DNA of 64,000 bases. Source: Bacteroidales bacterium (GTDB lineage Bacteria > Bacteroidota > Bacteroidia > Bacteroidales > Paludibacteraceae). Shown here in pieces: positions 1 through 64,000 of the stretch. The stretch covers positions 3,584 to 67,583 of the forward strand of contig SUXC01000014.1 in NCBI GenBank assembly GCA_015061165.1. The letters are read 5' to 3'. Positions within the stretch are counted from its first letter, which is position 1. Each line of letters begins with the position of its first letter. Below the pieces are notes generated by a model, which was given only the letters and a program-made list of their open reading frames with translations, made no database searches and had not been told where the DNA came from. Made by a program: the position numbers and the translations under genes.

Positions 1-496
1 CCTTAGGAAGACCTGAACGCTCCCATGCCTTGAGATAAGGTTCGGGGTCAGGTTTGCCCTTCGTGACATCAAAAGCCGTAATCATCCTATCGGGGTGAAA
101 AACAGGAGGCAACGCCGTATTCAGATTATCAATCAGCGTGCGCATACCGCTACCCGTTACCACCCAAATCTGGTGTCCCTGCGATTGTACATAGCGCAGC
201 ACATCAGCCACACCATCAATAACCACCGTGCCACCGACTTGATCCGCTAACACGTGAAAGCGCGCAGACTTCTCACCATAGATTTGCTCGACCTCATCGG
301 GTGTCGCTTCGCGATGGCGTTCCTTGAGTATCGCCTCACGGATAATAGACTCGCCTGTTCGGCCTTCGTTGATATAACAATCGCGAGCAGTGAATGAAAG
401 ATTATGCGCCTTCATCACCTCTTCCCACGCCACAGCATGGTGGGGCATTGAGTCAAACAACACCCCATCCATGTCAAAGAAATATGCTTTTTCCAT
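1..496 (-). CDS. HAD-superfamily hydrolase (beta-phosphoglucomutase-like); C-terminal end lies outside the window
   Basis: Reverse-strand reading frame from ATG (rc of 494-496) to the window edge. The N-terminus MEKAYFFDMDGVLFDS carries HAD motif I (DxDGxL). This ORF is not in the supplied track because it is truncated. Confidence 0.8.
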   Translation of the reverse strand, partial: MEKAYFFDMDGVLFDSMPHHAVAWEEVMKAHNLSFTARDCYINEGRTGESIIREAILKERHREATPDEVEQIYGEKSARFHVLADQVGGTVVIDGVADVLRYVQSQGHQIWVVTGSGMRTLIDNLNTALPPVFHPDRMITAFDVTKGKPDPEPYLKAWERSGLPK

Positions 497-513
497 AGTT
501 ATTGCTTATTGAT

Positions 514-3500
514 TTATTCCTTAAAGAACTTGCCAATACGCGTACCTACTTGTACGATATACATACCTGCTGGCAACGAAGCCACCGGCAATGTAGTGAC
601 AGCGCCTTCTACCGCATGGCTCATCACCGCTTTGCCATTCAGGTTATAGACCACAATGGTTTGCTTTGCATCCGCCTCGTTCATAAACACATTGAGGTAT
701 GCCTCAGCAGGATTAGGATAGAGCATGAGCGCCAAACGGTTGTCTGCTGGCAGGTTCTCTACATCCACCGTGCTTTCATCCGCAAAACTGATAGGTTGGG
801 TGCAAGTCTCGCCAAACACGTTGGTGATGAATGCACGTACATACGAGCCTTGATAACCTGCGTAGGAGAACGTGTTGCCTATACCCACCACAGTGCTACG
901 AGCAGATGATGCCGCGCTGGAAGTCTTGTCCGTGGCATAGATCCAATGTACCAATCCATTGGCATGGATAGTGATGGTCTTATTGGTTTCATCCACATGG
1001 ATAGCACTGATACGTGGGGCTTTGCCTTCGCCCGTACCTGCTGGTTCGTAGCAGAAATAGCTCTCGCCTTTGCGCATAGCATCTTTCAGTTCGTCGGTGG
1101 TAAGATCCTCCATGAGCATGAAATTGTAGTTGCGGAAGAGTTGGTCGTTGTTGTGCGCATCATCGCATGAGTAGCCATAAACAGGGCGATGAGGCATAGT
1201 GCGCTGCAAGATTTGATCCCATAGGATACGGTCGTTAGGGCGACGATTGCCTTGGTTGTACACCTCCAAACCAATCAATGATGGGAAGGTAAGGAAGTTA
1301 TTGGCATGCCAACCCGGACCATCTTTTTGGGTCTCACTATAGGTATTGTCAATACTCCAATACTGTCCTGGGTGGTTGATGATTTGCATACCGCCGAGGG
1401 CGTAGGTGTAGGCATATGACTCCTGCAAAGAAGCAAACTCCTGTCCTTGACGACCCGTGAAGAAATCGTTGTGGTGGTTGAATTGTCCGCCTGTGCGCTC
1501 GCTCCAACTGTTGGTATTATCCTTGCTGAGCTCATTGCCCGGAACAGCCAACATACCCAATGCAGCAGGGTCGCGTGCAGGTACGGTGCTCATATATTGG
1601 GGGAATAACTCCCATGGATAAGGGTTGTAGTCATGGTCGGTGAGGGAGAGAATCTTATAGCCCGCAGCATGGTATTTGTCCACAACGTAGGCGGTGGTGA
1701 AGCCATCGCTGGCGTCGTTGGATTGGGTGGTATGGGTATGGAAATTGCCCTTGAATTGGTTGATAGTAGCCCAATCAATATCGGCGTATGGATTGTTGGA
1801 TATAGCAGTATTAATGGTCTGTCCTTCCACCACTTTGACATACACCGCACGGTGCGCCTTGGTGGTAGTGCCGTTGAGTTCGATGTCCAAATAGAAGCCA
1901 TAGATACCACTTTCTGGCGATGAAATCGTATAAAACTCTTCGCCATTGCTACCCTTGCTGAGGGTGATAGCAGAAGAAGGTTGGTTGTTATGATTCATGC
2001 GGAAATGGACATTATAGCCATTCTTGTTGGCAATCTTAACGGACATCTTCACAGATGTACCTGGATGTACGACAGCAGGCTCTACCTTAAAGTATTCCAA
2101 ATCAATATCCGAACTACCCCATGCAGTTTCTTCCACCGTGAGTTGGTTGGTCAGATAGGAGTAACGGACATTGGCTTTCAGGCAGTTAGCCGATACAGTG
2201 GTGCTGACCAATTCGCCCATGTCACTACCCGAGTTCACACTACCATAATGCACGGAAACGGTCTTGTCATCGGTGAGGGAGATAGTGGCTGTCAGTTCGT
2301 AGTTGCTGCCAATAGTCATAGTGGTGCCATTGACCTTGAAGTGCTCAGAAGAAGCAGCAGACTGCTCGTAGCTACCGTCTGCAAACACAGCCACACGCTG
2401 CCAAGAAGTAGTCTTGCGGGTGTTCTTAAAGCCGATGTCTTTGGGCGAAGTGAGTAGCAAATCGCCATCGCAGTTGCTACCACTGTTGAGGTTCCAGTAG
2501 TAGGAGTATTTCTTGCTATCCACAGGAATCTCTTTGATTAAGAGTTGTGCGGGAGTAGCAGTCTTGCCATCGCGGTAGAAATTGCCCTTTTGTGTAGGTG
2601 TGCCATCGCAGGTGAGCGAGGTGGTGCCTTCGCCCTTCATGAAATACCATGTGTGGGCTGTATAATCGGTAGTCTGATAGTTATTGGCTATTCTCGCTCC
2701 CATAGTAGGAACTACGCTTGGTGGACCTTGCACTACTTCTCCGAAGACTAATCCCCATGTACGGTCATCGTGCTCGCCCATGACATCCAAGACGTATGAG
2801 AGATAACCTCGGTTATTGAGCCACTGATTGTAGTAATCAATCTCATCGGTTGTCCAATGGGTATCAGCCGATGTTTGTACAAAAGCAAAGCGAGAGTCGG
2901 TTGGCGTAAGCCGCTCGTTCTCGATGAAACCGCGCATTTCGTATTTATTATACCAAAAAGCAGGGGAGAACATAGCGCATTTGCCAAATAGTTCGGGGTG
3001 CTTCATGGTGGCATAGAAAGCGAAGAGTCCTGCCACATCTGCACCCATGATGGTGCATGCCGATTTATCCGATGAAATCGCATATTTCTGCTCGAAGGCA
3101 GGCTTAAAGTCCTCTACGAATCCTTTGAGGAAAGCATCCGCTTGACCTGTACCCGCGAAGTCCTCGTTCGCCCAAGGAGTAAACTCAGGTAATTGGGCAT
3201 AAATCACGGCTATGATGCCTACTTCAAATCCTTGCTCCTCCAATTCAGCCACCGATTTTGCTACGCCCCATGAGTCGGAATAGAGAATACGGTCGCCCAT
3301 TTCGGTATCAGAACCTGCATCGCGGTAGCGTTGGTGGCGACCAAACATATAGGTAACGGGGTATTGCTTGGTATTGTCATAGTTGGTAGGCAAGAGGATT
3401 TGTACAGGATAATCCTTGCCTGCAAATGTCCAATTCTCTACGATTCCAACGGCAGTATAGGTGTTTCGCCAGCGTGCTACCACATCGGGATTGCCAACGG

Positions 3501-3825
3501 TCTTGCGATTGGACACCTCGCCATTGGAAGCAGTGACTTCCACATATTTCCAATCGGGTCCGCAGACGTATTTATATCCATCGGATGCACTAATATCGGC
3601 AGTCGTAATACCTGCTACCGTAACGGTGAATTGGTCTTTTCCTTCCACTTTGTTCATGGCCACACCCGCCCCCGCAGCCCAACTGCTGAGTTCGGGAAGA
3701 GCACCTACAACGTAGCAATGGGTAGTGCCAGTAGGAACATTTACGCGAAAAGTAACATCGGCTCTTATTGCCGAAGAGATTGCCAAACAAATGCCAATCA
3801 ATAGAAGAGAGAATTGCTGTCTCAT
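514..3825 (-). CDS. Secreted multidomain protein: CBM20-like / esterase-like / PHP phosphoesterase / T9SS C-terminal sorting domain
   Basis: 1103-aa ORF with signal peptide MRQQFSLLLIGICLAISSAIRA. Esterase-family block YPVTYMFGRHQ...IMGADVAG. PHP motif GNFHTHTTQSND...LTDHDY. The C-terminus LYPNPA...VVYNLNGK...GMYIVQV is typical of Por/T9SS sorting domains. Confidence 0.8.
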   Translation of the reverse strand: MRQQFSLLLIGICLAISSAIRADVTFRVNVPTGTTHCYVVGALPELSSWAAGAGVAMNKVEGKDQFTVTVAGITTADISASDGYKYVCGPDWKYVEVTASNGEVSNRKTVGNPDVVARWRNTYTAVGIVENWTFAGKDYPVQILLPTNYDNTKQYPVTYMFGRHQRYRDAGSDTEMGDRILYSDSWGVAKSVAELEEQGFEVGIIAVIYAQLPEFTPWANEDFAGTGQADAFLKGFVEDFKPAFEQKYAISSDKSACTIMGADVAGLFAFYATMKHPELFGKCAMFSPAFWYNKYEMRGFIENERLTPTDSRFAFVQTSADTHWTTDEIDYYNQWLNNRGYLSYVLDVMGEHDDRTWGLVFGEVVQGPPSVVPTMGARIANNYQTTDYTAHTWYFMKGEGTTSLTCDGTPTQKGNFYRDGKTATPAQLLIKEIPVDSKKYSYYWNLNSGSNCDGDLLLTSPKDIGFKNTRKTTSWQRVAVFADGSYEQSAASSEHFKVNGTTMTIGSNYELTATISLTDDKTVSVHYGSVNSGSDMGELVSTTVSANCLKANVRYSYLTNQLTVEETAWGSSDIDLEYFKVEPAVVHPGTSVKMSVKIANKNGYNVHFRMNHNNQPSSAITLSKGSNGEEFYTISSPESGIYGFYLDIELNGTTTKAHRAVYVKVVEGQTINTAISNNPYADIDWATINQFKGNFHTHTTQSNDASDGFTTAYVVDKYHAAGYKILSLTDHDYNPYPWELFPQYMSTVPARDPAALGMLAVPGNELSKDNTNSWSERTGGQFNHHNDFFTGRQGQEFASLQESYAYTYALGGMQIINHPGQYWSIDNTYSETQKDGPGWHANNFLTFPSLIGLEVYNQGNRRPNDRILWDQILQRTMPHRPVYGYSCDDAHNNDQLFRNYNFMLMEDLTTDELKDAMRKGESYFCYEPAGTGEGKAPRISAIHVDETNKTITIHANGLVHWIYATDKTSSAASSARSTVVGIGNTFSYAGYQGSYVRAFITNVFGETCTQPISFADESTVDVENLPADNRLALMLYPNPAEAYLNVFMNEADAKQTIVVYNLNGKAVMSHAVEGAVTTLPVASLPAGMYIVQVGTRIGKFFKE

Positions 3826-3851
3826 AGGTATAATGATTTTGTACGTTTATA

Positions 3852-4610
3852 CTATAAAAATAGTTCTTGTGGATAGTCAATGTGTGTGAGGAAAAGGCCT
3901 TCGGCAGGGGCAGAATCTCCTGCGGCGCAGCGGTTGTGTTGTGCAATGACCTCGGCAAACTGCTCTTTGGTCATCTTACCACGACCCACCTCAAACAATG
4001 TTCCTACTACGGCACGCACCATATTGCGCAAGAAGCGGTCGGCTGCAATAGTGAACACAGCGTGTCCGTTGCCTAATTCTCGCCATTCTGCAAGCGTGAG
4101 GTCGCAAATAGTAGTTTTCACATCCGTATTCGTGCGGCAGAATGAAGCAAAATCCTGTTTGCCAATCAACCATTGCGCTGCCTCGTTCATGGCAGCAAAG
4201 TTCAGTCCTGGGCGCACGCGCGTGGCTTGTTGGCAGAGGAAAGGATCTTTGTGATCCACGATATGGTACTCGTAGGTGCGGCGCACGGCAGAGAACCGCG
4301 CATGCGCATCATCCGTTACAGGATAGATGTCAAAAATAGCGATGGAATCGGGCAAAATGCCGTTGAGGCGAAAGAGCAAATTTTGGCGATTGGCAATTGG
4401 CGATTGGCAATTGGCGAGATCGAAATGCGCATACATCTCGCGCGCATGGACACCCGCATCGGTGCGACCAGCGAAAGTGAGTGGTATCTCCTCGCGGAAA
4501 ATCATAGCCAACGCCTGCTCCATCGTCTCTTGAACAGTAATGCCATTGGGCTGGCGTTGCGAGCCGTGAAAGGCAGTGCCATCGTATGCAAAGCGAATGA
4601 AATAACGCAT
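3852..4610 (-). CDS. truA: tRNA pseudouridine(38-40) synthase TruA
   Basis: 252 aa. MRYFIRFAYDGTAFHGSQRQ and the catalytic GRTDAGVHA motif are canonical TruA. Confidence 0.93.
   Translation of the reverse strand: MRYFIRFAYDGTAFHGSQRQPNGITVQETMEQALAMIFREEIPLTFAGRTDAGVHAREMYAHFDLANCQSPIANRQNLLFRLNGILPDSIAIFDIYPVTDDAHARFSAVRRTYEYHIVDHKDPFLCQQATRVRPGLNFAAMNEAAQWLIGKQDFASFCRTNTDVKTTICDLTLAEWRELGNGHAVFTIAADRFLRNMVRAVVGTLFEVGRGKMTKEQFAEVIAQHNRCAAGDSAPAEGLFLTHIDYPQELFL
4384..4418. repeat. 5 x 7 nt TGGCGAT/TGGCAAT module inside truA
   Basis: tggcgat tggcaat tggcgat tggcaat tggcgag. On the minus strand it encodes ANCQSPIANRQ. Confidence 0.9.
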
Positions 4611-4618
4611 AATTCTTG

Positions 4619-4648
4619 CCTTTAACCTTTAACCTTTAACCTTTAACC
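4619..4648. repeat. CCTTTAA x 4 array at the flippase stop / truA start junction
   Basis: cctttaacctttaacctttaacctttaacc. It contains the flippase stop codon (4629-4631). Confidence 0.9.
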
Positions 4649-6167
4649 AAACATTTCGCACTTGCTGGTTGATTTCGGGGGAGAGGTCTTTGAACCATGC
4701 TACGGCACAACCTCCTCCGATGAGGACTATGGTGCGAATAATACTACTTAACCATATATTATTGATTGGCAAGTAGGCTTGCCACAGGAAATTCAGATTG
4801 AGTATCACCAAAATCAGAAGAAGAATCTTCAGATGTTGGCGCGTGAAAGTGGGTGCACGGAGCGTGTAACGCACTGTCAATGTGATTAATAGGAAATATA
4901 TTGCGTAAGCAATGAGATTGCTAACGGCTGCTCCATTCATACCAAAATAAGGAATGAGAAGATTATTGAGCACTATGGATAGAGCCGTTAGAATAAAGGA
5001 AAACAATAATGAGAAGGCATAGAAGCGGGAATAGTTGAGTGCCGAAGAACTAAACGAGCAAACGGCAATAATGAGTTGGCTGGTGCCTAACATCAATACC
5101 ACTTGGCGGGCAGTAGCGTATGTCTCGCCATTAGGCAGAATATGGAAGATGAGATCAATATTGAGCCAAATGAGGCAAAGAATCATGCCGCCTATGAGCA
5201 AGAGCGTACTGCTGACCTGCTGCATAAGGTGAGCCGTTTCACGCTGATTATTTTCCTTGATAGCCGTTGCTAATTGTGGTGAGGCAATGGCTGTCATGGA
5301 GCGATAGGGTATGCTGACCATTACGGCTATATAGGTAGCAATGGCAAAGATACCTGTATAATTTAGTCCCATCTCAGCGGTAATAAAGAAGGAAGAGAGC
5401 GTTGGTGCAAGCACGCTGGCTACTGCGGAAACGAGCAAAAACCCAGTGTAGAGCAGGTACTGGCGCACCAATGGGCGGTTCTGGCGCAAGAACTCCCAAT
5501 CGGGGCGGAGCGACACTTCACCTAACGAGAATAGATAGACCATATTGCAGCACATAGCCACAGCATATACGCCACACAAGGCTACCACGAAACCATCTAT
5601 ATCCACCACGCGAAACGCATAGAGCAAATAAGCAAGGAGCAATCCGATACGCGTGATGAGTTCGCGCACAGCACGAGGCACTACGATATGCATACGCACA
5701 TTAGCATTGGTCTCAAAAACAGTCTGATAGAGCATAAAGAACGCCATCGGGAGTACCATATAGTAGTACTCTACAAAGAGAGGGGACTTCTCCCCAAACC
5801 AATGACTAAGTGGTTCGTGGCATGCACAATAAATAGCGGTGAATAGGGCGAAACCTACGAGTGGAACAATCAGTGTCCAGAAGAAAAAACCGTGGTCGGA
5901 AGAATTTTGAATTAAGAATTTTGAATTTTGAATTACTTTATTTGAGGAGCTCTTAAAGTGCGGATAGAAGCGAATAATAGAAGATGACGTGCCGAGTTGG
6001 GCAAGTCCGATGAAGAGAGTGGCAGCATCTACCAATACGCGCGCCAGACCAATCTCCTCGGCTGTGAGGAAACGGGTGAGTACGAAGAACGTAGTAACAA
6101 AGCCCACCGCCACCCCAATATAGGTGACGATGGTGCCTTGAAAACTCTGTTTGGCGATGATGCCCAT
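4629..6167 (-). CDS. Wzx/MATE-like oligosaccharide flippase (polysaccharide biosynthesis protein)
   Basis: Polytopic membrane ORF. I place the start at the MGIIAKQSFQGTIVTYIGV methionine (rc ATG 6165-6167), because the track extension to 6239 reads through a repeat array. The stop codon lies inside the CCTTTAA array. Confidence 0.78.
   Translation of the reverse strand: MGIIAKQSFQGTIVTYIGVAVGFVTTFFVLTRFLTAEEIGLARVLVDAATLFIGLAQLGTSSSIIRFYPHFKSSSNKVIQNSKFLIQNSSDHGFFFWTLIVPLVGFALFTAIYCACHEPLSHWFGEKSPLFVEYYYMVLPMAFFMLYQTVFETNANVRMHIVVPRAVRELITRIGLLLAYLLYAFRVVDIDGFVVALCGVYAVAMCCNMVYLFSLGEVSLRPDWEFLRQNRPLVRQYLLYTGFLLVSAVASVLAPTLSSFFITAEMGLNYTGIFAIATYIAVMVSIPYRSMTAIASPQLATAIKENNQRETAHLMQQVSSTLLLIGGMILCLIWLNIDLIFHILPNGETYATARQVVLMLGTSQLIIAVCSFSSSALNYSRFYAFSLLFSFILTALSIVLNNLLIPYFGMNGAAVSNLIAYAIYFLLITLTVRYTLRAPTFTRQHLKILLLILVILNLNFLWQAYLPINNIWLSSIIRTIVLIGGGCAVAWFKDLSPEINQQVRNVWLKVKG
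5902..5936. repeat. 5 x 7 nt GAATTWW module inside the flippase CDS
   Basis: gaatttt gaattaa gaatttt gaatttt gaattac. It encodes KVIQNSKFLIQNS. Confidence 0.9.
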
Positions 6168-6183
6168 AATGCTTCGCGTTATT

Positions 6184-6330
6184 GGTTCGCTGCGCTCACG
6201 AAAGTGATTCGCTTCGCTCATGAAAGTGGTTCGTTCCACTCACGAAAATGGTTTCGCTTCGCTCACGTACGCTTTAGCCACTTTCGTCGCCATCGGCGAC
6301 CACTTTCGCACCTATGGTGCCACTTTCGCA
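6184..6330. repeat. Four direct 22-mers followed by three inverted partial copies
   Basis: Direct units ggttcgctgcgctcacgaaagt / gattcgcttcgctcatgaaagt / ggttcgttccactcacgaaaat / ggtttcgcttcgctcacgtacg (6184-6271). Inverted ccactttcg at 6278, 6300 and 6320. Confidence 0.85.
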
Positions 6331-6342
6331 AACTATGTTTGC

Positions 6343-7596
6343 TTATTTCTCGATGCCAAGCAACTCTACCTCGAAAATGAGAGTAGAATATGGAGGGATA
6401 GAGCCAGCTGCTTGTGAGCCGTAACCCAACTCTTGTGGGATATAGAAGCGGAACTTGCTACCTACAGGCATGAGTTGTACGCCTTCGGTCCAACCTTTGA
6501 TAACTTGGTTCAAACCAAACACGATAGGTTCGCCACGCTCCACGCTGCTGTCGAATACAGTACCATCGATGAGGGTACCATGATAGTGTACTTTCACGCG
6601 ATCAGTAGCAGCAGGTTTCTTGCCACGACCCATCTTCAGTACCTCGTATTGAAGACCGCTATCGGTAACTTTTACGCCCTCTTTGAGTGCGTTTTCAGCC
6701 AAGAACTTCTCGCCGTCTTCTTTCACATTGCCGTACTTGATGTTGTTCATTGTGGTTTGGATATACTCGCCTGCTTGTTCGCCCGTCATGGTGGTGTCGC
6801 CGAGCAAACCATTGATAAAGCCTTGTTTGATGAGTGCGAAATCAGTAGCCAAACTTGGTTCACCAATCAAGCCTTGTGCCTCTTGGTCCTTGATGTTCTT
6901 ACCAATTTGCTCACCCATGCTTACGATTTGTGGGTTCTTCACTTTGCTCTTCAAACCTTTATTGATATTGGTGATGAAGTCCTTTGTGAGCTGACCTGTA
7001 GAGTCCATGAGCAATACATAGCGAGCTACCTCGTCGCCATTGAGATAACCAAAAGCATAGTTGATACTGTCGCTTTGGTTGTTGAGGGCGATCGTTTGCA
7101 CCTTGTAAACGCATTTTGCTTTTACCACTTTGCCTGGCTCGATGCTATCGTTGAGCACAGATGCAGCTTGATATTGTGCTTGGAAGTAGTTGCGTGCATC
7201 TTCTGCCTTCATCACAGTAGTGTCATGACGTAAACCGTTTACCAAACCTTGGAAGAAAATCTTTTGGTTGATAGCCCATGCTGGGTTGTCTGCCAAACCT
7301 GTCTCTTCAGCGCGCTTGATAGCCATACCGATGTTCTTACCGATATTGCCTGCCTCGCTCAACTCCTCAACTGTGCCATCGTAACCGCGTTGGAGCGCAT
7401 CAATAAACTCGGTAACGGTCTCCATAGAGGTGTCATTGCGAAGTTGATACATTTTCATTTGTGCACCGTTCACTAAACCAAGTGCATAGTTCATACTGTC
7501 GTTTTGGTTGGTGAGGGCAACTGTTTTGATTTGATAGGTGTTGCCACACGAAATCATTGCCATAGCAGCAATGAGAAGAATAGATACTTTTTTCAT
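6343..7596 (-). CDS. FKBP-type peptidyl-prolyl cis-trans isomerase lipoprotein (duplicated N-terminal domain)
   Basis: 417 aa. Lipoprotein signal MKKVSILLIAAMAMISCG. C-terminal FKBP core VKVHYHGTLIDGTVFDSS...GWTEG...IPPYSTLIFEVELL. Confidence 0.88.
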   Translation of the reverse strand: MKKVSILLIAAMAMISCGNTYQIKTVALTNQNDSMNYALGLVNGAQMKMYQLRNDTSMETVTEFIDALQRGYDGTVEELSEAGNIGKNIGMAIKRAEETGLADNPAWAINQKIFFQGLVNGLRHDTTVMKAEDARNYFQAQYQAASVLNDSIEPGKVVKAKCVYKVQTIALNNQSDSINYAFGYLNGDEVARYVLLMDSTGQLTKDFITNINKGLKSKVKNPQIVSMGEQIGKNIKDQEAQGLIGEPSLATDFALIKQGFINGLLGDTTMTGEQAGEYIQTTMNNIKYGNVKEDGEKFLAENALKEGVKVTDSGLQYEVLKMGRGKKPAATDRVKVHYHGTLIDGTVFDSSVERGEPIVFGLNQVIKGWTEGVQLMPVGSKFRFYIPQELGYGSQAAGSIPPYSTLIFEVELLGIEK

Positions 7597-7626
7597 TGTT
7601 AATTATATATTTTATTTTATTGGTTT

Positions 7627-8211
7627 TTATTCGATTCCGAGCAACTCTACCGTGAAGATAAGGGCTGCGTATGGAGGGATGTTGGCTCCTGCACCGCGCT
7701 CGCCATATGCCAATTGGTATGGCAAGTAGAGTTTGTATTTGCTACCGATAGACATGAGTTGCAGACCTTCTGTCCAACCTTTGATTACTTGGTTGAGCCC
7801 AAAAGTGATGCTCTCGCCACGTTTGTAGCTGCTATCAAATACGGTGCCATCGATGAGGGTACCCTCATAGTGCACGCGCACTTTGTCGGTGGCTTTAGGT
7901 TTTTGTCCGATGGTTGCCTCCAATACTTCGTATTGCAAACCGCTTTCGGTAACTTTCACACCTTCGCGCTTTGCGTTCTCTGCGAGGAATGCCTCGCCTG
8001 CTGCTTTGGCTTCGCCTGCGATTTTTGCTTCGAGTTCGCTGAAGAACTTGCCCAACACCTGTTGCGCCTCTTGATAAGAGATCTGTGGTTGGTTCTTCTC
8101 TAATACATCCTTGATACCTGCTGCCAAATCAGCATATTCGAGGGAAGTAACGCCACTTCCCATCAGGTTTTGACCCATGCTCAGGCCAATTGCATAACTA
8201 ATTTTATCCAT
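7627..8211 (-). CDS. FKBP-type peptidyl-prolyl cis-trans isomerase
   Basis: 194 aa. FKBP core VRVHYEGTLIDGTVFDSS...VIKGWTEG...IPPYAALIFTVELL. Confidence 0.9.
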   Translation of the reverse strand: MDKISYAIGLSMGQNLMGSGVTSLEYADLAAGIKDVLEKNQPQISYQEAQQVLGKFFSELEAKIAGEAKAAGEAFLAENAKREGVKVTESGLQYEVLEATIGQKPKATDKVRVHYEGTLIDGTVFDSSYKRGESITFGLNQVIKGWTEGLQLMSIGSKYKLYLPYQLAYGERGAGANIPPYAALIFTVELLGIE

Positions 8212-8216
8212 TTCGT

Positions 8217-8834
8217 TTATTTTGTTAGTTGATTCATACGGGTGATATATTTGCCGATAATATCGAACTCAAGGTTCACTTGTGTGCCTACCTCAATATA
8301 CTTGAAATTGGTGTTGTCGTGGGTGTATGGAATGATACATACACTGACATATCCTTTTCCATCCACCACATCGGGTTCGCAGACAGTAAGGCTGACACCA
8401 TTGATACTAACTGACCCTTTGTCCACGCAGAAGTAGCCACGCATAGCCATCTCACGGGTACTCTCATACTCAAAGCGGTAGTACCAACTGCCTTCCGTCT
8501 CTCTGACCTCAATACAACGAGCCGTTTGGTCCACATGTCCCTGTACGATATGTCCGTCTAATCGCTCGCCGAGCAGCATACTACGCTCGAGGTTCACCCA
8601 ATCGCCCTCTTTGGCTTCGCCAAGGTTGGTTCGGTTCAGCGTTTCTTGCATGGCGGTAACGGTATATAGGTCACCGTCCATCTTTACCACCGTGAGGCAT
8701 ACGCCATTGTGCGCGATAGACTGGTCAATACTCAGCGGTTCACCATAAGGGTTGCGCAGCGTGAAGTGCTTATTGCCTTGTTCTTGCTCAATCTGTACGA
8801 TTTGAGCCATTGTTTCTACTATTCCTGAAAACAT
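8217..8834 (-). CDS. ribE: Riboflavin synthase
   Basis: 205 aa starting MFSGIVE. Two lumazine-binding repeats (NGVCLTV / NGVSLTV) are typical of the riboflavin synthase alpha chain. Confidence 0.9.
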   Translation of the reverse strand: MFSGIVETMAQIVQIEQEQGNKHFTLRNPYGEPLSIDQSIAHNGVCLTVVKMDGDLYTVTAMQETLNRTNLGEAKEGDWVNLERSMLLGERLDGHIVQGHVDQTARCIEVRETEGSWYYRFEYESTREMAMRGYFCVDKGSVSINGVSLTVCEPDVVDGKGYVSVCIIPYTHDNTNFKYIEVGTQVNLEFDIIGKYITRMNQLTK

Positions 8835-8836
8835 AC

Positions 8837-10351
8837 TTATTTTTTCTTAATGAGTGCCTTTCCATCCAAACGGTAGAAAATGACACAATATATAATAAGG
8901 AGTATAGTGCCTATACCCATTTTAATCCATTCGTTGATTGGCAATAAGTGTGCCAAAGTGTAATATCCTGCCAAAAGTGTCAGAACAAGCAGGGTGTATA
9001 TGCCAATTCGGCGCAAATCGTATGGTATCTCGAGATGTTTGCGTCCCACGAAATAAGAGAGCAACATAATCACGAGGTAGCATACGGTACTGCTGGCTGC
9101 GGAAGCCATATAACCTATGCGAGGTACGAAGATGGCTTGCAGCGCAAAGGTAATGACTACTCCGATAATGGAGAAGTAGGCACCCCATTGCGTTTTGTCG
9201 GTGAGTTTGTACCAAAAACTGAGGTTGAAATATACGCCTTGGAAGATATACGTCCAGAGGACAACAGGTACGATTTTTAGTCCTTCCCAATAGGCGGGGG
9301 CGATAATAAATTTTAGTAGATCAAGGTAGAATATCATCCCCAACAAAATCATGTAGGAGAAGATAATATAGTATTTCATTGCATCAGCGTAGGCAGCCAC
9401 GGATTCGCGGTCTTTGTGCTTGGCAAAGACGAATGGTTCGTAGGCATAGCGGAAAGCCTGCGTGAACATCATCATCACCATTGCCACCTTGAAACATGCG
9501 CCGTAGATGCCCAATTGCGCTTGTGCATCGGCTCCATCGTAGAAGAAGGGGAATAAGATACGGTCCAGCGTTTGGTTCATGATACCGCACACACCCAATA
9601 CCAAGAGGGGCAACGAGTAGCGAAGCATCTGCTTCAGTAATTTGCCAGAAAATAGTTGTCGGGAGTCGGGAGTCGAGAGTCCGTAATCTGCGCGAAAGCC
9701 TTCAAGAATCGCTGGCAACAAACACAATGTCTGTATACCCGTAGCCATGATGTTTGCCACAAAGACATACCCTACTCCATAGTTGGGATTATACCACGAA
9801 GAGATGATTGCCCAATCCTGAATCTTCGGACAGAGTACGAGGAAGAAGAGATTGAGAATAATATTGAGGAATACGAATAGGAGTTTGAGTGCAGCAAACT
9901 GCAATGGGCGTTTCTTGTAGCGCAAGTACGCAAACGGTATGCTGGCAAAAGCATCCATTGCCACTACTATACCGAGCAGTGCAATGAACTCGCTGTGTGT
10001 AGGATAACCCAATGCGTTGGCTATAGGCATTCGCCATACCACACACGCTACCGCGAAAAGCAGTGATGTGGTAAAAAGCGCAATGAGCGAAGTACTATAA
10101 ACCGTCTTGGGATTTTCTTCGGCTTTGTTGGCAAAGCGGAAGAAGCCTGTTTCCATACCATAGGTGAGGATTACCAAAAGCAGTGCCGTCCACGCATAGA
10201 GGTTGGTAACTATACCATAGTCGGACTGCTGTTGCAGCACGTATGTGTATAGCGGAACGAGCAGCCAGTTGAGAAACTTGCCGACAATGGATGACACGCC
10301 ATAAATGGCGGTCTCCTTAGCGAGTATTTTCATTTGCAGGTTGCTGCTCAT
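8837..10351 (-). CDS. Wzx/MurJ-like oligosaccharide flippase family protein
   Basis: 504-aa polytopic membrane ORF. ATGA start/stop overlap with rsmI upstream. Confidence 0.8.
   Translation of the reverse strand: MSSNLQMKILAKETAIYGVSSIVGKFLNWLLVPLYTYVLQQQSDYGIVTNLYAWTALLLVILTYGMETGFFRFANKAEENPKTVYSTSLIALFTTSLLFAVACVVWRMPIANALGYPTHSEFIALLGIVVAMDAFASIPFAYLRYKKRPLQFAALKLLFVFLNIILNLFFLVLCPKIQDWAIISSWYNPNYGVGYVFVANIMATGIQTLCLLPAILEGFRADYGLSTPDSRQLFSGKLLKQMLRYSLPLLVLGVCGIMNQTLDRILFPFFYDGADAQAQLGIYGACFKVAMVMMMFTQAFRYAYEPFVFAKHKDRESVAAYADAMKYYIIFSYMILLGMIFYLDLLKFIIAPAYWEGLKIVPVVLWTYIFQGVYFNLSFWYKLTDKTQWGAYFSIIGVVITFALQAIFVPRIGYMASAASSTVCYLVIMLLSYFVGRKHLEIPYDLRRIGIYTLLVLTLLAGYYTLAHLLPINEWIKMGIGTILLIIYCVIFYRLDGKALIKKK
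9661..9681. repeat. 3 x 7 nt GGGAGTC module inside the second flippase CDS
   Basis: gggagtc gggagtc gagagtc. It encodes LSTPDSR. Confidence 0.8.
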
Positions 10352-11016
10352 TCTTTCTTTCCCTCTACGATCAAAACGATTTCACCTTTCGGTTGATTTT
10401 GTTTGTAGTGTTCTGCGAGTTCCAATAGGGTGCCACGTTGGGTGTCCTCGTGCAGTTTGCTAATCTCTCGACTGACGCTTGCTCGGCGATCAGCACCCAT
10501 CACCTCTGCCAATTGTTCCAATGTCTTTACCAATCGGAAGGGCGATTCGTAGATAATCATCGTATGCGTCTGCTCGGCAAGAATCTTCATGCGTGTCTGG
10601 CGACCTTTCTTCTGGGGTAGGAAGCCCTCGAAATAGAAGCGGTCGTTGGGCAAGCCCGAATCCACTAATGCGGGTACGAATGCTGTGGCACCGGGCAGAC
10701 ATTGTACTTCCACGCCACGCTCTACGCAGGCACGCACCAGCATAAACCCAGGGTCGGAGATACAGGGTGTACCTGCATCGGAGATCAGTGCTACGGTCAT
10801 ACCTGCTGCAATGCGATTAGCCATATCGTCGCTTGTCTCATGTTCGTTGAACTTATGATGGCTCTTGAGCGGGGTATGGATATCGTAGTGCTTGAGCAGC
10901 ACGGATGAGGTGCGCGTATCTTCAGCAAGAATGAGGTCCACCTCCTTCAGCACGCGCAGCGCACGAAAAGTGATGTCCTCCAAATTGCCAACGGGTGTAG
11001 GTACTACATAAAGCAT
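10348..11016 (-). CDS. rsmI: 16S rRNA (cytidine1402-2'-O)-methyltransferase RsmI
   Basis: 222 aa. MLYVVPTPVGNLEDITFRALRVLKEVDLILAEDTR is the RsmI N-terminus. Confidence 0.92.
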   Translation of the reverse strand: MLYVVPTPVGNLEDITFRALRVLKEVDLILAEDTRTSSVLLKHYDIHTPLKSHHKFNEHETSDDMANRIAAGMTVALISDAGTPCISDPGFMLVRACVERGVEVQCLPGATAFVPALVDSGLPNDRFYFEGFLPQKKGRQTRMKILAEQTHTMIIYESPFRLVKTLEQLAEVMGADRRASVSREISKLHEDTQRGTLLELAEHYKQNQPKGEIVLIVEGKKE

Positions 11017-11038
11017 AATTTTGAATTATGAATTATGA
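11017..11038. repeat. GAATTWW units at the rsmI start / upstream gene stop junction
   Basis: aatttt gaattat gaattat ga. It contains the stop codon at 11033-11035. Confidence 0.75.
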
Positions 11039-11758
11039 GAAGCGGCGTTTGAGTACGTTCTCGAAGAGTTGCACTGCAGTGGACTCTTTGTCCCAATCGA
11101 AGTTATTGCGCACATAATCCATGGCCTCGCTTAGCGAACCGAGACCATTAATTTCATCCAAGGTCTTTTGCATCAATTCACCGTTGCCTGCAAAGAGTTC
11201 GCGTTGGAAAAGGAAACGGTCGCCTAAAGAGATGGCTTGACGGATATCCTCTACGGCTGTGCCAAAGAGCGAAGTCTGAAGAGGTTGTGTAGCGTTGTGT
11301 AGCTGTTGTGTAGCGTTGTGTAGTGGTTGTGTAGGTTCTGCCACAGGCTCTGCCTTTGCTTCTGGTTGTGGAGCAGGTGTTGGCTCTGTTACTGGTTCAA
11401 CTACCTCTACTTCATCTAAAATCTCTAATGACTCTATTGGTTCTATAGATTCTAACGGTTCTATAGATTCTATAGTTTCTTGCTTCTCTAATTCTTCTTT
11501 TACTTCCTCTTGTGGTTCTTCTTCCACGATGAGTTCGATTTCCACTTCGGGCTCAGCAGTTTGTGCTGCCACAGCACCTGTAGCAGCGAGGGCTGCCACT
11601 TCGGCTTGCAAGGTGGCTATCAAGGCTTTCGCCTCATCGCCTTCTTGCCTCATCGCCTCATTACTAGCCTCTAATTGCGCTACACGCGCCTCCAGAGCAG
11701 AAAGTTTCTGCTCCAGAGTAGTCGTGTAGTCGGTTATTGCTTGAATAAGATTGTTCAT
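11033..11758 (-). CDS. Hypothetical protein: coiled-coil N-terminus, acidic/Pro-rich repeats, conserved C-terminal domain
   Basis: 241-aa ORF tightly packed between rsmI and the POT transporter. It has internal repeats (ESIEPLESIEPIES; PLHNATQQLHNATQPL). I recognise no family. Confidence 0.6.
   Translation of the reverse strand: MNNLIQAITDYTTTLEQKLSALEARVAQLEASNEAMRQEGDEAKALIATLQAEVAALAATGAVAAQTAEPEVEIELIVEEEPQEEVKEELEKQETIESIEPLESIEPIESLEILDEVEVVEPVTEPTPAPQPEAKAEPVAEPTQPLHNATQQLHNATQPLQTSLFGTAVEDIRQAISLGDRFLFQRELFAGNGELMQKTLDEINGLGSLSEAMDYVRNNFDWDKESTAVQLFENVLKRRFS
11283..11334. repeat. GTTGTGTAG 10/11-mer array inside the hypothetical CDS
   Basis: Five copies. It encodes PLHNATQQLHNATQPL. 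Confidence 0.8.
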
Positions 11759-11761
11759 AGA

Positions 11762-13288
11762 TTACTTTGTTGCATCTTCGAGTTTCTTCATCATTGCGAA
11801 CATAAAGATGGCTGCCACAGCGCAAACGCCTACGAATACGCTCCATACGCCCCACAAAGGCATATCGCCCCAAAGGTTACCACCGATAGATACGAGGTAG
11901 TTACCGATAGCGGTAGCCACGAACCAGCCACCCATCATCATACCTTTGTACTTAGGAGGAGCCACTTTCGTAACGAAAGAGATACCCATTGGACTGAGGA
12001 GCAACTCAGCGAAGGTGAGGATCAAATAGGTGTAGATGAGCACGTTGGCATTCACGAATGTTGGGTCGCCCGTTACGCGAGCCAACTCCTGTGCGTTAGG
12101 AGTGAGCAGACCTATACAAGCCACAGCCATCACGATGTAGGCGATAGTAGCCACCACCATACCCAGGGCAATCTTGCGTGGAGCAGATGGCTCTTTGCCT
12201 TTCTTAGCAAGTGCACCAAAGAGTGCCATGCTGAATGGAGTGAGTGCCACTACATAGAATGGGTTGAACTGTTGGAAGATAGGTGCGCTCAAAGTGATTC
12301 CTTCTGGAGAGATATGGAGGTACTTGTATGCCAATACGCCCAATGCAGCAACGATAGCCACGCCTGAGAAGACTTTTGCTTTTGCAGTCTTGCTTTGTAC
12401 CAATGAGAAACCAGCATATACGATGATGACAATCATCACGAGATTGATGATATCAAACCACATGGTTTGTACACCAGTGCAGAGTGGTTGTACGAACTCG
12501 TTAGCGAAGTAGGTGAGTGTCAAACCGTTTTGGTGGAATGCCATCCAGAAGAAGATTACCACAGCGAACACGAGGCAGAGAGCCACAATGCGCTTTTTGG
12601 TTTGCTCTGGGGTCAGTTCTTCTACTTTTGCACCAGTAGCAGCTGCTTGCTTAGCAGAGTTCTCTACGTGCTTAAACCAAGGACGGCAAGCGTAGTATAT
12701 GACAATACTGAGAATCAATGATGCGCAAGCTACCATGAATGCGAAGTGATAACTATCGTTCACGCTCACGCCAAGACTGGTTTGTGCCCAATCCATGATC
12801 TTCACGGCTGCTGTAGGAGCGAACATTGCACCAATGTTGATAGCCATGTAGAAGAGTGAGAAAGCTGCATCGCGCTTGTCTGCGTATTTAGGATCATCAT
12901 AGAGATTACCTACCATTACTTGCAAGTTACCTTTGAACAAGCCAGTACCGAAACTGATGAGTACCAATGCAGCAATCATCGCACCCATAGCGGTGCCGCC
13001 TGCGCCCAATGGAATAGCCAGCAGAATGTATCCGAGGAACATCACCATAATACCGATGGTTACGCACTTGCCGTAGCCAATCTTGTCAGCCAAAATACCG
13101 CCTACGAGTGGCAAGAAATATACCAACGCGAGGAAGGTAGAATAGATTTGTCCTGCGGTGGCAGCTTCTAATCCGAAGTTCGCACGCAAGAATAGCGCAA
13201 ATACGGCTAACATGGTGTAGTAGCCAAATCGTTCGCCTGTGTTGGCAAGTGCCAATGCAAACAGACCTTTAGGTTGATTTTCAAACAT
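11762..13288 (-). CDS. Proton-dependent oligopeptide transporter (POT/PTR2 family MFS)
   Basis: 508 aa, multi-TM. The N-terminal GERFGYYTM matches the PTR2 ExxERFxYY signature. Confidence 0.9.
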   Translation of the reverse strand: MFENQPKGLFALALANTGERFGYYTMLAVFALFLRANFGLEAATAGQIYSTFLALVYFLPLVGGILADKIGYGKCVTIGIMVMFLGYILLAIPLGAGGTAMGAMIAALVLISFGTGLFKGNLQVMVGNLYDDPKYADKRDAAFSLFYMAINIGAMFAPTAAVKIMDWAQTSLGVSVNDSYHFAFMVACASLILSIVIYYACRPWFKHVENSAKQAAATGAKVEELTPEQTKKRIVALCLVFAVVIFFWMAFHQNGLTLTYFANEFVQPLCTGVQTMWFDIINLVMIVIIVYAGFSLVQSKTAKAKVFSGVAIVAALGVLAYKYLHISPEGITLSAPIFQQFNPFYVVALTPFSMALFGALAKKGKEPSAPRKIALGMVVATIAYIVMAVACIGLLTPNAQELARVTGDPTFVNANVLIYTYLILTFAELLLSPMGISFVTKVAPPKYKGMMMGGWFVATAIGNYLVSIGGNLWGDMPLWGVWSVFVGVCAVAAIFMFAMMKKLEDATK

Positions 13289-13381
13289 AATTAGTTGTTT
13301 TTTATGGTTAATAATTGTTTTTGCTATCGGTCGTGTATCTTACCCTTAATTCTATTCCGCCTATATACACAAAATTCCGTG

Positions 13382-13389
13382 CAAAGGTA
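13382..13389 (-). promoter_or_regulatory. -7 box TACCTTTG (TAnnTTTG) for the POT transporter
   Basis: rc of CAAAGGTA. A CAAA (-33 TTTG) lies 20 nt further upstream at 13410-13413. 94 nt to the ATG. Confidence 0.6.
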
Positions 13390-13644
13390 ATATTTTTTTT
13401 GCATATATGCAAATAAAATCGCACGGGAGCACAAAAAAAGTTTCTATTTACTGAAGAATGTGTGACACATACCGAGTTTTTTTGGCGACCATTTCGCGAC
13501 CACCATTGGACATCTATAGGACATTGGTGGGCTTTCGGTGGCACTTTTGTGCCTCGTTTCTTCGCTAACCACCCGATTACCACTAGCCACGTCATGGTTG
13601 CCGGCGAATGGCGCTATAATTTTGCTGCATATTCGCTGCACGCT

Positions 13645-13671
13645 TCGTAGTCTCATCGTAGTCTCATCGTA
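13645..13671. repeat. 2.5 x 11-mer tcgtagtctca
   Basis: Read directly in the 540-nt spacer downstream of the LHH gene. Confidence 0.8.
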
Positions 13672-13712
13672 CCCGAGAAAACCTATCAAAAACACACCTC
13701 TTGTTAATACAA

Positions 13713-13747
13713 ATGCGGAAGTGGCTGTTTTATAACCACTTCCGCAT
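13713..13747 (-). terminator. Hairpin downstream of the LHH nuclease gene
   Basis: Perfect 12-bp stem atgcggaagtgg / ccacttccgcat with an 11-nt loop. T-rich flanks on both strands. Confidence 0.55.
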
Positions 13748-13829
13748 GGGTGTAATTTTTCGAAAAAAAAGTTTTCGCGCACCGAAAATTAACAGAGTTA
13801 AACATAACTCTCTAATTTCTATTCGTTTT

Positions 13830-14354
13830 CTACAATGTTGAGTAAATTTTCAACTTTTCTTCTGTAGTAAAGGCAGCAAAACGAGCTTTCCAATATGCCG
13901 ACTTTTCGTGGTCGAATTGTCCGCGGTCGATTTCCGACTCTTTGCCTACTTGGTGCAAGATTGGGTTATTACCTTCGCCCATATGTTCTGCCCAAGTAAG
14001 TTCCGCAAAAGGAGAGTCTTGCTGCTGTCCTATATGATGCAATTCATATGGATCTCCATTAGGATCGCGCGGCGGAAAGCCTTCTCCAATAAGGTCAGCA
14101 TTGTTGTACTCTGCCCAACGGTCGTAGTCTTTGAGGCGTTTTTGCGTGCTGGTTTTGAGCCAAGTATTTCTGCGAATGGAGAAATCTGCCCAATTGATAT
14201 CCGTTCGGCATAATGCCCAACGTTCTCCGATTAGGCATGCTTGTAGTTTAGCGCGCATATAAATCTCCGCTTCTTCCATAGTAGCAATGTAACGGATAAC
14301 ATCTTCAGGCCAGTTAGTTCGCTGACTAATGAGTTGTTGCTCTTGAGATGTCAT
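13830..14354 (-). CDS. Stand-alone HNH/EndoVII-fold nuclease of the LHH type
   Basis: 174 aa. The segment DPYELHHIGQQQDSPFAELTWAEHMGEGNNPILH fits the LHH toxin-nuclease signature (LHH ... H ... LH). No signal peptide and no large N-terminal delivery domain. Confidence 0.7.
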   Translation of the reverse strand: MTSQEQQLISQRTNWPEDVIRYIATMEEAEIYMRAKLQACLIGERWALCRTDINWADFSIRRNTWLKTSTQKRLKDYDRWAEYNNADLIGEGFPPRDPNGDPYELHHIGQQQDSPFAELTWAEHMGEGNNPILHQVGKESEIDRGQFDHEKSAYWKARFAAFTTEEKLKIYSTL

Positions 14355-14485
14355 TTCTCTCCTAAATTGTTAGTAGGAATATTCAAACGGCTGTTGCAGT
14401 TTGGGCATTTTGGTAGCACCTCTTTAATGAAGCCACCTACGGTAAATACATGTTTGCATCGTAAGCAACGACGAAGTTGTAGCAT
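14351..14485 (-). CDS. 44-aa zinc-ribbon peptide, translationally coupled to the LHH nuclease gene
   Basis: Hand-translated as MLQLRRCLRCKHVFTVGGFIKEVLPKCPNCNSRLNIPTNNLGEK. It has two CxxC pairs 16 residues apart. Its TGA overlaps the nuclease ATG (ATGA). It is too short for the ORF track. Confidence 0.5.
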   Translation of the reverse strand: MLQLRRCLRCKHVFTVGGFIKEVLPKCPNCNSRLNIPTNNLGEK

Positions 14486-14513
14486 AAAAGTTCGCGTTAA
14501 GAAATTAGTCTTT

Positions 14514-14618
14514 TTATTTTTTTAATAAATCACCAATAATCTTAACTGCAGTTTTTACTAAGTTAATCACATCATTACGTTCAACATCCGAAACTTTTCC
14601 ATTAGTTTTTGGTTTCAT
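14514..14618 (-). CDS. Possible 34-aa ORF
   Basis: Hand-translated as MKPKTNGKVSDVERNDVINLVKTAVKIIGDLLKK. It lies 28 nt upstream of the zinc-ribbon ORF on the same strand. The only support is position and an amphipathic-helix-like sequence. Confidence 0.25.
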   Translation of the reverse strand: MKPKTNGKVSDVERNDVINLVKTAVKIIGDLLKK

Positions 14619-14732
14619 AATTTTTTTCCTTTCTTGTCTTATTTTCCGCCTACTCTTTGTCGGATTTTCGGCACACTCCGTTGGTTAATTGTTTGAATTA
14701 TTGTTTGTTATCTTGATTTCGTATATACATAC

Positions 14733-14755
14733 AAAAAGCGTGAACTTTCGTTCGC
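14733..14755 (-). terminator. Intrinsic terminator or attenuator between the rod-like element and the small ORFs
   Basis: Minus strand: gcgaac-gaaa-gttc(a)cgc followed by TTTTT. Confidence 0.5.
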
Positions 14756-14761
14756 TTCAAT

Positions 14762-14900
14762 TTGATTGTTTGAGGTTCTGGACTACCTTAGTAATTCAAA
14801 TTTACGCACGGAAAACTCACGCTGGTAACGCGAGCGTGCATAAACCGTACTTGAATTACTAAATGGTTGTTTTGAAAGTGTCCAGTTTTCAAACAATCAA
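14762..14900 (-). ncRNA. 139-nt rod-like nested-helix element (candidate structured leader or ncRNA; could also be a DNA-level imperfect palindrome)
   Basis: Five nested helices read by eye on the minus strand: ttgattgtttga/tcaaacaatcaa (12 bp), ctggac/gtccag, acc..ttagtaattcaa/ttgaattactaaggt (15 bp with a 2-nt bulge), gtacgg/ccgtgc (one G-U, which favours the minus-strand RNA), and cacgct/agcgtg. Confidence 0.4.
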
Positions 14901-15006
14901 GTCTGGGCTTATAACGCTATATTAAATATGTCGGGCAACGGTATCGTTGCAGTTTAGTTATGAACTATGAGTGATGAATGATAAGTAATTTTAGGGAGTT
15001 AGTTAT

Positions 15007-15325
15007 TTAGTTAGTATCTTTTTGCTTAATACCTATTGCGTTGGTAAGTTCTACCCATCTGGTTGAAGACATAGTAAAAGCATTTAATCCTGCCTCTACT
15101 CTAATCCCCTCGAATTCGAGGGGGTTAAAATTAGGGTTATACAACGTCTCCATATACCCAAGAACTCAATCGTATACGATTTCTCATCCAATTTGCGACA
15201 ACACCATTAGGATCTATGGCGTTTTTCATTCTCGCAATATCCGTCATGCAGATATAATCAACGTTACCATGTTTGATAGTTTTAACGGCAACTTCTTTTA
15301 CGATAATTTCACTTTTCTTTGCCAT
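15007..15325 (-). pseudogene. KilA-N domain gene remnant (two frameshifts, C-terminally truncated)
   Basis: Three reading frames together give MAKKSEIIVKEVAVKTIKHGNVDYICMTDIARMKNAIDPNGVVANWMRNR / TIEFLGIW / ETLYNPNFNPLEFEGIRVEAGLNAFTMSSTRWVELTNAIGIKQKDTN. This resembles the N-terminal half of Bacteroidales KilA-N proteins. The usual C-terminal half is absent. Confidence 0.6.
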
Positions 15326-15351
15326 AATCCATTGTTTTCGAAAATCGGCTG

Positions 15352-15359
15352 CAAAGGTA
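15352..15359 (-). promoter_or_regulatory. -7 box TACCTTTG upstream of the KilA-N remnant / LHH locus
   Basis: rc of CAAAGGTA, 27 nt from the remnant ATG. This is the only consensus box I found upstream of the LHH genes. Confidence 0.6.
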
Positions 15360-15445
15360 GTGAAATATTTTGAATTGTGCAAATAAAAATGCCATTCCAC
15401 TTGAAAATAATATGCTCTTTTTTCGCTATTTTCTATTTGAAGTGG

Positions 15446-16534
15446 TTATTCCACCACTAAGCACCAGCCGTGTGTGTCTTCGGTGCGACCGTACTGGATG
15501 TCCTGCAAAGCGTGGTAGAGTTTTGTCAATACAGGACCTGGCTTGTCGCCAAAAGAATATGTAATATCATTATCTGGGTCATAGACCTTTGTCAATGGCG
15601 AAATAACACAAGCCGTACCACAAGCTGCTGCCTCCTGCATGTCTGCCAATTCCTCTACACGGATATGGCGACGAGTAACCTTCATACCCATCTCACGCGC
15701 CAAAGTCATCAACGAATCGTTGGTAATGCTGGGCAAAATAGCAGTGCTGCGAGGGGTGAGGTATTCGAAAGTTAGATCGCTTCGCTGTAGATTGGCTACG
15801 CCTGTAGATCGCTTGGCTGTAGTGGGGGCAGAGCCCTGTAGATGGCTACGCTGTTTGATTGCGATAAAATTGGAAGCGGTACACTCATCAATATACTTGT
15901 GCGTTTTGGCATCAGTGAACATGCACTCATAGCCCATAGCGTGCGCCGCTTCGCTGGCGCGGAAAGATGCCGCGTAGTTACCACCCACTTTCCAACAGCC
16001 CGTGCCTTGTGGCGCAGCACGATCGATGGTGCGGTTCACGATAGCAGGCATGCCTTTGAAACCATTGGGGAAATACGGACCAATAGGCGTAGGGACAACC
16101 ACAAACTCGCAATCTTTGCCTGGCCCTACACTGATATCAGGCGTAGTAGCAACGAGCAACGGACGGAAATAGAGCGTAGCACCAGTTTCGTAAGGAGGAA
16201 GGAAAGCGATGTTCTTCTCCAGTGCCAACAATATCGCTTCGCAAAAGAGTTCTACAGGCACGGGGGTCATCAGCAGTCCTTCGGCAGAATGGTACATGCG
16301 TTTGGCGTTCTCCTCCATGCGGAAGATACGCACCTTATCGTCCACACCACGAAAGGCCTTCAGTCCCTCAAAACACTCTTGGCCATAGTGCAGGCCTGTG
16401 GCAGCGGCATGGATAGGAATCATCTTGTCGCGCGTGGCATAGGGGCGTTCCCATACGCCATTCTTGCATGCCGCACGGACAATATAGTCCGTTTCGGTAT
16501 AGTGAAATGTCAGTTTACTCCAGTCTATATTCAT
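15446..16534 (-). CDS. ilvE: Branched-chain amino acid aminotransferase
   Basis: 362 aa. Class IV aminotransferase blocks (GLHYGQECFEGLKAFR, ILPSITNDS). Contains a repeat-encoded extra segment of about 25 aa. Confidence 0.9.
   Translation of the reverse strand: MNIDWSKLTFHYTETDYIVRAACKNGVWERPYATRDKMIPIHAAATGLHYGQECFEGLKAFRGVDDKVRIFRMEENAKRMYHSAEGLLMTPVPVELFCEAILLALEKNIAFLPPYETGATLYFRPLLVATTPDISVGPGKDCEFVVVPTPIGPYFPNGFKGMPAIVNRTIDRAAPQGTGCWKVGGNYAASFRASEAAHAMGYECMFTDAKTHKYIDECTASNFIAIKQRSHLQGSAPTTAKRSTGVANLQRSDLTFEYLTPRSTAILPSITNDSLMTLAREMGMKVTRRHIRVEELADMQEAAACGTACVISPLTKVYDPDNDITYSFGDKPGPVLTKLYHALQDIQYGRTEDTHGWCLVVE
15772..15853. repeat. CTGTAG-containing imperfect repeats inside ilvE
   Basis: ctgtag at 15785, 15802, 15817 and 15836. 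tagatcgctt occurs twice, 32 nt apart, and ggctacgc occurs twice. It encodes QRSHLQGSAPTTAKRSTGVANLQRSDL. Confidence 0.8.
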
Positions 16535-17100
16535 ATCTTCATAATGGTCTCAGGACCATATTCAAATAACAAGTCCAATATACTCTGTCCATTGCCAAAG
16601 CAAGGTTCTAAGTCCAATCCCTGCCAGTCGCTGGTTCGATTCTCGCCTAATAGCCTCTTTGCCTCTTCGCCTTTCGCATCGTTCGCTATCAAACGAATGA
16701 TTACCTCATGGATTTTCTCGTTAAAATCGACCAAAAAGCGCGTTTCTTGTTCGTAGAAAGGACGGAAGAAATCTGCGTAGTAATCGAAATAAGGTGTGCG
16801 TTTGTAGGCACTCATAAGGGCAATCCAATGCTGGTGTTGCCAACGCTTCTGGAAACTAATCTCCACATCGCGCGTGAACTGTTTGCTATCCACACGCTTC
16901 ACGGGCACGGTGAGCGTGAGGCGATTGGCAATTGGCGATTGGCAATTGGATTGAGAGTCGTGCGGCACAGTAATCGTACACCTATTGCGGTAGGTTTGCT
17001 TCGGAAAACTCTCCATCACCTCAATCTGGACTACCGATGGATTCGCCAAAAACTGGCGGTACCATTCTACAGGCCCCATATATGTTGTTGGCAATATCAT
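16531..17100 (-). CDS. WbqC family protein
   Basis: I place the start at MILPTTYMGPVEWYRQF (rc ATG 17098-17100). KQTYRNRCTI is the WbqC-family block. The track extension to 17211 reads through a heptamer module. Confidence 0.8.
   Translation of the reverse strand: MILPTTYMGPVEWYRQFLANPSVVQIEVMESFPKQTYRNRCTITVPHDSQSNCQSPIANRLTLTVPVKRVDSKQFTRDVEISFQKRWQHQHWIALMSAYKRTPYFDYYADFFRPFYEQETRFLVDFNEKIHEVIIRLIANDAKGEEAKRLLGENRTSDWQGLDLEPCFGNGQSILDLLFEYGPETIMKI
16919..16953. repeat. 5 x 7 nt TGGCGAT/TGGCAAT module inside the WbqC-family CDS
   Basis: aggcgat tggcaat tggcgat tggcaat tggattg. Bases 16920-16949 are identical to 4385-4414. Confidence 0.9.
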
Positions 17101-17105
17101 ATTTT

Positions 17106-17140
17106 TGGAATCGGGAATCGGGAGTCGAGAATTAGGATTT
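17106..17140. repeat. 5 x 7 nt GGGAATC-type module filling the wbqC-start / lepB-stop gap
   Basis: tggaatc gggaatc gggagtc gagaatt aggattt. The gap runs from 17101 to 17140. Confidence 0.85.
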
Positions 17141-18535
17141 TTATTCAAAATTGCTGAGTCCGATACGGTTCCAACGAATATGGCCTTTGCCCCATGGGTT
17201 GTCTTTCTCAATACTGAGCCATACGAACATTGGGCGGCCTACGATATGGTCTTCTGGCACAAAGCCCCAGTAACGGCTATCGGCTGACTTATGACGGTTG
17301 TCGCCCATCATCCAATAATAATCCATCTCAAAGACGTATGGTTCGCCCACTTTCATTGGTTTGAACTCATACGCATCGGCAATACGCTTATACAGGTGGA
17401 AGTTCTCCTCAGTAATCATCACCGTATCGCCCTTGGCAGGGATATAGATTGGTCCGTAGTTATCGCGTGTCCACGAGTTGTGTCCCAAAGGATACACCTC
17501 GCCACCTTGGTCTTCGGGCTCAATCTCTATGCTGAGGACATGGCTGTTCTTCTCGAGTTCGGCTTTCATCTCGGCAGTCAGTGGCAGGCGATACAATCCG
17601 TTGCCATTGCTCTCGCGGTCTTCTTTGGAAATACCCAATTTGCTCAAGTAACTATTACCCAACACATGACCATCGGTGCGAACGATATAGTTGTATTGCA
17701 AGTATGGGTGTACGGGTTCTTTCTGACCGTCGATATAAATCACATTATCAATGATTTGCAACGTGTCGCCTGGTGTGCCTACGCAACGTTTGACATAGTT
17801 CTCTCGGCGATCCACAGGGCGAACAACAATCTCGCCAAAGACATCCTTGCGGTTCTCTACCGTGCGCTTGCCATAGTAGTGGCAGAGAGTATAGTAGTCG
17901 GGATTTTGCATCTTCGTGCAGACCGTATCGCCCGTGGGGAAGTTAAACACCACAATATCGCCTTTCTCTACTTTGTCCCAACCACGGAGGCGTTTATACT
18001 CCCATTGTGGGTTGTCGAAATAACTCTTTCCGCCCCAAGGGAAAGTGTGTTGCACGAGAGGCATAGAGAGAGGTGTATTGGGCACACGTGCTCCGTAACT
18101 CATCTTATTCACACAAAGGAAATCGCCCACACGCAGGGTTTTCTCCAACGAAGAAGTGGGGATTTGATAATTCTGGAATATATAAACATTGATGAAATAC
18201 ACCGCTACCAACGCAAAAACGATGGCATCTATCCACGAACATATGGTATAGAGCGTGCTATTAGCATGCGGATTCTTTTCCTTTTGATTCCCGATCCCCG
18301 ATTCGCGATTCCTATTATCCACATTATCTGGTTTGTACTTCTTCCACCAGTTCCAAGGGATATACTTGGTAGTGAACATATCAGCAATAATTGGCAACAG
18401 TATGAGCCAACCGAGGCTTGCCCAATCGCCCCATGCTACCCAAACGACAAACGCGATGTAAATCGCGCACCATATGCCACAAGAAACCCACCCTTTGGTG
18501 GTTACTTCCTTGATTCTATCTTGAAAACTTTTCAT
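17141..18535 (-). CDS. lepB: Signal peptidase I
   Basis: Conserved SPase I box GDNRHKSADSRYWGFV and Ser box region IPTSSLEKTL. I place the start at the MKSFQDRIKE ATG (rc 18533-18535); the track start at 18568 is a TTG inside the promoter box. Confidence 0.9.
   Translation of the reverse strand: MKSFQDRIKEVTTKGWVSCGIWCAIYIAFVVWVAWGDWASLGWLILLPIIADMFTTKYIPWNWWKKYKPDNVDNRNRESGIGNQKEKNPHANSTLYTICSWIDAIVFALVAVYFINVYIFQNYQIPTSSLEKTLRVGDFLCVNKMSYGARVPNTPLSMPLVQHTFPWGGKSYFDNPQWEYKRLRGWDKVEKGDIVVFNFPTGDTVCTKMQNPDYYTLCHYYGKRTVENRKDVFGEIVVRPVDRRENYVKRCVGTPGDTLQIIDNVIYIDGQKEPVHPYLQYNYIVRTDGHVLGNSYLSKLGISKEDRESNGNGLYRLPLTAEMKAELEKNSHVLSIEIEPEDQGGEVYPLGHNSWTRDNYGPIYIPAKGDTVMITEENFHLYKRIADAYEFKPMKVGEPYVFEMDYYWMMGDNRHKSADSRYWGFVPEDHIVGRPMFVWLSIEKDNPWGKGHIRWNRIGLSNFE
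18286..18313. repeat. 4 x 7 nt GATTCCC-type module inside lepB
   Basis: gattccc gatcccc gattcgc gattcct. It encodes NRESGIGNQ. Confidence 0.85.
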
Positions 18536-18565
18536 ACGCGTTATATGTTTATGCGAAAAATCGTG

Positions 18566-18573
18566 CAAAGGTA
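18566..18573 (-). promoter_or_regulatory. -7 box TACCTTTG for lepB
   Basis: 31 nt from the ATG. Confidence 0.65.
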
Positions 18574-18654
18574 GTATATTTTTTTGAGATAAGCAAATTT
18601 TTTTTTGCCAAATGTGGGGTACACCTCACGCTGATGTGCCTTGTTGAAGAGATT

Positions 18655-18698
18655 AATCACTAACGAATCACTAACGAATAACTAACGAATCACTAACG
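18655..18698. repeat. 4 x 11-mer aatcactaacg
   Basis: Read directly in the lepB/TPM divergent spacer. Confidence 0.9.
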
Positions 18699-18717
18699 AT
18701 TGACTGCTGAAAAGCGG

Positions 18718-18806
18718 GGGAATCGGGAGTCGGGAATCGGGAATCAAGCTGGGGAATCGGGAATCAGGAATCGAGAGTCAAGTGGGGGGATCGGGAGTCG
18801 GGAGTC
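18718..18806. repeat. Three blocks of GGGARTC heptamers (4 + 4 + 3 units)
   Basis: Blocks at 18718-18745, 18752-18779 and 18786-18806. Confidence 0.9.
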
Positions 18807-18896
18807 AAGGGTATTTTGATGCGTTATTTAGACCAAGAGCCTGCCATTTTGTCAGCATAGAGATGTGTGGCACGATATTTGTCGTGGTTTTGGTGT

Positions 18897-19823
18897 ATGA
18901 AACGTGTAAAACTATTTATTCTATTATTCATGCTTGGCTTCGTGGCACAAGCAGCGGTGTTTACACCTACTACTTTGCCCAATCCAAAGGCACAAGATCG
19001 CAGTAATTATGTCTGCAATCCCGATGAAATCGTGGCAACCAACGAGGTAATGTTCCTCAACCGTTTGGCGCGACAGTTGGAAGACTCCACCCAAGTGGAA
19101 CTATGCGTGGTAGCAGTGAATAGTATCGGTGAAATGGAGGCATTTGACTTCTGCTACGAGGTGTTTCAGCGTTGGGGCATTGGCAAAAAAGGGAAGAACA
19201 CGGGTGTGCTGTTGTTCCTTGCCGTAGAATCGCGCGATATACGTATCATGACGGGCGGTGGTATTGAAGGAATATTGACGGATGCCGTTTGTAATGAAAT
19301 CATACAAAAGACGATGATTTCACCGCTCCGTAATGCTGATTATTCAGATGCAATGGCGTTAGGTGCGTTGCGCATATACGAGATATGTACAGATGGTGCT
19401 GCGCCCGAAGAATTACGCCAAATGACTTCGGCTACCAATCGCTATCATTATGCCGATGAATCCGAAGAAAATGGTTGGTTGGAGTTGTTTTATTTTGTGG
19501 GTATTCCCTGCTTAATCTTTACCCTAATTATCGTTTTGCTACTGATGCCTAAGAAATGCCCAAAATGTGGCAAGCGCAGTCTAAGGAAAACGAATGAGCA
19601 GATTATCAACCGCGCCACAACACGCAAAGAAGGATTGGGTGTGCGCACATACTGCTGCAAAGATTGTGGACACCAAGAGCAGAAGACCTATATCATCCCA
19701 AAAGAAGTGCCCACAGTCATTATCACGGGCGGTGGTTCTCGTGGTGGCTTTGGCGGAGGCAGTTTTGGCGGTGGATTCGGCGGAGGTAGCACGTTCGGCG
19801 GAGGCGCAGGAGGGAAGTTTTAA
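18897..19823 (+). CDS. TPM (YgcG-like) domain protein with zinc-ribbon insert and Gly-rich tail
   Basis: Signal peptide MKRVKLFILLFMLGFVAQA. TPM block QVELCVVAVNSIGEMEAFDF...NTGVLLFLAVESRDIRI. CPKCG...CKDCGH. C-terminal GGFGGGSFGGGFGGG. Confidence 0.8.
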   Translation: MKRVKLFILLFMLGFVAQAAVFTPTTLPNPKAQDRSNYVCNPDEIVATNEVMFLNRLARQLEDSTQVELCVVAVNSIGEMEAFDFCYEVFQRWGIGKKGKNTGVLLFLAVESRDIRIMTGGGIEGILTDAVCNEIIQKTMISPLRNADYSDAMALGALRIYEICTDGAAPEELRQMTSATNRYHYADESEENGWLELFYFVGIPCLIFTLIIVLLLMPKKCPKCGKRSLRKTNEQIINRATTRKEGLGVRTYCCKDCGHQEQKTYIIPKEVPTVIITGGGSRGGFGGGSFGGGFGGGSTFGGGAGGKF

Positions 19824-19858
19824 GAATTTTGAATTTTGAATTTTGAATTAAGAATTAA
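19824..19858. repeat. 5 x 7 nt GAATTWW module immediately after the TPM gene stop
   Basis: gaatttt x3, gaattaa x2. Confidence 0.9.
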
Positions 19859-19877
19859 AAAATTATATATTAGGATT

Positions 19878-20468
19878 ATGAGTAAGAAAACTATTATTTG
19901 GATTGCAGTACTGGGCGTACTGGCAATCGCAATCATTTGGGGCGTTGGTCGCTACAACGCAATTATTACTGCCGAGGAGAACGTAAATACTGCTTGGTCG
20001 CAAGTGGAAAACCAATATCAGCGTCGTGCGGATTTGATTCCAAACCTCGTTGAAACCGTGAAAGGTTACGCAGCACACGAGAGCGAGACCCTTGAAGGAG
20101 TGATTGCAGCGCGCGCCAAAGCGACACAAGTAGTCGTTGATCCTACCAATGCAAGCGCAGAGCAGATTGCCGCTTTCCAAGCAGCACAAGGCGAACTAAG
20201 CCAAGCGTTAGGCAGACTGATGGCTATCTCGGAGAACTATCCTGACCTGAAAGCCAACCAAAACTTTGGCGCACTACAATCGCAATTGGAGGGAACAGAA
20301 AACCGTATCACCGTGGCTCGCAACAACTTCAACGAAGTGGCTCGTCAGTTCAACACTATGATTCGCCGTTTCCCAACCAACATCATTGCTAACATGATGA
20401 GTATGGAGAAACGTGCCTACTTCGAGGCAACAGAAGGTGCAGAAGTAGCACCTAAAGTAGAGTTTTAG
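19878..20468 (+). CDS. LemA family protein
   Basis: Start MSKKTIIWIAVLGVLAIA with a single TM. NAWSQVENQYQRRADLIPNLVETVKGYAAHE is the LemA core. Confidence 0.9.
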   Translation: MSKKTIIWIAVLGVLAIAIIWGVGRYNAIITAEENVNTAWSQVENQYQRRADLIPNLVETVKGYAAHESETLEGVIAARAKATQVVVDPTNASAEQIAAFQAAQGELSQALGRLMAISENYPDLKANQNFGALQSQLEGTENRITVARNNFNEVARQFNTMIRRFPTNIIANMMSMEKRAYFEATEGAEVAPKVEF

Positions 20469-20479
20469 GCGAGAGGAGA

Positions 20480-21022
20480 ATGGATATATTTCTAATCATA
20501 TTAGGCGCGATATGCCTGTTGTTGGGTCTAATCGGTTGCGTAGCACCCGTAATACCCGGCGTACCATTGTCGTATGTGGGATTGTTATTGCTGCATTTCA
20601 CCGACCGTGTGCAGTTCTCGTGGCAGTTCCTGACCATATGGGCAGTTATTGTCATTGTGATTCAGGTACTTGACTACTTTATTCCTGCATGGGGAACCAA
20701 GAAGTTTGGTGGCTCTAAGTGGGGTGTTTGGGGCAGCACGATAGGTTTGTTGTTAGGCTTCTTTATGGGCCCTTGGGGCATCATTGTAGGTCCATTTGTG
20801 GGCGCAGTAGTTGGCGAATTGATTTACTTCAACCGCCATCCACAGGCTATTATTAGTGGTAGCGAGCAGCCTGCAAGCAACACACAACAAGCCAAGAACA
20901 GCAACCTAACCCGCGCTCTTCGCGCGGGCTTCGGTTCGTTCGTTGGACTACTGACAGGCACCATACTCAAGTGCATCTGCTGCGGTATGATGATTGTCTA
21001 TTTTGTCCAAGAGTTGTTGTAA
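20480..21022 (+). CDS. DUF456-like membrane protein
   Basis: 180 aa, 4 TM. FIPAWGTKKFGGSKWGVWGSTIG...GPFVGAVVGELI pattern. Confidence 0.7.
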   Translation: MDIFLIILGAICLLLGLIGCVAPVIPGVPLSYVGLLLLHFTDRVQFSWQFLTIWAVIVIVIQVLDYFIPAWGTKKFGGSKWGVWGSTIGLLLGFFMGPWGIIVGPFVGAVVGELIYFNRHPQAIISGSEQPASNTQQAKNSNLTRALRAGFGSFVGLLTGTILKCICCGMMIVYFVQELL

Positions 21023-21027
21023 ATAGA

Positions 21028-22365
21028 TTACTGATGCTCTGCTCGGAGAAGGTCATTCACCGTCTTCACAGGGTTGAAGGTGGATACAGGAACCTCTACG
21101 AAAATAGTATTCCATCGGCTCATAGCACCATTCCAAAGACCTGGCAACTCCAATGCCAATAACTCCTTGCCATCCTTAGACTTGTGCGAGATGAAACCTG
21201 TTTTCTCATCCACAAAGTCAGGCAAGTAGTATGGTTTGCCCTCCGCATCGCGGGTAGCACATACCAAGTCCACAGGATTAAAGTGGGTGGCTTGTTGCAT
21301 GAGTGCAGGGTCGCTGATTTGGCTGGACTCCAGAATCTGGCATGAGATACTGCCATCTTCCTCACGCACGAGGAATGGTCCACCGCCAGGCTCGCCCGTA
21401 TTCTTCACCACTCCGCAGACACGCAACGGACGTGCCAAACGAGCACGTTCTTGCGATGAAAGCGAAGGATCTTGCAGTTTTTCGAATGCCTTCTTCTGCT
21501 CGGTAACCAACACACCAGCAAGCAGTTGCTTATAACGAACCGTGTCGCCCTTCAATCGGTCAGGCACCACGTTATCAATGTTCTTGATAAAGATGACATC
21601 CGCATTTTGCTCGTTGAGGTTCTCAATGAGCGCACCGTGTCCACCCGGGCGGAACAACAGTTTACCATCCGCTGTGCGGAATGGCGTGCCATCTGGATTA
21701 GCCGCCAACGTGTCGGTAGAAGGTTTTTGCTCGGAATACGACACATGGAACTTCACACCCAACTTCTCCTCGTATGCAGCCAAATGCTCCGCGATATGTG
21801 CTTGGAAAAGAGGCAAATGCTCGTGGCTAACCGTGAAATGGATATTCACTTCGCCCTTCGATGCAGCGTACATAGCACCTTCTACCAAATGTTCCAAAGC
21901 AGGAGTTCTGGCTCCATCTTCATAGGAGTGGAACAGCAGCAATCCCTTAGGCAAATTGCCATAATTCATGTCTTTGAGCAGGTGACTAACCGCCGCTTGT
22001 TCTTCCATACCTGCCAACTGAGGACCAAAAGCAAAACGGTCTTTTTCCGATAAGAATTTATCGATGAAATCGGTCTTTTTACCATCTTCCAAATACTCAA
22101 ATAGATTCTTGAACATACGGCTTGCTGCACCGCTGGCAGGCACAAACTTCAGCACGGTATGTCCCTCATCAAGGTATTCTTGCCATGCCTTCACATAGGC
22201 ATCAATCTCCTCTTCGGATGGGTTGAGTACTCCGTTTCCTACCGATGCAGCGGAAACAATATCTAATTCAGGAAAACCAGTAGCAAACGACTGGAGTTGT
22301 TTTTCGGCTTTCTCTACAGAAATGCCACGCGCCTCAAGTTGCGCAAGATCAGATGGTGTAAACAT
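21028..22365 (-). CDS. Conserved Bacteroidota protein (DUF4301-like, tentative)
   Basis: 445-aa ORF with its own TAACTTTG promoter box. The family assignment is from memory of the N-terminal pattern only. Confidence 0.6.
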   Translation of the reverse strand: MFTPSDLAQLEARGISVEKAEKQLQSFATGFPELDIVSAASVGNGVLNPSEEEIDAYVKAWQEYLDEGHTVLKFVPASGAASRMFKNLFEYLEDGKKTDFIDKFLSEKDRFAFGPQLAGMEEQAAVSHLLKDMNYGNLPKGLLLFHSYEDGARTPALEHLVEGAMYAASKGEVNIHFTVSHEHLPLFQAHIAEHLAAYEEKLGVKFHVSYSEQKPSTDTLAANPDGTPFRTADGKLLFRPGGHGALIENLNEQNADVIFIKNIDNVVPDRLKGDTVRYKQLLAGVLVTEQKKAFEKLQDPSLSSQERARLARPLRVCGVVKNTGEPGGGPFLVREEDGSISCQILESSQISDPALMQQATHFNPVDLVCATRDAEGKPYYLPDFVDEKTGFISHKSKDGKELLALELPGLWNGAMSRWNTIFVEVPVSTFNPVKTVNDLLRAEHQ

Positions 22366-22387
22366 AGTATCAAATCATTTTGTGCTG

Positions 22388-22395
22388 CAAAGTTA
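22388..22395 (-). promoter_or_regulatory. -7 box TAACTTTG for the DUF4301-like gene
   Basis: 23 nt from the ATG. Confidence 0.65.
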
Positions 22396-22457
22396 CTACT
22401 TTTTTTTAAATCATGCAAATTTATTACGAAAATATTGTATATACGAAAAAAAAATTG

Positions 22458-22465
22458 TACCTTTG
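22458..22465 (+). promoter_or_regulatory. -7 box TACCTTTG for metY-metX(-thrA)
   Basis: 43 nt from the ATG. Confidence 0.65.
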
Positions 22466-22507
22466 CAGCTCTTTTTTATACTTTTGACAAAAGTATCCTA
22501 TCAGTTT

Positions 22508-23800
22508 ATGGACAAGAAACTACATATTGACACGCTATGCGTGCAAGCAGGTTACAACCCACAAAAGGGCGAACCACGTCAAGTGCCTATTATTCAGAGC
22601 ACCACATTTAAGTATGAGACCAGTGAGCAAATGGGCAAACTCTTTGACCTTGAGGAGAGTGGCTATTTCTACACCCGTCTGCAAAACCCCACCAACGATA
22701 CGGTAGCTGCACAGATTGCAGCCATGGAAGGTGGCGTAGCGGCTATGCTGACCTCATCGGGTCAAGCAGCCAACTTCTTCGCTTGTTTCAATATCTGCCA
22801 AGCAGGCGACCACATGATTACTACCACCAGTATCTATGGTGGTACCTATAATCTATTTGGCGTAACCTTCCCCAAAATGGGCATTGAAATCACCTTTATT
22901 GACCAAGATGCCAGCGATGAAGAGTGGGCTGCTGCTTTCCGACCCAACACGAAGTTAGTGTTTGGCGAGACACTCTCCAACCCCAATGTACGTATATTGG
23001 ACATTGAGCGTATTGCGGGCTTTGCTCATCAACACGGTGTACCGTTGATTGTGGATAACACCTTCCCTACCCCCGTCAATTGTCGCCCATTCGAGTTCGG
23101 CGCAGACATCGTTACCCACTCTACCACAAAGTACATGGACGGTCATGGTGTGCAAGTAGGCGGTGTGATTGTGGATAGTGGCAACTTCGATTGGGAAGCG
23201 CAGCACGATAAGTTCACTTGCCTCACCGAGCCCGATGCTTCCTACCACGGACTGCGTTACACCGAAGCCTTTGGCAAACTGGCATATATCACCAAAGCCA
23301 CTGCCCAACTCATGCGCGACTTGGGCTCGATCCAAAGTCCACAAAACGCCTTCTATCTGCACCTCGGTTTGCAGACCCTGCATGTGCGTATGTCTCGCCA
23401 CTGCGAGAGTGCGCTGAAGGTGGCTCAGTGGTTGGAGCAGCACCCCGACGTGGCATGGGTGCGCTATCCCGAACTGGAGAATGACCCCGAACATGCACGC
23501 CAACAGAGGTATATGCCTAACGGCTCGTGCGGCGTGATGGCTTTCGCCGTGAAAGGCGACCGTGCTTTTGCCAATCGTTTTATGGACAACCTGCAATTAG
23601 TAACGATCGAGACACACGTAGCCGACTGCCACACCTGTATCCTGCATCCCGCTTCGCATACCCACCGCCAACTCAGCAACGAGGCGCTTCTGGCAGCAGG
23701 TATCGACCCCGACCTGATGCGACTGAGCATCGGTTTGGAAAACGCAGATGACTTAATAGCTGACATTCAACATGCACTTACACAAGCTCACAACGCATAA
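22508..23800 (+). CDS. metY: O-acetylhomoserine aminocarboxypropyltransferase (sulfhydrylase)
   Basis: 430 aa from MDKKLHIDTLCVQAGY. Cys/Met-metabolism PLP enzyme with the HSTTKYMDGHG lysine motif. The track ORF starts earlier, at 22223, which is upstream of the promoter box. Confidence 0.9.
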   Translation: MDKKLHIDTLCVQAGYNPQKGEPRQVPIIQSTTFKYETSEQMGKLFDLEESGYFYTRLQNPTNDTVAAQIAAMEGGVAAMLTSSGQAANFFACFNICQAGDHMITTTSIYGGTYNLFGVTFPKMGIEITFIDQDASDEEWAAAFRPNTKLVFGETLSNPNVRILDIERIAGFAHQHGVPLIVDNTFPTPVNCRPFEFGADIVTHSTTKYMDGHGVQVGGVIVDSGNFDWEAQHDKFTCLTEPDASYHGLRYTEAFGKLAYITKATAQLMRDLGSIQSPQNAFYLHLGLQTLHVRMSRHCESALKVAQWLEQHPDVAWVRYPELENDPEHARQQRYMPNGSCGVMAFAVKGDRAFANRFMDNLQLVTIETHVADCHTCILHPASHTHRQLSNEALLAAGIDPDLMRLSIGLENADDLIADIQHALTQAHNA

Positions 23801-24806
23801 TTTCGCTTTCGAAGCAGGCGGCAGTCTTGACCAATTAGAGATAGTTTATCACACCTCGGAGCGCGAATACCAACAGGGCGAGCGCGTGGTATGGCTGTGC
23901 CATGCTCTCACCGCTAACTCCGACCCATTGGACTGGTGGCCAGAGATGGTGGGCGACGGTTGCTGCATTGATCCGAACAAAGACTATGTAGTGTGTGTCA
24001 ATATCTTCGGCTCTGCCTACGGCACCACAGGACCGAGAGATTTCGGGAATCGCGACTCGCGAATCCCGAATCAAAAAGGATATCTCGATTTTCCCAAGTT
24101 CACGGTACGCGATACAGCCCGCCTCTTCACTTTGGTGCGCGAGCATCTGGGCATAGAGCAAGTAGATTTGTTGGTGGGCAGTTCGATAGGCGGATTCCAT
24201 GCGTTGGAATGGGCAATTATGGAAGGCGAACGCATTCGCCATGCCGCGTTTATTGCCACTGCGCCTCGCGTGTCGCCATGGCTGAGCGCATGGATGGAGG
24301 TGCAACGTATGGCACTGGAGGCCGACCCCACGTTCCACGCCTGCGAGTCGCTGGATGGCGGATGCAAAGGGTTGGAGGCTGCACGCGCTATTTCGCTCAT
24401 CTCCTACCGCAGTTTTGATGGCTACAACCTCACGCAATACGAGACCGATGATGACTGCCTCTTTGCCTGTCGTGCAGCCAGTTACGAGCGCTATCAAGGC
24501 GAGAAACTGGTCAAACGCGGGTTTGATGCCTACTCCTACTACTACCTACTCCACTGCGTAGATAGCCAAAACGTAGGTCGCCATCGCGGTGGCATCAAAG
24601 CAGCATTGGCACAAATCAAAGCCCAAACGGTGGTGATAGCCATCACATCCGATGGACTCTTCCCACCATGCGAGAGTAGCGAGTGGGCAAAACATATCCC
24701 CCACGCCAAGTATTACGAGATAGAATCACGATTCGGACACGACGGATTCCTACTCGAAACCGAGCAAATCACACAAATAATAAATAGTTTAGAGGTTAAA
24801 GGTTAG
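23772..24806 (+). CDS. metX: Homoserine O-acetyltransferase
   Basis: 344 aa alpha/beta hydrolase with nucleophile elbow GSSIGG and C-terminal FGHDGFL. 29-nt overlap with metY. Confidence 0.88.
   Translation: MHLHKLTTHNFAFEAGGSLDQLEIVYHTSEREYQQGERVVWLCHALTANSDPLDWWPEMVGDGCCIDPNKDYVVCVNIFGSAYGTTGPRDFGNRDSRIPNQKGYLDFPKFTVRDTARLFTLVREHLGIEQVDLLVGSSIGGFHALEWAIMEGERIRHAAFIATAPRVSPWLSAWMEVQRMALEADPTFHACESLDGGCKGLEAARAISLISYRSFDGYNLTQYETDDDCLFACRAASYERYQGEKLVKRGFDAYSYYYLLHCVDSQNVGRHRGGIKAALAQIKAQTVVIAITSDGLFPPCESSEWAKHIPHAKYYEIESRFGHDGFLLETEQITQIINSLEVKG
24038..24072. repeat. GGGAATC-type module (4 clear units, possibly 5) inside metX
   Basis: (agatttc) gggaatc gcgactc gcgaatc ccgaatc. It encodes FGNRDSRIPNQ. 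Confidence 0.8.
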
Positions 24807-24819
24807 AGGCTAAAGGCAA
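24785..24819. repeat. RAGGYTA heptamer module spanning the metX stop
   Basis: tagttta gaggtta aaggtta gaggcta aaggcaa. Confidence 0.75.
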
Positions 24820-24846
24820 GAAATATGCGGCTCTGCCGCCCCGCCT

Positions 24847-24888
24847 TTACACCTTACACCCTACACTTTACACCACACACCATACACT
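24847..24888. repeat. 6 x 7 nt TTACACC-type array just upstream of thrA
   Basis: ttacacc ttacacc ctacact ttacacc acacacc atacact. Confidence 0.85.
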
Positions 24889-24894
24889 AATTAT

Positions 24895-27315
24895 ATGAAA
24901 GTCCTCAAATTCGGTGGAACCTCAGTAGGTTCAGTAGATAGTATTCGTCAAATACAGCATATCATCAGTCAGCAGACCGATGACTGTATTGTAGTAGTCA
25001 GTGCATTGGGCGGCATTACCGATCAATTGCTCCGAGCAGCACACTTGGCGCTCGAAAATGGCGAAGAGTACATGGAAGTATATCAACAGATTCGCCAACG
25101 CCATCTGGATATGATTCAGACGCTGATAGAGAATACCACCGTGCGCCAAATGCTCTGCCACGAGATTGAGCGCATATTGGATGAACTGCGTTCTATCCTC
25201 TTTGGCGTGCACCTCATCAAGGACCTCAGTCCTAAATCCGAAGCAGCCATCGTTAGCTATGGCGAGCGCATGAGTAGTCGCATTGTGACGGCTGCACTAC
25301 CTGGTGCCGTGCGTAAGAACTCGTTGGAGTTTATCCGCACCGAACACAAGCATGGACAAATCTTGCTCAATAGCGAGCTGACCGACCAACTCGTGCGCGA
25401 GGCATTCTCACCTATGCCACATTTGGCAGTATGCCCTGGATTTATCTCACGTGATAGCCAAACCGATGAAATAACCAACCTCGGACGTGGCGGAAGCGAC
25501 TATACCGCCTCTATCTTGGCTGCCACCTTGGGCGCAGAGGTATTGGAGATCTGGACGGATGTCAATGGTTTTATGACCGCCGACCCGCGTCTTATCCCAG
25601 AGGCATATACCATTCAGAGCCTCAGTTACGTAGAAGCCACCGAGCTCTGCAACTTTGGCGCTAAAGTGGTATATCCACCTACTATATATCCCGTGTGCGC
25701 GAAGAATATCCCCATCCGTATTCTCAACACTTTCTGCCCTGACAATGCAGGCACGATTATCCAAGCTCAGACGGAGAAGGATGCACACTATGTCTGCGGT
25801 CTCAGTAGTATTCGCGATGTGGCTATGATTACCGTATCGGGTCTTTCGATGGTGGGTGTGATTGGTGTGAACCAACGCATCTTCGGTGCCTTAGCCAATG
25901 CAGGCGTGTCGGTCTTCCTCGTGAGTCAAGCCTCCTCCGAGAACTCCACCACTTTGGGCGTGCAGGAAAAAGACTGCGATGTCGCCGTTGAGGTACTCAC
26001 ACGCGAGTTCGCAGAGGAAATCAAAGTTGGCTCCATGTACCCCATGCTCGTGCAACAGGGATTGGCTGCCGTGAGTATCGTAGGCGAGAAAATGAAGAAC
26101 ATGCCTGGTATCGCAGGCAAACTCTTCGGCACATTGGGTCGCAACGGCATCAGCGTGATTGCTTTTGCGCAGGGTGCAAAGGAGACCAATATCTCGTTTG
26201 TCGTGCCTCAGCAGCAACTCAGCAAGACCATGAATGTGCTGCATGACTCTTTCTTCCTCAGCGAGAATAAGGTACTCAATATCTTCATTTGTGGTGTCGG
26301 CACAGTGGGTGCACAACTTATTGAGCAGATTCAGCAGCAACAATCCACCCTACTCCGCGAGCAGCACATGCAACTCAATGTCGTGGGTATCGCCAATAGC
26401 CGAACGGCTATCTTCAATGCCGAAGGAATCGACCTCACCAACTACCGCGACCAACTTCAAGAGGCTGAACCTCTGCGCCTTGCTACTATTAACGCGCAAC
26501 TTTCCACGCTGCACAATAGCATTTTTGTGGATTGCACAGCCAGTGCCGAAGTGGCAGATACCTATCTGACATTCTTAGAGAACAACATCTCCGTTGTTAC
26601 AGCCAACAAGATTGCAGCATCGGGCGCATATACTCACTACCTGCGCCTGAAACAAACGGCTCTAAAGCATGGTGTGAAGTTCCTCTTCGAAACCAATGTA
26701 GGTGCGGGTCTGCCTATTATTAGCACCATCAACGACCTCCGCAATTCGGGCGACAAGATTTTGCGCATTGAGGCCGTACTCAGTGGTACGCTCAACTTCA
26801 TTTTCAACGAGTTATCCGCCAAAGTGCCTTTCTCTGAGACAATCCGTCGTGCCAAGGAGCAGGGCTATAGCGAACCTGACCCACGCATTGACCTCAGTGG
26901 CAAGGATGTGATTCGCAAACTGGTGATTTTGGCACGCGAAGCGGGCTACCCCGTGGAGCAAGAGGATGTAGAGAAACATTTGTTTGTACCAGAAGACTAT
27001 TTCCAAGGCTCTGTGGATGACTTCTGGAAACGCCTTCCTGAGTTGGATGCCGACTTCGAGGCGCGCCGTCAGGAGTTGGAGAAGAATGGCTTGCGTTGGC
27101 GTTTTGTGGCTTCTCTCAACGAGGGCAAGACACGTGTCAGCCTTGAGACAGTAGATGCTACTCATCCGTTCTATCAATTAGAGGGGTCGAATAATATCGT
27201 GCTTATCACCACCGAACGCTACCACGACTATCCAATGATGATTCGCGGCTATGGTGCGGGTGCTGGTGTAACCGCAGCAGGTGTCTTCGCCAATATCATG
27301 CAAGCGAGCCACTGA
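24895..27315 (+). CDS. thrA: Bifunctional aspartate kinase / homoserine dehydrogenase I
   Basis: 806 aa. N-terminal MKVLKFGGTSVG kinase, ACT region, and a C-terminal homoserine dehydrogenase domain. Confidence 0.93.
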   Translation: MKVLKFGGTSVGSVDSIRQIQHIISQQTDDCIVVVSALGGITDQLLRAAHLALENGEEYMEVYQQIRQRHLDMIQTLIENTTVRQMLCHEIERILDELRSILFGVHLIKDLSPKSEAAIVSYGERMSSRIVTAALPGAVRKNSLEFIRTEHKHGQILLNSELTDQLVREAFSPMPHLAVCPGFISRDSQTDEITNLGRGGSDYTASILAATLGAEVLEIWTDVNGFMTADPRLIPEAYTIQSLSYVEATELCNFGAKVVYPPTIYPVCAKNIPIRILNTFCPDNAGTIIQAQTEKDAHYVCGLSSIRDVAMITVSGLSMVGVIGVNQRIFGALANAGVSVFLVSQASSENSTTLGVQEKDCDVAVEVLTREFAEEIKVGSMYPMLVQQGLAAVSIVGEKMKNMPGIAGKLFGTLGRNGISVIAFAQGAKETNISFVVPQQQLSKTMNVLHDSFFLSENKVLNIFICGVGTVGAQLIEQIQQQQSTLLREQHMQLNVVGIANSRTAIFNAEGIDLTNYRDQLQEAEPLRLATINAQLSTLHNSIFVDCTASAEVADTYLTFLENNISVVTANKIAASGAYTHYLRLKQTALKHGVKFLFETNVGAGLPIISTINDLRNSGDKILRIEAVLSGTLNFIFNELSAKVPFSETIRRAKEQGYSEPDPRIDLSGKDVIRKLVILAREAGYPVEQEDVEKHLFVPEDYFQGSVDDFWKRLPELDADFEARRQELEKNGLRWRFVASLNEGKTRVSLETVDATHPFYQLEGSNNIVLITTERYHDYPMMIRGYGAGAGVTAAGVFANIMQASH

Positions 27316-27520
27316 TTTGCTACCAATTACGGGTTCATAACGAGTTTTTGACGAGTTGATAGTGGCACATCGTTAGCCTATCGGTGGCATATCTATGTCT
27401 TATATGGAGGATAAAATGAGAAAGCATAGTCTTTCCCGTTATCACTCCGTTACCACTTGCCGAAGATAGGCTGATGCTGTTTCATGCTACAGGATATTAA
27501 TTTCCTTCTCTATTCGATTT

Positions 27521-27592
27521 AGGTTTTCCAGATTTTCTGGGTTTTCCATGATTTGAGATAACATAGAAAACATGGAAAACACGGAAAACCTA
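27521..27592. repeat. 72-nt palindromic element: 4 direct + 4 inverted 9-mers
   Basis: aggttttcc agattttct gggttttcc atgatttga | gataacata gaaaacatg gaaaacacg gaaaaccta. Confidence 0.85.
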
Positions 27593-27622
27593 ACACACAA
27601 TTTTTACTTTTAGCCAAAACGA

Positions 27623-27667
27623 CAAATCCGCATAACCGATTCTTTTTCATTCGATTATGCGGATTTG
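27623..27667. terminator. 17-bp hairpin between thrA and the ATPase gene (convergent)
   Basis: caaatccgcataaccga / tcgattatgcggatttg (one mismatch) with an 11-nt loop. Confidence 0.5.
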
Positions 27668-27698
27668 ATTATTATCTATTCACTTTCTCGCCACCATC

Positions 27699-27760
27699 CC
27701 ACGGACTTTCCACGGACTTCTTTCACTTATGTCCTTAGCCCTCCTCCCCCGCGTCCGTGG
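27699..27760. repeat. ccacggactt x2 direct plus one inverted copy
   Basis: ccacggacttt ccacggacttc at 27699-27720. Inverted gtccgtgg at 27753-27760. gtccgtgg also occurs at 59388-59395. Confidence 0.7.
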
Positions 27761-27796
27761 AACATCTCCATAGTATCTCATACGCCACATACTATC

Positions 27797-27897
27797 CTTC
27801 CCGCGTGAGTGTATTTTTAGTTTTCGTGTGCCGAAAAATCGCTTGCGATTAATCGTTCGAGCCCATTGGGCGAGATAAGACGATTGTGCCGAAAGGT
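27797..27897. repeat. Left copy of the direct repeat flanking the ATPase gene
   Basis: cttcccgcgtgagtgtattttt (27797-27818) and gattgtgccgaaaggt (27882-27897). Confidence 0.7.
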
Positions 27898-29187
27898 TTA
27901 ATCTCTCAAACATGCCAATGGTATTACTTTGACACCATCTTCGCGAGTATAAGCAAGTTGTCCACCTGTAATAACAATCAACAAATCAGGTTCGCGCAAA
28001 GGTACCTGCTTTTCTTTTTTATTATATTCTTTGATAAGGTTTTGTACCTCAATGAGATGCTGTGCTCCTTCCTCTATTTCAGAACTACCTAACTTAAATT
28101 CTATCAAAGCAAATTGACCGTTTGCGATACGCAAAACTGCATCTGTTTCCAAATCATATCTATCATGATAATATGCCAAACTACCTCGTAGAGATTGTGA
28201 ATATGCTTTCAAATCACGAATACACATAGTTTCAAAAATGAAACCAAATGTCTTCAAATCCATCTCCAGCATTTGTGGAGTTAATCCTAATGCTGCTACA
28301 GCAATAGATGGATCACAGAACTCTCGTTTCATGCCACTACGAATGGCGGATGCAGAACGAATAGCAGGACACCATGCTGGTATGTCTTGGATTACAAACA
28401 GTCGCTGAAAAGCATTTAGATAACTATCGAATGTATTCATTGCAACAGTTTCAAAGTTTGCAACGACATCTTTGAGCATGTTGCTCTTTTTTGCCAAAGT
28501 GGATATATTGCGAGCATAAGAGCGCAGGATTGCTCTTGCAAGTTCCTCATTTCGTTGCACACCATCCACGGTAGAAATATCCATTGAGCATAAACTATCT
28601 ATATAGTTGCGTGCTACATTGAGTTTTGCACTATCTGTTTTAGCCAGATGTGCTGCTGGCCAACCACCACGACAAGCAGCAAAGATTAGTTCTTCTATGC
28701 TAGTCTGAGACGTGATAGCATCTATATCCATGTTAGGATTTTCAAAGAGTGCTTTCAATGAAATCTCGCCTGTTGACTCTTGTGTTTCAAACAGACTCAT
28801 TGGTTGCATTCTTAGGCGAGCTATTCGTCCTGTACCAGAGTGCATAATATCTTGGTTATCTATAGAATTACTGCCTGTTAGAATGAATTGTCCCATCTCG
28901 TTTCTATCATCCACCATCACACGCACCGCATCCCAAAGCTGTGGAATAATCTGCCACTCGTCAATCAGTCGCGGCGTTTCGCCTTTGAGAAGTAAGGATG
29001 GTTTTGTTTTGGCTGTTGCTATGTATGCTTCCCTTGTGTCGGGATTTTGCAGGCGCAATATGCTCGCTGCTTGCTGAGTAGCAGTTGTAGTTTTACCGCA
29101 CCATTTTGGTCCCTCTATTAACACTGCACCAGAAGACTCTAATAACTCAGTTAGTAGTCCATCCACCATTCTTTGTAAGTAAGCCAT
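27898..29187 (-). CDS. AAA-family ATPase with DUF4143-like C-terminal domain
   Basis: 429 aa. Walker A GPKWCGKTT. Length and architecture are typical of the AAA_14 + DUF4143 singletons common in Bacteroidota. Confidence 0.85.
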   Translation of the reverse strand: MAYLQRMVDGLLTELLESSGAVLIEGPKWCGKTTTATQQAASILRLQNPDTREAYIATAKTKPSLLLKGETPRLIDEWQIIPQLWDAVRVMVDDRNEMGQFILTGSNSIDNQDIMHSGTGRIARLRMQPMSLFETQESTGEISLKALFENPNMDIDAITSQTSIEELIFAACRGGWPAAHLAKTDSAKLNVARNYIDSLCSMDISTVDGVQRNEELARAILRSYARNISTLAKKSNMLKDVVANFETVAMNTFDSYLNAFQRLFVIQDIPAWCPAIRSASAIRSGMKREFCDPSIAVAALGLTPQMLEMDLKTFGFIFETMCIRDLKAYSQSLRGSLAYYHDRYDLETDAVLRIANGQFALIEFKLGSSEIEEGAQHLIEVQNLIKEYNKKEKQVPLREPDLLIVITGGQLAYTREDGVKVIPLACLRD

Positions 29188-29212
29188 AATATATTTGCAT
29201 TAAATTTGGCTG

Positions 29213-29220
29213 CAAAGGTA
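29213..29220 (-). promoter_or_regulatory. -7 box TACCTTTG for the AAA ATPase
   Basis: 26 nt from the ATG. Confidence 0.65.
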
Positions 29221-29253
29221 TAAAAAATAAATGACACTACCAAATCATTGCGC

Positions 29254-29310
29254 ATTTTTGTGGCATTTTATTGAGTATTTTTGTGGTATCTTGTTGAGTA
29301 TTTTTGTTAA
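29254..29310. repeat. 2.5 x 23-nt direct repeats upstream of the ATPase promoter
   Basis: atttttgtggcattttattgagt / atttttgtggtatcttgttgagt / atttttgtt... Confidence 0.75.
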
Positions 29311-29359
29311 TAATAAGTGAAAGTGATGCAGAATATGGAGAGAATGATAGTATATACAC

Positions 29360-29410
29360 CACGCGGGAAGTGTAGTGTTTACTAAGCTTCCCGCGTGAGT
29401 GTGTTTTTTT
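29360..29410 (+). terminator. 11-bp hairpin plus T-run
   Basis: cacgcgggaag / cttcccgcgtg, followed by agtgtgTTTTTTT. It is oriented on the plus strand although both neighbouring genes are on the minus strand. Confidence 0.4.
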
Positions 29411-29460
29411 GCAAAAAGTTTCTTCGCGCGAAGATTGTGCCGATGATTGTGCCGAAGGTA
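29387..29460. repeat. Right copy of the direct repeat flanking the ATPase gene
   Basis: cttcccgcgtgagtgtgttttt (29387-29408; 21 of 22 identical to the left copy) and gattgtgccga tgattgtgccgaaggta (29433-29460). Confidence 0.7.
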
Positions 29461-29559
29461 TCACCCATTCTTCAGATGTTTATTTTCCATAACGATACCA
29501 CCACGATACCACCCAGATCATGACAGGTGGTAGTTTATTGGCAATGTAGTATTCTTTTT

Positions 29560-30639
29560 TTACTGCTTTACTTGTTCCCGAACTACTTGGCAGATTTTCG
29601 GTGTCAGATACTTGTAGGCATCGCGGACTGCCTGTTGGTAATTATGCGTGTGTCCGCCTTTCTCGGTAAATATGTTCTCATACACACGTTGTCCTGTGGC
29701 TATCTTGGTGATGGAGATAGTAGCATCCACGTATGCAAAATAGGTATTGATATTGCTTGTTGCTACTTTATTATATTCGCGGGCTGTGGCAGAAATGTCT
29801 ATTACCCAATCCGCTGTGCTTGGGTCGGTAACGAAGTTACAACCTAATTGACTCAATGCGCCTTTCAACTCCTCTTGCAAAGCGGGATAAGTACTCTCAA
29901 ATGCCGTTGCATGAACTTTGATGCAGATTGTCAGGGCATTTTTGAGTTGTGCGACCATTGCCATAAGGCGTTGCTGCAATGTGCGTGTTTCGCTGAGCAT
30001 AAGCGTTTCTTCGGTGGCATCGGTATCTACTTCCACCAATAGTTTCTGTGCTTCATCCACTTCCGTGAATAGGGGCAATGCTTTTTCGGCTGCGCTACGC
30101 GCTTGCAGTTTCTGTCCTGTGGCGATAAGTTGGTCCACTTGGTCGAGCGACATCTCCACCTTGGTGAGGGCTACGGTGATTTGCTTCTCTAATTGGCGGA
30201 TAAGGGTGCTTTTCTTTACGTAGGCAAAGGCAGCGATAGTGCCAGTCTGTGGATTACGCCATGATTCTATTTGCAGCCCTGGGATTTTCATATCCACCGT
30301 TGTGGTGGTAGAGGAAGTAAACTCGCGCATGGATTGACGGAAAGTGCCTTCGTTGGAGCGAAGGGTTTGGCTGAGGGCGTTGTTGGTGGTATTATTCTTG
30401 ACATGTATGCGGATAGTGGATAGGGCTTCCACGCGCGCTGCATCTTTCAGGCGTTGGATGGCTATTTCTGGGCGTTCATTGCCAGTAGGTGCACCTTCGG
30501 CGTAGCCCGTGAAATACTCGCTGTCGGGATAATCCAAGCGTCGCAAGTCATGGTCACACCACGTTGGAGGCAGTTGGGCGAAAGCAGCAACGGTAGCCAT
30601 CGCCCAACAGACCATGGTTATCAAAAGGGGTTTCTTCAT
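29560..30639 (-). CDS. LPP20-like secreted protein or lipoprotein (tentative)
   Basis: 359 aa. Signal peptide MKKPLLITMVCWAMATVAAFA. The family call is tentative. Confidence 0.6.
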   Translation of the reverse strand: MKKPLLITMVCWAMATVAAFAQLPPTWCDHDLRRLDYPDSEYFTGYAEGAPTGNERPEIAIQRLKDAARVEALSTIRIHVKNNTTNNALSQTLRSNEGTFRQSMREFTSSTTTTVDMKIPGLQIESWRNPQTGTIAAFAYVKKSTLIRQLEKQITVALTKVEMSLDQVDQLIATGQKLQARSAAEKALPLFTEVDEAQKLLVEVDTDATEETLMLSETRTLQQRLMAMVAQLKNALTICIKVHATAFESTYPALQEELKGALSQLGCNFVTDPSTADWVIDISATAREYNKVATSNINTYFAYVDATISITKIATGQRVYENIFTEKGGHTHNYQQAVRDAYKYLTPKICQVVREQVKQ

Positions 30640-30794
30640 ATTGTTGGTGCTTTTAGTTTTCGTGGTGGGTTCTTGGATATTGAATATTTCTTACGTTTCT
30701 CAGTCTTTTTTGCAAAATACTGCGTAATTCATTTATTTTTAGTATCTTTGCAGCATATCTTCATTGAAAATCGGAAGTACGGCAGTATAAGTTC

Positions 30795-32327
30795 TTACTC
30801 ACAAACAGGTAATATATTTCTTCTACGATCTCTGTCTTTTGATCTCAATTCTATTCCGTTTATGCAAAAATCAAACAGCCATGCTGTTTTTGAAGTTCCA
30901 TTACCATTTATTGAAGCTGTCCAATATGGACCATAATCAAGCAAAATATATGCTCCATTCGGACCGACAAGAACATATTTACCATCTTCCACCCTATCTA
31001 CCTTGCAAAATTTTATTAGTTCTTGTACATCTTGATATGTTGGCATGCGCCATTTCCCTTTTCGCACCTTATAAGCCACATCATATTCCGTTTTAGCAAT
31101 ATTCGTTCCAATGTTAATATATTTTCCATTCCTAAGATATTTATAATCGCGCCTATAATCATTATCAGGTTTTACTTCGCCCCACATATACAAATTATCA
31201 CCCTCCAAACGATATTTTGCCCACTTTAAACCACTTGGTAATCCTAAATCCACATAACTATATCCATTATGTGAACTTGTTTTAGATTCTGTAATTCTTC
31301 TTTGTTGTCTTTTTCTTTCTGCTTCACGTCTTGCCTCTTCTTCCGCTATGCGTTTTGCTTCTTCTGCTTGGCGCTTTGCTTCTTCAGCCAATCGTTTTTC
31401 CTCCTCTATACGCAGACGCTCTTGTTCCTCCTCATATGCTATTTCTTGAATAGTCTTATCTGATAGTTTTTCTGCTATTTGTTGTGCAGCAGTTATAACA
31501 CTTGGAGCATTTGACAGCTGAACTCCTTCCAAATTGCATGAATTAACTACAGTGGCCGTTTCTACATCTATCAAACGAGTAGATATGAAGTAATCACCAA
31601 AGAGTTGTGATGTTTTGGCAATACAGACATAGTGTACACCAAATTGTTTTCCCAATCGTGTCAATTCTGCATCATCCACAGCACCTGTATGTTGATAATC
31701 TTGCTCTTTACTTAATTGATTCAAAAAACCTTGTGTGCGCTCTATGGCAAAATATCGACCGCTATGCGCAAATCCAGCCACCAATTGGTCACCTAAAATA
31801 ATATCCACATCCTTATTGCCTGTACGACTAACATATACTGCCACTTTTTTGGCTGTTGATATTTTAGATTGTTCAAAAGAAGATAGCAAACCATCAGATA
31901 ATGTGTTCAGTACAGATATAAGTTGAGAACTATTTGCAATAGCACCATTAGAACTTGAAGATACAACAACCTCTGCTCTCTCCACGTCTATCAAACGGGT
32001 GGAAATATATTTTTCACTTCCCCAAACATCAAATGCTGATGCTACACATACATAATCTACACCATATTGTTTTCCCAAACGGGAGATTTCGCTATCATCA
32101 ACCGCACCTGTAGATTGGTAATTTTGCTCTTTAGACAATTCACTCAAGAAACTTGCAGTACGTTCAATAGCGATATACTTACCACTTTTAGCTATACCAT
32201 CCACCAAACGACTACCCACGATATCATTGATAGGATCATTACCTGTGACATATACAGCCACTTTCTTTTGTTGTGCAAACATTGTCAGCGAAAGTAGCGA
32301 AAGTAAGATAATTAAAACCTTTTTCAT
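30795..32327 (-). CDS. Secreted protein: two CsgG/LpoB-like domains, a charged coiled coil and a FISUMP/DUF1566-like C-terminal domain
   Basis: I place the start at MKKVLIILLSLLSLTMFAQ (rc ATG 32325-32327). A module of about 140 aa is duplicated (KKVAVYV...IAIERT...LSKEQ(N/D)YQ(S/H)TGAVDD...RLGKQ(Y/F)GV(D/H)YVC(V/I)A...ISTRLIDVE). EEKRLAEEAKRQAEEAKR coiled coil. The C-terminal GLPSGLKWA...WRMPT block resembles the protein at 36083-36727. Confidence 0.65.
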   Translation of the reverse strand: MKKVLIILLSLLSLTMFAQQKKVAVYVTGNDPINDIVGSRLVDGIAKSGKYIAIERTASFLSELSKEQNYQSTGAVDDSEISRLGKQYGVDYVCVASAFDVWGSEKYISTRLIDVERAEVVVSSSSNGAIANSSQLISVLNTLSDGLLSSFEQSKISTAKKVAVYVSRTGNKDVDIILGDQLVAGFAHSGRYFAIERTQGFLNQLSKEQDYQHTGAVDDAELTRLGKQFGVHYVCIAKTSQLFGDYFISTRLIDVETATVVNSCNLEGVQLSNAPSVITAAQQIAEKLSDKTIQEIAYEEEQERLRIEEEKRLAEEAKRQAEEAKRIAEEEARREAERKRQQRRITESKTSSHNGYSYVDLGLPSGLKWAKYRLEGDNLYMWGEVKPDNDYRRDYKYLRNGKYINIGTNIAKTEYDVAYKVRKGKWRMPTYQDVQELIKFCKVDRVEDGKYVLVGPNGAYILLDYGPYWTASINGNGTSKTAWLFDFCINGIELRSKDRDRRRNILPVCE

Positions 32328-32359
32328 AATAATCATGTTATATTGTTTATTCATTAGCA

Positions 32360-33085
32360 TTATTGTATATCTTGTTGGCAATTTTTATCAAACTCATCTG
32401 CGAACTTTTGATAGTCCATATCCAATTGCAGTTCTTCGTCTTCTTGGATACCCTCATAAATGGGCCCTAACAAATCATCTTTGGCTACCTCTACTACCAT
32501 GTAATGCTTGAATAGTTTTTCGCCATTGAGGACATAAGAGGTCGTTTTGCGACATGCTATACGGTAGCCTGTACTTTGCTCAACTGCGGTCAAAGTCATG
32601 CCCTCCATGCGTTGTTTAGACTCGCGAGTGAGGTTAATGCGCATCGTTTTCTTGTAGTTACTCACAATTGCCTGCACACTGGTATTGATTTGTGAAGCCA
32701 TTTCCTCCAATGCAGCCGAGCGTGCTAATTCTACAGCCATCTGTTGGTCGTAATCTTCGCCTACACCGCGACCGCGAATAATGGTAGCAGTTGTCAAGAG
32801 ATCGCTACATGGCTCGCTGACCTCTACCTCTTGCGCTGCTTGCGCTTCCGCACGGGCTTTGGCGCGGGCTGCTGCCTCGGCGGCTTTCTCTTCTTCTACG
32901 CGCTTGGCATTAGCAATACTATCCATACGGATTTGATGACGGAGGGCAGCCTCTTCAGCATCAAACTGCTGCTGTTGCTCCCATTTGGCTTTCTCGGCTG
33001 CTTTTCTCTCTTTGCGCGTTTGTGCATTCGCAGGAACGGCTACAATAGCCAACGCCATAAGGGCAAGAAAAATGGTCTTTTTCAT
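32360..33085 (-). CDS. LPP20-like secreted protein with Ala/Glu/Lys-rich linker (tentative)
   Basis: 241 aa. Signal peptide MKKTIFLALMALAIVAVPANA. It lies 32 nt upstream of the next gene on the same strand. Confidence 0.6.
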   Translation of the reverse strand: MKKTIFLALMALAIVAVPANAQTRKERKAAEKAKWEQQQQFDAEEAALRHQIRMDSIANAKRVEEEKAAEAAARAKARAEAQAAQEVEVSEPCSDLLTTATIIRGRGVGEDYDQQMAVELARSAALEEMASQINTSVQAIVSNYKKTMRINLTRESKQRMEGMTLTAVEQSTGYRIACRKTTSYVLNGEKLFKHYMVVEVAKDDLLGPIYEGIQEDEELQLDMDYQKFADEFDKNCQQDIQ

Positions 33086-33147
33086 TGTTGTAGTGTTTTA
33101 GTAAGTTTGTATTTATGTTATGATTATTCAAACCGTTATACACATAC

Positions 33148-33180
33148 AAAAAAGCGCGGAACTTGCCTTTTGCCAGTTCC
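33148..33180 (-). terminator. Intrinsic terminator or attenuator inside the lipoprotein-operon leader
   Basis: Minus strand: ggaactggc-aaaa-ggcaagttcc (imperfect), then gcgcTTTTTT. It ends about 65 nt before the ATG at 33085. Confidence 0.5.
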
Positions 33181-33495
33181 ACCTTTTGAGGCTGTCGCAT
33201 TGCCTTAGATATTAGAACCGACAACGCGAAGCCCACGCCGAATATAAAATATACTCTCGTGCTACATAGTTAAGGTACGCGTGTGCGCATACGCATATAC
33301 GCAAACAATGTACCAAAATAGGCACAAGAGGGATAATCTATATCCCGTAGGACATCTATCGTTGCTAAGTCCTGAATATCTATTGAAAGTTGCGACATTC
33401 CAAAAGGTCAGAACAGAGCGCAATAAACGCCTTTTTAATATGTCTGCAAAACCCTCCGCCGATGCGCAGACATCCCTTCGTTGGGTTTCGCGCTG

Positions 33496-33503
33496 CAAAG
33501 GTA
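33496..33503 (-). promoter_or_regulatory. -7 box TACCTTTG with -33 TTTG, 411 nt upstream of the lipoprotein operon
   Basis: On the minus strand, TTTG lies 20 nt upstream of TACCTTTG. No closer consensus box precedes the gene starting at 33085. Confidence 0.55.
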
Positions 33504-33556
33504 ATACATTTTTTTGAATTGAGCAAATAATAATCGTTTTTTAGGGCGATTTTTCT

Positions 33557-33591
33557 GATGTAAAGTGTAGAGTGTAAGGTGTAAAGGCAAA
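33557..33591. repeat. 5 x 7 nt RGTGTAA module (reverse complement of the TTACACC family)
   Basis: gatgtaa agtgtag agtgtaa ggtgtaa aggcaaa. Confidence 0.8.
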
Positions 33592-33887
33592 TAGTCAATC
33601 TTAAGAAACGGCACTTTTTGCAAGTTGACCGTCTCGGGGAGTTCTCTCGGAGTTCTCAGGGTCGTCGCTCGGTAAAATTGAGGAACGGATAGCGAAACGA
33701 AAAGAGAACGAATCTTAATAATTGATACTTTTAGCACTTTTTTAACCACGAACAACGAATGATTCACAAACTACTCGTCTGCCATTTTGGCAGGCGAATT
33801 TGGTATAAAATGGGCTTTGGTATATCTTTTGTACTTATCACATCAAACAACATCAATTAAACATAACCATTGTCTTATTTTATAACT

Positions 33888-36011
33888 ATGAATACAATGA
33901 ACAACAAAACCGAAAACCTACAGCGTTTCGCTATTAACCTCTGCGAACGTGCCCAACAGGGCAAACTCGACCCCGTGATTGGTCGTGATGATGAGATCCG
34001 TCGTGTATTGCAAATCCTCTCACGCCGTACCAAGAACAATCCTATCCTCATTGGCGAGCCTGGTGTGGGTAAGACCGCTATTGTGGAGGGCTTGGCGCAT
34101 CGTATCATTCGTGGCGATGTCCCCGAGAACCTAAAAAAGAAACAGATATACTCCCTCGATATGGGTGCGCTCATTGCAGGTGCCAAGTACCAAGGCGAGT
34201 TTGAGGAACGCCTCAAAGGTGTTATTGCCGAAGTTACTAATGCAGCAGGCGAGATTATCCTTTTTATAGATGAGATACACACGCTCGTTGGCGCGGGCAA
34301 GAGCTCAGGCGCGATGGATGCTGCCAATATCCTCAAACCTGCCCTTGCGCGTGGCGACCTACGCGCTGTGGGTGCAACCACCCTCGATGAGTATCAGAAA
34401 TATTTTGAGACAGACAAGGCTCTTGAACGCCGTTTCCAGATGGTCATGGTCAATGAACCCGATGAGGCTGCCACTATCTCCATATTGCGCGGACTCAAAG
34501 AGCGCTACGAGACCCACCACAAAGTGCGTATCAAGGATGATGCCCTTATCGCTGCTGTTGCCCTATCCACGCGCTATATCACCGACCGTTTTCTGCCTGA
34601 TAAGGCGATAGATTTGGTGGATGAAGCAGCAGCCAAATTGCGCCTCGAAGTGGATTCCAAGCCCGAAGAATTGGATAACCTCAATCGCCAAATTATGCAA
34701 TTGCAAATCGAGCGCGAGGCCATTAAGCGCGAGCACGACAAAGCCAAACTGGCTACGATTGAAGAGCAACTGAGCAAATTCCAAGCGGAGGCCAAAGACA
34801 TGAACGCGCGTTGGGAACAGGAGAAGGGCTATGTAGCAACTATCCAGAACGAGAAAGCCCATATTGAGCAGATGAAACGCGAAGCAGAGATAGCCGAGCG
34901 AGAGGGCAACTACGAAAAAGTAGCCACCATCCGCTATGGCAAAATCCAACAAGCAGAAGCCAATATCCGTGCTGCACAAGAGGCGTTGCATGCCATGCAA
35001 GGTGAGAGCCTGATTAAGGAAGAGGTGGATGAGGACGATATAGCCGAAGTAGTAGCTCGTTGGACAGGTATTCCTGTCACGAAGATGATGCAGTCCGAGC
35101 GCGACAAACTGCTGCACCTTGAGGAGGAACTGCACCGTCGCGTAGTGGGGCAAGATGAAGCAATACAGGCTGTCAGCGATGCTATCCGTCGCTCTCGTGC
35201 GGGCTTGCAAGACCCCAAACGTCCTATTGGTTCGTTCATTTTCCTCGGTACAACGGGTGTAGGTAAGACGGAACTTGCCAAAGCCCTCGCCGACTATCTG
35301 TTCGATGATGAGAACATGATGACCCGTATCGACATGTCGGAGTATCAGGAGAAGTTTGCAGCCACCCGACTGATTGGTGCGCCTCCGGGATATGTGGGCT
35401 ATGACGAGGGTGGACAACTCACCGAGGCAATCCGTCGCAAACCCTATAGCGTGGTGCTGTTTGATGAGATTGAGAAGGCGCACCCCGATGTGTTCAATGT
35501 GCTATTGCAGGTATTGGATGACGGCCGTCTGACCGACAATAAGGGGCGCACGGTAAATTTCAAGAACACCCTGATTATCTTCACTTCGAACCTTGGTAGC
35601 CAACTCATTCGCGAGAATGAGGAGAAGGGCATTGACCACGAGACAACGAGCCAACAGGTCATGGATTTGCTTCGCCAGACTGTCCGTCCTGAGTTCCTTA
35701 ATCGTATTGATGAGACGATTATGTTCACCCCACTGGATGAGGCGCAGATTCGTGATATTGTAGGCTTGCAGATTGAGGGCGTACATAAGATGCTCTTGCA
35801 GAATGGCATTGACCTGCGCGTAACGGACGATGCGATAGATTATATTGCCCATGAGGGTTATGATCCGCAGTTTGGTGCTCGCCCTGTGAAGCGTGCGTTG
35901 CAGCGTTTGGTACTCAACGAATTGAGCAAGAGTATCATCGCAGGCAAGGTGAACCAATCCCGCCCTGTGATAGTCGAACTCTTAAACGGCGAACTCCACT
36001 TCAAGAACTGA
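33888..36011 (+). CDS. clpB: ClpB-type AAA+ disaggregase lacking the N-terminal domain
   Basis: 707 aa from the first ATG (the track start at 33870 is non-ATG). Walker A GEPGVGKT and GTTGVGKT, with a coiled-coil middle domain. The protein begins just before GKLDPVIGRDDEIRR, the start of NBD1. Confidence 0.85.
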   Translation: MNTMNNKTENLQRFAINLCERAQQGKLDPVIGRDDEIRRVLQILSRRTKNNPILIGEPGVGKTAIVEGLAHRIIRGDVPENLKKKQIYSLDMGALIAGAKYQGEFEERLKGVIAEVTNAAGEIILFIDEIHTLVGAGKSSGAMDAANILKPALARGDLRAVGATTLDEYQKYFETDKALERRFQMVMVNEPDEAATISILRGLKERYETHHKVRIKDDALIAAVALSTRYITDRFLPDKAIDLVDEAAAKLRLEVDSKPEELDNLNRQIMQLQIEREAIKREHDKAKLATIEEQLSKFQAEAKDMNARWEQEKGYVATIQNEKAHIEQMKREAEIAEREGNYEKVATIRYGKIQQAEANIRAAQEALHAMQGESLIKEEVDEDDIAEVVARWTGIPVTKMMQSERDKLLHLEEELHRRVVGQDEAIQAVSDAIRRSRAGLQDPKRPIGSFIFLGTTGVGKTELAKALADYLFDDENMMTRIDMSEYQEKFAATRLIGAPPGYVGYDEGGQLTEAIRRKPYSVVLFDEIEKAHPDVFNVLLQVLDDGRLTDNKGRTVNFKNTLIIFTSNLGSQLIRENEEKGIDHETTSQQVMDLLRQTVRPEFLNRIDETIMFTPLDEAQIRDIVGLQIEGVHKMLLQNGIDLRVTDDAIDYIAHEGYDPQFGARPVKRALQRLVLNELSKSIIAGKVNQSRPVIVELLNGELHFKN

Positions 36012-36015
36012 TACC

Positions 36016-36057
36016 TTAATCGGTCATTAGACAATCCTTTGTCTAATGACCGATTAA
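36016..36057. terminator. Bidirectional terminator hairpin (clpB / FISUMP gene)
   Basis: Perfect 18-bp stem ttaatcggtcattagaca / tgtctaatgaccgattaa with a 6-nt loop. Confidence 0.7.
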
Positions 36058-36082
36058 AGCAATTTCTGTAAACAGCAATGTA

Positions 36083-36727
36083 TTACGGGCAGACTGGGCG
36101 CACGGATAATCCATTGCTACGGCTGCCGTTGTTGCAGTCCATGTACGCACCGCTCGTATTGAATACCATTTTGTACGCTCTGTTCGGGTTGTTCGTGTTG
36201 AGCGAACTCGACCAATAGCTTCCTGCATTGTATAGCGAAGTGCTTGCTGGAAGGAAAATGCTATTGCCGTTGCTCTTACTGGTTACACTGCAACCCTTCA
36301 CACCGTTTTTAGTAGTCCATGTCCATGTACATTGTTCACATAATTCGGTTAGTTCTGCAGCGGTAGGCATACGCCAAGCACCACTCCAATTCTTATATGC
36401 AGCATCATTGCTCAATGGAAGAATAGTTGGATTAACACCATACGAATAGTTCGAAGTAGTATATGTAGTCTTTGGGGTAGTCTCGCCCCATGCAAAGTAA
36501 TCTCCGTAATCTTCTGGGCTATTTGCACCTACATTGCAGGTTGCCCACTTTACACTTAACCCTAAATCTACCCATTCGTGACCATTTTCTTTATTCAGTT
36601 CAGACTCAGGCTCTGTAGTCGTCCCTGTTACGAATACGATTTTGTCATCAGCCTCGCAGGCGGAGAAGGTGGCAAGCATTAGTAGTGCTGCCACAAAGGA
36701 AAATATATGTATATATCTATTTGTCAT
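36083..36727 (-). CDS. FISUMP/DUF1566-like lipoprotein
   Basis: 214 aa. Lipoprotein signal ...LATFSAC. WVDLGLSVKWATCNVGA...WRMPTAAEL...SYWSSS...GLSVRPVC pattern. Confidence 0.7.
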   Translation of the reverse strand: MTNRYIHIFSFVAALLMLATFSACEADDKIVFVTGTTTEPESELNKENGHEWVDLGLSVKWATCNVGANSPEDYGDYFAWGETTPKTTYTTSNYSYGVNPTILPLSNDAAYKNWSGAWRMPTAAELTELCEQCTWTWTTKNGVKGCSVTSKSNGNSIFLPASTSLYNAGSYWSSSLNTNNPNRAYKMVFNTSGAYMDCNNGSRSNGLSVRPVCP

Positions 36728-36757
36728 AACTTTACGCTATTTAGTCTGTTTCATACA

Positions 36758-38269
36758 TTAAAAGGTCCAACCTATACCAAACTCTACCTCCATATACTTG
36801 AAGCCAATGGTATTTACACCTGCCGACAGCGTGAAGCCATACACACTGCCAATCACACCCGCATCAACACTCACACCCGAATAGGAGTTAGGCATATACT
36901 TCTTCCAGCCATCAGTTACCGTCTCCAAATACCTTGTTCGTGCGCCATAACCTGCACCTAAATACATACCCAAATGATTGCGAGGGGATTTCTTCTCCCA
37001 CGTGCGGAACAAGTCAAACACTATACCCGCATTCATCAACCACTCCGAAGACTTGCCACTCAAGCAATCAGGCAGCGCGTTAAAACTCTCTATCTGACCT
37101 TTGACATCCTTCATTATCGTGAAATTAGAGCGACCTTTCAGGTACCAACCTACTCCATTATACATCTGTCCGAACCTCAGACCAACACCCCACTCGGGAT
37201 TCTTAGCGATACCCACCTCTGCCAACAAGAGCGTTCGCGTTCCTTCAGAAGGGGTTTTACTGCTCTTTTCCTTAACGGTACGTTTACCACTATCGGGAAT
37301 AGCAGCGATATTGGTTGATTCGGCATTGGTTTTGCCCTTTCGCTTAGACACCAACATAGGCGATACGAAGATATGGTCGCCAGGCTTAATCTCCACCGTA
37401 TCTGTCCATGGCAGATGTTTAGGCTTATTGATAGACAATATATAACTGCCTGGCACACAGCGCATATCCGTCAGAGGCAAAGGGTAGCTCATTCCCATAG
37501 CACCCATGCGTTGCACCTCTACCATGACCGTTGTATCCCCGTGTTCGACCGTCAAAGAGCCATACTTGCTCAGCAACGCAATAGTCGTATCACGATGCTC
37601 GGCATCTACCGTCAGCGTACCCTCTAAATCGTAGTAGTCAGGTGCGGTAATGGTATATTGGTACTCTCCCTCCAATAGATTAAGATTGGCAATGCCCTCA
37701 TTGAGTATCCACTCTTGTTTCACACCGTTTGCCACCACTATCACCTGCGCATTGGCAGGGGTGACAGTCAGCTTGTATGGGTGAAGCACCACGCCCGAAT
37801 GGGTGTCCGCACTGCCTTCAGAGCTTTCGGGAATGAAGCGTACCGTACAGTCGTACAGGCAGTTAGATTGCAGTTTCTGCATATTGCTCAGCAGCACCTG
37901 TTCGCAGCCATCGCCACAGTCAATATAAATCAACGGACGGCGCGCACGCACCAAAAATAGTATCTGGTTGGAATACGTAGTAACTCGCGCCTCTACGCCC
38001 GTCTGCTGACCCATATACAGGGTCAAACGCTCCTTAGCAGCACGCACAGCATGCGCATTGCCCTCTAAGTTCATACGAATAACGGCATAAGGGAATGGGT
38101 CGGACAAAGCAGGTTTCTCGAAACTACCAAACTCATTCTTATACATCGCCAACACAGATGCCATCTGCACCTGCTTAATATCCTTGACAATCATCACCGA
38201 CTGCGCTACAACGGGCATAATCCCCAAACAGAAGCACAAAAGGGTTACTAATAATCTTGTCTTTCTCAT
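36758..38269 (-). CDS. PEGA-domain protein with C-terminal beta-barrel-like region
   Basis: 503 aa with a signal peptide. PEGA-like repeats (GEYQYTITAPDYYDLEGTLTV; GSYILSINKPKHLPWTDTVEI). The aromatic-rich C-terminus ends ...GIGWTF. Confidence 0.7.
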   Translation of the reverse strand: MRKTRLLVTLLCFCLGIMPVVAQSVMIVKDIKQVQMASVLAMYKNEFGSFEKPALSDPFPYAVIRMNLEGNAHAVRAAKERLTLYMGQQTGVEARVTTYSNQILFLVRARRPLIYIDCGDGCEQVLLSNMQKLQSNCLYDCTVRFIPESSEGSADTHSGVVLHPYKLTVTPANAQVIVVANGVKQEWILNEGIANLNLLEGEYQYTITAPDYYDLEGTLTVDAEHRDTTIALLSKYGSLTVEHGDTTVMVEVQRMGAMGMSYPLPLTDMRCVPGSYILSINKPKHLPWTDTVEIKPGDHIFVSPMLVSKRKGKTNAESTNIAAIPDSGKRTVKEKSSKTPSEGTRTLLLAEVGIAKNPEWGVGLRFGQMYNGVGWYLKGRSNFTIMKDVKGQIESFNALPDCLSGKSSEWLMNAGIVFDLFRTWEKKSPRNHLGMYLGAGYGARTRYLETVTDGWKKYMPNSYSGVSVDAGVIGSVYGFTLSAGVNTIGFKYMEVEFGIGWTF

Positions 38270-38348
38270 ATTACAATCAACACCAATATATAATGTGGAC
38301 TTAACCCACGCAATATACTATTTTTAGGATACATTTAATTTCAATCTG

Positions 38349-38356
38349 CAAAGGTA
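38349..38356 (-). promoter_or_regulatory. -7 box TACCTTTG for the PEGA gene
   Basis: 80 nt from the ATG. Confidence 0.6.
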
Positions 38357-38439
38357 CTGCTTTTTTGTGACATATACAAGCGAAATGCTATTTATTTCTT
38401 TTTATATCCACTTTTTCGTTACTTTTCTATTATAACAAT

Positions 38440-38470
38440 ACCAGCATCGCCCATTTTGAGCGATGCTGGT
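38440..38470. terminator. Hairpin downstream of the holin-like gene
   Basis: Perfect 11-bp stem accagcatcgc / gcgatgctggt with a 9-nt loop. Confidence 0.55.
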
Positions 38471-38496
38471 GAATAATAGCCATCAATTGTGAAGAA

Positions 38497-38991
38497 TTAT
38501 ACCTCCTTCTTAGGCGAAATGATTTCTCGTAAGAGCGCAAAGAGCTGCTGCACCTGTGCCCAGTCGCGTTGCACGGTCGCGAGGTCGCGCTGTAGCAGTT
38601 CGCGCTGCATAGCGGATTGGTTTTCAATGGATTGCTTCTGTTGCTTTAGTGGAGCAGGATTATCCATTACTACTTCGCTCAGGTGCTTCTCTATTGGGCG
38701 CACAAACCACAACCGTCTGCCCCAATACACCCCTAACGCTATCAATCCCATGCCACCTGCTATCACCAAATATGATGCCCACATCGGCAGCCATTGTTCG
38801 AGCCATGCAGCCAAAGCAATCGCCAAGAAAATGAGTCCAATAACCACAATGGCGGTGATAGCAACAATCGTCATTATCAGTCCTATCAGCAGGCTCATCT
38901 GCTCTATACTCTGCACTTTCAGCAGTTGGAATTGCGACTTCGTATATGACTGTATATCAGTTAGTAACTGATTGTATAAATTTCCGTTCAT
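38497..38991 (-). CDS. Holin-X / DUF1469-like membrane protein
   Basis: 164 aa with two TM helices. It sits directly downstream of a YtxH gene, a common pairing in Bacteroidota. Confidence 0.6.
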   Translation of the reverse strand: MNGNLYNQLLTDIQSYTKSQFQLLKVQSIEQMSLLIGLIMTIVAITAIVVIGLIFLAIALAAWLEQWLPMWASYLVIAGGMGLIALGVYWGRRLWFVRPIEKHLSEVVMDNPAPLKQQKQSIENQSAMQRELLQRDLATVQRDWAQVQQLFALLREIISPKKEV

Positions 38992-39025
38992 AGTCTTTAG
39001 GTTAGAGGTTAGAGGTTAAAGGCAC
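38991..39025. repeat. GAGGTTA heptamer module filling the ytxH-stop / holin-start gap
   Basis: tagtctt taggtta gaggtta gaggtta aaggcac. The gap runs from 38992 to 39028. Confidence 0.8.
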
Positions 39026-39028
39026 AGA

Positions 39029-39289
39029 TTATTTGGCAGCATCTTCTACTGCTGCTTCGAGATCGGCTTTGCAGTGGCAGTTGCAGAGTCCGTTTTTGAT
39101 ACGTTTCATCACTTTGTCCACGAGATGAGAAATCTCATCCATGTTCATGTTTTTGTACTTCTCGCGAGCGATAGCTGCGATTTCGGCGCGCAGTTCCCTG
39201 CCACTCTTTGGAGCGAGCATTAATGCTGCTGTTGCTCCCACTACGGCTCCACCTAAGAGAGCCAATAGCATTTTGGTTACATTTGTCAT
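39029..39289 (-). CDS. YtxH domain protein
   Basis: 86 aa. LLALLGGAVVGATAALMLAPKSGRELR is the YtxH signature. Confidence 0.8.
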   Translation of the reverse strand: MTNVTKMLLALLGGAVVGATAALMLAPKSGRELRAEIAAIAREKYKNMNMDEISHLVDKVMKRIKNGLCNCHCKADLEAAVEDAAK

Positions 39290-39539
39290 AGTTGGTTTGG
39301 TTTAAAAGGTTAATGATTAAGGTTTAGGTTTATTATCAATTAGGGCAAGAGCTTTTTCTGCCCTTGCCCTAATCCACGCAATTTCCGTGCCAAAGCAAAT
39401 TACACCTTATCAAATGCGCCAACTTCCCAAATGAAATTCGTCCAAATTCCCCAATAGTACAAAAACTCATCCTGCAAATCTGAATCATAGCCATTAGTTT
39501 TTGAGGAACACATCATTATAAAAACTGCTGACACCTATA

Positions 39540-39605
39540 GGAACTCCATGGGAACTCTACGGTAACTCTACAGGAACTCTACGGGAACTCTACGGGAACT
39601 CTACG
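39540..39605. repeat. 6 x 11-mer ggaactctacg
   Basis: ggaactccatg ggaactctacg gtaactctaca ggaactctacg x3. Confidence 0.9.
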
Positions 39606-39758
39606 GCAGATTATAGGAAAACACTACAAAGATATATGCAAAACTATTCAATCCAATTATGACACAAAAAGTAGAATATAAAAAGAATATTAAAAAGAAT
39701 ATAATCACAAAAAAGACAAGTATTGGGGCAAAGATTTGGTTATAACAAAAAAAATATG

Positions 39759-39766
39759 TAATTTTG
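39759..39766 (+). promoter_or_regulatory. -7 box TAATTTTG for the histidine kinase
   Basis: -33 TTTG at 39735-39738 (20-nt spacer). 23 nt to the ATG. Confidence 0.65.
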
Positions 39767-39788
39767 CACCGAAAATAGCAAAATCATT

Positions 39789-40970
39789 ATGAAACGGTTA
39801 AATTCGAATATACTGAGCATAGGAATCACCCTACTACTCGTAATCGTAGTAGTGGTTAGTTCGCTGGTAACCAGTCATATCGTAGAACAGTTTGAACAAG
39901 AAGAGCAAAAGAAAATCGAACTATGGGCAGAAGCTACACGACAATTCATATTGGCAGGCGAGAACGAGAACATTGACCTCCTCCTCCAAGTGATGGAAGG
40001 TAACACCACTATCCCCGTCTATATGGTGGATACCAACTACAACCTACTCCTATCACGCAACGTACAAGAACCCAAACGCAACGTAGAACGATTCTACACC
40101 AAGAAAATCAACGAACTACGCGCCACACAAGAACCTATCGAAGTGCGCATCTCCGACAGCGTGATGCAATATATCTATTACGAGCAATCATCCACATTGC
40201 AATGGCTGTCGTATTTCCCTTATATTCAGTTGGTTGTTATGCTGGCTTTGGCAGCCTTGGCTGCTATAGCCCTGCTCATGGTACAACGCAGCGAGAAGAA
40301 TAGCCTATGGGTAGGACTCTCCAAAGAGACGGCTCACCAACTCGGTACCCCTATCTCCTCGCTCAACGCATGGAACGAACTGCTGAAAGCCACCTACCCC
40401 AACGACCCGTTACTCCCACAAATGGACGAGGATATTCACCGTCTGCAAATGATAGCCGAGCGTTTTTCTAAGATAGGTTCGCAACCGACATTAGAGGAAC
40501 GCGAAGTGCTGCCTATCGTACAATCCGCCATAGACTACATGCGCGCGCGAACATCAAATAAGATAGAATATAAATTGGCTATTGGCGATGGGCAATTGGC
40601 TATTGGCGATAGAGCAAGAGCGATGCTGTGCGCACCGCTATTTGAATGGGTGATTGAAAACCTATGCAAGAACGCCATAGATGCCATGGACGGGAAAGGA
40701 AGTATCACGATTGAAGTGAAAACAGAAAACGGAAAGGGGAAAGCGGAAAACCTATATATTGATATTACTGACACGGGCAAGGGTATTGACCGCAGGAACT
40801 TCAAACGGATATTCCAACCCGGATACACAAGCAAAAAACGCGGATGGGGATTGGGACTGAGCTTAGGCAAGCGTATCATCGAAGATTACCATCGAGGCGA
40901 ACTCTTCGTGAAGCAATCGCAATTGGGTGTCGGTACGACGTTCCGAATCGTGTTGTGTAGCGTGGTGTAG
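39789..40970 (+). CDS. Sensor histidine kinase
   Basis: 393 aa with two TM segments. H-box ETAHQLGTPISSL. ATPase boxes NLCKNAIDA, DTGKGI, GWGLGLS. The stop codon lies inside a decamer repeat array. Confidence 0.85.
   Translation: MKRLNSNILSIGITLLLVIVVVVSSLVTSHIVEQFEQEEQKKIELWAEATRQFILAGENENIDLLLQVMEGNTTIPVYMVDTNYNLLLSRNVQEPKRNVERFYTKKINELRATQEPIEVRISDSVMQYIYYEQSSTLQWLSYFPYIQLVVMLALAALAAIALLMVQRSEKNSLWVGLSKETAHQLGTPISSLNAWNELLKATYPNDPLLPQMDEDIHRLQMIAERFSKIGSQPTLEEREVLPIVQSAIDYMRARTSNKIEYKLAIGDGQLAIGDRARAMLCAPLFEWVIENLCKNAIDAMDGKGSITIEVKTENGKGKAENLYIDITDTGKGIDRRNFKRIFQPGYTSKKRGWGLGLSLGKRIIEDYHRGELFVKQSQLGVGTTFRIVLCSVV
40576..40610. repeat. 5 x 7 nt TGGCKAT module inside the histidine kinase CDS
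   Basis: tggctat tggcgat gggcaat tggctat tggcgat. It encodes LAIGDGQLAIGD. Confidence 0.9.
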
Positions 40971-41750
40971 AGTTGTATAGGATGGTGTAGCGAAAAGCCC
41001 AAAGACCGTTGAGCCTGAGCCCGACATAGCTGCATACACGGCGCCTGCATCTTGTAGGCGCTTTTTTATTTCTGCAATCTCGGAATGAATAGGAAAGACG
41101 GTTTGTTCAAAATCATTGATAAGCAAAGAAGACATATCGGTTAGCGTCTTACCCTCTATCAATGCTTGTTTGATTTGTCCTTCCACTTCAGGGTGGCGCA
41201 CTATTCCAGCATATGCTTCTTTGGTAGAGACTCCGCAATGGGGTTTAATCATCACAAGGCGCAAGCCTCTCAAATCCAACGTAATAGGCGACAACTTATC
41301 GCCAATGCCCTCTGCATAGCAAGGGGTGTTATAGATAAAAAACGGGCAGTCTGCGCCCAAAGGGCGAACCTCTTCTGCGAGTTGCTGCTTGGTCAGTCCC
41401 AGTTGAAAAATCTCATTGAGCGCAATAGCCATATGTGCTGCATCGCTACTGCCACCGCCCAAACCTGCACCAAAAGGAATATTCTTCTTGAAAGTGATTT
41501 TGACATTTCCTATCTGCGGGAAATGTGTCTGCATGCGTTGGTACACCTTATATATAAGGTTGTCAGTAGGAGAGCAGTCCACTACTAAACCGTCTTGCAG
41601 AAAGGCAAACTCCTCTGCCTTCACGACCTCCAACTCATCATGCAAGCCATAGACAGGGTAAAAGATAGTCTCTAAGTCATGATAACCATCTTCGCGCTTG
41701 CGCACCACGCGCAGTCCGATGTTAATCTTGCAGTTGGGATAGAATTTCAT
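40863..41750 (-). CDS. ispE: 4-(cytidine 5'-diphospho)-2-C-methyl-D-erythritol kinase
   Basis: 295 aa. GHMP kinase motif PFGAGLGGGSSDAA. The last 45 aa or so are encoded by a repeat array plus the antisense of the kinase gene 3' end. Confidence 0.88.
   Translation of the reverse strand: MKFYPNCKINIGLRVVRKREDGYHDLETIFYPVYGLHDELEVVKAEEFAFLQDGLVVDCSPTDNLIYKVYQRMQTHFPQIGNVKITFKKNIPFGAGLGGGSSDAAHMAIALNEIFQLGLTKQQLAEEVRPLGADCPFFIYNTPCYAEGIGDKLSPITLDLRGLRLVMIKPHCGVSTKEAYAGIVRHPEVEGQIKQALIEGKTLTDMSSLLINDFEQTVFPIHSEIAEIKKRLQDAGAVYAAMSGSGSTVFGLFATPSYTTLHHATQHDSERRTDTQLRLLHEEFASMVIFDDTLA
40951..40990. repeat. 4 x 10-mer (GTTGTGTAG family) at the kinase stop / ispE tail
   Basis: tgttgtgtag cgtggtgtag agttgtatag gatggtgtag. 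Confidence 0.85.
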
Positions 41751-42607
41751 TATACGGTATCCATGAAGGACTTTTGCACCTTATTAAATACGATAATGCC
41801 GACAGCCAACAACACCACCATGAAGCCAAAACTATAGCCAAGCATCCACCAATCATGATTACCCACACCCAACATACCATACTTGAAGAACTCCACAATA
41901 CCCGTCAGCGGATTGAGCTGCATGACAAGGCGCAGTTTCTCGTTGGTAATAGTAGAAAGAGGATAAATAACTGGAGTAGCATACATCCACAGGCTGACAA
42001 AGAAACTCAATAGGAGTTGCAAGTCGCGGTACTTAGTGGTCATACTGGAAAACAAGATACCAAAGCCCAATGCCAAGCCTGCCAACATGACAATCAGCAC
42101 AGGAAGCAGCAGGGCATACCAATTGGTATGTATCTGAACATCAGTGAATAACGCATAATAGGCATACACCACAAGGAACAAGGCGAACTGGATACCAAAG
42201 CGCACAAGGTTGCTAATCACATCGCTCAGCGGAGTCACCAAACGAGGGAAATACACCTTGCCAAAAATACCCGCGTTGCTGACAAACGTATTAGACGTCT
42301 TACCCAAGCAGTCCGCGAAATACTGCCAAAAACTGATACCCGCCAAATAGAACAATGGTTGAGGCAAACCATCGGTAGAAATCTTGGCAATACCACCGAA
42401 CACCACCATATACATAACAGTAGTCATCAACGGTTGGATGACATACCACAGAGGACCGAGGACAGTCTGCTTGTACTGCGTAATGATATTACGCTTGACA
42501 AACAACATCATCAAATCGCGATAACGCCAAATTTCCTTGAAATCTACGGATAAAAGACTATCTTTTGGACGAATTTCGGTCGTCCAACCTTGTTCCATTT
42601 CTGCCAT
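41750..42607 (-). CDS. ABC-2 type transporter permease (Wzm/TagG-like)
   Basis: I place the start at MAEMEQGW (rc ATG 42605-42607), 19 nt from the promoter box. IWRYRDLMMLFVKRNIITQYKQTVLGPLWYVIQP is the ABC-2 exporter N-terminal block. Confidence 0.85.
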   Translation of the reverse strand: MAEMEQGWTTEIRPKDSLLSVDFKEIWRYRDLMMLFVKRNIITQYKQTVLGPLWYVIQPLMTTVMYMVVFGGIAKISTDGLPQPLFYLAGISFWQYFADCLGKTSNTFVSNAGIFGKVYFPRLVTPLSDVISNLVRFGIQFALFLVVYAYYALFTDVQIHTNWYALLLPVLIVMLAGLALGFGILFSSMTTKYRDLQLLLSFFVSLWMYATPVIYPLSTITNEKLRLVMQLNPLTGIVEFFKYGMLGVGNHDWWMLGYSFGFMVVLLAVGIIVFNKVQKSFMDTV

Positions 42608-42625
42608 AATTATAGAATTTGGGTG

Positions 42626-42673
42626 CAAAGGTACACTTTTTTTTGCAAATATGCAAATTTATTTGTACCTTTG
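42626..42673. promoter_or_regulatory. Back-to-back divergent promoters (ABC-2 permease / dnaX)
   Basis: CAAAGGTA at 42626-42633 (minus strand) and TACCTTTG at 42666-42673 (plus strand). Their -33 elements form TTTGCA-AATA-TGCAAA at 42642-42657. Each -7 box is 19 nt from its ATG. Confidence 0.7.
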
Positions 42674-42691
42674 CGCGTTAATTGTATATTT

Positions 42692-44419
42692 ATGGAAAAT
42701 TATATCGTATCCGCCAGGAAATATCGCCCTACCACCTTTGAGAGTGTGGTGGGTCAGCAAGCACTGACACAAACCCTGCGTAATGCCATACGTACCAATC
42801 ACTTGGCACACGCATACCTGTTCTGCGGTCCACGTGGAGTAGGCAAGACCACTTGTGCACGTATCTTTGCAAAGACCATCAACTGTTTGAACCCCACCGC
42901 CGAGCATGATGCCTGCAACCAATGCGAATCGTGCGTGGCATTCAACGAACAGCGTTCGTTTAATATCCATGAGCTGGATGCCGCATCCAATAACTCGGTA
43001 GAGGATATCCGTTCGCTGATAGACCAAGTGCGTATCCCGCCACAAATAGGCAAATACAGCGTGTACATCATAGATGAGGTACATATGCTGTCGCAAGGGG
43101 CGTTCAATGCCCTATTGAAGACATTGGAGGAGCCACCTTCGTATGCTATCTTCATCTTAGCTACCACCGAAAAGCATAAAGTATTGCCTACTATATTGAG
43201 CCGTTGTCAGGTATATGACTTCAGCCGAATCACAGTAGCCGACACGATTCACCACTTGCAATATGTGGCTCAGCAAGAGGGCGTTACAGCCAGCGAAGAA
43301 GCTCTGAACGTAGTCGCACAAAAAGCCGACGGCGGTATGCGTGATGCGCTGAGTATCTTTGACCAACTGGTATCGTTCTGCGGAACAAACATCAGTTATG
43401 AGCAAGCCATAGAGGTACTGAATGTGCTGGATACGGACTATTATTTCCGTCTAGTGAATGCAGCCCTCATGGGTAATGTGAGCGAAGCGCTATTACTGCT
43501 GAATGAGGTACTGGTCAAAGGATTTGATGCAGGACACTTCGTGACAGGCTTCGCGCAACACCTGCGTGATGTATTGGTGAGCAAGGATATAGCCACCGTG
43601 AAACTGCTGGAGACATCGGATGCTATCCGCCAACACTATCAAGAACAAGCCCAACGCTGTGCAGCCAAATGGCTATACAACGCATTGGACATTATGAATA
43701 CCTGCGACATCAATTATCGCACCGCCAAGAACAAACGATTAACGGTGGAATTGGCATTGGTCAAACTATGTCGGCTGACAGAGGTGCCTGTGCAAGAGGT
43801 TCAAAAAGTGCAAAGCAATAACGTACAAACGGCTACGCCTGCTGCGCAACCAGCATCACGTCCCGCAACGGCTCCACAACCGACTGCCGTAGTGCCACCT
43901 ACCGTGGCTCCCAAGCCTGCTACGCCAACAGCTCCTCCGCCACCCAAACCCACTTTAGGAGCGATGCCATCGTTGGGCAACTTAGGTAAACTGAGTGCAA
44001 CGCCTCAGGCAACCACACAACCTACTGCCACAGTACCAACGGAACAACAAAAGCGTAACACCCCTTTTACACTTGACCAACTCAAAAGCGCGTGGGTTGG
44101 TCAGATAAAACACTTCGAGAACGAAGAGCGCTTCAAAGCTATGCTGACCACCTACGAACTGGCACAAGACTCGGACACAATGTTCCATATCACGGTGGAT
44201 AACCAATTGCAGAAGAAAGAGTTTGCCAAATTTGGTAAAGCACTCATGGATCGAATACGCGATGTACTGCAAAACGACTATGTGCAACTGCGAGTGGAAG
44301 TGGCTGAGTATGTGGCTACACAAATAGCATACACCTCCACAGAGAAATACAAAATATTAAACCAACTAAACCCCCATTTGGAGGAACTGCGCCAACGCAT
44401 GAATCTACAAATGGAGTAA
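42692..44419 (+). CDS. dnaX: DNA polymerase III subunit gamma/tau
   Basis: Start MENYIVSARKYRPTTFESVVGQ. Walker A GPRGVGKTT. Zinc module CNQCESC. Pro/Ala/Thr-rich linker. Confidence 0.92.
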   Translation: MENYIVSARKYRPTTFESVVGQQALTQTLRNAIRTNHLAHAYLFCGPRGVGKTTCARIFAKTINCLNPTAEHDACNQCESCVAFNEQRSFNIHELDAASNNSVEDIRSLIDQVRIPPQIGKYSVYIIDEVHMLSQGAFNALLKTLEEPPSYAIFILATTEKHKVLPTILSRCQVYDFSRITVADTIHHLQYVAQQEGVTASEEALNVVAQKADGGMRDALSIFDQLVSFCGTNISYEQAIEVLNVLDTDYYFRLVNAALMGNVSEALLLLNEVLVKGFDAGHFVTGFAQHLRDVLVSKDIATVKLLETSDAIRQHYQEQAQRCAAKWLYNALDIMNTCDINYRTAKNKRLTVELALVKLCRLTEVPVQEVQKVQSNNVQTATPAAQPASRPATAPQPTAVVPPTVAPKPATPTAPPPPKPTLGAMPSLGNLGKLSATPQATTQPTATVPTEQQKRNTPFTLDQLKSAWVGQIKHFENEERFKAMLTTYELAQDSDTMFHITVDNQLQKKEFAKFGKALMDRIRDVLQNDYVQLRVEVAEYVATQIAYTSTEKYKILNQLNPHLEELRQRMNLQME

Positions 44420-44421
44420 GG

Positions 44422-44491
44422 GGGAGTTGGGAATTAGGAATTAGGAATTATGAATTTTGAATTATGAATTTTGAATTTTGAATTATGAATA
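44422..44491. repeat. 10 x 7 nt NNGAATT array between dnaX and the metallophosphoesterase gene
   Basis: gggagtt gggaatt aggaatt aggaatt atgaatt ttgaatt atgaatt ttgaatt ttgaatt atgaata. The last unit carries the start codon at 44485. Confidence 0.9.
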
Positions 44492-46290
44492 TTCTTTCGA
44501 TTTTATTATTTTCGTTTGCATTGCTGACCGATACGCATATCAGCAGTAGTAACCCACGTCCGATGGAAGACTTGCAACGCTCGATTGCAGAGATTAATCA
44601 AAATCCCGCTATTGAGTTTGTCGTAGTCACTGGCGACCTTACTGAGAACGGAGACCGTGCTTCTATCCAAGCCATCAAAAATGCGTTAGACCAACTGAAT
44701 GTACCCTATTACGCTGCTTCGGGCAACCACGAGACGACATGGTCCGAGTCGGGTGTGATGGACTTTAGTCGCGTGTTTGGCGATAGCCGATTTGCCTTCA
44801 CGCACAATGGTATGTATTTTATTGGTTTCAATTCGGGTCCAGTAATTCGCATGGCAGACGGACACGTAGCACCACAAGACATAGCATGGCTCAAGCATAA
44901 TCTGGATAGTGTGTCTGCCTCAGGGGACGCTCCTATCTTTGTCTTCACGCACTATCCATTGCGCAACGGCGATGTGGACAACTGGTACGATGTAACCGAT
45001 GTGCTGCGAGAGCACAATGTGCAATGTATCATGGGCGGACACTATCACCGCAACCTGCTTTTTGACTGCGATGGTATAGCCGATGTACTCAATCGCTCGA
45101 ACCTGCGCGACAAAGATGGTGTGAACGGCTATTCCATCATCAGCATCACAGATAGCATCCGTTTCAACGAAAAACGTATTGGCGAAGAAGCGAAACATTG
45201 GCTCAGTTTGCCTTTCGAGCAAAAAACATACGGAGCATCCGATCAAGCGTTGCGCCCTAATTTCGATGTGAACAAAGAGTACGCTAACGTGAAACGCGTT
45301 TGGCACAAAGCCCTAAAAGGCGGTATCTACTCTACCCCTGTAACCGATGGGAAGAGCCTATTTATCGGCGATGACGTAGGTGTGATGTATTCGCTTAATC
45401 TGAGGTCTGGCAAAACAAATTGGAGTTTTGACACAGGCATGCGCATTGTGGGTTCGCCCGCTGTGAGCGAAGGCGTAGTAGTCTTCGGTAGTGCCAATTA
45501 TAATATCTACGGTTTAGATGCAGAGACGGGCAAAGAGTTGTGGCATATCACCACGAACCAAGCCGTAATGGGAGCAGCAACTATCCACGAGGGCATTGCA
45601 TATATTGGTGGTGGCGACGGCAGAATGTTCGCCATTGACATCAAAACGGGCAAAGTGAAATGGACATTTGACGAACTGAAGAACTATGTGCTTACTCGCC
45701 CATTGGTATATAACGACAAACTCTATTTCGGATGTTGGGACACCTATATGTACGCCCTCAACCTTGCAGATGGTTCGTTGGCATGGAAGTGGAACAACGG
45801 CAATGGCAATCCTAAACTTTCACCAGCCAGCGTATGGCCAGTGGCTGCTAATGGCAAACTCTTCATTACCGCACCTGACCGCTATTTCACTTGCCTCGAC
45901 GCTGAGACTGGCGAACAGGTTTGGCGCACCAAAGAGTATAAAGTACGCGAGACGGTAGGTCTGAGTGAAGACGGGCAAACCGTTTATTCTAAATGTATGT
46001 GGGACACCATAGTCGCTATGGATGCTACCACACATGAGCCTATCACACGCTGGGCTACGCATGCCGACTTTGGTTATGAACACAACCCCGCCATGCCTCT
46101 AGAGAAAGATGGTACCCTATGGGTGAGCACCAAGAATGGACTACTATTGGGTATGGATGCTCAGACAGGCAAAGTGCTTTGGCGCCATAAGATAGGCAAC
46201 TCTATCCTCAATACACCACTGCCATTGGGTGCAAAAGAATGTGTCTTCACCAGTAGCGAAGGCACTATCACCTATATCCGAGTGAAATAA
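44485..46290 (+). CDS. Metallophosphoesterase fused to a PQQ/BamB-like beta-propeller
   Basis: 601 aa. DTH...GDLTENGD...GNHE motifs, followed by repeated propeller blades. The ATG is the last unit of a heptamer array. Confidence 0.8.
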   Translation: MNILSILLFSFALLTDTHISSSNPRPMEDLQRSIAEINQNPAIEFVVVTGDLTENGDRASIQAIKNALDQLNVPYYAASGNHETTWSESGVMDFSRVFGDSRFAFTHNGMYFIGFNSGPVIRMADGHVAPQDIAWLKHNLDSVSASGDAPIFVFTHYPLRNGDVDNWYDVTDVLREHNVQCIMGGHYHRNLLFDCDGIADVLNRSNLRDKDGVNGYSIISITDSIRFNEKRIGEEAKHWLSLPFEQKTYGASDQALRPNFDVNKEYANVKRVWHKALKGGIYSTPVTDGKSLFIGDDVGVMYSLNLRSGKTNWSFDTGMRIVGSPAVSEGVVVFGSANYNIYGLDAETGKELWHITTNQAVMGAATIHEGIAYIGGGDGRMFAIDIKTGKVKWTFDELKNYVLTRPLVYNDKLYFGCWDTYMYALNLADGSLAWKWNNGNGNPKLSPASVWPVAANGKLFITAPDRYFTCLDAETGEQVWRTKEYKVRETVGLSEDGQTVYSKCMWDTIVAMDATTHEPITRWATHADFGYEHNPAMPLEKDGTLWVSTKNGLLLGMDAQTGKVLWRHKIGNSILNTPLPLGAKECVFTSSEGTITYIRVK

Positions 46291-46294
46291 CCCC

Positions 46295-46329
46295 ATTATT
46301 TGAGTCACGAATCGCGAAGCCCGAATCCA
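46295..46329. repeat. GARTCNC-type heptamer module filling the gap before ygiQ
   Basis: (attattt) gagtcac gaatcgc gaagccc gaatcca. The gap runs from 46291 to 46328. Confidence 0.7.
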
Positions 46330-48071
46330 TGTACGATCTGAAAGCATACTTACCCACCACCAAAAAGGAGTTGCAACTCCGCGGTTGGGACGAAGTGGAT
46401 GTAATCCTCTTCTCGGGCGATGCGTATATTGACCATCCTGCTTTTGGGGCAGCTGTCATAGGGCGAGTGTTAGAACATGCGGGGTATAAAGTGGCTATTG
46501 TACCTCAACCCGACTGGCGAGGCGACCATCGCGACTTTACCAAACTGGGACGACCACGCTTATTCTTTGCCGTTACCTCAGGTAGTATGGACTCCATGGT
46601 CAATCACTATACAGCTGCTAAACGGCTGCGCTCGGATGATGCCTACACCCCCGAAGGCAAGGCGGGTATGCGACCCGACTACTGTACAATCACCTACTGC
46701 AATATCCTCAAGCAACTCTACCCCGATGTACCTATCGTTATCGGCGGTATAGAGGCCTCTATGCGCCGTTTGACGCACTACGACTATTGGTCAGATCGAC
46801 TAATGCCCAGCATTTTGGTGGATTCGAAGGCTGACTTATTGGTCTATGGAATGGGAGAGAAACAGATTGTAGAAATTGCGAAACAAGGCATTCAACATGA
46901 TATTCCGCAAACGGCATATTTGACCCAAGTACCAGAAACCAATAAGCAGGATATAATCACATTGCAGTCTCACGAGTCTGCTGTAAAAAGCAAACAAGTG
47001 CATGCGGAGAACTTCCGTCTTATTGAGACAGAGAGCAACAAAATCAACGCTGCGACCATCATGCAGCCTGTGGGCGACCAATATGTGGTGGTCAATCCTC
47101 CCTACCCCACAATGACCACGGAGGAACTGGATGCCATATACGATTTGCCCTTCCAATATCATCCGCATCCTAAGTATAAGGACAAACACATACCTGCCTA
47201 CGAGATGATTCGTTTCTCGGTGTGCATGCACCGTGGGTGCTTCGGCGGATGCAGTTTCTGTACTATCTCAGCCCACCAGGGCAAGCAAATCACTTCGCGC
47301 TCAGAGAACAGTATCCTTCGTCAAATCAACCTGCTCAAAGATTTGCCTGAGTGGAAGGGTTATCTGAGCGACTTGGGAGGTCCAAGTGCCAACATGTACG
47401 GCATGCACGGCAAGGATATGTCGCTGTGTGAGAAGTGCGCACGCCCCAGTTGCTTGCACCCTACGATATGCAAAAACCTCAATCAAGACTTTGCACCTCT
47501 CCTACATATATATAATAAGGTAGATACTCTGCCCTATATCAAGAAGTCTTTTGTCGGTAGCGGTATTCGCTACGACCTGATGAACGAGACATATGGGCGC
47601 GAACTAATCACCAAGCACGTGTCAGGACGACTCAAAGTGGCACCCGAACACACATCGGATAGCGTACTGAAGATTATGCGCAAGCCATCGTGGGAGCAGT
47701 ACGAGCGTTTTCACCGTTTCTTTGAGCAAGTGAATGCCGAAGCAGGATTACGTCAGCAGTTGATACCCTACTTCATCTCCTCGCACCCTGGCTGCACCAA
47801 TCAGGATATGCAGCAGTTAGCCAAGCGTTGCCGAGAATTGCACTACCGTCCAGAGCAAGTGCAGGATTTCACTCCAACCCCCATGACACTGGCAACAACG
47901 ATGTTCTACACGGGCATAAACCCATACACGATGCAGCCTGTGTATGTAGCACGCACCAAAGAGGAAAAGCAAAAACAAAATAGCTATTTCTTCTGGTGGA
48001 AACCCCAAGAGTCAAAAGCAAAACACAAAAACCAAACACGGGCATCTCGTGTTAAAAAGCATACAACATAA
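46329..48071 (+). CDS. ygiQ: YgiQ family radical SAM protein
   Basis: 580 aa. Cluster motif CFGGCSFC. Basic C-terminal tail. Confidence 0.88.
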   Translation: MYDLKAYLPTTKKELQLRGWDEVDVILFSGDAYIDHPAFGAAVIGRVLEHAGYKVAIVPQPDWRGDHRDFTKLGRPRLFFAVTSGSMDSMVNHYTAAKRLRSDDAYTPEGKAGMRPDYCTITYCNILKQLYPDVPIVIGGIEASMRRLTHYDYWSDRLMPSILVDSKADLLVYGMGEKQIVEIAKQGIQHDIPQTAYLTQVPETNKQDIITLQSHESAVKSKQVHAENFRLIETESNKINAATIMQPVGDQYVVVNPPYPTMTTEELDAIYDLPFQYHPHPKYKDKHIPAYEMIRFSVCMHRGCFGGCSFCTISAHQGKQITSRSENSILRQINLLKDLPEWKGYLSDLGGPSANMYGMHGKDMSLCEKCARPSCLHPTICKNLNQDFAPLLHIYNKVDTLPYIKKSFVGSGIRYDLMNETYGRELITKHVSGRLKVAPEHTSDSVLKIMRKPSWEQYERFHRFFEQVNAEAGLRQQLIPYFISSHPGCTNQDMQQLAKRCRELHYRPEQVQDFTPTPMTLATTMFYTGINPYTMQPVYVARTKEEKQKQNSYFFWWKPQESKAKHKNQTRASRVKKHTT

Positions 48072-49036
48072 TGAATAAGAAATTTCATATCAATCCCAAG
48101 ACTCTAATCTTAGAAGAAGTGGAGCATGGTATCGGTTATTGGCTACGTCAAGGTAGTTTGTATATATTGAGCGGAATAGTATTGGGAATTATCTTTCTAT
48201 TTCTGTTTCTTACTTTCTTCCCCTCGCCACGCGAGAAGCAGTTATTGCGCGAAAAAGAAGCATTGCAAGCACAACTAACTACCCTCAATCAGCAGGTGGA
48301 TCAGATGCAGCTGGTGATGGTGGACCTACAGCAACGAGATGACAACCTATACCGAGTACTCTTTGGCGCAGAGCCTATTCCTCTAAATATTCGTCAAGGC
48401 ACACAGCGCAAAATATCCTATTACGAGGAGATTGCTCGCATGACCAACAATCAGTTGTCGGCAGACTTGTCGCTCAAAGTAGATATCTTGGAAAAGGAAA
48501 TTTACGTCCAGACCAAGTCATACGACGACATTATAGAGATGGCTAAGCAGCAGGAGATTCGTATGGAGAATATACCTGCCATCCAGCCTGTGCTCAACAA
48601 AGACCTCACGCGTGTAGCATCGGGTTACGGTATGCGTATTGACCCTGTGTATCATGTGCGTAAGTTCCACCAAGGTATGGACTTTACTGCGCCTACTGGC
48701 ACCGAGGTGTTTGCCACAGGTAATGCCAAAGTGAAGTTCTCGGGTTGGAAACAAGGATATGGCAATACGATTATCTTGGACCACGGCTTTGGTTACGAAA
48801 CCGTGTATGCTCATCTGTATAAATCGTTAGTCAGAAAGGGACAAAAGGTGCGCCGTTCGGATATTATCGGTCTGGTAGGTAATACAGGTAAATCGACAGG
48901 TCCGCACTTGCATTATGAGGTACGCCTCAATGACCGTCCCGTTGATCCACGCAACTACTATTTCTACGACTTATCGCCAGAGGAATACGACCAGATGATT
49001 CAGCTATCCAACAACTTTGGTCTGATGTTGGATTAA
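48071..49036 (+). CDS. M23 family metallopeptidase
   Basis: 321 aa with an N-terminal TM segment and a coiled coil. HQGMDF and GPHLHYEV motifs. Confidence 0.88.
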   Translation: MNKKFHINPKTLILEEVEHGIGYWLRQGSLYILSGIVLGIIFLFLFLTFFPSPREKQLLREKEALQAQLTTLNQQVDQMQLVMVDLQQRDDNLYRVLFGAEPIPLNIRQGTQRKISYYEEIARMTNNQLSADLSLKVDILEKEIYVQTKSYDDIIEMAKQQEIRMENIPAIQPVLNKDLTRVASGYGMRIDPVYHVRKFHQGMDFTAPTGTEVFATGNAKVKFSGWKQGYGNTIILDHGFGYETVYAHLYKSLVRKGQKVRRSDIIGLVGNTGKSTGPHLHYEVRLNDRPVDPRNYYFYDLSPEEYDQMIQLSNNFGLMLD

Positions 49037-49986
49037 TTCAATATCTCATTGATGACGTGTTTTGCTCTTTCGCCCACCACTACCAAGCGATAGACTATGG
49101 TGTCACGCAAATAGTTCACCAAGTCAAACGGTGTGCTTTGGGTGAAGGAGGAAAGACGGAAATAACGATATAATTGCTGCACATACCCATTGGTCACGAT
49201 ATCGGCATGACCCAACGAGTCCATTTGTGCAAGCAAATCGCCTTGTAATTGCTCTTTCAGCGTATTACGAATCATGCTTGACATACCTATCAAGGCATAC
49301 TTATCGCTGTCGCACATAGGCCATAGGTCTAAGAGCCCTTGCAGCTGCTCGCGCTCATCTTCATGGACATTTTGCAACTGATTATCATCCCATGGCAGCA
49401 ACCAATGTGCAGCACGCTCACGGAAGAAAGGCGTTTGGTAGGTTCCTCTGAATATCAAGAAGTTTTGGTCTAAATGCATACGAGCAATGCGTTCCATATC
49501 GCTCTGATGTTTGCGAATGACATCATAGAACTCATCTGACCCCACCTTGCTCATCAGTGGCATAATCTCCTTTGTCAGCTCTTGATTGAATTTTTCCAAT
49601 TGCTTGACCTGCGCGGTTCGTGCTATATTGCATAGTGCTGTGAAACAGAGTTCTGGGTCGTCGGTTAATATCTCCTGTAGTTTATCCAACAGGTCATATT
49701 TCTCACGCAGTATAGCACTATATCTCATCATGCTCATCAGCAATCCTACCACAGCACGTTCGCGTATCATATCGCAACTTGCCAATGTATATGCGTTCGT
49801 GAGTAGAAGTATGCGTTCCGTACTCCATTGCCCCTCCAATAGCGACAATGTTACTCCCGACACTGCCATAGCCCCATCTATGGGAGAAATGGCATCTTGC
49901 ACGTACACCAAGAAATCGGCAGTATCCTCATCCGACAAGGCTACAGTTTCTCGATAGAGATCAAATATGTCGCAGGATTTATTCAT
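49033..49986 (-). CDS. Hypothetical protein
   Basis: 317-aa ORF with compact spacing to its neighbours. I recognise no motif. Confidence 0.6.
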   Translation of the reverse strand: MNKSCDIFDLYRETVALSDEDTADFLVYVQDAISPIDGAMAVSGVTLSLLEGQWSTERILLLTNAYTLASCDMIRERAVVGLLMSMMRYSAILREKYDLLDKLQEILTDDPELCFTALCNIARTAQVKQLEKFNQELTKEIMPLMSKVGSDEFYDVIRKHQSDMERIARMHLDQNFLIFRGTYQTPFFRERAAHWLLPWDDNQLQNVHEDEREQLQGLLDLWPMCDSDKYALIGMSSMIRNTLKEQLQGDLLAQMDSLGHADIVTNGYVQQLYRYFRLSSFTQSTPFDLVNYLRDTIVYRLVVVGERAKHVINEILN

Positions 49987-49990
49987 TGTT

Positions 49991-50025
49991 GATTCCCGAA
50001 TCGCGACTCCCGATTCCCGAGTCCT
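49991..50025. repeat. 5 x 7 nt GAYTCSC module filling a 37-nt gene gap
   Basis: gattccc gaatcgc gactccc gattccc gagtcct. The gap runs from 49987 to 50023. Confidence 0.9.
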
Positions 50026-50974
50026 ATAATTCTTCTTTAATCAGATAATTATTGCGCTCGGTGGAGTTGCGGATAATCAGTTCGCCTAAGAATCCCGCCA
50101 AGAACAGCATACAACCCAATATCATCATCAATATGCTCAAGTGGAAATAAGGATTGACCCCCACCAACATTGCAGGCACACCATGCGAGAGAGCATATAG
50201 TTTCATCGCACCTACCACCACTATCGCCACAAAGCCCAAGATAAACATCACGCTGCCCACCAGTCCAAAGAAGTGCATCGGTTGTTTGCCAAACTTATTG
50301 AGGAACCACAAGGTCATCAAATCCAGATAGCCATTTACGAAACGGCTCATACCAAACTTACTCTCACCAAATTCTCGTTTGCGGTGTTGCACCACTTTCT
50401 CGCCAATCTTGGTGAATCCTGCGTTCTTTGCCAAGTAAGGGATATAGCGGTGCATCTCAGAGAACACCTCTATATTCTTTACCACTTCTTGGCGATAAGC
50501 CTTCAGACCGCAGTTCATATCGTGCAACTGGATACCTGTTACGCGGCGCGCTGTAGCGTTGAACAATTTGCTGGGCAGGTTCTTGGTCAGTTTATTATCA
50601 TAGCGTTTTTGTTTCCAACCACTGACCAAATCATAGCCCTCATCCTTAATCATGCGATATAATTCTGGTATTTCATCGGGCGAATCTTGCAGATCAGCAT
50701 CCATAGTGATGACCACATCGCCTTTTACAGCTTGAAAACCGCAGTGCAATGCAGCCGACTTGCCATAGTTACGGCGAAAACATATTCCGCGCACATTGTT
50801 ATCTTCCTTCCGAAGCGACTGAATGACTTGCCAAGATGAGTCTGTCGAGCCATCATTAACAAATATAATTTCGTATGTAAATGCATGTGCTTTCATCACA
50901 CGCACTATCCACTCATGCAACGATGGCAGACTCTCCGCTTCATTATACAATGGAACCAAAACAGATATATCCAT
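50024..50974 (-). CDS. Family 2 glycosyltransferase (polyprenyl-phosphate sugar transferase-like)
   Basis: I place the start at MDISVLVPLYNE (rc ATG 50972-50974). DADLQD motif. Two C-terminal TM helices. Confidence 0.88.
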   Translation of the reverse strand: MDISVLVPLYNEAESLPSLHEWIVRVMKAHAFTYEIIFVNDGSTDSSWQVIQSLRKEDNNVRGICFRRNYGKSAALHCGFQAVKGDVVITMDADLQDSPDEIPELYRMIKDEGYDLVSGWKQKRYDNKLTKNLPSKLFNATARRVTGIQLHDMNCGLKAYRQEVVKNIEVFSEMHRYIPYLAKNAGFTKIGEKVVQHRKREFGESKFGMSRFVNGYLDLMTLWFLNKFGKQPMHFFGLVGSVMFILGFVAIVVVGAMKLYALSHGVPAMLVGVNPYFHLSILMMILGCMLFLAGFLGELIIRNSTERNNYLIKEEL

Positions 50975-51011
50975 GATAAACAATTTTACTATAAAATTCT
51001 AATTTCGCCTG

Positions 51012-51019
51012 CAAAGTTA
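51012..51019 (-). promoter_or_regulatory. -7 box TAACTTTG for the GT2 gene
   Basis: 38 nt from the ATG. Confidence 0.6.
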
Positions 51020-51082
51020 CTAAAAATATTCGAAATAATCACAATAATCTCATTTTTTTTTGTTTGTTTCGTAAAAAAAGCG

Positions 51083-51090
51083 TATCTTTG
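51083..51090 (+). promoter_or_regulatory. -7 box TATCTTTG for the Crp/Fnr regulator
   Basis: 21 nt from the ATG. Confidence 0.6.
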
Positions 51091-51110
51091 CAGCCTAATT
51101 CAGCAAATGT

Positions 51111-51809
51111 ATGCGTAAGTATCAAGAAGAATTTGGTAAACTCTGGGAATTAAACCCGCTCTGGAATACGCTCACTCCAGAGCAGAAAGCCTTCATTGAT
51201 GCCAATTCAGAAATTAAAAAATACCGCAAGAATGAGATGATTCACCATGAGGGGGATGCTCCCACGCATATCATGATGGTTATCTATGGTACGGTCAGAT
51301 TGTCTAAAGAAGGAGTTGGTCAGCGTGTACAGATTATTCGCCTTTTGAAGCCTCATGATTTATTTGGCTATCGTAGTACGATTGTGGGTGATGCACATTC
51401 ATCGTGTGCAAGTACGTTGGAAACGACTGCTGTTTATCGTGTACGCAGAGAAGCCTTCCTCAAATTGGTGCAGCAGAACAATGAGTTTTGTTTTGGCGTA
51501 TTAACTGCCATGGCGAAAGACTTGGCTATATCGGAGTCGCGCACTGTGAACCTCACACAAAAACATATTCGCGGTAGGTTGGCAGAATCGTTGCTTACGT
51601 TGCGTCACACCTATGGCTTTGATGAAGACGGTGCCACTATCGCTATGTATATGGCGCGTGAGGACTTGGCAAATATGTCCAATATGACAACTTCTAATGC
51701 TATACGCACCCTCTCGCAGTTTGCCAGTGAGGGATTGATTGCCATTGACGGACGCAAGATTAAGGTGCTTGATGAAGAAGAACTAACGCGCATTAGCCGT
51801 CTGGGATAA
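51111..51809 (+). CDS. Crp/Fnr family transcriptional regulator
   Basis: 232 aa. cNMP-binding-like N-domain and a C-terminal HTH (NMSNMTTSNAIRTLSQF). Confidence 0.88.
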   Translation: MRKYQEEFGKLWELNPLWNTLTPEQKAFIDANSEIKKYRKNEMIHHEGDAPTHIMMVIYGTVRLSKEGVGQRVQIIRLLKPHDLFGYRSTIVGDAHSSCASTLETTAVYRVRREAFLKLVQQNNEFCFGVLTAMAKDLAISESRTVNLTQKHIRGRLAESLLTLRHTYGFDEDGATIAMYMAREDLANMSNMTTSNAIRTLSQFASEGLIAIDGRKIKVLDEEELTRISRLG

Positions 51810-53041
51810 TGCGCAAATCCCTGTTTATATTACTCTTTATATCCGTTGCACTACAGTTATTGGCTGTAGAGGTGGATTATCGTTTGAGTGGTCGTGCAGG
51901 TTGGATTATGCCCGATGGTAAGGTGGACAAGATGACCAACCAGCAGGGCAAGTGGATTGCTCCTGCGATGGGTGCAGATTTTTCGGCTACTTTCCACCCC
52001 CATTGGCTCGCTTTGCAACAATGGAATGGTGCAGGTGTAGGTGTAGGCTTCAGTTATTGGCATTTGCCTCACGATTTGTTAGGACAGGCATTTGCACCAT
52101 ATACCTATATGGATATTCCGTTGGTCAAATTACAGCATTTTGTATTGGGGCTACGCCCTGGTGTAGGAGCGGCGTTTATGACCAAGACCTATCAAAACAC
52201 GGTTGCAGAGAAAGATTTATACAATAGTTTGAATAACGCTAATCAGTCTATTGGCAGTGTAACGAATCTCTATTTCCCCGAGATGTTGTACATGGACTTT
52301 CCCATAGCCAAAGGTTGGGCGGTAGGGATTTCGGGTGGTTGGTACCATATTAGCAATGGCAGCCTGCGCCAACCCAATTCGGGTTATAATCTCTTTGCGG
52401 CTGAGTTAGCCCTACGCTACTCCCCTACCCAATCACCAATCGCCAATAGCCAATCGCCAATCACCAATAGCCAATCACCAATCGCCAAACGATGGTCTTT
52501 CATTGCATCCGCCACGGCATCTGGGCGACAAGTGTATTATAGAGATCAACAGACTTTCTTTGTCGGTTCGATGCATGCAGCTGCTTATTGGCATGCTCAC
52601 CCTATTTTCCATTTGGGTGGCGGTGTGGATGTTTTTTATGATGGTGCATATGTTCAGCGCGATACGTATTTCCAAAAAACGAATCTTGCAGCAGCTCAAG
52701 CGGGCGACTGTTGGCGTGTGGGTGTGAGTGTACAACCTACGTTTGTGGTAGGTGATTTCTCTTTAGGATTACATCTTGGTGCTTATATGTACGACCCTGT
52801 TAAGGAGTTAGAGCCATATAGCGAGGCTATAGTATCGCCTACAGGAGGTCGATTGGACAAGCCCATTTTCTATGCGTATGACATATTGAATGCAGGTAGC
52901 GCGGGTTATCCTGACGGATGGATGTACACTTCGGTTGTATTGCGCTATCGATTACCTTGGCATATTTTCTTGCAGGCCATGATGAAGAGCCACCTAACCA
53001 AAGTGGAGTTTGTCAGTCTCGGCATTGGATTCTACTATTAA
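51809..53041 (+). CDS. Outer-membrane acyloxyacyl hydrolase / PagL-like protein (tentative)
   Basis: 410 aa with a signal peptide. WYHISNGSL resembles the HxSNG catalytic block of lipid A deacylases. Interrupted in frame by a heptamer array of about 70 nt. Confidence 0.6.
   Translation: MRKSLFILLFISVALQLLAVEVDYRLSGRAGWIMPDGKVDKMTNQQGKWIAPAMGADFSATFHPHWLALQQWNGAGVGVGFSYWHLPHDLLGQAFAPYTYMDIPLVKLQHFVLGLRPGVGAAFMTKTYQNTVAEKDLYNSLNNANQSIGSVTNLYFPEMLYMDFPIAKGWAVGISGGWYHISNGSLRQPNSGYNLFAAELALRYSPTQSPIANSQSPITNSQSPIAKRWSFIASATASGRQVYYRDQQTFFVGSMHAAAYWHAHPIFHLGGGVDVFYDGAYVQRDTYFQKTNLAAAQAGDCWRVGVSVQPTFVVGDFSLGLHLGAYMYDPVKELEPYSEAIVSPTGGRLDKPIFYAYDILNAGSAGYPDGWMYTSVVLRYRLPWHIFLQAMMKSHLTKVEFVSLGIGFYY
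52425..52494. repeat. Array of about 10 x 7 nt ATCRCCA/ATAGCCA units inside the PagL-like CDS
   Basis: Eight clear units at 52432-52487 plus degenerate flanks. It encodes QSPIANSQSPITNSQSPIAK. Confidence 0.85.
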
Positions 53042-53094
53042 CCTATTCCTCAGGTTATTGTTTAGGTTCCCCAACAATTCCTTATCCGCACCAC

Positions 53095-53130
53095 ACAATA
53101 ACCATACAATAACCATACAATAACCATACT
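53095..53130. repeat. 3.3 x 11-mer acaataaccat
   Basis: Read directly. Confidence 0.9.
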
Positions 53131-53156
53131 ATTCCTTACCTATATAGCACCCAGAA

Positions 53157-53226
53157 GTTACCTTTACACCTTATACTTTACACCTTAAACCTTAAACATT
53201 AAACCATACACCCTACACTACCAACA
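53157..53226. repeat. Array of about 10 x 7 nt TTACACC/TTAAACC units
   Basis: Eight clear units at 53164-53219. Confidence 0.85.
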
Positions 53227-53228
53227 AA

Positions 53229-53252
53229 GAGGGCTGCCATTGGGCAGCCCTC
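53229..53252. terminator. Bidirectional terminator (PagL-like gene / susD)
   Basis: Perfect 10-bp stem gagggctgcc / ggcagccctc with loop attg. T-run on the minus strand. Confidence 0.65.
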
Positions 53253-53290
53253 AATTGTATTTAGAAATGTATTTCTAAACAATCGGATGA

Positions 53291-55003
53291 TTACCAACCT
53301 GGGTTTTGACCGATTTCTGGGTTCAACTCGATTTGACCAGATGGGATAGGAGCAAGGTAATGTTTCTCCTCATATTTACGGTGAACACCAGTAGTGTTGC
53401 ACTCGATGTAACCATGATCACCTTCAGTCAATTTCACGCTGTTGAGGTCGATTGGCCAACCAGCCTCAATCCAAGCACCCTTAGTTTGCTCAGGATAATT
53501 CTCGGTATCGAGTTTATCCAATTGGTGCCAACGGATGAGTGACCAATAACGGTCGTTGTTGTCGAACATCAACTCAACACGACGCTCACGACGAACCTCC
53601 CAAATGAGGTCAGAAACGCCCATGTTGTTATCTTTATCACCTTGCAATTTGAGTCCTGGCATACCAGCGCGAGTACGCAACATATCTACATACTTCTTAG
53701 CACCAGCCTCATCGCCCAACTCAGCGCAAGCCTCTGCTGCATTTAAAACTACCTCTGCCAACCAGAAGATAGGACCGTCGGTTACGTTACCATTGGTTGC
53801 TTGACGGAATTTACCCTCGGTCTCTGGCTCATCAAATTTCAAGATACCATAACCTGTAGAAACAGTGTTCTCAGCTACAGTTTCTTGACCAGGCATACCC
53901 TCGTAACGTTTACGACCATTACCTACGTAAGCCAAGTAACCATCGATTTGTTGTGCCAAACGTGGGTCACGAGCCTCAAGGAGGTGATAGATAACTGGTT
54001 TACCAGCATCGTAGCCATCGGTACCAAGAACACCCTTATCATCGCCTGTAGGAAGAGAACCATCAGCCATCAAGTATGCGTTGAAAGCAGCTTTGCTCAA
54101 ACCGTTGGTTTGGGTAGAACCACAGCAGTAGTCTTGAGTAGCGTGAGGAAGAGTACCTGAGATGTACTTCTTGTACATAATCATCTCGGTGTTGCCTGCA
54201 AGGTCAAGAGAGTTGTAGTTTGCACGGTAACCCTCAGCACCTGGAGTCAAAGCAAATTGACCATTGTTGATGAGTGCCAAAGAAGCGGTTTGACATTCTT
54301 TCAAGTATTTCTCAGCACGAGCTTTATCGTTTTGGTGATACTTAGCGTATGTACCCTCGAACAAGCAAATGCGAGATTTGATAGCGTTAGCAACGTGTAC
54401 GTTGTAAGCAGTACGTGAACTTGCGTTCTTCTCGCCCATGTTAGCAACTGCATAGTTGAGGTCTTCCAATACTTTGTCCATTACCTCATTGCGGTTTTGA
54501 CGTTTGCCATAAAGGATAGTAGCATCCTCAGTGGTCAACTCTTTATCTACCCAGTAGCAGTCACCGAACTTGCGAACGAGGCAGAAGTGTTGCCAACCGC
54601 GATAGAGACGAGCAAGAGATGTATAATATGCTTTGCTTGCAGCAGGCATATCAATCTCATCGATGTGCTTGAGCAAAATGTTTGCACGACGAATCTCGGT
54701 GTAGCAAGCATTCCATGTACCATCAGAAGCAGAAACTGCTTTGAAGTTCCAACCAGAAAGACCTGTTACAGCTTGGTTGTCGTTCAAATTTGGGAAATAG
54801 AAATCACCGTAAGAACCATTGTTTCCATAACCAGACCACTCGCTGTAGAAATAGTTGGTGTACATTTCTACGTTGGTTTCGCTGGTAAAGAAGTTGTCCT
54901 CGGTAAAGTTGTCAATTGGGTTTGGGTTCAACAAGTCGCAACCTGTCAAAAGAACCATACCAGCCATCAAACTTAAAATTATCTTTTTCATAACTGTATT
55001 CAA
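53291..55003 (-). CDS. RagB/SusD family nutrient-uptake outer membrane lipoprotein
   Basis: 570 aa. Lipoprotein signal ...LLTGC. It lies directly downstream of a SusC-like gene. Confidence 0.92.
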   Translation of the reverse strand: MNTVMKKIILSLMAGMVLLTGCDLLNPNPIDNFTEDNFFTSETNVEMYTNYFYSEWSGYGNNGSYGDFYFPNLNDNQAVTGLSGWNFKAVSASDGTWNACYTEIRRANILLKHIDEIDMPAASKAYYTSLARLYRGWQHFCLVRKFGDCYWVDKELTTEDATILYGKRQNRNEVMDKVLEDLNYAVANMGEKNASSRTAYNVHVANAIKSRICLFEGTYAKYHQNDKARAEKYLKECQTASLALINNGQFALTPGAEGYRANYNSLDLAGNTEMIMYKKYISGTLPHATQDYCCGSTQTNGLSKAAFNAYLMADGSLPTGDDKGVLGTDGYDAGKPVIYHLLEARDPRLAQQIDGYLAYVGNGRKRYEGMPGQETVAENTVSTGYGILKFDEPETEGKFRQATNGNVTDGPIFWLAEVVLNAAEACAELGDEAGAKKYVDMLRTRAGMPGLKLQGDKDNNMGVSDLIWEVRRERRVELMFDNNDRYWSLIRWHQLDKLDTENYPEQTKGAWIEAGWPIDLNSVKLTEGDHGYIECNTTGVHRKYEEKHYLAPIPSGQIELNPEIGQNPGW

Positions 55004-55062
55004 TTTAGTTAATAGTTTATAATTAATAATTAATATTTATTCATCTGTTTCCTAAACATTAA

Positions 55063-58000
55063 TTATAGTGTTACTTGCAAACCGAATGAATACGAACGCA
55101 TGAGAGGCTCTACACGACCGTATGTACCGTTGCCGAAGCTACCAGTACCACGACCTGATGATACCTCAGGATCGAAACCGTATTGAGCGGTGTGATTTAC
55201 GAGGTCAGCCAAGTTGTTGAAAGAAGCGTAGATACGTACTTTCTCGATAGTAGCCTTACGTGTCAAGTGTTGTGGCAATGTGTAACCAACGGTCAAGTTC
55301 TTCAGACGGAGGTAAGCCATGTTGATCAAATACTTATCTTGTGGATAGAAGTTGTTGCGACCAGCATCAACAATTGAAGAACCTGGAACACCTTGACCAG
55401 CGTTACCTGGATAGAGACGTGGGTAACGAGCATTTTGATCAATGCTGTTGTTGTCGATCATCTCTTGGTTTACATAATCCATTTGCCAAGCGTAGATAGC
55501 ATCAGCACCACGAGTCAAAGGCATAACGAATGCAGATGGGCTCCACATATCACGTTTACCTACACCTTGGAAGAACAAGTCAATATCAAAGCCCTTCCAC
55601 TCAGCGCCGAGACGGAATGAGTATTGCCAACGTGGAGTGGTGTTACCAATCTTAACGAGGTCACCATGGTTGTGGATTGTACCAGGAGCATAGCCCTCTG
55701 GGTTTTTCTCAGCATCGTCAGCAGCATAACCCCAGTTGATTACGCCGTCACCGTTTTGGTCAACGAACTTGATATCACCAGGACCATATGTAAATGCTTT
55801 ATCTTTCTCAAGACCTGATTGATCAGCTACACCTTCAGCGTATGTGCCGTCAGCATTGAAGTCATCAGCTGTGAAATAACGCTCAGTTTGGAAGCCCCAA
55901 ATCTCGCCATACTCTTTACCAGTATATTTGGTATTGATGAGGTCGTCAGAATCCCATTGAGTAATGGTAGCCTTGTAGTCAGCCAAGTTGAAGTTAGCGT
56001 GGAGAGTCAAGTTGTCAGCATCACGGAAGGTGTGGCGCCAATCAATGTTGAACTCCCAACCACGTGTGCGGAGAGAACCAGCGTTCTCATAAGCTGCACT
56101 TGCACCGAGTACAGATGGCAACGCTTTACCTGGAGCCAACATACCCTTAGTATCACGTTGATACCAGTCGAAGTTTACGTTCAATTCGTTAGACAAGAAA
56201 CCGAGGTCAATACCTACGTTGGTAGTGGTGATAGTCTCCCATGTAAGGGTTGGATCAACCATCTTAGGAGTACCAAAGTAGTCATATTTAGAGTTACCTG
56301 TACCCAACCAGTTTACACCATTAGTAGTTTTACCCATGGTCTTGATGAACATGTTGCTACCAATTTCTTGGTTACCGATAGCACCGTAAGATGCACGTAC
56401 CTTCAAGTTGCTTACATATTGCTTAGCCTCTGCGAAGTAAGCCTCCTCGCTGATACGATAGCCGAGAGAACCTGATGGGAAGAATGCCCATTGTGTGTGA
56501 GATGGGAACTTGCTTGAACCGTCATAACGACCGCTCAACTCAACCAAGTAGATACCCTTGTAGTCATAGTTGATACGACCAAACACACCTGCGGAACCAC
56601 TGCGGCTGTGGCTGTGGCTGTAGCTGTAATCCTCAGACAAGAGTTTCAACTCTGGCATATTTGGATCTTGCATACCGTGACGCTCGTAGTAGAGGTACTC
56701 ATACTCGCTCTTATCGAGGTTAGCACCAACCATTACGTTCAAGTTGTGACCACTCCAAGAACCGTTGTAGTTCAAGAACATGTTAGCAACGTGGTTGTAG
56801 TAGTGAGTGTTCTCAGTCTCGATGAAAGTAGAGGTAGAAGTTGCACCGTGTGCAAAGTCCTCACCAAAGAGAGACCATGTATTCACGATATCCTCCATGT
56901 AACCAGTACCTTTGTAGCGACCTGCGCGATAAGTGAAGGTGTAGTCACCGTTGAAGGTCAAGCCCTTAGCAAGATTCAACTTGATGAAACCACCAGCACG
57001 CATGTTCATACGCTTGTTCCATGTATCGTTGCTTGGATCACCGTCAGGACCAAGAGCAGCCTTACGATAACCAATCATGTTACGAGCATCGTATTGTTTA
57101 CCCTCAGCATCCTCGAAGTAACCATAAGGACCGAAGAATGAACCCCAGCGCCATACATATTGGTAAGAACCTTGACCACGAGTGTAAGGATATGTATAGA
57201 TACGATGTTGCATATTGAAGCGAGCACCAATCTCCAACCAGTTGTTAACTTTGGTAGAGAGGTTTACAGTTGCGTTGAACTTATCCATCTTATCAGGATT
57301 GAAGTTCATCAAACCTTGTTGGTGGTTGTAACCGAGAGACATGTAGTAGTTAGTCTTACCAGAGTTACCAGAAACAGAGAGGTTGTGTTGTTGGCTTGGA
57401 GCAGCATTGTTGAACAAAATGCCCACTACGTCCCAGTCTGCATAGAAACCGTGCTCATCCCAATCCAAACCGTACTCCATTTTGCGATATGGAGACTTGC
57501 CGTTCTTCCAACCTTGCTCAGCAGCGTATTCAGCCCATTTGGTAGCACCTGCAATAAACTCATCAGAGTTGAGGTACATACCGAAGAGCTCAGATGCCAA
57601 ACCTGCGCGGGTGTTAGCCTCTGTCAAAGCATTTGCTTGCTCGAGAACTGAAGGATACTCTGGCAATGCAGTAGCACGGCTCCATGCAAAGTTATTGTTG
57701 TAAGTTACGCTAACTTTCTCTGCAGTTTTAGCAGTCTTGGTGGTAATCAATACAACACCGAAAGCAGCACGAGTACCATAGATAGCGGTAGAAGAAGCAT
57801 CCTTCAATACGCTGATAGACTCGATGTCGTTTGAGTTGAGGTAGCCAAGGTTCTCTACTGGAACACCGTCCACAATGTAGAGAGGAGTAGAAGTACCGCT
57901 GTTTGACAAAGTACCGATACCACGGATAACTACAGTAGGATCTGCATCCAAGTCACCCGTTGCGTTGGTGATTGTCAAACCTGGCACAGCACCTTGCAAT

Positions 58001-58446
58001 GCTTTAGCCACATCAGACTCGGTTTTAGATTCAAGAGTTTTTGACACATCTACGGTTGTCACAGCACCTGTCAGGTTCGCCTTCTTTTGCGTACCATAAC
58101 CGATGGCTACTACCTCATCAAGAACTTGTGTGTCCTCGCGAAGCATAACAACCATGTCTTTGTGAGCGCGAACTTCTTGATCCTTGTAACCTACGTAAGA
58201 AACTACGAGGGTAACGTTTGGCTCAACGCTAAGAACGAAAGCACCATCCAAGTCGGTGATTGTACCGTTGGATGTACCTGCTTCTACAACGCTGGCACCT
58301 ACAAGAGGTTCACCATTAGCATCAACTACCTTACCTACTACTGAAATAGGAGCAGCCATAGCACTGATGCTAACCAACGACATTGCAAATACTGCAAATG
58401 TCATGAGGAGGCTACGAAAGCCATTCTCTTTGTGTTTGTTCATCAT
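55063..58446 (-). CDS. SusC/RagA family TonB-linked outer membrane protein
   Basis: 1127 aa. Signal peptide, carboxypeptidase-regulatory-like domain (VGKVVDANGEPLVGASV), plug region (DEVVAIGYGTQKKANLTGAV), and a long beta-barrel. Confidence 0.93.
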   Translation of the reverse strand: MMNKHKENGFRSLLMTFAVFAMSLVSISAMAAPISVVGKVVDANGEPLVGASVVEAGTSNGTITDLDGAFVLSVEPNVTLVVSYVGYKDQEVRAHKDMVVMLREDTQVLDEVVAIGYGTQKKANLTGAVTTVDVSKTLESKTESDVAKALQGAVPGLTITNATGDLDADPTVVIRGIGTLSNSGTSTPLYIVDGVPVENLGYLNSNDIESISVLKDASSTAIYGTRAAFGVVLITTKTAKTAEKVSVTYNNNFAWSRATALPEYPSVLEQANALTEANTRAGLASELFGMYLNSDEFIAGATKWAEYAAEQGWKNGKSPYRKMEYGLDWDEHGFYADWDVVGILFNNAAPSQQHNLSVSGNSGKTNYYMSLGYNHQQGLMNFNPDKMDKFNATVNLSTKVNNWLEIGARFNMQHRIYTYPYTRGQGSYQYVWRWGSFFGPYGYFEDAEGKQYDARNMIGYRKAALGPDGDPSNDTWNKRMNMRAGGFIKLNLAKGLTFNGDYTFTYRAGRYKGTGYMEDIVNTWSLFGEDFAHGATSTSTFIETENTHYYNHVANMFLNYNGSWSGHNLNVMVGANLDKSEYEYLYYERHGMQDPNMPELKLLSEDYSYSHSHSRSGSAGVFGRINYDYKGIYLVELSGRYDGSSKFPSHTQWAFFPSGSLGYRISEEAYFAEAKQYVSNLKVRASYGAIGNQEIGSNMFIKTMGKTTNGVNWLGTGNSKYDYFGTPKMVDPTLTWETITTTNVGIDLGFLSNELNVNFDWYQRDTKGMLAPGKALPSVLGASAAYENAGSLRTRGWEFNIDWRHTFRDADNLTLHANFNLADYKATITQWDSDDLINTKYTGKEYGEIWGFQTERYFTADDFNADGTYAEGVADQSGLEKDKAFTYGPGDIKFVDQNGDGVINWGYAADDAEKNPEGYAPGTIHNHGDLVKIGNTTPRWQYSFRLGAEWKGFDIDLFFQGVGKRDMWSPSAFVMPLTRGADAIYAWQMDYVNQEMIDNNSIDQNARYPRLYPGNAGQGVPGSSIVDAGRNNFYPQDKYLINMAYLRLKNLTVGYTLPQHLTRKATIEKVRIYASFNNLADLVNHTAQYGFDPEVSSGRGTGSFGNGTYGRVEPLMRSYSFGLQVTL

Positions 58447-58528
58447 AACGTTTGTTTTGTTAGTTAATATTATGTGGGAATCTCACCCACGTTATTTTGT
58501 TTGTTATATTGTTTGTTGTTTGTTTGTT

Positions 58529-58572
58529 CATTCACTCACCCACTCAGTCATTCACTCAGTCATTCACTCACT
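58529..58572. repeat. cattcactcagt 12-mer-type repeats in the susC leader
   Basis: cattcactcacc cactcagt cattcactcagt cattcactcact. Confidence 0.8.
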
Positions 58573-58671
58573 CTCCTCGCGCGTATATATTATATAAGGT
58601 GTGCATATTTTATGTATCATAAAAACGGCCGTTTGTTTGACCCAATTAAACAATACACTAAAATCCGAGTG

Positions 58672-58679
58672 CAAAGTTA
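58672..58679 (-). promoter_or_regulatory. -7 box TAACTTTG for susC/susD-like genes
   Basis: 226 nt from the ATG, so the leader is long and contains repeat arrays. Confidence 0.5.
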
Positions 58680-58758
58680 CTACTTTTTTTTCATACTACC
58701 AACACTTAATCCAAAAAAAAATAAAAAAAAATGCGACTTTTTTCATTCTTTCCTAAAT

Positions 58759-58776
58759 ATATGTTGTACAACATAT
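58759..58776. promoter_or_regulatory. Perfect 18-nt palindrome ATATGTTGTACAACATAT
   Basis: Read directly. It lies about 80 nt upstream of the susC -7 box (on the minus strand) in a 1-kb non-coding spacer. Confidence 0.25.
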
Positions 58777-59020
58777 TTTCACAACCACTATTTGTTTATT
58801 ATTGCATTTTTACGATAGACAGAGCTAAATACTAGTGTCAAACAAACGACCGATTTTAGGGACCCAGGTTGGGAATAATCTGAGTTAGTTAGAATACAAA
58901 TTCTAAATAAAACGGAGGGTGTGTCAAGATGGGCATACCCTCTTTTTGTCCCTCAAAGTGTCCCTCAAAGGATTACGCCCAAATCACAATATCTCTTGGG
59001 CGTTATGAAGTGCTTTGAAT

Positions 59021-59064
59021 AACATAGTAATATCATAGTTATCACATAGTAATCACATAGTAGA
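59021..59064. repeat. 4 x 11-mer cacatagtaat type
   Basis: aacatagtaat atcatagttat cacatagtaat cacatagtaga. Confidence 0.8.
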
Positions 59065-59164
59065 GATAGGGAGGAGAAACCCCCTCCCAGCCTCCCCCTA
59101 AAAGGGGAGGAGTAATTGAAAGGAATACTCGGCAAATATGCCGAGAGAGGAACAAACTATGAAT

Positions 59165-59237
59165 TAGGTTTTTTAGGTTTTTCAGGTTTTATAGGTTTTG
59201 CAAATCCTGAAAAACCTAAAAAACCTATAAATCCTAT
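59165..59237. repeat. Palindromic element of about 72 nt: 4 direct + 4 inverted 9-mers
   Basis: taggttttt taggttttt caggtttta taggttttg | caaatcctg aaaaaccta aaaaaccta taaatccta. Confidence 0.85.
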
Positions 59238-59399
59238 TTACGCTGTTTTACATATTGCCTTGCGGTAACTGCCGTGCATAACTCGTTCTATATGTGACGA
59301 TTGAATATATTTCTGCAACCAGACTTCTATCGTCTTCACGCTCACTCCAAGGACTTCCGCCTGCTTCACTGCCTCCCATTTTATAAAGTCCGTGGACAA
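59238..59399 (-). pseudogene. Possible remnant of a helix-turn-helix (excisionase/MerR-like) gene
   Basis: Hand translation gives ...DFIKWEAVKQAEVLGVSVKTIEVWLQKYIQSSHIERVMHGSYRKAICKTA. This is an HTH-like pattern with no ATG start and stop codons just upstream. Confidence 0.3.
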
Positions 59400-59402
59400 G
59401 AT

Positions 59403-59431
59403 AATAAAAGAGCGTAGCCATTGACTACGCC
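59403..59431 (-). terminator. Probable rpsA terminator
   Basis: Minus strand: gcgtag..ctacgc stem followed by tcTTTTATT. A second hairpin, ttaagcaa/ttgcttaa, lies at about 59443-59462. Confidence 0.45.
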
Positions 59432-59475
59432 CTCATTATGGATTAAGCAAGTGATTGCTTAACGGTCTTAACTGA

Positions 59476-61266
59476 TTACTTAGCAGCTTTCTTGGTAGCT
59501 TTCTTTGCAGGTTTCTCCTCAGCAGCCATAGAAGCCTTGAGGTCAGCAAGAACGCTCAAGTCACCAAGAGTGGTCTTCTCCATCTTTGGCAACTCTGGTT
59601 GTACCTCTTTCTCCTTCTTAGCCTTTACCTCTTTAGCAGGAGCCTCTTTGCGCTCCTCCCATGTGCGGAGGTGAGAGAGAAGGATACGCTTAGCATCGCG
59701 GTTGAACTCAATCACCTTGAAGTTCAATGTATCGCCTACAGCCACAGCAGACTTATCCTCTTTTTGGAGGTGGCGTGAAGTGCAGAAGCCCTCAACACCT
59801 TCTTCCAAAACAACAGTAGCACCCTTATCGGTCATCTCTACTACCTTACCCTCAACGATGGTATCTACGCCGTACTTAACAGCGAGCTCCTCCCAAGGAT
59901 TGTCCTCGAGTTGCTTGTGACCCAATGAGAGACGACGGTTCTCTTTGTCGATTTCAAGAACTACAACCTCGATCTCAGCACCGATTTGAGTAAACTCGTT
60001 AGGGTGTTTAATCTTCTTGGTCCAGCTCAAGTCGCTGATGTGAATCAAGCCGTCAACACCCTCTTCAATCTCAACGAATACGCCGAAGTTGGTGAAGTTG
60101 CGAACCTTAGCAAAGTGGCGAGTACCTACAGCATACTTGGTATCGATGGTCTCCCAAGGATTGTTCTTGAGTTGCTTCAAGCCGAGAGACATCTTGCGCT
60201 CATCGCGATCGAGAGTCAAGATAACTGCCTCTACCTCTTGACCAACTTTCAAGAAGTCGTTAGCCGAACGGAGGTGTTGGCTCCAGCTCATCTCACTAAC
60301 GTGGATAAGACCCTCTACGCCAGGAGCAACCTCTACGAATGCTCCGTAGTCAGCCATCACAACTACCTTACCGCTAATCTTATCGCCTACCTTGATGTCA
60401 GCATTGAGAGCCTCCCATGGATGAGGAGTGAGTTGCTTCAAGCCGAGAGCGATACGCTTCTTCTCATCGTCGAAGTCGAGGATAACCACATTGATTTTAT
60501 CGCCTTCCTTCACGATCTCGCTTGGATTGCTTACGCGGCCCCAGCTGAGGTCTGTGATGTGAATCAGACCATCTACGCCACCAAGATCCATGAATACACC
60601 GTATGGCATAACTGCCTTAACAGTACCTTCGAGTACTTGACCCTTCTCAAGGTGAGAGATAATCTCTTTGCGTTGGTTCTCGAGCTCAGCCTCGATGAGT
60701 GCCTTGTGAGAAACAACTACATTGCGGAAGTCAGGATTAACCTTAACAATCTTGAACTCCATTGTTTTACCAACGAAGATGTCATAATCGTGGATAGGTT
60801 TAACGTCGATTTGGCTACCTGGCAAGAATGCCTCAGTACCCAATACATCAACGATCATACCGCCCTTAGTACGGCACTTAACATAACCCTTAACCACTTC
60901 GTTGTTATCAAGAGCCTCATTCACGCGGTCCCAGCTACGAGCAGCGCGAGCCTCTTTGTGAGAAAGTACCAATTGACCATTCTTGTCCTCTTGGCTCTCT
61001 ACATATACCTCAACGGTATCACCCACCTTCAGGTCTGGGTTGTAGCGGAACTCAGCAGCAGGAACAATACCGTCTGACTTGTAACCTACATTGACAACTA
61101 CCTCACGTTTGTTGATGGAAATAACAGTACCTTCTACTACCTCTTGGTCCTTAATGGCGTTGAGAGTAGCGTCGTACTTCGCAAGAATTTCTTCGTTTTG
61201 TTTGCCTTGAGCCTCTTGCTCAAATGCCTCCCAGTCGAAGTTCTGGAGTGAAAGATTTTCTGCCAT
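59476..61266 (-). CDS. rpsA: 30S ribosomal protein S1
   Basis: I place the start at MAENLSLQNFDWEAFEQE (rc ATG 61264-61266). Six S1 repeats. The track extension to 61326 reads through a heptamer module. Confidence 0.93.
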   Translation of the reverse strand: MAENLSLQNFDWEAFEQEAQGKQNEEILAKYDATLNAIKDQEVVEGTVISINKREVVVNVGYKSDGIVPAAEFRYNPDLKVGDTVEVYVESQEDKNGQLVLSHKEARAARSWDRVNEALDNNEVVKGYVKCRTKGGMIVDVLGTEAFLPGSQIDVKPIHDYDIFVGKTMEFKIVKVNPDFRNVVVSHKALIEAELENQRKEIISHLEKGQVLEGTVKAVMPYGVFMDLGGVDGLIHITDLSWGRVSNPSEIVKEGDKINVVILDFDDEKKRIALGLKQLTPHPWEALNADIKVGDKISGKVVVMADYGAFVEVAPGVEGLIHVSEMSWSQHLRSANDFLKVGQEVEAVILTLDRDERKMSLGLKQLKNNPWETIDTKYAVGTRHFAKVRNFTNFGVFVEIEEGVDGLIHISDLSWTKKIKHPNEFTQIGAEIEVVVLEIDKENRRLSLGHKQLEDNPWEELAVKYGVDTIVEGKVVEMTDKGATVVLEEGVEGFCTSRHLQKEDKSAVAVGDTLNFKVIEFNRDAKRILLSHLRTWEERKEAPAKEVKAKKEKEVQPELPKMEKTTLGDLSVLADLKASMAAEEKPAKKATKKAAK

Positions 61267-61296
61267 AATTAGCAATTTGGGTGGATAATCGCTTTT

Positions 61297-61324
61297 CAGA
61301 ATCGGGAGTCGCGACTCGCGAGAC
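61297..61324. repeat. 4 x 7 nt GGGAGTC-type module in the rpsA leader
   Basis: cagaatc gggagtc gcgactc gcgagac. Confidence 0.8.
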
Positions 61325-61419
61325 AAAACACTATTATCCGATTAAAAGTTAAACATTCAGTTACGCTTTTTTCTCGCGCGGGCGAACCTTAATAAACGGT
61401 CTGTCCACAAAAAAGCGCG

Positions 61420-61467
61420 CAAAGGTACAACTTTTTTTGTATATATGCAAATATTTTTGTACTTTTG
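61420..61467. promoter_or_regulatory. Divergent promoters (rpsA / EF-hand protein gene)
   Basis: CAAAGGTA at 61420-61427 (minus strand, 154 nt from the rpsA ATG) and TACTTTTG at 61460-61467 (plus strand, 41 nt from the ATG). Confidence 0.6.
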
Positions 61468-61507
61468 CAGCGATTTTGTGAATTTTATATCAAAACCCTA
61501 TACAATT

Positions 61508-63190
61508 ATGTCAAAACACACTTGGAAATATGCCAACATAGGTGGCAATACGCGCGTAGTTATCAAAGACGGCAAAGATATTCAGCACTTGGCTGAATTG
61601 GATGAGAAACTATGGGCAGTACTGGCATGTCCTGTTTCGGGCTTGGAATTACCCGAAGAGAGTCTTCGTTGTATTGATATGGATAAAGACAACAAGATTC
61701 ACGTAAAAGAGGTGGTGGAAACGGCGCAATGGCTTTGCAGCGTTTTGCACAAACCCGATGTACTATTGGCAGGTACACCTTCGCTGCAACTCACGGATAT
61801 CAAAGATGAGAGTTTGCAAGATATAGCCACTCCTCTGGCAGTGGATGGTGTGATTACATTGGAAGCGGTGAAAGCAGCCATAGGAGCCGTAGTAGTGGAG
61901 CAGCAACCATTGCCCGAAGCGCCCTACACCGCAGAAGTGACTGCTGCCTATAAAGCATGCAAGGAGGGATATAGCCAATATTACACGACAGCCCGTCTGC
62001 AAGCATTGGGATTGGCTACCCTACCCGCTGATGCAGTGGTGCCAGGTCTCACGGAAGAGGCATTTGCCGAAATGGGTAAGAAGATTGCCGATTACGAAGC
62101 GGGCAAAGCAGCTGCTGAGGCAGCGAATGCAAGTGCATTGGCTGCTGCGCAAGCACAATACCGTCCGTTGGAGAAACTGCTGTTGCTCTGCCGCGACTTC
62201 TGTACATTGCTTCGCAACTTCGTGTCATTTCAGGACTTCTATGCCAAGCGTGGCAAAGCACTGCTCGGGCGTGGCGCAGATGATGAATCGCCATGGGCTA
62301 TTTTCCAAGCAGGCACCTTGGTGATTGACCAACGCGCATGCAACCTCTGTATGAAGGTTAGCGATATGGCAAAACACAATACGCAAGCAGCCGACAGCGG
62401 CATGTTCCTCATCTACTGCAATTGCAAGCACCACGCCACAGGACAAACCATGCAGATTGTGGCAGCCATGACAGTAGGCGATATCCGCCATCTGAAAGTA
62501 GGCAAGAACGCCCTGTTCTATGACCGTCAAGGACGAGACTGGGAAGCAGAAGTGGTGAAGATTATTGATAATCCTATCTCTATCGGTCAAGCGTTTTGGA
62601 GTCCATACCGCAAGTTGGGCGACTGGGTAAGCGGATTAATCACGAAATCGGCAGCCGAGAAAGAGAAGAAATCCTTTGCCGATATGACCGCGAAACTGCA
62701 AACAACTCCTGCTGCTCCTGCCGCAGCCCAACAGCCAGCTCAACCTGCTCCATTTGATATTGCTAAGTTCGCAGGTATCTTTGCGGCCATTGGTATGGCG
62801 GTCGGATATATTGGTAGTTTCTTTACCAGTATTGCATTAGGATTGAAAGGTTTAGGTTGGTGGGGATGGTTAGTAATTCCAGGTTTGTTGCTGGTAATCA
62901 GTGGTCCATCCATGATTTTGGCATGGATGAAACTGCGCAAGCGTAACTTGGCTCCCCTATTGAATGCCAATGGTTGGGCTATCAATGCCGATGCGATAGT
63001 GAATGTGTTGTTTGGCAATACATTGACCGAACAAGCACAATACCCTATCATGAAACTGAAAGACCCATTCGCCAAAAAGGGTCTTTCGAAAGGTAGCAAA
63101 TGGAGCATTGCCATTGCTGCTATCGTGTTGGGCATCGCTATTGCGGTAGTTACACTCTATCTGTGTGGCTTCCGCGTATGCGTTGGTTAA
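61508..63190 (+). CDS. Hypothetical membrane-anchored protein with an EF-hand-like loop
   Basis: 560 aa from MSKHTWKYANIGG. DMDKDNKIHVKE fits a 12-residue EF-hand loop (D1, D3, D5, I8, E12). Three predicted C-terminal TM helices. Confidence 0.65.
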   Translation: MSKHTWKYANIGGNTRVVIKDGKDIQHLAELDEKLWAVLACPVSGLELPEESLRCIDMDKDNKIHVKEVVETAQWLCSVLHKPDVLLAGTPSLQLTDIKDESLQDIATPLAVDGVITLEAVKAAIGAVVVEQQPLPEAPYTAEVTAAYKACKEGYSQYYTTARLQALGLATLPADAVVPGLTEEAFAEMGKKIADYEAGKAAAEAANASALAAAQAQYRPLEKLLLLCRDFCTLLRNFVSFQDFYAKRGKALLGRGADDESPWAIFQAGTLVIDQRACNLCMKVSDMAKHNTQAADSGMFLIYCNCKHHATGQTMQIVAAMTVGDIRHLKVGKNALFYDRQGRDWEAEVVKIIDNPISIGQAFWSPYRKLGDWVSGLITKSAAEKEKKSFADMTAKLQTTPAAPAAAQQPAQPAPFDIAKFAGIFAAIGMAVGYIGSFFTSIALGLKGLGWWGWLVIPGLLLVISGPSMILAWMKLRKRNLAPLLNANGWAINADAIVNVLFGNTLTEQAQYPIMKLKDPFAKKGLSKGSKWSIAIAAIVLGIAIAVVTLYLCGFRVCVG

Positions 63191-63195
63191 TTTAA

Positions 63196-63230
63196 GAATT
63201 TTGAATTAGGAATTAAGAATTTTGAATTAA
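63196..63230. repeat. 5 x 7 nt GAATTWW module after the EF-hand protein gene stop
   Basis: gaatttt gaattag gaattaa gaatttt gaattaa. Confidence 0.9.
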
Positions 63231-63240
63231 TATAAAGGAT

Positions 63241-63263
63241 GCTCCCCAACGGGAGCGTTTTTT
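63241..63263 (+). terminator. Terminator after the EF-hand protein gene (convergent with era)
   Basis: gctccc-caac-gggagc followed by gTTTTTT. Confidence 0.6.
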
Positions 63264-63264
63264 A

Positions 63265-64000
63265 TTAGTTCAAATCATATCCGTAATGACGAAGGCGGGT
63301 TTGCGATGAGCGCCAGTCTTTGTCCACCTTGACAAAGAGTTGCAGGAACACGGGTTTGCCGAAAAAGGATTCTATCTCTTTTCGCGCTTGTGTTCCTACT
63401 CTTTTGAGGGCTTTGCCACCCTTGCCTATGATAATACCCTTTTGGCTATCACGCTCCACATAGATGACCGCACCTATACGAATGATACCCTCGGGATGTT
63501 GTTCATCAGGTTCTTCATCCAAAAACGATTCTACCTCCACCTCTACGCTGTAGGGGATTTCCTTATCATAGTTGAGCAGAATCTTCTCTCGAATCATCTC
63601 ATCCACAAAGAAACGCGATGATTTGTCGGTCAATTGGTCTTTTGGGAAGAATGGCGGACATTCGGGCAGTGCTTCGCGGATGGCAGCGAAGAGTTGGTCT
63701 GTACCAAACTTTTGCTGTGCCGAAATAGGGAATACCGTTGCCTCGGGTAATACGCGATGCCAGTACTCTACCAAATTTTCCAATGTCTCTTGCGTGGTGA
63801 GGTCTATCTTATTGATAATGAGAAAGACCTTCGCCTTGATGCGCTTGACCTTTTCGAGGAAGTCGGCATTCTTATCGGGGTTGTCCTGTACATCGGTTAC
63901 ATAGAGTAGCACATCTGCATCCACCAATGCCGAATGCGAGAACTCGAGCATCTGCTCTTGGAGTTTGTAATTGGGCTGCAATACGCCTGGGGTATCAGAA
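63265..64000 (-). CDS. era: GTPase Era (N-terminus outside the window)
   Basis: NKID G4 motif and a C-terminal KH domain (IIIGKGGKALKRVGTQAR). The reading frame continues to the window end. Confidence 0.9.
   Translation of the reverse strand, partial: SDTPGVLQPNYKLQEQMLEFSHSALVDADVLLYVTDVQDNPDKNADFLEKVKRIKAKVFLIINKIDLTTQETLENLVEYWHRVLPEATVFPISAQQKFGTDQLFAAIREALPECPPFFPKDQLTDKSSRFFVDEMIREKILLNYDKEIPYSVEVEVESFLDEEPDEQHPEGIIRIGAVIYVERDSQKGIIIGKGGKALKRVGTQARKEIESFFGKPVFLQLFVKVDKDWRSSQTRLRHYGYDLN

Follow-up and report, generated by a model that had tools for sequence, protein, structure and literature searches.

Heptanucleotide repeat arrays in gene spacers and enzyme loops of a Bacteroidales genome: replication slippage, tolerant sites and probable en-bloc copying

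The 64-kb window considered here, i.e., the whole stretch of DNA that was analyzed, carries numerous short arrays of 7-nt units both at gene junctions and within genes, raising the question of whether these are discrete elements of a set size or members of a known repeat class shaped by ordinary sequence turnover. Using TRF together with our own period detector, we recovered every array listed in the initial annotation, with coordinates exact or a few bases off. The detector found 23 period-7 arrays as against 0.05 expected in shuffles, in agreement with the annotation's view that these are not ordinary random microsatellites. In Markov-3 simulations of the window, the excess lies in arrays of three (8 versus 0.07) and four units (12 versus 0.0), with two-unit arrays (11 versus 7.0) barely exceeding chance. 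The host is a gut or rumen Bacteroidales of a Paludibacteraceae-like type and no cyanobacterium. An assembly artefact was rejected, as the JGI, ENA and Logan assemblies, made independently, carry the same arrays at 100% identity.

The dispersed unit families are few, as had been claimed: 21 of the 23 arrays lie within one mismatch of five heptamers (F1–F5), whereas a set of seven such families captures about 12% of random heptamers, and a set of five would capture fewer still. The families are only 2–3 substitutions apart, and each occurs in the window in both orientations relative to transcription. Outside them fall an AT-rich TTAATAA x4.4 array in the 71-nt SusD–SusC gap (55006..55039) and a GAAARCR x3.6–4.6 array in the tail of a HATPase_c ORF (40718..40751); here and below, arrays were called by both TRF and our detector unless another source is named. 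The annotation knew of no described class that matches, but heptanucleotide simple-sequence repeats have already been reported and are a known, if poorly understood, kind of bacterial repeat. In many prokaryotes no other long simple-sequence repeat is as common (Mrazek 2007, as summarised in PMC4679880); GGGAATC repeats of Xanthomonas have a four-unit mode and favour co-directional ORF gaps near the upstream stop codon (PMC4692102); TAACTGA repeats occur in some Bacteroidetes, and heptamer repeats are reported for members of that phylum that include Paludibacter (PMC4679880). The window has the Xanthomonas unit in F2, and its arrays share the four-unit mode and stop-proximal co-directional placement with the Xanthomonas repeats, and their gene-junction placement with the TAACTGA repeats. 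They are heptanucleotide simple-sequence repeats of the STRR/LSSR kind.

The proposed quantisation of array length at 35 or 70 nt is not supported. The arrays assigned to a class of about five units (35 nt) have TRF copy numbers of 3.4 to 5.6, with the one at 46295 too degenerate for TRF; the three assigned to about ten units (70 nt) measure 69, 60 and 55 nt; and only 7 of 23 arrays come within 2 nt of either total. Lengths form one broad mode with no second peak. The 57 distinct arrays pooled from the clade number 21, 20, 5, 1, 3, 1, 1, 1 and 1 at 3, 4, 5, 6, 7, 8, 9, 11 and 12 whole units, respectively, with three more of 20 nt having fewer than three units; the lengths are continuous from 20 nt, with a mode at 3–5 units (21–35 nt) and a thin tail to 90 nt. 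The window does not differ in length distribution from the 80 unrelated Bacteroidota loci (Mann–Whitney P = 0.43), whose 1.49 Mb hold 63 heptamer arrays, heptamers being the commonest period, with a smooth decay from three through four and five to six units.

What does stand is the concentration at co-directional gene junctions: 16 of 25 arrays touch intergenic DNA, whose share of the window is 10.7% (binomial P = 2e-10; ~15-fold enrichment), and an array is present in 10 of 15 co-directional gaps of 16–120 nt versus 2 of 7 divergent gaps. The near-exact gap filling described in the annotation held in part. It is seen in the 37-nt co-directional gap 49987-50023 (F2, GATTCCC x4.9, 49991..50024; TRF), and likewise, nearly to the base, in the 16-nt gap 11017-11032 (F1, GAATTAT x3.1, 11017..11038; own detector), where the upstream gene takes its TAA stop from the array, and in 44420-44484, the whole 65-nt gap after the DnaX stop. 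The latter holds the longest array (44422..44490; ~9.9 units), in which F2 is joined to F1 through units grading from GGGAGTT via GGGAATT, AGGAATT and ATGAATT to TTGAATT, and which includes the ATG of the next gene. Most of the 37-nt co-directional gap 38992-39028 (F4, AGGTTAG x3.4, 38999..39022) and of the 38-nt gap 46291-46328 is also taken up; in the second, a degenerate F2 array (46302..46328) with three clear units, CGAATCG CGAAGCC CGAATCC, ends at a radical SAM ATG and was read directly from the sequence, with no TRF call. The description fails for the co-directional gap 17080-17140, which is 61 nt long and hence not filled by its array of only ~26–34 nt (F2, GGAATCG x3.7, 17107..17132; TRF).

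The other junction arrays show comparable settings. An F4 array (CCTTTAA x4.3, 4619..4648) covers the final 20 nt of the Polysacc_synt gene 4629-6167(-) together with its stop codon and runs into the 18-nt TruA gap; another (TTAAAGG x4, 24789..24817) crosses the Abhydrolase_1 stop codon. The F1 array GAATTTT x5 (19820..19858) begins right after the TPM_phosphatase stop in a 54-nt gap, and GAATTWW x5.6 (63192..63230) lies a few nucleotides past a stop codon, 5' of a terminator-like hairpin in a 74-nt convergent gap. F5 is found in the 88-nt gap 5' of the aspartokinase/homoserine dehydrogenase gene (TTACACC x5.9, 24845..24888), in an 811-nt divergent gap (TGTAAAG x4, 33559..33586) and, mixed with F4, as 6–8 TTACACC/TTAAACC units in a 249-nt convergent gap (53164..53219). 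Finally, the divergent S26/TPM gap holds an F2 composite (18712..18803; TRF period 34 x2.7) of three ~34-nt modules, each a 6–8-nt spacer plus 3–4 GGGARTC units.

One could read the arrays as functional mRNA or DNA cis-elements of operons: unstructured spacers tuning translation of the downstream gene (the phylum lacks Shine-Dalgarno initiation), G-quadruplexes (GGGAATC x4), or sites for RNA-binding proteins such as S1, Csp or CsrA-like proteins, as suggested for TAACTGA repeats. The arrays of co-directional gaps do lie 0–13 nt from the upstream stop codon, often reaching the next ATG, a placement like that of the Xanthomonas GGGAATC and TAACTGA repeats; in the first module of the composite (18718-18745), four GGG tracts are separated by 4-nt loops; and the four-unit mode agrees with the four-unit preference in PMC4692102. 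Nevertheless, we consider this improbable, for every family is used in both orientations relative to transcription, the same niches are occupied by five unrelated unit sequences, four intact G-tracts are absent from most F2 arrays, array-bearing gaps have trendless folding z-scores of -3.2 to +1.8, and nine arrays sit in coding loops of cytoplasmic enzymes. Moreover, Rehm et al. found no regulatory role for the Xanthomonas repeats (PMC4692102), and close relatives differ in what a single junction contains, be it another family, a 10/11-mer array, an unrelated 200-nt insert or no insert at all.

This turnover was examined in ~20-kb pieces from relatives. Among strains of 95–96% ANI, orthologous intergenic arrays differ in whole 7-nt steps: the array at 4619..4648 has three or four units (the region is 60 nt long in the window but 53 nt in two of the strains), and that at 11017..11038 has alleles of 2, 3 or 4 GAATTAT units (22, 29 or 36 nt; region of 52, 59 or 66 nt). 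Existing arrays therefore gain and lose whole units by replication slippage. The array at 19820..19858 measures 27, 35, 45 or 55 nt among strains, and the sister species has an array of 10/11-nt units at this junction; in four strains an unrelated ~200-nt insert replaces the array of gap 17080-17140 (204 nt between the alignment anchors). Such 7-nt steps, together with the dominance and smooth decay of heptamers in the 80 unrelated loci and Mrazek's polymerase-footprint idea as it is summarised in PMC4679880, would suit plain microsatellites that grow by slippage alone from chance two-unit seeds, the families being merely the best-slipping heptamers and copying between loci playing no part.

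The coding arrays make this the least likely of the readings that we weighed. A 7-nt step is a frameshift, which makes unit-by-unit seeding or growth of a coding array impossible, and the coding arrays are constant in length or changed by 21 nt: the segment of the S26 signal peptidase with an in-frame F2 array (GATTCCC x3.9, 18286..18312; TRF) is 21 nt shorter and without the array in L084 and L085 (464 versus 457 aa). Other in-frame arrays include F1 in a Polysacc_synt gene (GAATTWW x4.9, 5902..5935, reading VIQNSKFLIQNS); F2 in a second Polysacc_synt gene, 8837-10351(-) (GTCGGGA x3.4, 9658..9681), of the same length in all strains compared; an F2-like array in the Abhydrolase_1 gene (TCGCGAA x4.3, 24043..24072; TRF), with a GCCGGAA-type array of equal length in the sister species; and F3 in the C-terminal part of the HATPase_c ORF (ATTGGCT x4.9, 40574..40607, reading KLAIGDGQLAIG) and in PagL (CCAATCR x8.6 with a 21-nt superperiod, 52429..52488, reading TQSPIANSQSPITNSQSPIAK). 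An identical 30-mer, (GGCGATTGGCAATT)x2+GG, occurs in two unrelated coding sequences: in WbqC (16920..16949; own detector; SNCQSPIANRL), where it is identical in all strains compared, and as part of the TruA array (F3, TTGGCRA x4.7, 4383..4417; gene 3852-4610, minus strand; ANCQSPIANRQ). Its exact 14-nt superperiod could not have arisen by stepwise in-frame growth. Chance seeding also sits poorly with two-unit arrays barely above expectation beside the large excess of longer ones.

Single slots within genes further change family between relatives. In genomes 83–97% identical over TruA, the slot holds GCCAATY x5, AATTCWW x4, a GATTCCC-like array, a GCTKCCG-like array or a 96-nt palindromic element; the patches measure 36–45 nt between conserved or near-identical flanks, with arrays embedded among variable non-repeat residues, in a variable stretch four residues longer than in E. 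coli TruA. The branched-chain aminotransferase (15446-16534, -) has a hypervariable loop slot (15767..15852; TRF) with a 15-nt-unit array in the window and GGGAGTC, TAGGCGA or AAAATTC heptamer arrays in other strains; the flanks are again near-identical, and among homologues 79–97% identical the loop ranges over 8–41 residues and accommodates at least five types of repeat. The patch is a ~27-aa insertion where the solved homologue 3uyy has two residues. A second patch in WbqC (16636..16686; TRF) has an 8-nt-unit array in the window and an AATTCAA heptamer array in L087 and L088. The sister species (L090/L091), some of whose F3, F4 and F5 arrays are at different sites from those of the window, carries an F3 array in place of 45 nt of aspartokinase/homoserine dehydrogenase coding sequence that is non-repeat both in the window and in the more distant L110; this suggests that the site was newly colonised. 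The replaced sequence has, by eye, no evident likeness to the F3 unit, a further difficulty for growth by slippage alone.

Could a dedicated machinery, e.g., a templated polymerase, a reverse-transcriptase-like activity or an integrase that works at breaks or stalled forks, write such modules, typically ~30–45 nt, from a few templates represented by the families, as the discrete elements or templated process suggested in the annotation would have it? The families are indeed few and outlast individual arrays, the sister species has F3, F4 and F5 arrays at partly different sites, the TruA patches stand between identical flanks, the ~34-nt module is itself repeated at 18712-18803, and the same 30-mer lies in two genes; MacGregor has, moreover, raised possible horizontal transfer for the patchy distribution of heptamer repeats across phyla (PMC4679880). 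Yet we saw neither a gene that might encode such a writer nor any target-site duplication, fixed insertion point or conserved termini; variable non-repeat residues surround the slot arrays; lengths run continuously from 20 to 90 nt; units grade into one another in 44422-44490; and a scan of viral contigs gave no match to the F3 30-mer and only three to an F2 pattern. General template switching could produce the same patterns, and a dedicated writer is, in our estimate, as doubtful as the cis-element reading.

Hence, we favour, at a probability of roughly 60%, an account in which STRR/LSSR-type arrays are shaped by slippage, a filter of permissive sites and en-bloc copying. Slippage adds and removes 7-nt units in existing arrays and, with point mutation, yields the single-mode lengths of ~3–5 units and their thin tail. 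Arrays would persist only where 20–70 nt of arbitrary sequence is tolerated: operon-internal spacers just after stop codons, gene 3' ends, other intergenic DNA and protein surface loops, where they must remain in frame and free of stops. In keeping with this, the arrays are mostly in short same-direction gene spacers, and in-frame in surface loops of ordinary enzymes. The in-frame loop patches, the swapping of families in one slot and the new colonisation of coding sequence go beyond plain slippage and point to some en-bloc copying, whereby ~20–45 nt of an existing family would colonise new sites and overwrite old patches. Template switching or short-patch gene conversion, accompanying replication or repair, is the likeliest route for this, and local growth one unit at a time a less likely one. 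We know of no enzyme or intermediate for such copying, and no event with an identifiable donor was caught in the window and the ~20-kb pieces of its relatives. As the flanks of some patches have diverged too, diverged alleles could have entered through homologous recombination between strains, making turnover look too fast; likewise, with families 2–3 substitutions apart and the grading within 44422-44490, in-situ unit turnover could mimic some of the family swaps.

We take the arrays to be, most likely, near-neutral. In passing, F4 and F1 provide TAA stop codons at gene junctions, and GAATTATG contributes an ATG start codon. The window is also enriched in arrays of 11-nt units (8 versus 0.05 expected), and units of 9, 10, 15 and 22 nt are present as well (TRF, own detector).

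Tandem runs of 7-nt units occur across this region far more often than chance would allow. With a detector of period-p self-matches, the 64 kb yields 23 period-7 arrays, as compared with 0.05 in shuffled sequence. In a comparison with Markov-3 simulations, counted in whole units, the observed and simulated numbers are 11 against 7.0 at two units, 8 against 0.07 at three and 12 against 0 at four, with one further array at five units and single ones at 7, 8 and 9. Hence, the arrays are real and well beyond chance expectation. Tandem Repeats Finder reports period-7 arrays of 3.1 to 8.6 copies in the window and recovers one at each position named by the initial annotation except 46295, where the array is too degenerate for a call. 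An assembly artefact is ruled out because independent assemblies are identical; Rfam and tRNA scans returned no match at the arrays. The units are drawn from a small repertoire: 21 of the 23 arrays differ by at most one mismatch from one of five heptamers, GAATTTT, GGGAATC, TGGCAAT, AGGTTAA and TTACACC (families F1 to F5, respectively). By chance, ~12% of heptamers would match one of seven such families, and fewer would match one of five; in 80 other Bacteroidota loci only 16 of 63 arrays match the families. The families are 2–4 substitutions apart, and units evolve within arrays too, since the longest array (44422–44490, after DnaX) grades from GGGAGTT through GGGAATT, AGGAATT and ATGAATT to TTGAATT, and another (53164–53219) mixes TTACACC with TTAAACC. 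No strand or orientation rule emerged, every family being found both along and against the direction of transcription. All five F1 arrays of the window are GAATTWW on the plus strand, a bias that is not significant because avoidance of stop codons dictates the orientation of the coding one, leaving only four free to vary. Scans of viral contigs gave no match for a 30-mer of F3 and three for an F2 pattern, and a metagenome scan with the TPM_phosphatase yielded only 12 short loci with few arrays.

Transfer of the gene calls of public contigs onto the window leaves 6,760 of 63,468 nt (10.7%) intergenic, and yet 16 of 25 arrays touch intergenic DNA, the other nine being wholly coding (binomial P = 2e-10). 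Arrays are present in 10 of the 15 co-directional gaps of 16–120 nt as against two of the seven divergent gaps, which upholds the earlier claim that they favor co-directional gene junctions. In the co-directional gaps, the array begins 0–13 nt past the upstream stop codon or overlaps that stop, and often reaches the next ATG. For example, the gap 44420–44484 consists of array throughout, from the stop codon to the start codon, whose ATG lies within a GAATTATG unit, and at 4629 and 11033 the upstream gene takes its TAA stop from F4 and F1 units, respectively. The near-exact filling of gaps, also claimed, holds in part: 49987–50023 and 11017–11032 are filled, and 38992–39028 and 46291–46328 are filled for the most part, but the gap taken as 17101–17140 is really the 61-nt gap 17080–17140, of which the array covers only about half.

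The initial annotation had further read the arrays as quantised in size at 35 and 70 nt, a regularity that objective array boundaries, pooled histograms and polymorphism between strains all contradict. Once delimited objectively, the arrays form a main length cluster of 21–35 nt, beside three long ones of 55, 60 and 69 nt, and only 7 of 23 fall within 2 nt of 35 or 70. When pooled, 57 distinct arrays of the clade are distributed as 21, 20, 5, 1, 3, 1, 1, 1 and 1 at 3, 4, 5, 6, 7, 8, 9, 11 and 12 whole units, the set including three arrays of 20 nt (less than three units); there is no peak at 10 units. In the 80 other Bacteroidota loci (1.49 Mb), period 7 is the commonest period, with 63 arrays at a density ~8.5-fold below that of the window, an excess of ~29, 20, 8 and 2 arrays at 3 to 6 units and rare ones of 74–188 nt; their length distribution does not differ from that of the window (Mann–Whitney P = 0.43). 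Very long heptamer arrays were seen in a Prolixibacteraceae MAG (GGCARAG, 74 and 159 nt; contig L026, 19698–19941) and in a rumen Bacteroidales MAG (AGATAAG, 188 nt; contig L061, 9794–9981). In microsatellite theory, length-dependent slippage balanced by point mutation yields a mode such as that near four units, which would thus need no discrete element. Such a mode is a known feature of heptamer repeats (PMC4692102). We conclude that the length quantisation was over-read and that the underlying repeat observation is real.

Slippage can be followed directly between strains. The comparison set comprised four contigs identical to the window (L001, L002, L083 and L089), one at 99.99% (L093), five strains at 95–96% nucleotide identity (L084–L088) and sister-species contigs at 86–90% (L090, L091 and L094). 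Between strains, the differences in intergenic arrays come in exact 7-nt steps. Around 4619, the window has 60 nt and two strains have 53 nt; the region around 11017 is 52, 59 or 66 nt long, and the array at 19824 is 27, 35, 45 or 55 nt long. These differences at orthologous junctions of strains of 95–96% ANI, proposed beforehand as a check, demonstrate slippage and refute a fixed length. Whole junctions are also turned over: in four strains, the array of the gap 17080–17140 is replaced by an unrelated insert of ~200 nt (204 nt between alignment anchors). The element in its place is an AT-rich dispersed one of ~110–200 nt with the core GTAATTTTGGGATAATT, found at sister-strain gene junctions (L084 4612–4628, L086 6024–6040, L087 5669–5685, L088 5983–5999 and 6754–6770), in L088 also at the WbqC/aminotransferase junction, and absent from the window. 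At the latter junction, an F1 array gives both the stop and the start codon in four strains, where in the window the two genes overlap by 4 nt; the array at 19824 gives way in the sister species to one of 10/11-nt units. The junctions tolerate any family or none.

The nine coding arrays are all in frame and free of stop codons and, as 3 × 7 = 21, they encode seven-residue peptide repeats, namely QSPIANx (F3; in TruA, WbqC and PagL), the GNRESGI type (F2) and KIQNSKF (F1). The loops of TruA (array 4383–4417) and of the branched-chain aminotransferase (15767–15852) are hot spots. The TruA patch lies in a variable stretch four residues longer than in E. coli TruA, and at the aminotransferase site the solved homologue 3uyy has two residues. 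Between conserved flanks, the 36–45-nt slot of TruA holds GCCAATY ×5 in the window, AATTCWW ×4 in L112, a GATTCCC-like array in L113 and a GCTKCCG-like one in L111, with a 96-nt palindromic element in L084, the compared genes (L084 and L111–L113) being 83–97% identical to that of the window. Likewise, aminotransferase homologues 79–97% identical to the window's carry 8–41 residues between CTASNFIGI and EYLTPR, with many unrelated repeat peptides; the slot DNA is an array of 15-nt units in the window, GGGAGTC ×3 in L084, TAGGCGA ×3 in L085–L088, AAAATTC ×5 in L110, a hairpin element plus AGGCGAA units in L109 and a minimal AGGCGAA ×2–3 in L107. A small palindromic element (core CTCCCTNAAGGGANGG, encoding ...PQPLPKGKG...) lies in frame in the slots of L084 (~19040–19135, TruA) and L109 (~7445–7500, aminotransferase), the same loop slots that elsewhere hold heptamer arrays; it is absent from the window. 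In the sister species (L090/L091), a 54-nt F3 array stands in the aspartokinase/homoserine dehydrogenase in place of 45 nt of ordinary coding sequence, and it is derived, since the window and the more distant L110 are both non-repeat there. Further, an identical 30-mer with a 14-nt superperiod is common to the TruA and WbqC arrays; given this superperiod, it cannot have grown stepwise in frame.

The strain comparison thus shows two separable processes: stepwise slippage and, as we infer, the en-bloc exchange of whole patches in the hot-spot slots of conserved genes such as those for TruA and the branched-chain aminotransferase. Slippage in unit number and confinement to permissive sites are both seen in the data. 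We propose that the arrays would reach new sites and overwrite old patches via en-bloc copying of ~20–45 nt of an existing family, on the following grounds: (i) unit-by-unit seeding of a heptamer array in coding sequence would pass through frameshifts; (ii) two-unit arrays are barely above chance and those of three to four units are abundant; (iii) new arrays are of old families; (iv) the replaced sequence does not, by eye, evidently resemble the incoming unit. The likeliest route would be template switching or short-patch conversion in replication or repair. Recombination between diverged lineages is visible beside some patches and may make turnover look faster than it really is; moreover, in-situ drift of units combined with ±21-nt steps could mimic some of the family switches. 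Beyond en-bloc copying as such, one might envisage an active, repeat-family-templated patch-writing in this Paludibacteraceae lineage, to which we assign about one chance in five. Here, ~20–45 nt at permissive sites, including surface loops of housekeeping enzymes, where the reading frame would be kept, would be overwritten with tandem heptamers, and hence a single slot with identical flanks would hold different repeat 'cassettes' in different strains. Were this the case, a dedicated mechanism, open to discovery, would underlie the dispersal of STRR-type repeats, for which no explanation has been given since 1990.

The initial annotation knew of no described element class to match, a view that must be revised, as heptanucleotide LSSR/STRR-like repeats are a known kind. 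Every testable defining feature of these is seen here: head-to-tail 7-nt copies of a length beyond chance, few unit families at many loci of the genome, predominantly non-coding placement and whole-unit copy-number polymorphism between strains (at 4619, 11017 and 19824). What is new is the host, not the kind of repeat. Among long SSRs, tandem 7-nt units form the most abundant class, patchy in phylogeny, mainly non-coding and slippage-prone, with Burkholderia, Xanthomonas, cyanobacteria and actinobacteria highlighted as hosts (Mrazek, Guo and Shah 2007, via PMC4679880); in that survey, as relayed there, neither a gut Bacteroidales case nor in-frame loop hot spots are described. The quadruplex-forming GGGAATC/GGGGAYT repeats of Xanthomonas and Nostoc are mostly of four units and ~90% intergenic, and vary in length and sequence between close relatives; the GGGAATC repeats of Xanthomonas lie mainly between co-directional ORFs near the upstream stop codon and rarely between divergent ORFs (Rehm et al. 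2015, PMC4692102). Our F2 shares the unit, the arrays at 17107, 18286, 18712–18803 and 49991 having GGGANTN units with GGGAATC at least once, and the junction placement matches that of Xanthomonas. However, F2 is one of five co-equal families here, of which most are not rich in G, four intact G-tracts persist in few F2 arrays, and the window belongs to another phylum, has a G+C of 46% and carries a third of its arrays in coding loops. TAACTGA direct repeats, known from Beggiatoaceae, cyanobacteria and five Bacteroidetes including Paludibacter propionicigenes, form intergenic sets of 2–6 copies, often just upstream of start codons, with strain indels in 7-nt increments and other heptamers intermixed in some genomes (MacGregor 2015, PMC4679880). 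The window resembles these in its short intergenic heptamer sets with 7-nt strain steps; in contrast, it has no TAACTGA family, and its orientations are mixed, whereas those in BOGUAY are consistently forward to the start codon. For heptamer repeats, no function or transmission mechanism is identified in either study (PMC4692102, PMC4679880).

Our literature search returned no paper on heptanucleotide repeats in Bacteroidales. As to the host, the genes called on contigs identical to the window encode SusC/SusD, Por_Secre_tail proteins, DnaX, TruA and others, and the radical-SAM protein finds its best species-level genome match in a Paludibacteraceae MAG (81% identity), ahead of other Bacteroidales from rumen and faeces. 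STRRs and small dispersed repeats consist of few heptamer families at many loci of one genome; Mazel et al. in 1990 reportedly described cyanobacterial STRRs from heterocystous hosts with the units CCCCAGT, TTGGTCA and CAACAGT, and Elhai in 2008 is said to have described small dispersed repeats, with very small elements inside genes. Our arrays resemble STRRs in this dispersal of few heptamer families over one genome, but differ in taxon and units; cyanobacterial STRRs sensu stricto are excluded by the SusC/SusD and Por_Secre_tail genes, the Paludibacteraceae-like host and the absence of the above three units. We found no description of loop slots with alternative repeat families, though Elhai et al. 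in 2008 may describe related Nostoc insertions. Rickettsia palindromic elements, which Ogata et al. in 2000 reportedly found in frame in protein-coding genes at ~100–150 nt, are selfish short DNA that housekeeping proteins tolerate in their surface regions as additional peptide segments. Unlike these, the arrays are tandem heptamers; the nearer analogue is the CTCCCTNAAGGGANGG hairpin element of the L084 TruA and L109 aminotransferase. REP/BIME and MITE-like palindromic elements also do not fit direct repeats whose folding z-scores follow no trend.

We found no support for a function: orientation is mixed, folding has no trend, a single F2 module has four G-tracts, and the contents of junctions are interchangeable. 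Neither a role in RNA structure nor one as an 'unstructured spacer' is favored by the folding z-scores of the array gaps (−3.2 to +1.8), which are similar to those of array-free gaps. Only the F2 module at 18718–18745 has at least four intact G3 tracts, the other F2 arrays having two to three. The composite F2 array 18712–18803, in the divergent S26/TPM gap, is a higher-order repeat of a ~34-nt module (6–8-nt spacer plus 3–4 GGGARTC units) ×2.7, and its first module is a canonical G3N4 ×4 motif, a putative quadruplex predicted from sequence. In phase-variation contingency loci, an SSR lies in the promoter or the 5' part of the coding sequence of a surface or virulence gene, and a change in units there switches frame or expression. 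The coding arrays of our clade do not conform to this: they are in frame, constant in length among strains and housed in cytoplasmic housekeeping enzymes (TruA, the aminotransferase, WbqC and aspartokinase/homoserine dehydrogenase).

In the literature consulted, how heptanucleotide repeat families originate and spread is left unexplained; the present case contributes an abundant lineage of gut or rumen Bacteroidales for which many metagenome assemblies exist. What merits follow-up is the exchange of slot contents within conserved genes, the TruA and aminotransferase slots being natural reporters for birth, switch and step events. In practical terms, arrays alter gene ends, starts and called ORFs (e.g., N-terminal extensions read through arrays) and can split protein clusters of otherwise near-identical enzymes. 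In L110 (16595–16690), the aspartokinase/homoserine dehydrogenase ORF is called 32 residues longer at the N-terminus, through an upstream TTACACC array (LYTLHPTLYTLHHTL); thus, arrays distort annotation. The C-terminal 130 residues of the HATPase_c ORF (39789–40970) cross three repeat arrays (40574–40992) and share 108 nt with the convergent GHMP-kinase gene; this tail may be read-through of repeat DNA rather than native protein. A hypothetical 241-aa gene (11033–11758, minus strand) is dense in tandem repeats with periods of 8, 9, 10, 12, 18, 21 and 27 nt; its L111 orthologue has heptamer arrays of 79 and 90 nt, and the product varies from 213 to 254 aa among strains.

Period 11 is likewise enriched (8 arrays against 0.05 expected), periods 14 and 21 being echoes of period 7. 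Five arrays of 11-nt units (2.5–6.1 copies; 13645–13671, 18655–18699, 39540–39606, 53090–53129 and 59018–59062) lie in long intergenic regions, not in operon-internal gaps. That at 18655–18699 (AATCACTAACG) is in the divergent region upstream of TPM_phosphatase, and related 11-mer arrays of ~3 to 7 copies lie upstream of the TPM homologue in the relatives L087, L088, L095 and L097. A 22-nt unit (TTCGCTTCGCTCACGAAAGTGA) recurs 3.7 times at 6186–6267, in the 175-nt gap 6168–6342, with a small TCAC-GAAA-GTGA hairpin per unit. At 59164–59236, in a 1-kb repeat-rich region upstream of a SusC/SusD pair, the 9-mer array (TTAGGTTTT)×4 is directly followed by (AAAACCTAA)×4 in inverted orientation, with a predicted hairpin of ~25 bp (−23 kcal/mol, z = −7.8). 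The Rfam DUF805b RNA motif matches 14647–14681 on the minus strand (39.5 bits; gathering score 35.6), in a small-ORF region downstream of an LHH-domain gene. Finally, the neighborhood of the AAA_14/DUF4143 ATPase gene (27898–29255; also in L090, L091 and L094) varies strongly from strain to strain, with differing flanking genes and a second copy of the ATPase gene in L091 and L094, which suggests a mobile or defence-island-like spot.

Follow-up and report, generated by a model that had tools for sequence, protein, structure and literature searches.

A 30-nucleotide tract shared by truA and a wbqC-family gene of a Paludibacteraceae genome is a short heptanucleotide array rather than a discrete mobile module

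Repetitive DNA that is tolerated in frame within surface regions of unrelated proteins, as is the tract described here, has a counterpart in the Rickettsia palindromic elements (RPE), which Ogata reportedly described in 2000 as palindromic sequences of ~100 to 150 nt with defined ends, while the cyanobacterial STRR heptamers, said to have been reported by Mazel in 1990, are likewise dispersed repeats. Heptamers are the commonest class of long simple sequence repeats (SSRs) in prokaryotes, with polymerase slippage as their proposed cause (Mrazek 2007, as related in PMC4679880). According to the account given there, long SSRs have units of 5 to 11 nt among which heptamers are dominant, and they are strongly over-represented, sporadic across phyla, and variable in steps of one unit, all of which is shared by the arrays of this study (PMC4679880). 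In Xanthomonas, the GGGAATC repeat has ~185 dispersed loci, the majority of which lie between ORFs of the same orientation (Rehm et al. 2015, PMC4692102). The GGGAATC/GGGGAYT repeats of Xanthomonas and Nostoc place one unit at many loci; like our arrays, they are found near start and stop codons with a preference for ~4 units, and their length and sequence differ between close relatives (PMC4692102). TAACTGA direct repeats are found in Beggiatoaceae, Cyanobacteria, and a few Bacteroidetes, including Paludibacter propionicigenes (MacGregor 2015, PMC4679880). These also form heptamer arrays just upstream of start codons, have a similarly puzzling distribution across phyla, and obey the same stop codon logic, in that forward stops in all frames terminate ORFs, while translation occasionally passes through arrays of the reverse orientation at the peripheries of proteins (PMC4679880). 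Lastly, the neuO gene of E. coli K1 carries 3 to 53 units of AAGACTC in its coding region, which function as a phase-variation switch with frequent OFF alleles (PMC13001214). None of the papers found in our literature search connects Paludibacteraceae with tandem repeats.

The subject of this study is a 64-kb window, by which we mean the whole stretch of DNA that was analyzed, and whose closest proteins come from metagenome-assembled genomes (MAGs) labelled Paludibacteraceae. An earlier note on this DNA had drawn attention to a 30-nt module present in two unrelated genes. Direct comparison confirmed that positions 4385-4414 and 16920-16949 are identical at all 30 bases, both reading GGCGATTGGCAATTGGCGATTGGCAATTGG, and 100 dinucleotide-preserving shuffles yielded no expectation of a 30-nt match of this kind. 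Each copy lies on a minus-strand ORF with Pfam support (TruA and WbqC) and is translated as NCQSPIANR in the same frame, just as the note had stated, and its assertion that protein homology does not account for the identity was likewise borne out. The 30-mer consists of 7-nt units in tandem, with TTGGCGA and TTGGCAA alternating to form a period-14 superstructure. Tandem Repeats Finder (TRF) reported TTGGCAA x4.7 at 4383-4415 and x4.3 at 16920-16949, with 100% match at period 14, while direct reading extended the truA array to 4383-4417 (minus strand), where five units alternate between TCGCCAA and TTGCCAA in gene sense, beginning and ending with TCGCCAA, and encode L65-Q76 (LANCQSPIANRQ). Since a 7-nt unit visits all three frames within 21 nt, a rotation of one peptide must result wherever an array of a given unit is read in frame and in sense, and for TTGGCRA this peptide is P-I-A-N-[RC]-Q-[SL]. 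Thus, the shared peptide and frame are consequences of the repeat and not independent evidence, and the common frame of the two copies, with a same-phase prior of ~1/3, is weak evidence in itself. A mismatch-tolerant search added two further TTGGCRA arrays, making four in the window, so the family is not limited to the two copies first noticed. The third array occupies the linker of a gene for a PagL-like acyloxyacyl hydrolase (52429-52488, plus strand; 8.6 units with a 21-nt superperiod, encoding QSPIANS QSPITNS QSPIAKR), and the fourth is found in the opposite orientation in a histidine-kinase gene (40574-40609, plus strand; LAIGDGQLAIGD). From these results, we conclude that the 30-mer is a short tandem heptanucleotide array and not a discrete mobile module. 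The description of it as a lineage-restricted repeat read in frame stands, but its description as a discrete element does not, as it is an array of 7-nt units whose number varies.

The first host gene (3852-4610, minus strand, 252 aa) encodes the tRNA pseudouridine(38-40) synthase TruA, as judged from its matches to PF01416 (E 1e-36) and PDB 1dj0 (E 5e-38), residue D51 within the invariant RTD motif, and the TruA fold of its AlphaFold2 (AF2) model. The tract lies between the catalytic GRTDAGVH block and LNGILP, which is the most length-variable segment of the family, as had been proposed, and its peptide is absent from distant TruA orthologues. With this absence and with more than two copies in the window, neither of the outcomes that the note had named as refuting it was found. 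Among 76 diverse sequences, the segment from HFD to LN spans 12 to 25 aa with a mode of 14 to 15, compared with 18 aa in the window. Thus, the tract largely replaces the ancestral loop with a net gain of 3 to 4 aa. In the AF2 model, which was built from the alignment of the same 76 sequences (pLDDT 95.7), residues 65-74 form a loop between a strand (55-64) and a helix (75-85) and have the lowest confidence of the protein. The model superimposes upon E. coli TruA (1dj0) with a TM score of 0.92 and an rmsd of 1.6 Å, and the TruA fold is accordingly predicted to be intact despite the tract.

The second host gene falls within an ORF at 16531-17211 with a match to the Pfam WbqC family (PF08889, E 1.5e-20). 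WbqC homologues are 177 to 228 aa long and cover only 84% of this ORF, while the proteins of relatives begin with MILPTTYMGP, which places the true start at the ATG at 17100, in agreement with the junction alignment, and yields a protein of 189 aa (16531-17100, minus strand). As a consequence, a further array at 17107-17132 is intergenic. Three alleles were found at the wbqC array site. The empty allele reads TTPDGPLTLS, belongs to 178-aa proteins, and is present in the relative L127, where it is 33 nt shorter than the TTGGCRA allele. The latter, in which the array encodes (S)NCQSPIAN(R), is the commonest among 120 WbqC clusters (78-94% identity), is carried by P0182, and has its tract unchanged in L136, even though the wbqC allele of L136 is only 86.6% identical. 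The third allele, found in L135, adds 26 aa and consists of GATGAGGC repeats together with an inverted repeat. Comparison with the empty site detected no target duplication.

The two tracts belong to a large population. TRF returned 25 period-7 rows in the window versus 0.8 in shuffled sequence, which merge into 24 arrays. These include 12 pairs with identical units (0.25 at random) and 43 pairs with at most one mismatch (5.3 expected), and 22 of the 24 belong to one of three networks: CGATTSS (with TTGGCRA and GGGAATC among its members), GGTTAAA/GGTGTAA, and AATTCTT/AATTATG. GGGAATC, the second unit family of the window and literally the unit of Xanthomonas, has four loci (17107, 18286, 18718, and 49991), among them a CGATTCC array that separates the stop codon of lepB from the start of wbqC (17107-17132, minus strand), an in-frame array in a lepB loop (18286-18312, minus strand; NRNRESGIGNQ), and a long array of GGGAATC/GGGAGTC units upstream of lepB, in the intergenic region between divergent genes (18718-18803). 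Other arrays include AATTCAA/AATTCTT in frame within a loop of a Polysacc_synt flippase (5902-5935, minus strand; IQNSKFLIQNS), GGTTAAA running over the stop codon of the flippase gene to a point 8 nt short of the truA ATG (4619-4648, minus strand), TCATAAT at a gene junction (11017-11038, minus strand), and GAATTAT x8.6 directly upstream of a gene starting near 44482 (44431-44490, plus strand). Rfam and tRNA scans at the arrays returned no matches. About 8 to 9 arrays are solidly within genes, namely truA, wbqC, lepB, two Polysacc_synt flippases, an alpha/beta hydrolase, a histidine kinase (two arrays), and the PagL-like gene, and every unit among these is free of stop codons in the sense orientation, while units with stops in both orientations are always found at a gene junction, an ORF end, or in intergenic DNA. 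Overall, the arrays are located in surface loops, interdomain linkers, and gene junctions, many of them at operon junctions or immediately before a start codon. With ~9 solid in-gene arrays in ~58 kb of coding sequence versus ~13 to 15 in ~6 kb of non-coding sequence and ORF ends, the arrays prefer intergenic positions near ORF ends. Compared with the long SSRs described previously, several unit families coexist here at high density in a lineage of Bacteroidota and a sizeable minority of arrays is in frame inside conserved housekeeping genes. Occupancy of coding sequence and allele replacement at fixed protein loops are undescribed for the GGGAATC/GGGGAYT repeats, whose quadruplex rationale is also inapplicable to TTGGCRA, as it is not G-rich (PMC4692102). 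The units likewise differ from TAACTGA, though the relative L001 has the near-identical AAACTGA/AAACGGA, and here the arrays occupy internal enzyme loops in addition to protein ends.

The arrays were also compared with those of syntenic relatives (L001-L005, L127, L128, L133, L135, and L136; 80-96% nucleotide identity), all of which have a heptamer density of ~1 to 4 arrays per 10 kb. At every array site in positions 1-14,610 of the window, relatives were found to contain another copy number of the same unit, a different array, or nothing. At the GGTTAAA junction (4596-4663), the window has 4.3 copies versus 3.3 to 3.7 in relatives, a 7-nt step, while L004 has TCTAAYT units instead. The TCATAAT junction (11001-11053) varies between 3 and 4 copies among relatives in 7-nt steps, but is occupied by AAACGGA x11.3 in L001 and has no array in L004, and five alternative sequences fill the flippase loop at 5887-5949. 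The lepB loop reads KPDNVDNRNRESGIGNQKEKNPH in the window versus KPLTKEEEAAGKKNPH in L127 and L128. These two relatives also have an overlapping TAATG stop/start at the lepB/wbqC junction, where the window has ~40 nt of CGATTCC array, so that both arrays are absent from them. PagL-like homologues of 402, 409, 416, and 430 aa contain 2, 3, 4, and 6 copies of the 7-residue unit QSPIAN[SRH], respectively, which corresponds to 21-nt steps, each being three heptamers or 7 aa. Such steps are what unit-wise slippage filtered for reading frame predicts for this gene, and they recall neuO, where translated heptamers keep the frame only when the unit number shifts by three (PMC13001214). In fact, all changes observed within genes preserve the frame, being either 21-nt steps or whole replacements with a net length that is a multiple of 3. 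Unlike neuO, the truA and wbqC tracts have 4 to 5 units, and no single-unit (frameshift) allele of either gene was found among 20 contigs or 120 protein clusters, for which reason we infer slippage at these two tracts rather than observe it. All 120 TruA clusters, 120 WbqC clusters, and 20 contigs are in frame, which is a weak test given that truncated alleles are under-sampled in protein databases.

TruA sequences from 120 protein clusters (≥86% identical) are near-invariant outside residues 65-79, yet within this segment there are six alleles, four of which are composed of repeat families that differ from one another and recur at other sites of these genomes. Allele A (LANCQSPIANRQNLL, 10 clusters) consists of CCAATYG heptamers, allele B (IPDDNSKLLIQNSK, 39 clusters) of AATTCWW heptamers, allele C (LTDTLLPIPDSRTLT, 5 clusters) of TCCCGAT units of the GGGAATC family, and allele E (ISEEAMRREAERLV, 7 clusters, present in L002) of a GAGGCGA-type repeat, while allele D (IGCQLPDAGHIC, 58 clusters) is unique sequence and allele F is a 26-aa form from a single cluster. 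Allele E was at one point considered as the ancestral loop and then dropped, as the same GAGGCGA-type repeat, which encodes EAMRR, is present at 11624-11685 of the window and in the wbqC allele with 26 additional aa; the unique sequence of allele D is a better candidate and probably represents the ancestral state. Outside of the loop, the truA gene of the window is 97.0% identical to that of L003, which has allele B, and 95.9% identical to that of L001, which has allele D. A minimum of 14 changes is required to distribute the six classes over a tree built from TruA without its loop. L003 and the distant L133 (85%) both carry allele B, including the same unusual synonymous codons for the flanking FRLN, which indicates that a part of the apparent turnover is due to the exchange of alleles by homologous recombination.

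Taken together, the tracts are probably dispersed heptameric SSRs of a known kind that change in size through slippage, with selection for the reading frame acting as a filter. They have the features of long SSRs, as they are composed of at least three head-to-tail heptamer copies, exceed what is expected from composition, have no element termini, and exhibit unit-step polymorphism, the last being observed at the junction arrays and the PagL-like gene rather than at the truA and wbqC tracts. Arrays lengthen and shorten by whole units in the pattern of slipped-strand mispairing, and within genes selection would retain those outcomes that preserve the frame and those units that lack sense stops. 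The truA tract fills and largely replaces a variable loop and the wbqC tract is a +33-nt insertion, and the encoded peptide would be a tolerated by-product in both proteins. The structure of the repeat could contribute to this process as well. The G/T-rich complementary strand (TTGGCRA) is able to form a slipped hairpin via CAATTG and G-T pairs (-11.5 kcal/mol, z = -3.2, with 1 of 200 shuffles as good), which is distinct from an element-like palindrome and could favor slippage. The identity between truA and wbqC might simply reflect that both tracts belong to one family whose unit has no more than two variants (Y = C/T), or one tract may have been copied from the other. Purely local slippage does, however, leave several observations unexplained, namely the recurrence of a few units at unlinked sites and the filling of one truA loop by four families. 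The truA loop alleles also fail to track the gene tree. The alternating C/T pattern common to truA and wbqC over four units, for which we estimate a chance of ~1-10% given the family, hints at copying.

For these observations, a possible though tentative addition is that ectopic templated copying contributed to the truA tract, with a pre-existing TTGGCRA array as its source, most simply that of wbqC ~12.5 kb away. During repair or the restart of replication, microhomology might have primed either a template switch or short-patch gene conversion, and arrays would in this manner spread between loci as blocks, which complements slippage and does not conflict with it. Identity over 30 nt including the alternating C/T units is consistent with such an event, although the existence of only two unit variants makes a four-unit identity not very improbable, and the same 30-mer has arisen in unrelated bacteria. 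Indeed, the exact 30-mer was found just upstream of start codons on four metagenome contigs of unrelated GC-rich organisms, and (TTGGCRA)3 is present in >117 loci among the matches listed from representative genomes of many phyla, including Acidobacteriota, Verrucomicrobiota, Planctomycetota, Cyanobacteria, Burkholderia, and other Paludibacteraceae; the genome scan placed four of these loci in Paludibacteraceae, none overlapping the window. The ORF context of TTGGCRA arrays in other phyla is unreliable due to long spurious ORFs in high-GC genomes. The direction of copying would fit the distribution of the alleles, as the wbqC array is widespread in relatives and truA allele A is limited to ~10 close clusters. 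Both tracts are present in the window, L134, and L136, and neither is present in L135, but this co-occurrence derives from only three independent lineages. The probable ancestral D loop of truA contains TGCCA, a 5-nt match to the unit that is compatible with priming on microhomology, whereas the right-hand boundary of the tract has no junction signature. Unit families recur far above chance, and a TTGGCTA variant is common to the PagL-like and histidine-kinase arrays and absent in truA and wbqC. A broader and more speculative proposal is that specific heptamer units spread between unlinked sites in general by templated copying, for example when repair synthesis switches template onto another array. 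If true, existing arrays, protein loops, and gene junctions would be recurrent landing sites, and the arrays would constitute a class of non-autonomous repeats that spreads without element ends. This would explain the blooms of GGGAATC, TTGGCRA, and TAACTGA-like repeats in scattered phyla as well as the refilling of one truA loop by four families within a genus.

It seems unlikely that the arrays are maintained for a selected function, either as a nucleic acid signal that regulates adjacent genes (a site bound by a repeat-recognizing protein or a structure-forming motif) or through a useful QSPIAN peptide. Arrays upstream of starts and at operon junctions, as also noted for the TAACTGA and GGGAATC repeats, would suit a regulatory role, as would the slipped hairpin of the TTGGCRA strand, and the wbqC tract has been kept across diverged alleles. 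However, this tract is missing in some relatives, while sister strains have unrelated units in the same truA loop and most clusters have non-repeat sequence there. TruA is furthermore a cytoplasmic housekeeping enzyme and its loop is the part of the protein with the lowest model confidence. We know of no partner protein for the TTGGCRA tract.

Less likely still is a discrete miniature mobile element that inserts in frame in the manner of an RPE or a cyanobacterial small dispersed repeat. Identical, lineage-specific, in-frame copies in two unrelated genes and the clean empty allele at the wbqC site are what such an element would leave behind, and the earlier note had named the RPE as the established precedent, while remarking that the module is much shorter and lacks a palindrome. 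This likeness did not survive comparison, as the four TTGGCRA arrays have no common termini, conserved flanks, or target duplication, their lengths (30, 35, 36, and 60 nt) vary by the repeat unit, and the family is only one among 24 heptamer arrays with different units. Moreover, the sense strand is not palindromic (z = 0.37), the truA tract replaces more than it inserts, and, compared with an RPE, the tract is 30 to 35 nt of simple repeat that lacks ends. Slippage with selection for the reading frame remains our preferred explanation, and neither the truA nor the wbqC tract is likely to be the copy of an element that has ends or transposition machinery of its own. Assemblies are prone to errors in short tandem repeats, but an assembly or sequencing artefact is highly improbable here, given that independent ENA and JGI assemblies (L007, L008, L009, and L134) match the window in this region at 100% identity and the same protein sequence is found on 20 contigs.

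Dispersed heptameric SSRs are themselves already known; what is unusually clear in this lineage is their occupancy of coding loops and the turnover of the resulting alleles. An identical module in two housekeeping genes is in this case a simple-sequence phenomenon, and consequently has no place in a catalogue of new mobile elements. The heptamer microsatellites of these Bacteroidota are dense enough to rewrite the loops of conserved enzymes and other proteins (TruA, LepB, WbqC, and flippases), and they generate allele series that differ completely over ~40 nt within genes that are otherwise ~97% identical. As a result, heptamer tracts can confound orthologue alignment, gene calling (through false N-terminal extensions), and strain typing. 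At the same time, they offer a clean natural system in which to ask why 7-nt units are favored and how the same units reach many loci.

Four arrays of GGGAATC units lie in the window (17107-17132, 18286-18312, 18718-18803, and 49991-50024), and this unit is identical to that of a dispersed, quadruplex-forming repeat of Xanthomonas (PMC4692102). Therefore, an identical heptamer also blooms in a distant phylum. The exact 30-mer shared by truA and wbqC was likewise located outside the lineage, in four metagenome contigs from unrelated GC-rich organisms (L129 874-903, L130 11261-11290, L131 8055-8084, and L132 5800-5829). There, the copies are positioned directly 5' of ATG start codons and adjoin other heptamer arrays, CCAATGG/GGCAATG.

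A 10-nt GTTGTGTAGC family occurs at two sites in the window (11283-11334 and 40952-40992), fills the flippase loop of the syntenic relative L003, and accounts for a 21-nt in-frame indel between the window and the relative L135. Thus, the behavior is not strictly confined to 7-nt units. Upstream of the flippase gene, window positions 6181-6344 consist of tandem 22-nt units, each of which includes a GAAA-tetraloop hairpin (GCTCAC GAAA GTGAGC), and ~122 nt of this block are absent in both L135 and L136, which are 96% identical strains. The window is also enriched for tandem arrays with 11-nt units, plus one 23-mer (13 TRF rows vs 1.2 in shuffles). The longest of this class are intergenic (18655-18699, 39540-39606, 53090-53129, 59018-59062, and 29247-29307), and several short ones overlap ORFs; the 11-nt period is approximately one helical turn.

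Just past the left edge of the window, an unannotated minus-strand ORF downstream of a HAD hydrolase gene (~14784-16946 in L002, L003, L005, L007, and L008) has lengths of 670, 677, 702, 706, and 720 aa among close relatives, which suggests further in-frame repeat length variation. An indel-rich island was found at window ~13366-15445, of which L136 lacks a 1141-nt block and several smaller blocks. The island holds small ORFs, one with a toxin-like LHH domain according to the annotation of the independent assembly L134. The sole Rfam match within the window is a DUF805b RNA motif (RF02914) on the minus strand at 14647-14681, scoring 39.5 bits vs a gathering score of 35.6.

The wbqC gene of L135 (1196-1825) carries a +26-aa allele at the codon position where the TTGGCRA tract also sits, and this allele combines GATGAGGC 8-mers and GGCGA-type units with an inverted repeat (CTCCCTTCCCTTCAGGGAGGGG). 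Comparison with relatives places the true starts of wbqC and lepB at ATG 17100 and ATG 18535, respectively, and the longest-ORF starts of the window (16531-17211 for wbqC and 17141-18568 for lepB) are false N-terminal extensions. The source of these extensions is either stop-free arrays or upstream sequence, and stop-free arrays can lead gene callers astray.

Follow-up and report, generated by a model that had tools for sequence, protein, structure and literature searches.

Nucleases of the LHH type are known almost only as the tips of exported toxins that are paired with SUKH immunity proteins. In these Tox-LHH/Imm-SUKH cassettes (Zhang, Iyer and Aravind 2011, PMC3113570; Zhang et al. 2012, PMC3482391) the nuclease carries the signature 'N, LHH, E, H, H, W', as tabulated for Tox-LHH in PMC3482391.

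Other described systems bear on the locus analyzed here. Septu is composed of the PtuA ATPase and the PtuB HNH nuclease, and some toxin-antitoxin pairs, such as CapRel, exist as fused proteins. The DUF805b RNA motif (RF02914, clan CL00115) presumably owes its name to its location upstream of genes for DUF805-domain proteins. Eleos (LeoBC/LeoA) is described as a dynamin-like two-gene system without a nuclease (Millman et al. 2022, bioRxiv 10.1101/2022.05.11.491447).

The locus and its operon

The window (the whole 64,000-nucleotide stretch of contig SUXC01000014.1 that was analyzed) comes from a gut or rumen Bacteroidales genome and contains a minus-strand operon in the order leader RNA, ORF34, ORF44, 174-aa LHH gene and terminator. 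Its features are the following:

14733..14900, minus strand: attenuator-like structured leader element, absent from Rfam (folding and covariation)
14647..14681, minus strand: DUF805b RNA motif (RF02914) in the 5' leader (cmscan)
14514..14618, minus strand: ORF34, the first cistron, a Lys-rich amphipathic peptide of 34 aa (open reading frame; coding status plausible)
14351..14485, minus strand: ORF44, a zinc-ribbon protein of 44 aa with the pattern CxxC-x16-CxxC (sequence and TIGR02098)
13830..14354, minus strand: stand-alone Tox-LHH nuclease (HNH/EndoVII fold) of 174 aa, with a conserved N-terminal subdomain (residues ~1-83) and the Pfam LHH core (residues 84-159)
13713..13747, minus strand: terminator-like hairpin with a 14-bp stem at the operon end (terminator scan)

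The original prediction, made from the DNA letters, had described the three ORFs within 13830-14618, the CxxC pairs, the ATGA overlap and the 28-nt gap, and all of these are present as claimed, on the minus strand: 28 nt separate the end of ORF34 from ORF44, whose stop codon (TGA) shares the tetranucleotide ATGA with the start of the 174-aa gene. The terminator-like hairpin (13747..13713) begins 83 nt past the nuclease stop codon, with no ORF in between, and its stem shows compensatory changes in a relative at 95% identity (L081). Exactly the same sequences have been called as genes elsewhere, LHH and ORF44 on 14 contigs each and ORF34 on 48. The operon lies within a low-GC island of about 2 kb (33-38% GC over 14400-15400 vs. 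45-53% in the flanks) that has housekeeping genes on both sides, and synteny within the species runs S26 peptidase, WbqC, aminotransferase, KilA-N, operon, POT transporter. The operon of the window itself contains neither an NTPase nor any further defence gene.

ORF34 starts 28 nt past the DUF805b motif, and the distance from this motif to the start of the first gene is about 20-25 nt in three other loci (L006, L009 and L011). There are no variable sites in ORF34 among four strains, and the whole leader is likewise invariant. Outside this species the only counterpart, weak and positional, is a 32-aa peptide that occupies an ORF34-like position before the zinc ribbon and LHH in L002, L083 and L084. 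It is plausible that ORF34 is a coding gene.

A stand-alone LHH nuclease

The 174-aa protein, identical to NCBI MBE6320904.1, matches the Pfam LHH profile (PF14411) over residues 84-159 with an E-value of 1.2e-18 and 67.4 bits (cut-off 23.3), spanning profile positions 1-74 of 76, and this HMM search bears out the LHH-type identity that had been proposed. The signature corresponds to N85, L105-H106-H107, E118, H124, H134 and W155; all of these residues, the catalytic histidines among them, are intact in 79 of 81 loci. Near-full-length homologues number 341, and the stand-alone form, with its own start codon, conserves its length across hundreds of sequence clusters. The gene is under strong purifying selection (pN 0.11-0.13 vs. 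pS 0.72-0.79; dN/dS ~0.05-0.13). Judged by its sequence, the protein is a bona fide Tox-LHH nuclease, apparently active, for which a metal-dependent DNase activity is predicted.

The N-terminal region of about 85 aa, which had been considered novel, turned out to be part of a conserved module of about 160 aa (residues 1-160), which recurs at the C-terminus of longer exported or larger proteins: lipoproteins, membrane-anchored proteins, VWA-fused proteins and a protein of 2139 aa. The nuclease starts about 12 residues ahead of the conserved module. In the AlphaFold2 model (pLDDT 96.3, pTM 0.90, from an 82-sequence alignment) the N-terminal region and the LHH core form one single compact folded domain; an alignment with 23 close homologues gave a pLDDT of 52, and that model was discarded. 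No signal peptide was seen by eye, and longer relatives of the module carry lipoprotein signals or membrane anchors. The predicted lack of a delivery domain and of a downstream immunity gene holds as well, since the nuclease has no second Pfam domain and no ORF precedes the terminator.

No model of PADLOC, PHROGs or NCBIfam matched the nuclease, and PADLOC-DB 2.0 gave no match at E <= 1 for LHH, ORF44 or ORF34. Among solved structures no relative was found by sequence or fold, the closest nuclease being ColE7 at an E-value of 5.8. BFVD contains one phage LHH protein, matching the LHH core only, and a tblastn search of a phage genome collection with LHH returned no match. An immunity gene antisense to LHH was considered and rejected: the long antisense ORF present in many loci (76-153 aa) is explained by amino-acid and codon composition (open length of 121 codons observed vs. 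108-109 expected when synonymous codons are permuted).

The protein shares the nuclease domain and signature of the Tox-LHH/Imm-SUKH cassettes, and its module of about 160 aa is common to C-terminal toxin domains. However, the LHH of the window is free-standing, without a trafficking or secretion domain; it has a zinc-ribbon micro-ORF in front and neither SUKH nor any other gene downstream; and it is very strongly conserved instead of polymorphic, amid defence genes and not secretion-system genes. Both an N-terminal secretion or trafficking domain and a downstream Imm-SUKH, by which polymorphic toxins are recognized, are absent in the case of the window protein.

Zinc ribbons beside LHH

ORF44 carries its cysteines in two pairs (C7-x2-C10 and C27-x2-C30), and the four residues are invariant in eight homologues. 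It matches NCBIfam TIGR02098 (MJ0042_CXXC) with 22.7 bits (cut-off 20.9) and scores under the cut-offs of the Pfam zinc-ribbon models. ORF44 homologues are located immediately 5' of LHH in L001-L003 and L005, and 75-95 nt 5' in L069, L071-L073 and L076; both Paludibacteraceae and Muribaculaceae, which are distant clades, have this type beside LHH. Small zinc-ribbon ORFs are enriched 11-fold next to LHH (p 4.6e-14), with essentially none on the opposite strand. Coupling of the two genes, through ATGA or adjacent codons, is seen in the window and in L002, L003, L082 and L083, and in two different MAGs (L001 and L005) the zinc ribbon is fused in frame to LHH. The block formed by both is kept behind varying genes: the DUF805b leader in the window, LeoBC-LeoA in L002, L083 and L084, and a radical SAM gene in L082.

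The neighbourhood census qualified the idea of a zinc-ribbon partner: the association is significant, as the enrichment and the fusions indicate, but the micro-ORF is missing from 53 of the 80 homologous loci, an outcome that the original prediction had itself named as counting against it. In the remaining 27 a zinc ribbon lies within 400 nt of LHH, upstream or downstream, and these proteins belong to at least four unrelated sequence types. In some loci LHH has no neighbour on its own strand and yet retains all its catalytic residues. ORF44-type zinc ribbons are also found without LHH (L085, L086), and the same islands contain further small zinc-ribbon genes at other places (17 on the same strand in 453 kb). 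ORF44 (pN 0.33-0.38 vs. pS 0.70-0.81) evolves 3-4 times faster than the nuclease, and its three substitutions within the species are all non-synonymous. Because 53 of the 80 loci have no zinc ribbon and some LHH genes are neighbourless, this comparison indicates that the zinc ribbon cannot be an obligatory neutralizer of the nuclease. It probably binds the nuclease, as we propose because both are one polypeptide in two genomes.

The arrangement resembles type II toxin-antitoxin systems in the translational coupling (as predicted) of a small ORF with the larger gene behind it, which codes for a potentially lethal enzyme, and in its mobile, low-GC context. It differs in that the pairing is facultative, with the partner upstream, downstream or fused, and in that the partners come from several unrelated zinc-ribbon families without a DNA-binding antitoxin fold. 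No single cognate antitoxin family was found consistently with LHH (27 of 80 loci, at least four zinc-ribbon types).

The leader RNA

The structured RNA predicted upstream of the genes is indeed present, in the form of two elements. The DUF805b motif (RF02914) is detected by cmscan over the full model (1-35) with 39.5 bits, above the gathering score of 35.6 (E 1.1e-07), and scores 43.1 bits with model R1, built in this analysis; its structure consists of a 4-bp hairpin, a GCCGAAAA loop and a AGAGUAGGC tail. The second element is a hairpin of about 140 nt (14900..14760), with a minimum free energy of -72.3 kcal/mol and a folding z-score of -5.4. It is formed by P1 (14900..14889 with 14773..14762), P2 (CUGGAC, 14885..14880, with GUCCAG, 14783..14778) and P3 (14862..14851 with 14799..14788), above which there is an apical hairpin. 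Segment D (14751..14738), which a U-run (14737..14733) follows, is an alternative pairing partner for arm C (14822..14808). Covariation supports the hairpin with 16 compensatory pairs and 97.9% of cells paired (vs. 28-41% in slid controls), and the C:D helix with 2 compensatory pairs and 93.5% paired.

The DUF805b match is like known examples of the family in being full-length, above the gathering threshold and just 5' of a start codon, as in cis-regulatory elements; it differs in that a second, much larger conserved structure, absent from Rfam (no match in a search with 20 copies), precedes it. None of the three downstream proteins contains a DUF805 domain according to Pfam. Both elements also precede unrelated genes: DUF805b stands at the head of operons with different first genes, and the hairpin has at least 120 metagenome copies 5' of unrelated genes, with LHH present in only one of 80 hairpin loci. 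This rules out an RNA antitoxin specific for LHH, so the suggestion that the upstream RNA neutralizes the nuclease does not hold. The comparison points to a general regulatory leader, and not a dedicated RNA antitoxin, that would attenuate expression of the operon. Being widespread and strongly covarying, the hairpin may be a general attenuator for Bacteroidales accessory genes.

Other readings of the hairpin were discarded too. KilA-N is ruled out as its conserved partner, as it is absent from all 80 hairpin loci, and the FopS/GibS sRNAs are ruled out because FopS RNAs are 65-70 nt long and have a different architecture. An integron-like or rAID-1 cassette array was considered, since the hairpin is conserved and the gene content shuffled, but there is no recombinase and there are no repeated copies of the element in the window, and P1 and P3 covary in an RNA-like manner.

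Genomic neighbourhoods and defence context

Gene content around LHH is highly mosaic, and no universal partner was found across the 80 homologous loci. Among 88 large same-strand neighbours, PADLOC models matched LeoBC (8), LeoA (7, up to an E-value of 2.7e-138), IetA (4), PDC-S01 (4), PDC-S27 (2), SspH, pVip and mad8. LHH is often the last gene behind LeoBC/LeoA, IetA-like AAA ATPases, PDC-S27 ATPases or other GTPases, and it is sometimes solitary. In relation to Eleos, this last place behind LeoBC-LeoA or the ATPases is the position of an effector, and Septu is likewise of the NTPase plus HNH-nuclease type. The window differs from Eleos, since its operon lacks an NTPase and its nuclease matches no PADLOC model; LeoBC and LeoA adjoin the LHH block in L083 and L084, but not in the window.

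No SMI1/KNR4 or SUKH gene was found among 75 immediate neighbours of the homologues. SMI1/KNR4 follows LHH relatives on plasmids of E. coli, Ruminococcus albus and Clostridium perfringens; on an E. coli IncI plasmid the order is a HerA/mad8-like ATPase, a 199-aa LHH homologue (42% identity over residues 3-158) and SMI1/KNR4. A small BNR-repeat protein with weak similarity to Tli3 (a T6SS immunity protein) adjoins LHH in 14 loci, usually just downstream. The neighbours that match PADLOC models make a defence role of stand-alone LHH plausible, and this part of the claim of a small toxin-immunity or defence module stands; the three-part arrangement itself is conserved only within this species and a few close relatives. 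Co-location with defence genes may merely reflect the shared habit of mobile genes of gathering in islands.

Proposed role and alternative explanations

As the zinc ribbon appears to be only an occasional partner and the RNA a general leader, the locus is best described from these comparisons as a variant of a known nuclease family and no new kind of system. The reading that we prefer, tentatively and with slightly less than even confidence, is that of a nuclease effector of defence islands that has a zinc ribbon as facultative subunit and is encoded in a leader-gated mobile operon. According to it, stand-alone LHH in Bacteroidales would serve defence or conflict islands as a portable effector gene, and the small, horizontally mobile operon in the low-GC island would produce, leaderless and in the cytoplasm, the module of about 160 aa known from exported toxins. 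Translational coupling would deliver zinc ribbon and nuclease in fixed proportion, and the zinc ribbon would modulate the nuclease, by keeping it in check until a trigger appears or by connecting it with DNA or a sensor, without being an indispensable immunity protein. The composite 5' leader would gate expression through a generic terminator/antiterminator element, followed by DUF805b before the first start codon. Since the operon has no NTPase, a sensor-effector reading needs partners in trans, or else the module acts alone.

A type II toxin-antitoxin or abortive-infection pair, in which a labile ORF44 antitoxin inhibits the LHH DNase until its loss during stress or infection frees the nuclease and the cell dies, is unlikely, although it deserves serious consideration. 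Gene order and the 4-nt overlap, with the small ORF ahead of the larger toxin gene, are as usual in type II systems, the canonical SUKH immunity is missing, and the strong enrichment of zinc ribbons beside LHH, the faster evolution of ORF44 and the defence-island context agree with it; the zinc ribbon-LHH fusions are also compatible, given fused proteins such as CapRel. Nevertheless, two-thirds of the homologues that are near-identical and catalytically intact come without a zinc ribbon, some of them having no same-strand neighbour, at least four unrelated zinc-ribbon types appear on either side of LHH, the ORF44 type is also found without LHH, and neither PADLOC nor TA models match. Less probable is an orphan polymorphic-toxin cassette, either a spare C-terminal module for recombination into an exported toxin or a leaderless effector exported otherwise (as T6SS cargo, in vesicles or by lysis), with immunity coming either in trans or from varying neighbours, for instance the BNR/Tli3-like proteins. 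This agrees with the presence of the module at the C-terminal end of lipoproteins, membrane-anchored proteins and very large proteins, with the 14 loci where the BNR-repeat protein adjoins LHH, with the literature, where LHH is found almost only in polymorphic toxin systems (PMC3482391), and with the arrays of orphan immunity genes known in Bacteroidales (rAID-1; bioRxiv 10.1101/471110). However, the stand-alone form begins at a start codon of its own, keeps its length across hundreds of sequence clusters and has a separate leader and terminator; its very strong purifying selection contrasts with the diversification typical of polymorphic toxins, no full-length toxin, secretion-system or SUKH gene adjoins LHH in the loci read and their annotated neighbours, and the window has no gene downstream.

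It is more improbable still that the three ORFs merely travel together in a variable island, with the nuclease acting alone (in DNA scavenging or repair, for instance) and neither the zinc ribbon nor the peptide functionally tied to it. The highly mosaic neighbourhoods without a universal partner and the small zinc-ribbon genes present elsewhere in the same islands and without LHH would fit, but the 11-fold local enrichment, the recurrence of ATGA or adjacent-codon coupling in the window and four further loci (L002, L003, L082, L083), the in-frame fusions and the presence of the ORF44 type beside LHH in both Paludibacteraceae and Muribaculaceae argue for a functional link.

The preferred reading of a nuclease effector with a facultative zinc-ribbon subunit can be taken one step further, although this extension is rather doubtful: the zinc ribbon/LHH pair, with the 34-aa peptide as an option, could be a plug-in module, not described before, that serves Bacteroidales immunity as a nuclease effector. 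Its zinc ribbon would hold the DNase inactive or tether it until it is released to degrade DNA, either by diverse NTPase sensors (Eleos dynamins, IetA-like or PDC-S27 ATPases) or directly by a phage cue. If true, this module would provide a killing arm for the mechanistically obscure Eleos system in this order, and its zinc ribbon would represent a new class of nuclease regulators taking the place of SUKH immunity.

Stand-alone LHH proteins form a large and strongly conserved family, leaderless, cytoplasmic and without SUKH, located in defence islands of Bacteroidales from the gut and rumen, which raises the question of how a cell tolerates and uses a toxin-grade DNase in its own cytoplasm. 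Should the nuclease be controlled by the zinc ribbon or by the NTPases next to it, this family would supply a nuclease effector for systems such as Eleos, together with a new kind of small protein regulator.

Organization of the Operon

The operon is composed of three minus-strand ORFs (ORF34, ORF44 and a 174-aa LHH nuclease) together with the following leader and 3' elements.

14733-14919, minus strand: structured leader element of ~190 nt (also at L011:66-265 and L093-L172)
14681..14647, minus strand: DUF805b motif (Rfam RF02914, 39.5 bits vs a gathering score of 35.6)
14618..14514, minus strand: ORF34, from sequence
14485..14351, minus strand: ORF44, from sequence, two CxxC knuckles
14354..13830, minus strand: 174-aa LHH nuclease ORF, from sequence and Pfam LHH
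13747..13713, minus strand: terminator-like hairpin with a 14-bp stem, 3' of the nuclease

The arrangement of the original prediction was recovered: all three ORFs are on the minus strand, an ATGA is common to the ORF44 stop and the start ATG of the nuclease, and no immunity gene follows, there being no ORF between the nuclease gene and the hairpin at 13747..13713, whose stem is preserved by compensatory changes in a relative 95% identical. The nuclease (NCBI MBE6320904.1, from a Bacteroidales MAG), ORF44 and ORF34 have exact sequence matches in public assemblies; protein-family searches with ORF34 gave no matches. The operon lies in a depressed-GC stretch and its location is fixed within the species, with an aminotransferase/KilA-N gene on one side and a POT transporter on the other. 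The KilA-N-like gene (window 15007-15400, minus strand) is interrupted by a frameshift, leaving two ORFs of 87 and 48 aa, and in this strain probably represents a pseudogene; the sister strains (L091, L092) have it as one gene of 135 aa that matches KilA-N weakly. The ORF-poor ~400 nt between the operon terminator and the POT transporter gene (window 13300-13700) contain two tandem 11-mers (13645-13666 and 13481-13502), are conserved among strains (1.5% variable sites) and are probably the transporter promoter and 5' UTR.

The LHH Nuclease

The predicted LHH domain was confirmed by Pfam (PF14411, E 1.2e-18, residues 84-159, well over the curated cut-off), and the locus belongs to this known nuclease family and is not a new kind of system; PHROGs, NCBIfam and PADLOC gave no matches to the 174-aa protein. 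A word-indexed search returned 341 homologues, nearly all of 156-187 aa with full-length coverage, and an exhaustive search of 50%-identity representatives returned 938 relatives, in many of which query residues 1-160 align in one piece to the C-terminus of a longer protein (a 201-aa lipoprotein-signal form, membrane-anchored forms of 280 and 441 aa, a 717-aa VWA fusion and a 2139-aa protein). Because these residues recur whole, the N-terminal ~85 residues, originally considered novel, are on these alignments part of a conserved ~160-aa toxin module and no novel appendage. An AlphaFold2 model (82-sequence alignment) is one compact domain (pLDDT 96.3, pTM 0.90). No solved structure resembling the nuclease was found by sequence or by fold, and its sole match in BFVD is a phage 'LHH' protein, aligned over the core only.

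The Tox-LHH signature has been published as 'N, LHH, E, H, H, W' (PMC3482391). It corresponds here to N85, L105-H107, E118, H124, H134 and W155, residues that are kept in 79 of 81 loci, the remaining two genes being truncated. Comparison with relatives (~81% protein identity) gave a saturated pS of 0.72-0.79 and a pN of 0.11-0.13, which marks the nuclease as a strongly constrained and presumably active enzyme.

The Zinc Ribbon

ORF44 clears the NCBIfam cut-off for MJ0042-type zinc fingers. Its partnership with the nuclease was followed in 80 genomic loci encoding nuclease homologues, from Paludibacteraceae (the closest, 84% identity), Prevotella/Hoylesella, Muribaculaceae, Cryptobacteroides-like MAGs and others, counting as zinc ribbons ORFs of <=110 aa with CxxC…CxxC on the same strand within 400 nt of LHH. 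Such ORFs occur in 27 loci (18 upstream, two of them in-frame fusions with LHH, and 10 downstream; both in L015), and 53 lack them, so that the micro-ORF is not a constant companion of LHH. At least four sequence types can be told apart by eye in the census sequences. The ORF44 type stands directly upstream of LHH in the closest clade (L001, L002, L003, L005) and 75-95 nt upstream in several Muribaculaceae (L069, L071-73, L076). Near LHH there are 0.427 zinc ribbons per kb, against 0.038 in the rest of the same strand and 0.002 on the opposite strand (binomial p 4.6e-14 for the enrichment). In two different MAGs (L001 and L005) zinc ribbon, linker and nuclease are joined in a single ORF (223 and 221 aa). 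Purifying selection acts on the zinc ribbon, whose evolution is nevertheless 3-4x faster than that of the nuclease. An ORF44-centred search found few called homologues, which precede LHH in L082 (after a radical SAM gene) and in L083 and L084 (after LeoBC-LeoA and a 32-aa peptide), and stand without LHH in L085 (after three GTPases) and L086 (solitary). In L082, whose zinc ribbon is the nearest relative of ORF44 outside the species, the zinc ribbon-LHH pair is directly preceded by a 37-aa ORF and a gene for a radical SAM/SPASM enzyme (L082:214-1670), which resemble a peptide-maturation (RiPP-like) pair.

Genomic Context of LHH Homologues

No neighbour is common to all 80 LHH loci. DUF6140 is a neighbour in 17. 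Fourteen loci have a small protein with BNR repeats, weakly similar to the T6SS immunity protein Tli3, which usually lies just downstream of LHH. BNR/Asp-box proteins of 114-173 aa (L003, L037, L044, L051, L053, L055, L056, L058, L060, L068, L083; upstream of LHH in L037 and L044), some copies with a lipoprotein signal and others without, are candidates for an alternative immunity or partner protein. DUF1232, DUF4112, short hydrophobic peptides and WYL-WCX regulators also recur, and in several loci no neighbour shares the strand of LHH. SMI1/KNR4 (SUKH), the canonical LHH immunity, is absent among 75 immediate neighbours of LHH homologues; it follows each of the plasmid relatives (E. coli, Ruminococcus albus, Clostridium perfringens). 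One of these 75 neighbours matches the WHH nuclease and Colicin-DNase families, so some islands pair LHH with a second, different toxin-type nuclease of the HNH fold.

Among 88 larger same-strand neighbours, PADLOC matches (E <= 1e-5) comprised LeoBC (8), LeoA (7), IetA (4), PDC-S01 (4) and PDC-S27 (2), besides SspH, pVip, mad8 and WYL. Eleos has been published as a dynamin-like defence system of two genes (bioRxiv 10.1101/2022.05.11.491447), whereas in several Bacteroidales genomes LeoBC-LeoA are directly followed by a 32-aa peptide, zinc ribbon and LHH, or by LHH and then zinc ribbon (L083:1-3656, L084, L002, L003, L053, L054, L059, L063), an extension outside that description. The dynamin upstream of the peptide-zinc ribbon-LHH block in L083 matches LeoA with E 2.7e-138. 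By manual count, a P-loop NTPase lies directly upstream of LHH in about one locus in six (e.g., L004, L022, L059, L066, L074). Defence-type ATPases with LHH directly behind them are IetA-like in L022, L058 and L075 and of the PDC-S27 type in L004 and L074. The usual partner of IetA is a protease. The position directly downstream of defence-type ATPases is where an effector gene is expected. On an IncI conjugative E. coli plasmid (L088; NZ_CP035852.1, 50339-54189), three genes overlap at their starts and stops; their products are a HerA/mad8-like ATPase of 1084 aa, an LHH nuclease of 199 aa (42% identity over residues 3-158 with the protein of the window) and an SMI1/KNR4 protein. The set resembles a defence or addiction module of ATPase, nuclease and immunity protein that has no name yet. 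The window's own operon contains no defence NTPase or other PADLOC-type neighbour.

The Leader

The structured RNA predicted upstream is present: the stretch 14900..14619 folds far better than shuffled sequence (z-score -5.4), and DUF805b lies within it. The larger hairpin of the leader is shared, with compensatory changes, by L011, and searching for the boxes conserved in it (CTGGACACTTTC…GGTAGTCCAG) gave at least 120 metagenomic copies from rumen and gut. Boxes GAAAACUGGACACUUUC and AGGUAGUCCAG are invariant and helices P1 and P3 vary, with many compensatory changes (7 and 9 pairs, respectively, in 28 copies, where 97.9% of P1/P3 cells are paired vs 28-41% with partners slid). The 3' arm of the apical hairpin (C) has an alternative partner, segment D; as the C:D helix (93.5% paired, two compensatory pairs) stands just before a U-run, the layout suggests a terminator/antiterminator switch. 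Rfam 15 holds no family for the element, and its identification as FopS sRNA was rejected.

The downstream ORF of >=80 aa is on the element's strand in 57 of the 66 loci having one, mostly starting 46-160 nt past it. Only five other LHH loci carry DUF805b on the LHH strand, 0.8-3.3 kb upstream of the nuclease gene, and there it heads operons with unrelated first genes; the genes behind it here are not DUF805 genes (further copies of the motif are in L006, L009, L011, L012, L013, L096, L100, L124, L135, L140, L141, L156 and L165). By manual count, ~20-25 nt separate the end of the motif from the first start codon in L006, L009 and L011; that ORF34 starts at a similar distance, 28 nt downstream, is the strongest argument for its being a genuine first cistron. 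In 8 of 80 hairpin copies DUF805b follows within ~100 nt, so that some operons carry the two as a composite leader. No site varies in the 415 nt from hairpin through ORF34 among four strains with ~98% overall identity (flanks, 1.5-4.8%). The genes behind the hairpin are highly diverse, many with signal-peptide-like starts, and only one of the 80 hairpin loci contains LHH; judged from this distribution, the leader is a generic, strongly constrained regulatory element and not the nuclease-dedicated neutralizer that had been proposed.

Role of the Nuclease

The features of the original prediction were thus confirmed, and its interpretation as a toxin-immunity or defence module only partly. The best-supported reading, held tentatively, is that the stand-alone Tox-LHH DNase is a portable effector gene of Bacteroidales defence/conflict islands. 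The zinc ribbon would be a facultative, translationally coupled subunit, probably bound physically to the nuclease, and the operon would be expressed under the composite attenuator/DUF805b leader. A strict toxin-antitoxin pair is unlikely given the 53 loci without a zinc ribbon, and an orphan polymorphic-toxin cassette or leaderless interbacterial effector is more doubtful still, as the nuclease is strongly conserved, its gene has its own expression signals, and immunity or secretion genes are absent. That zinc ribbon and nuclease are merely co-located is the least probable, in view of the enrichment beside LHH, the translational coupling and the in-frame fusions. As a by-product, the analysis yielded a widespread structured leader that had carried no annotation.
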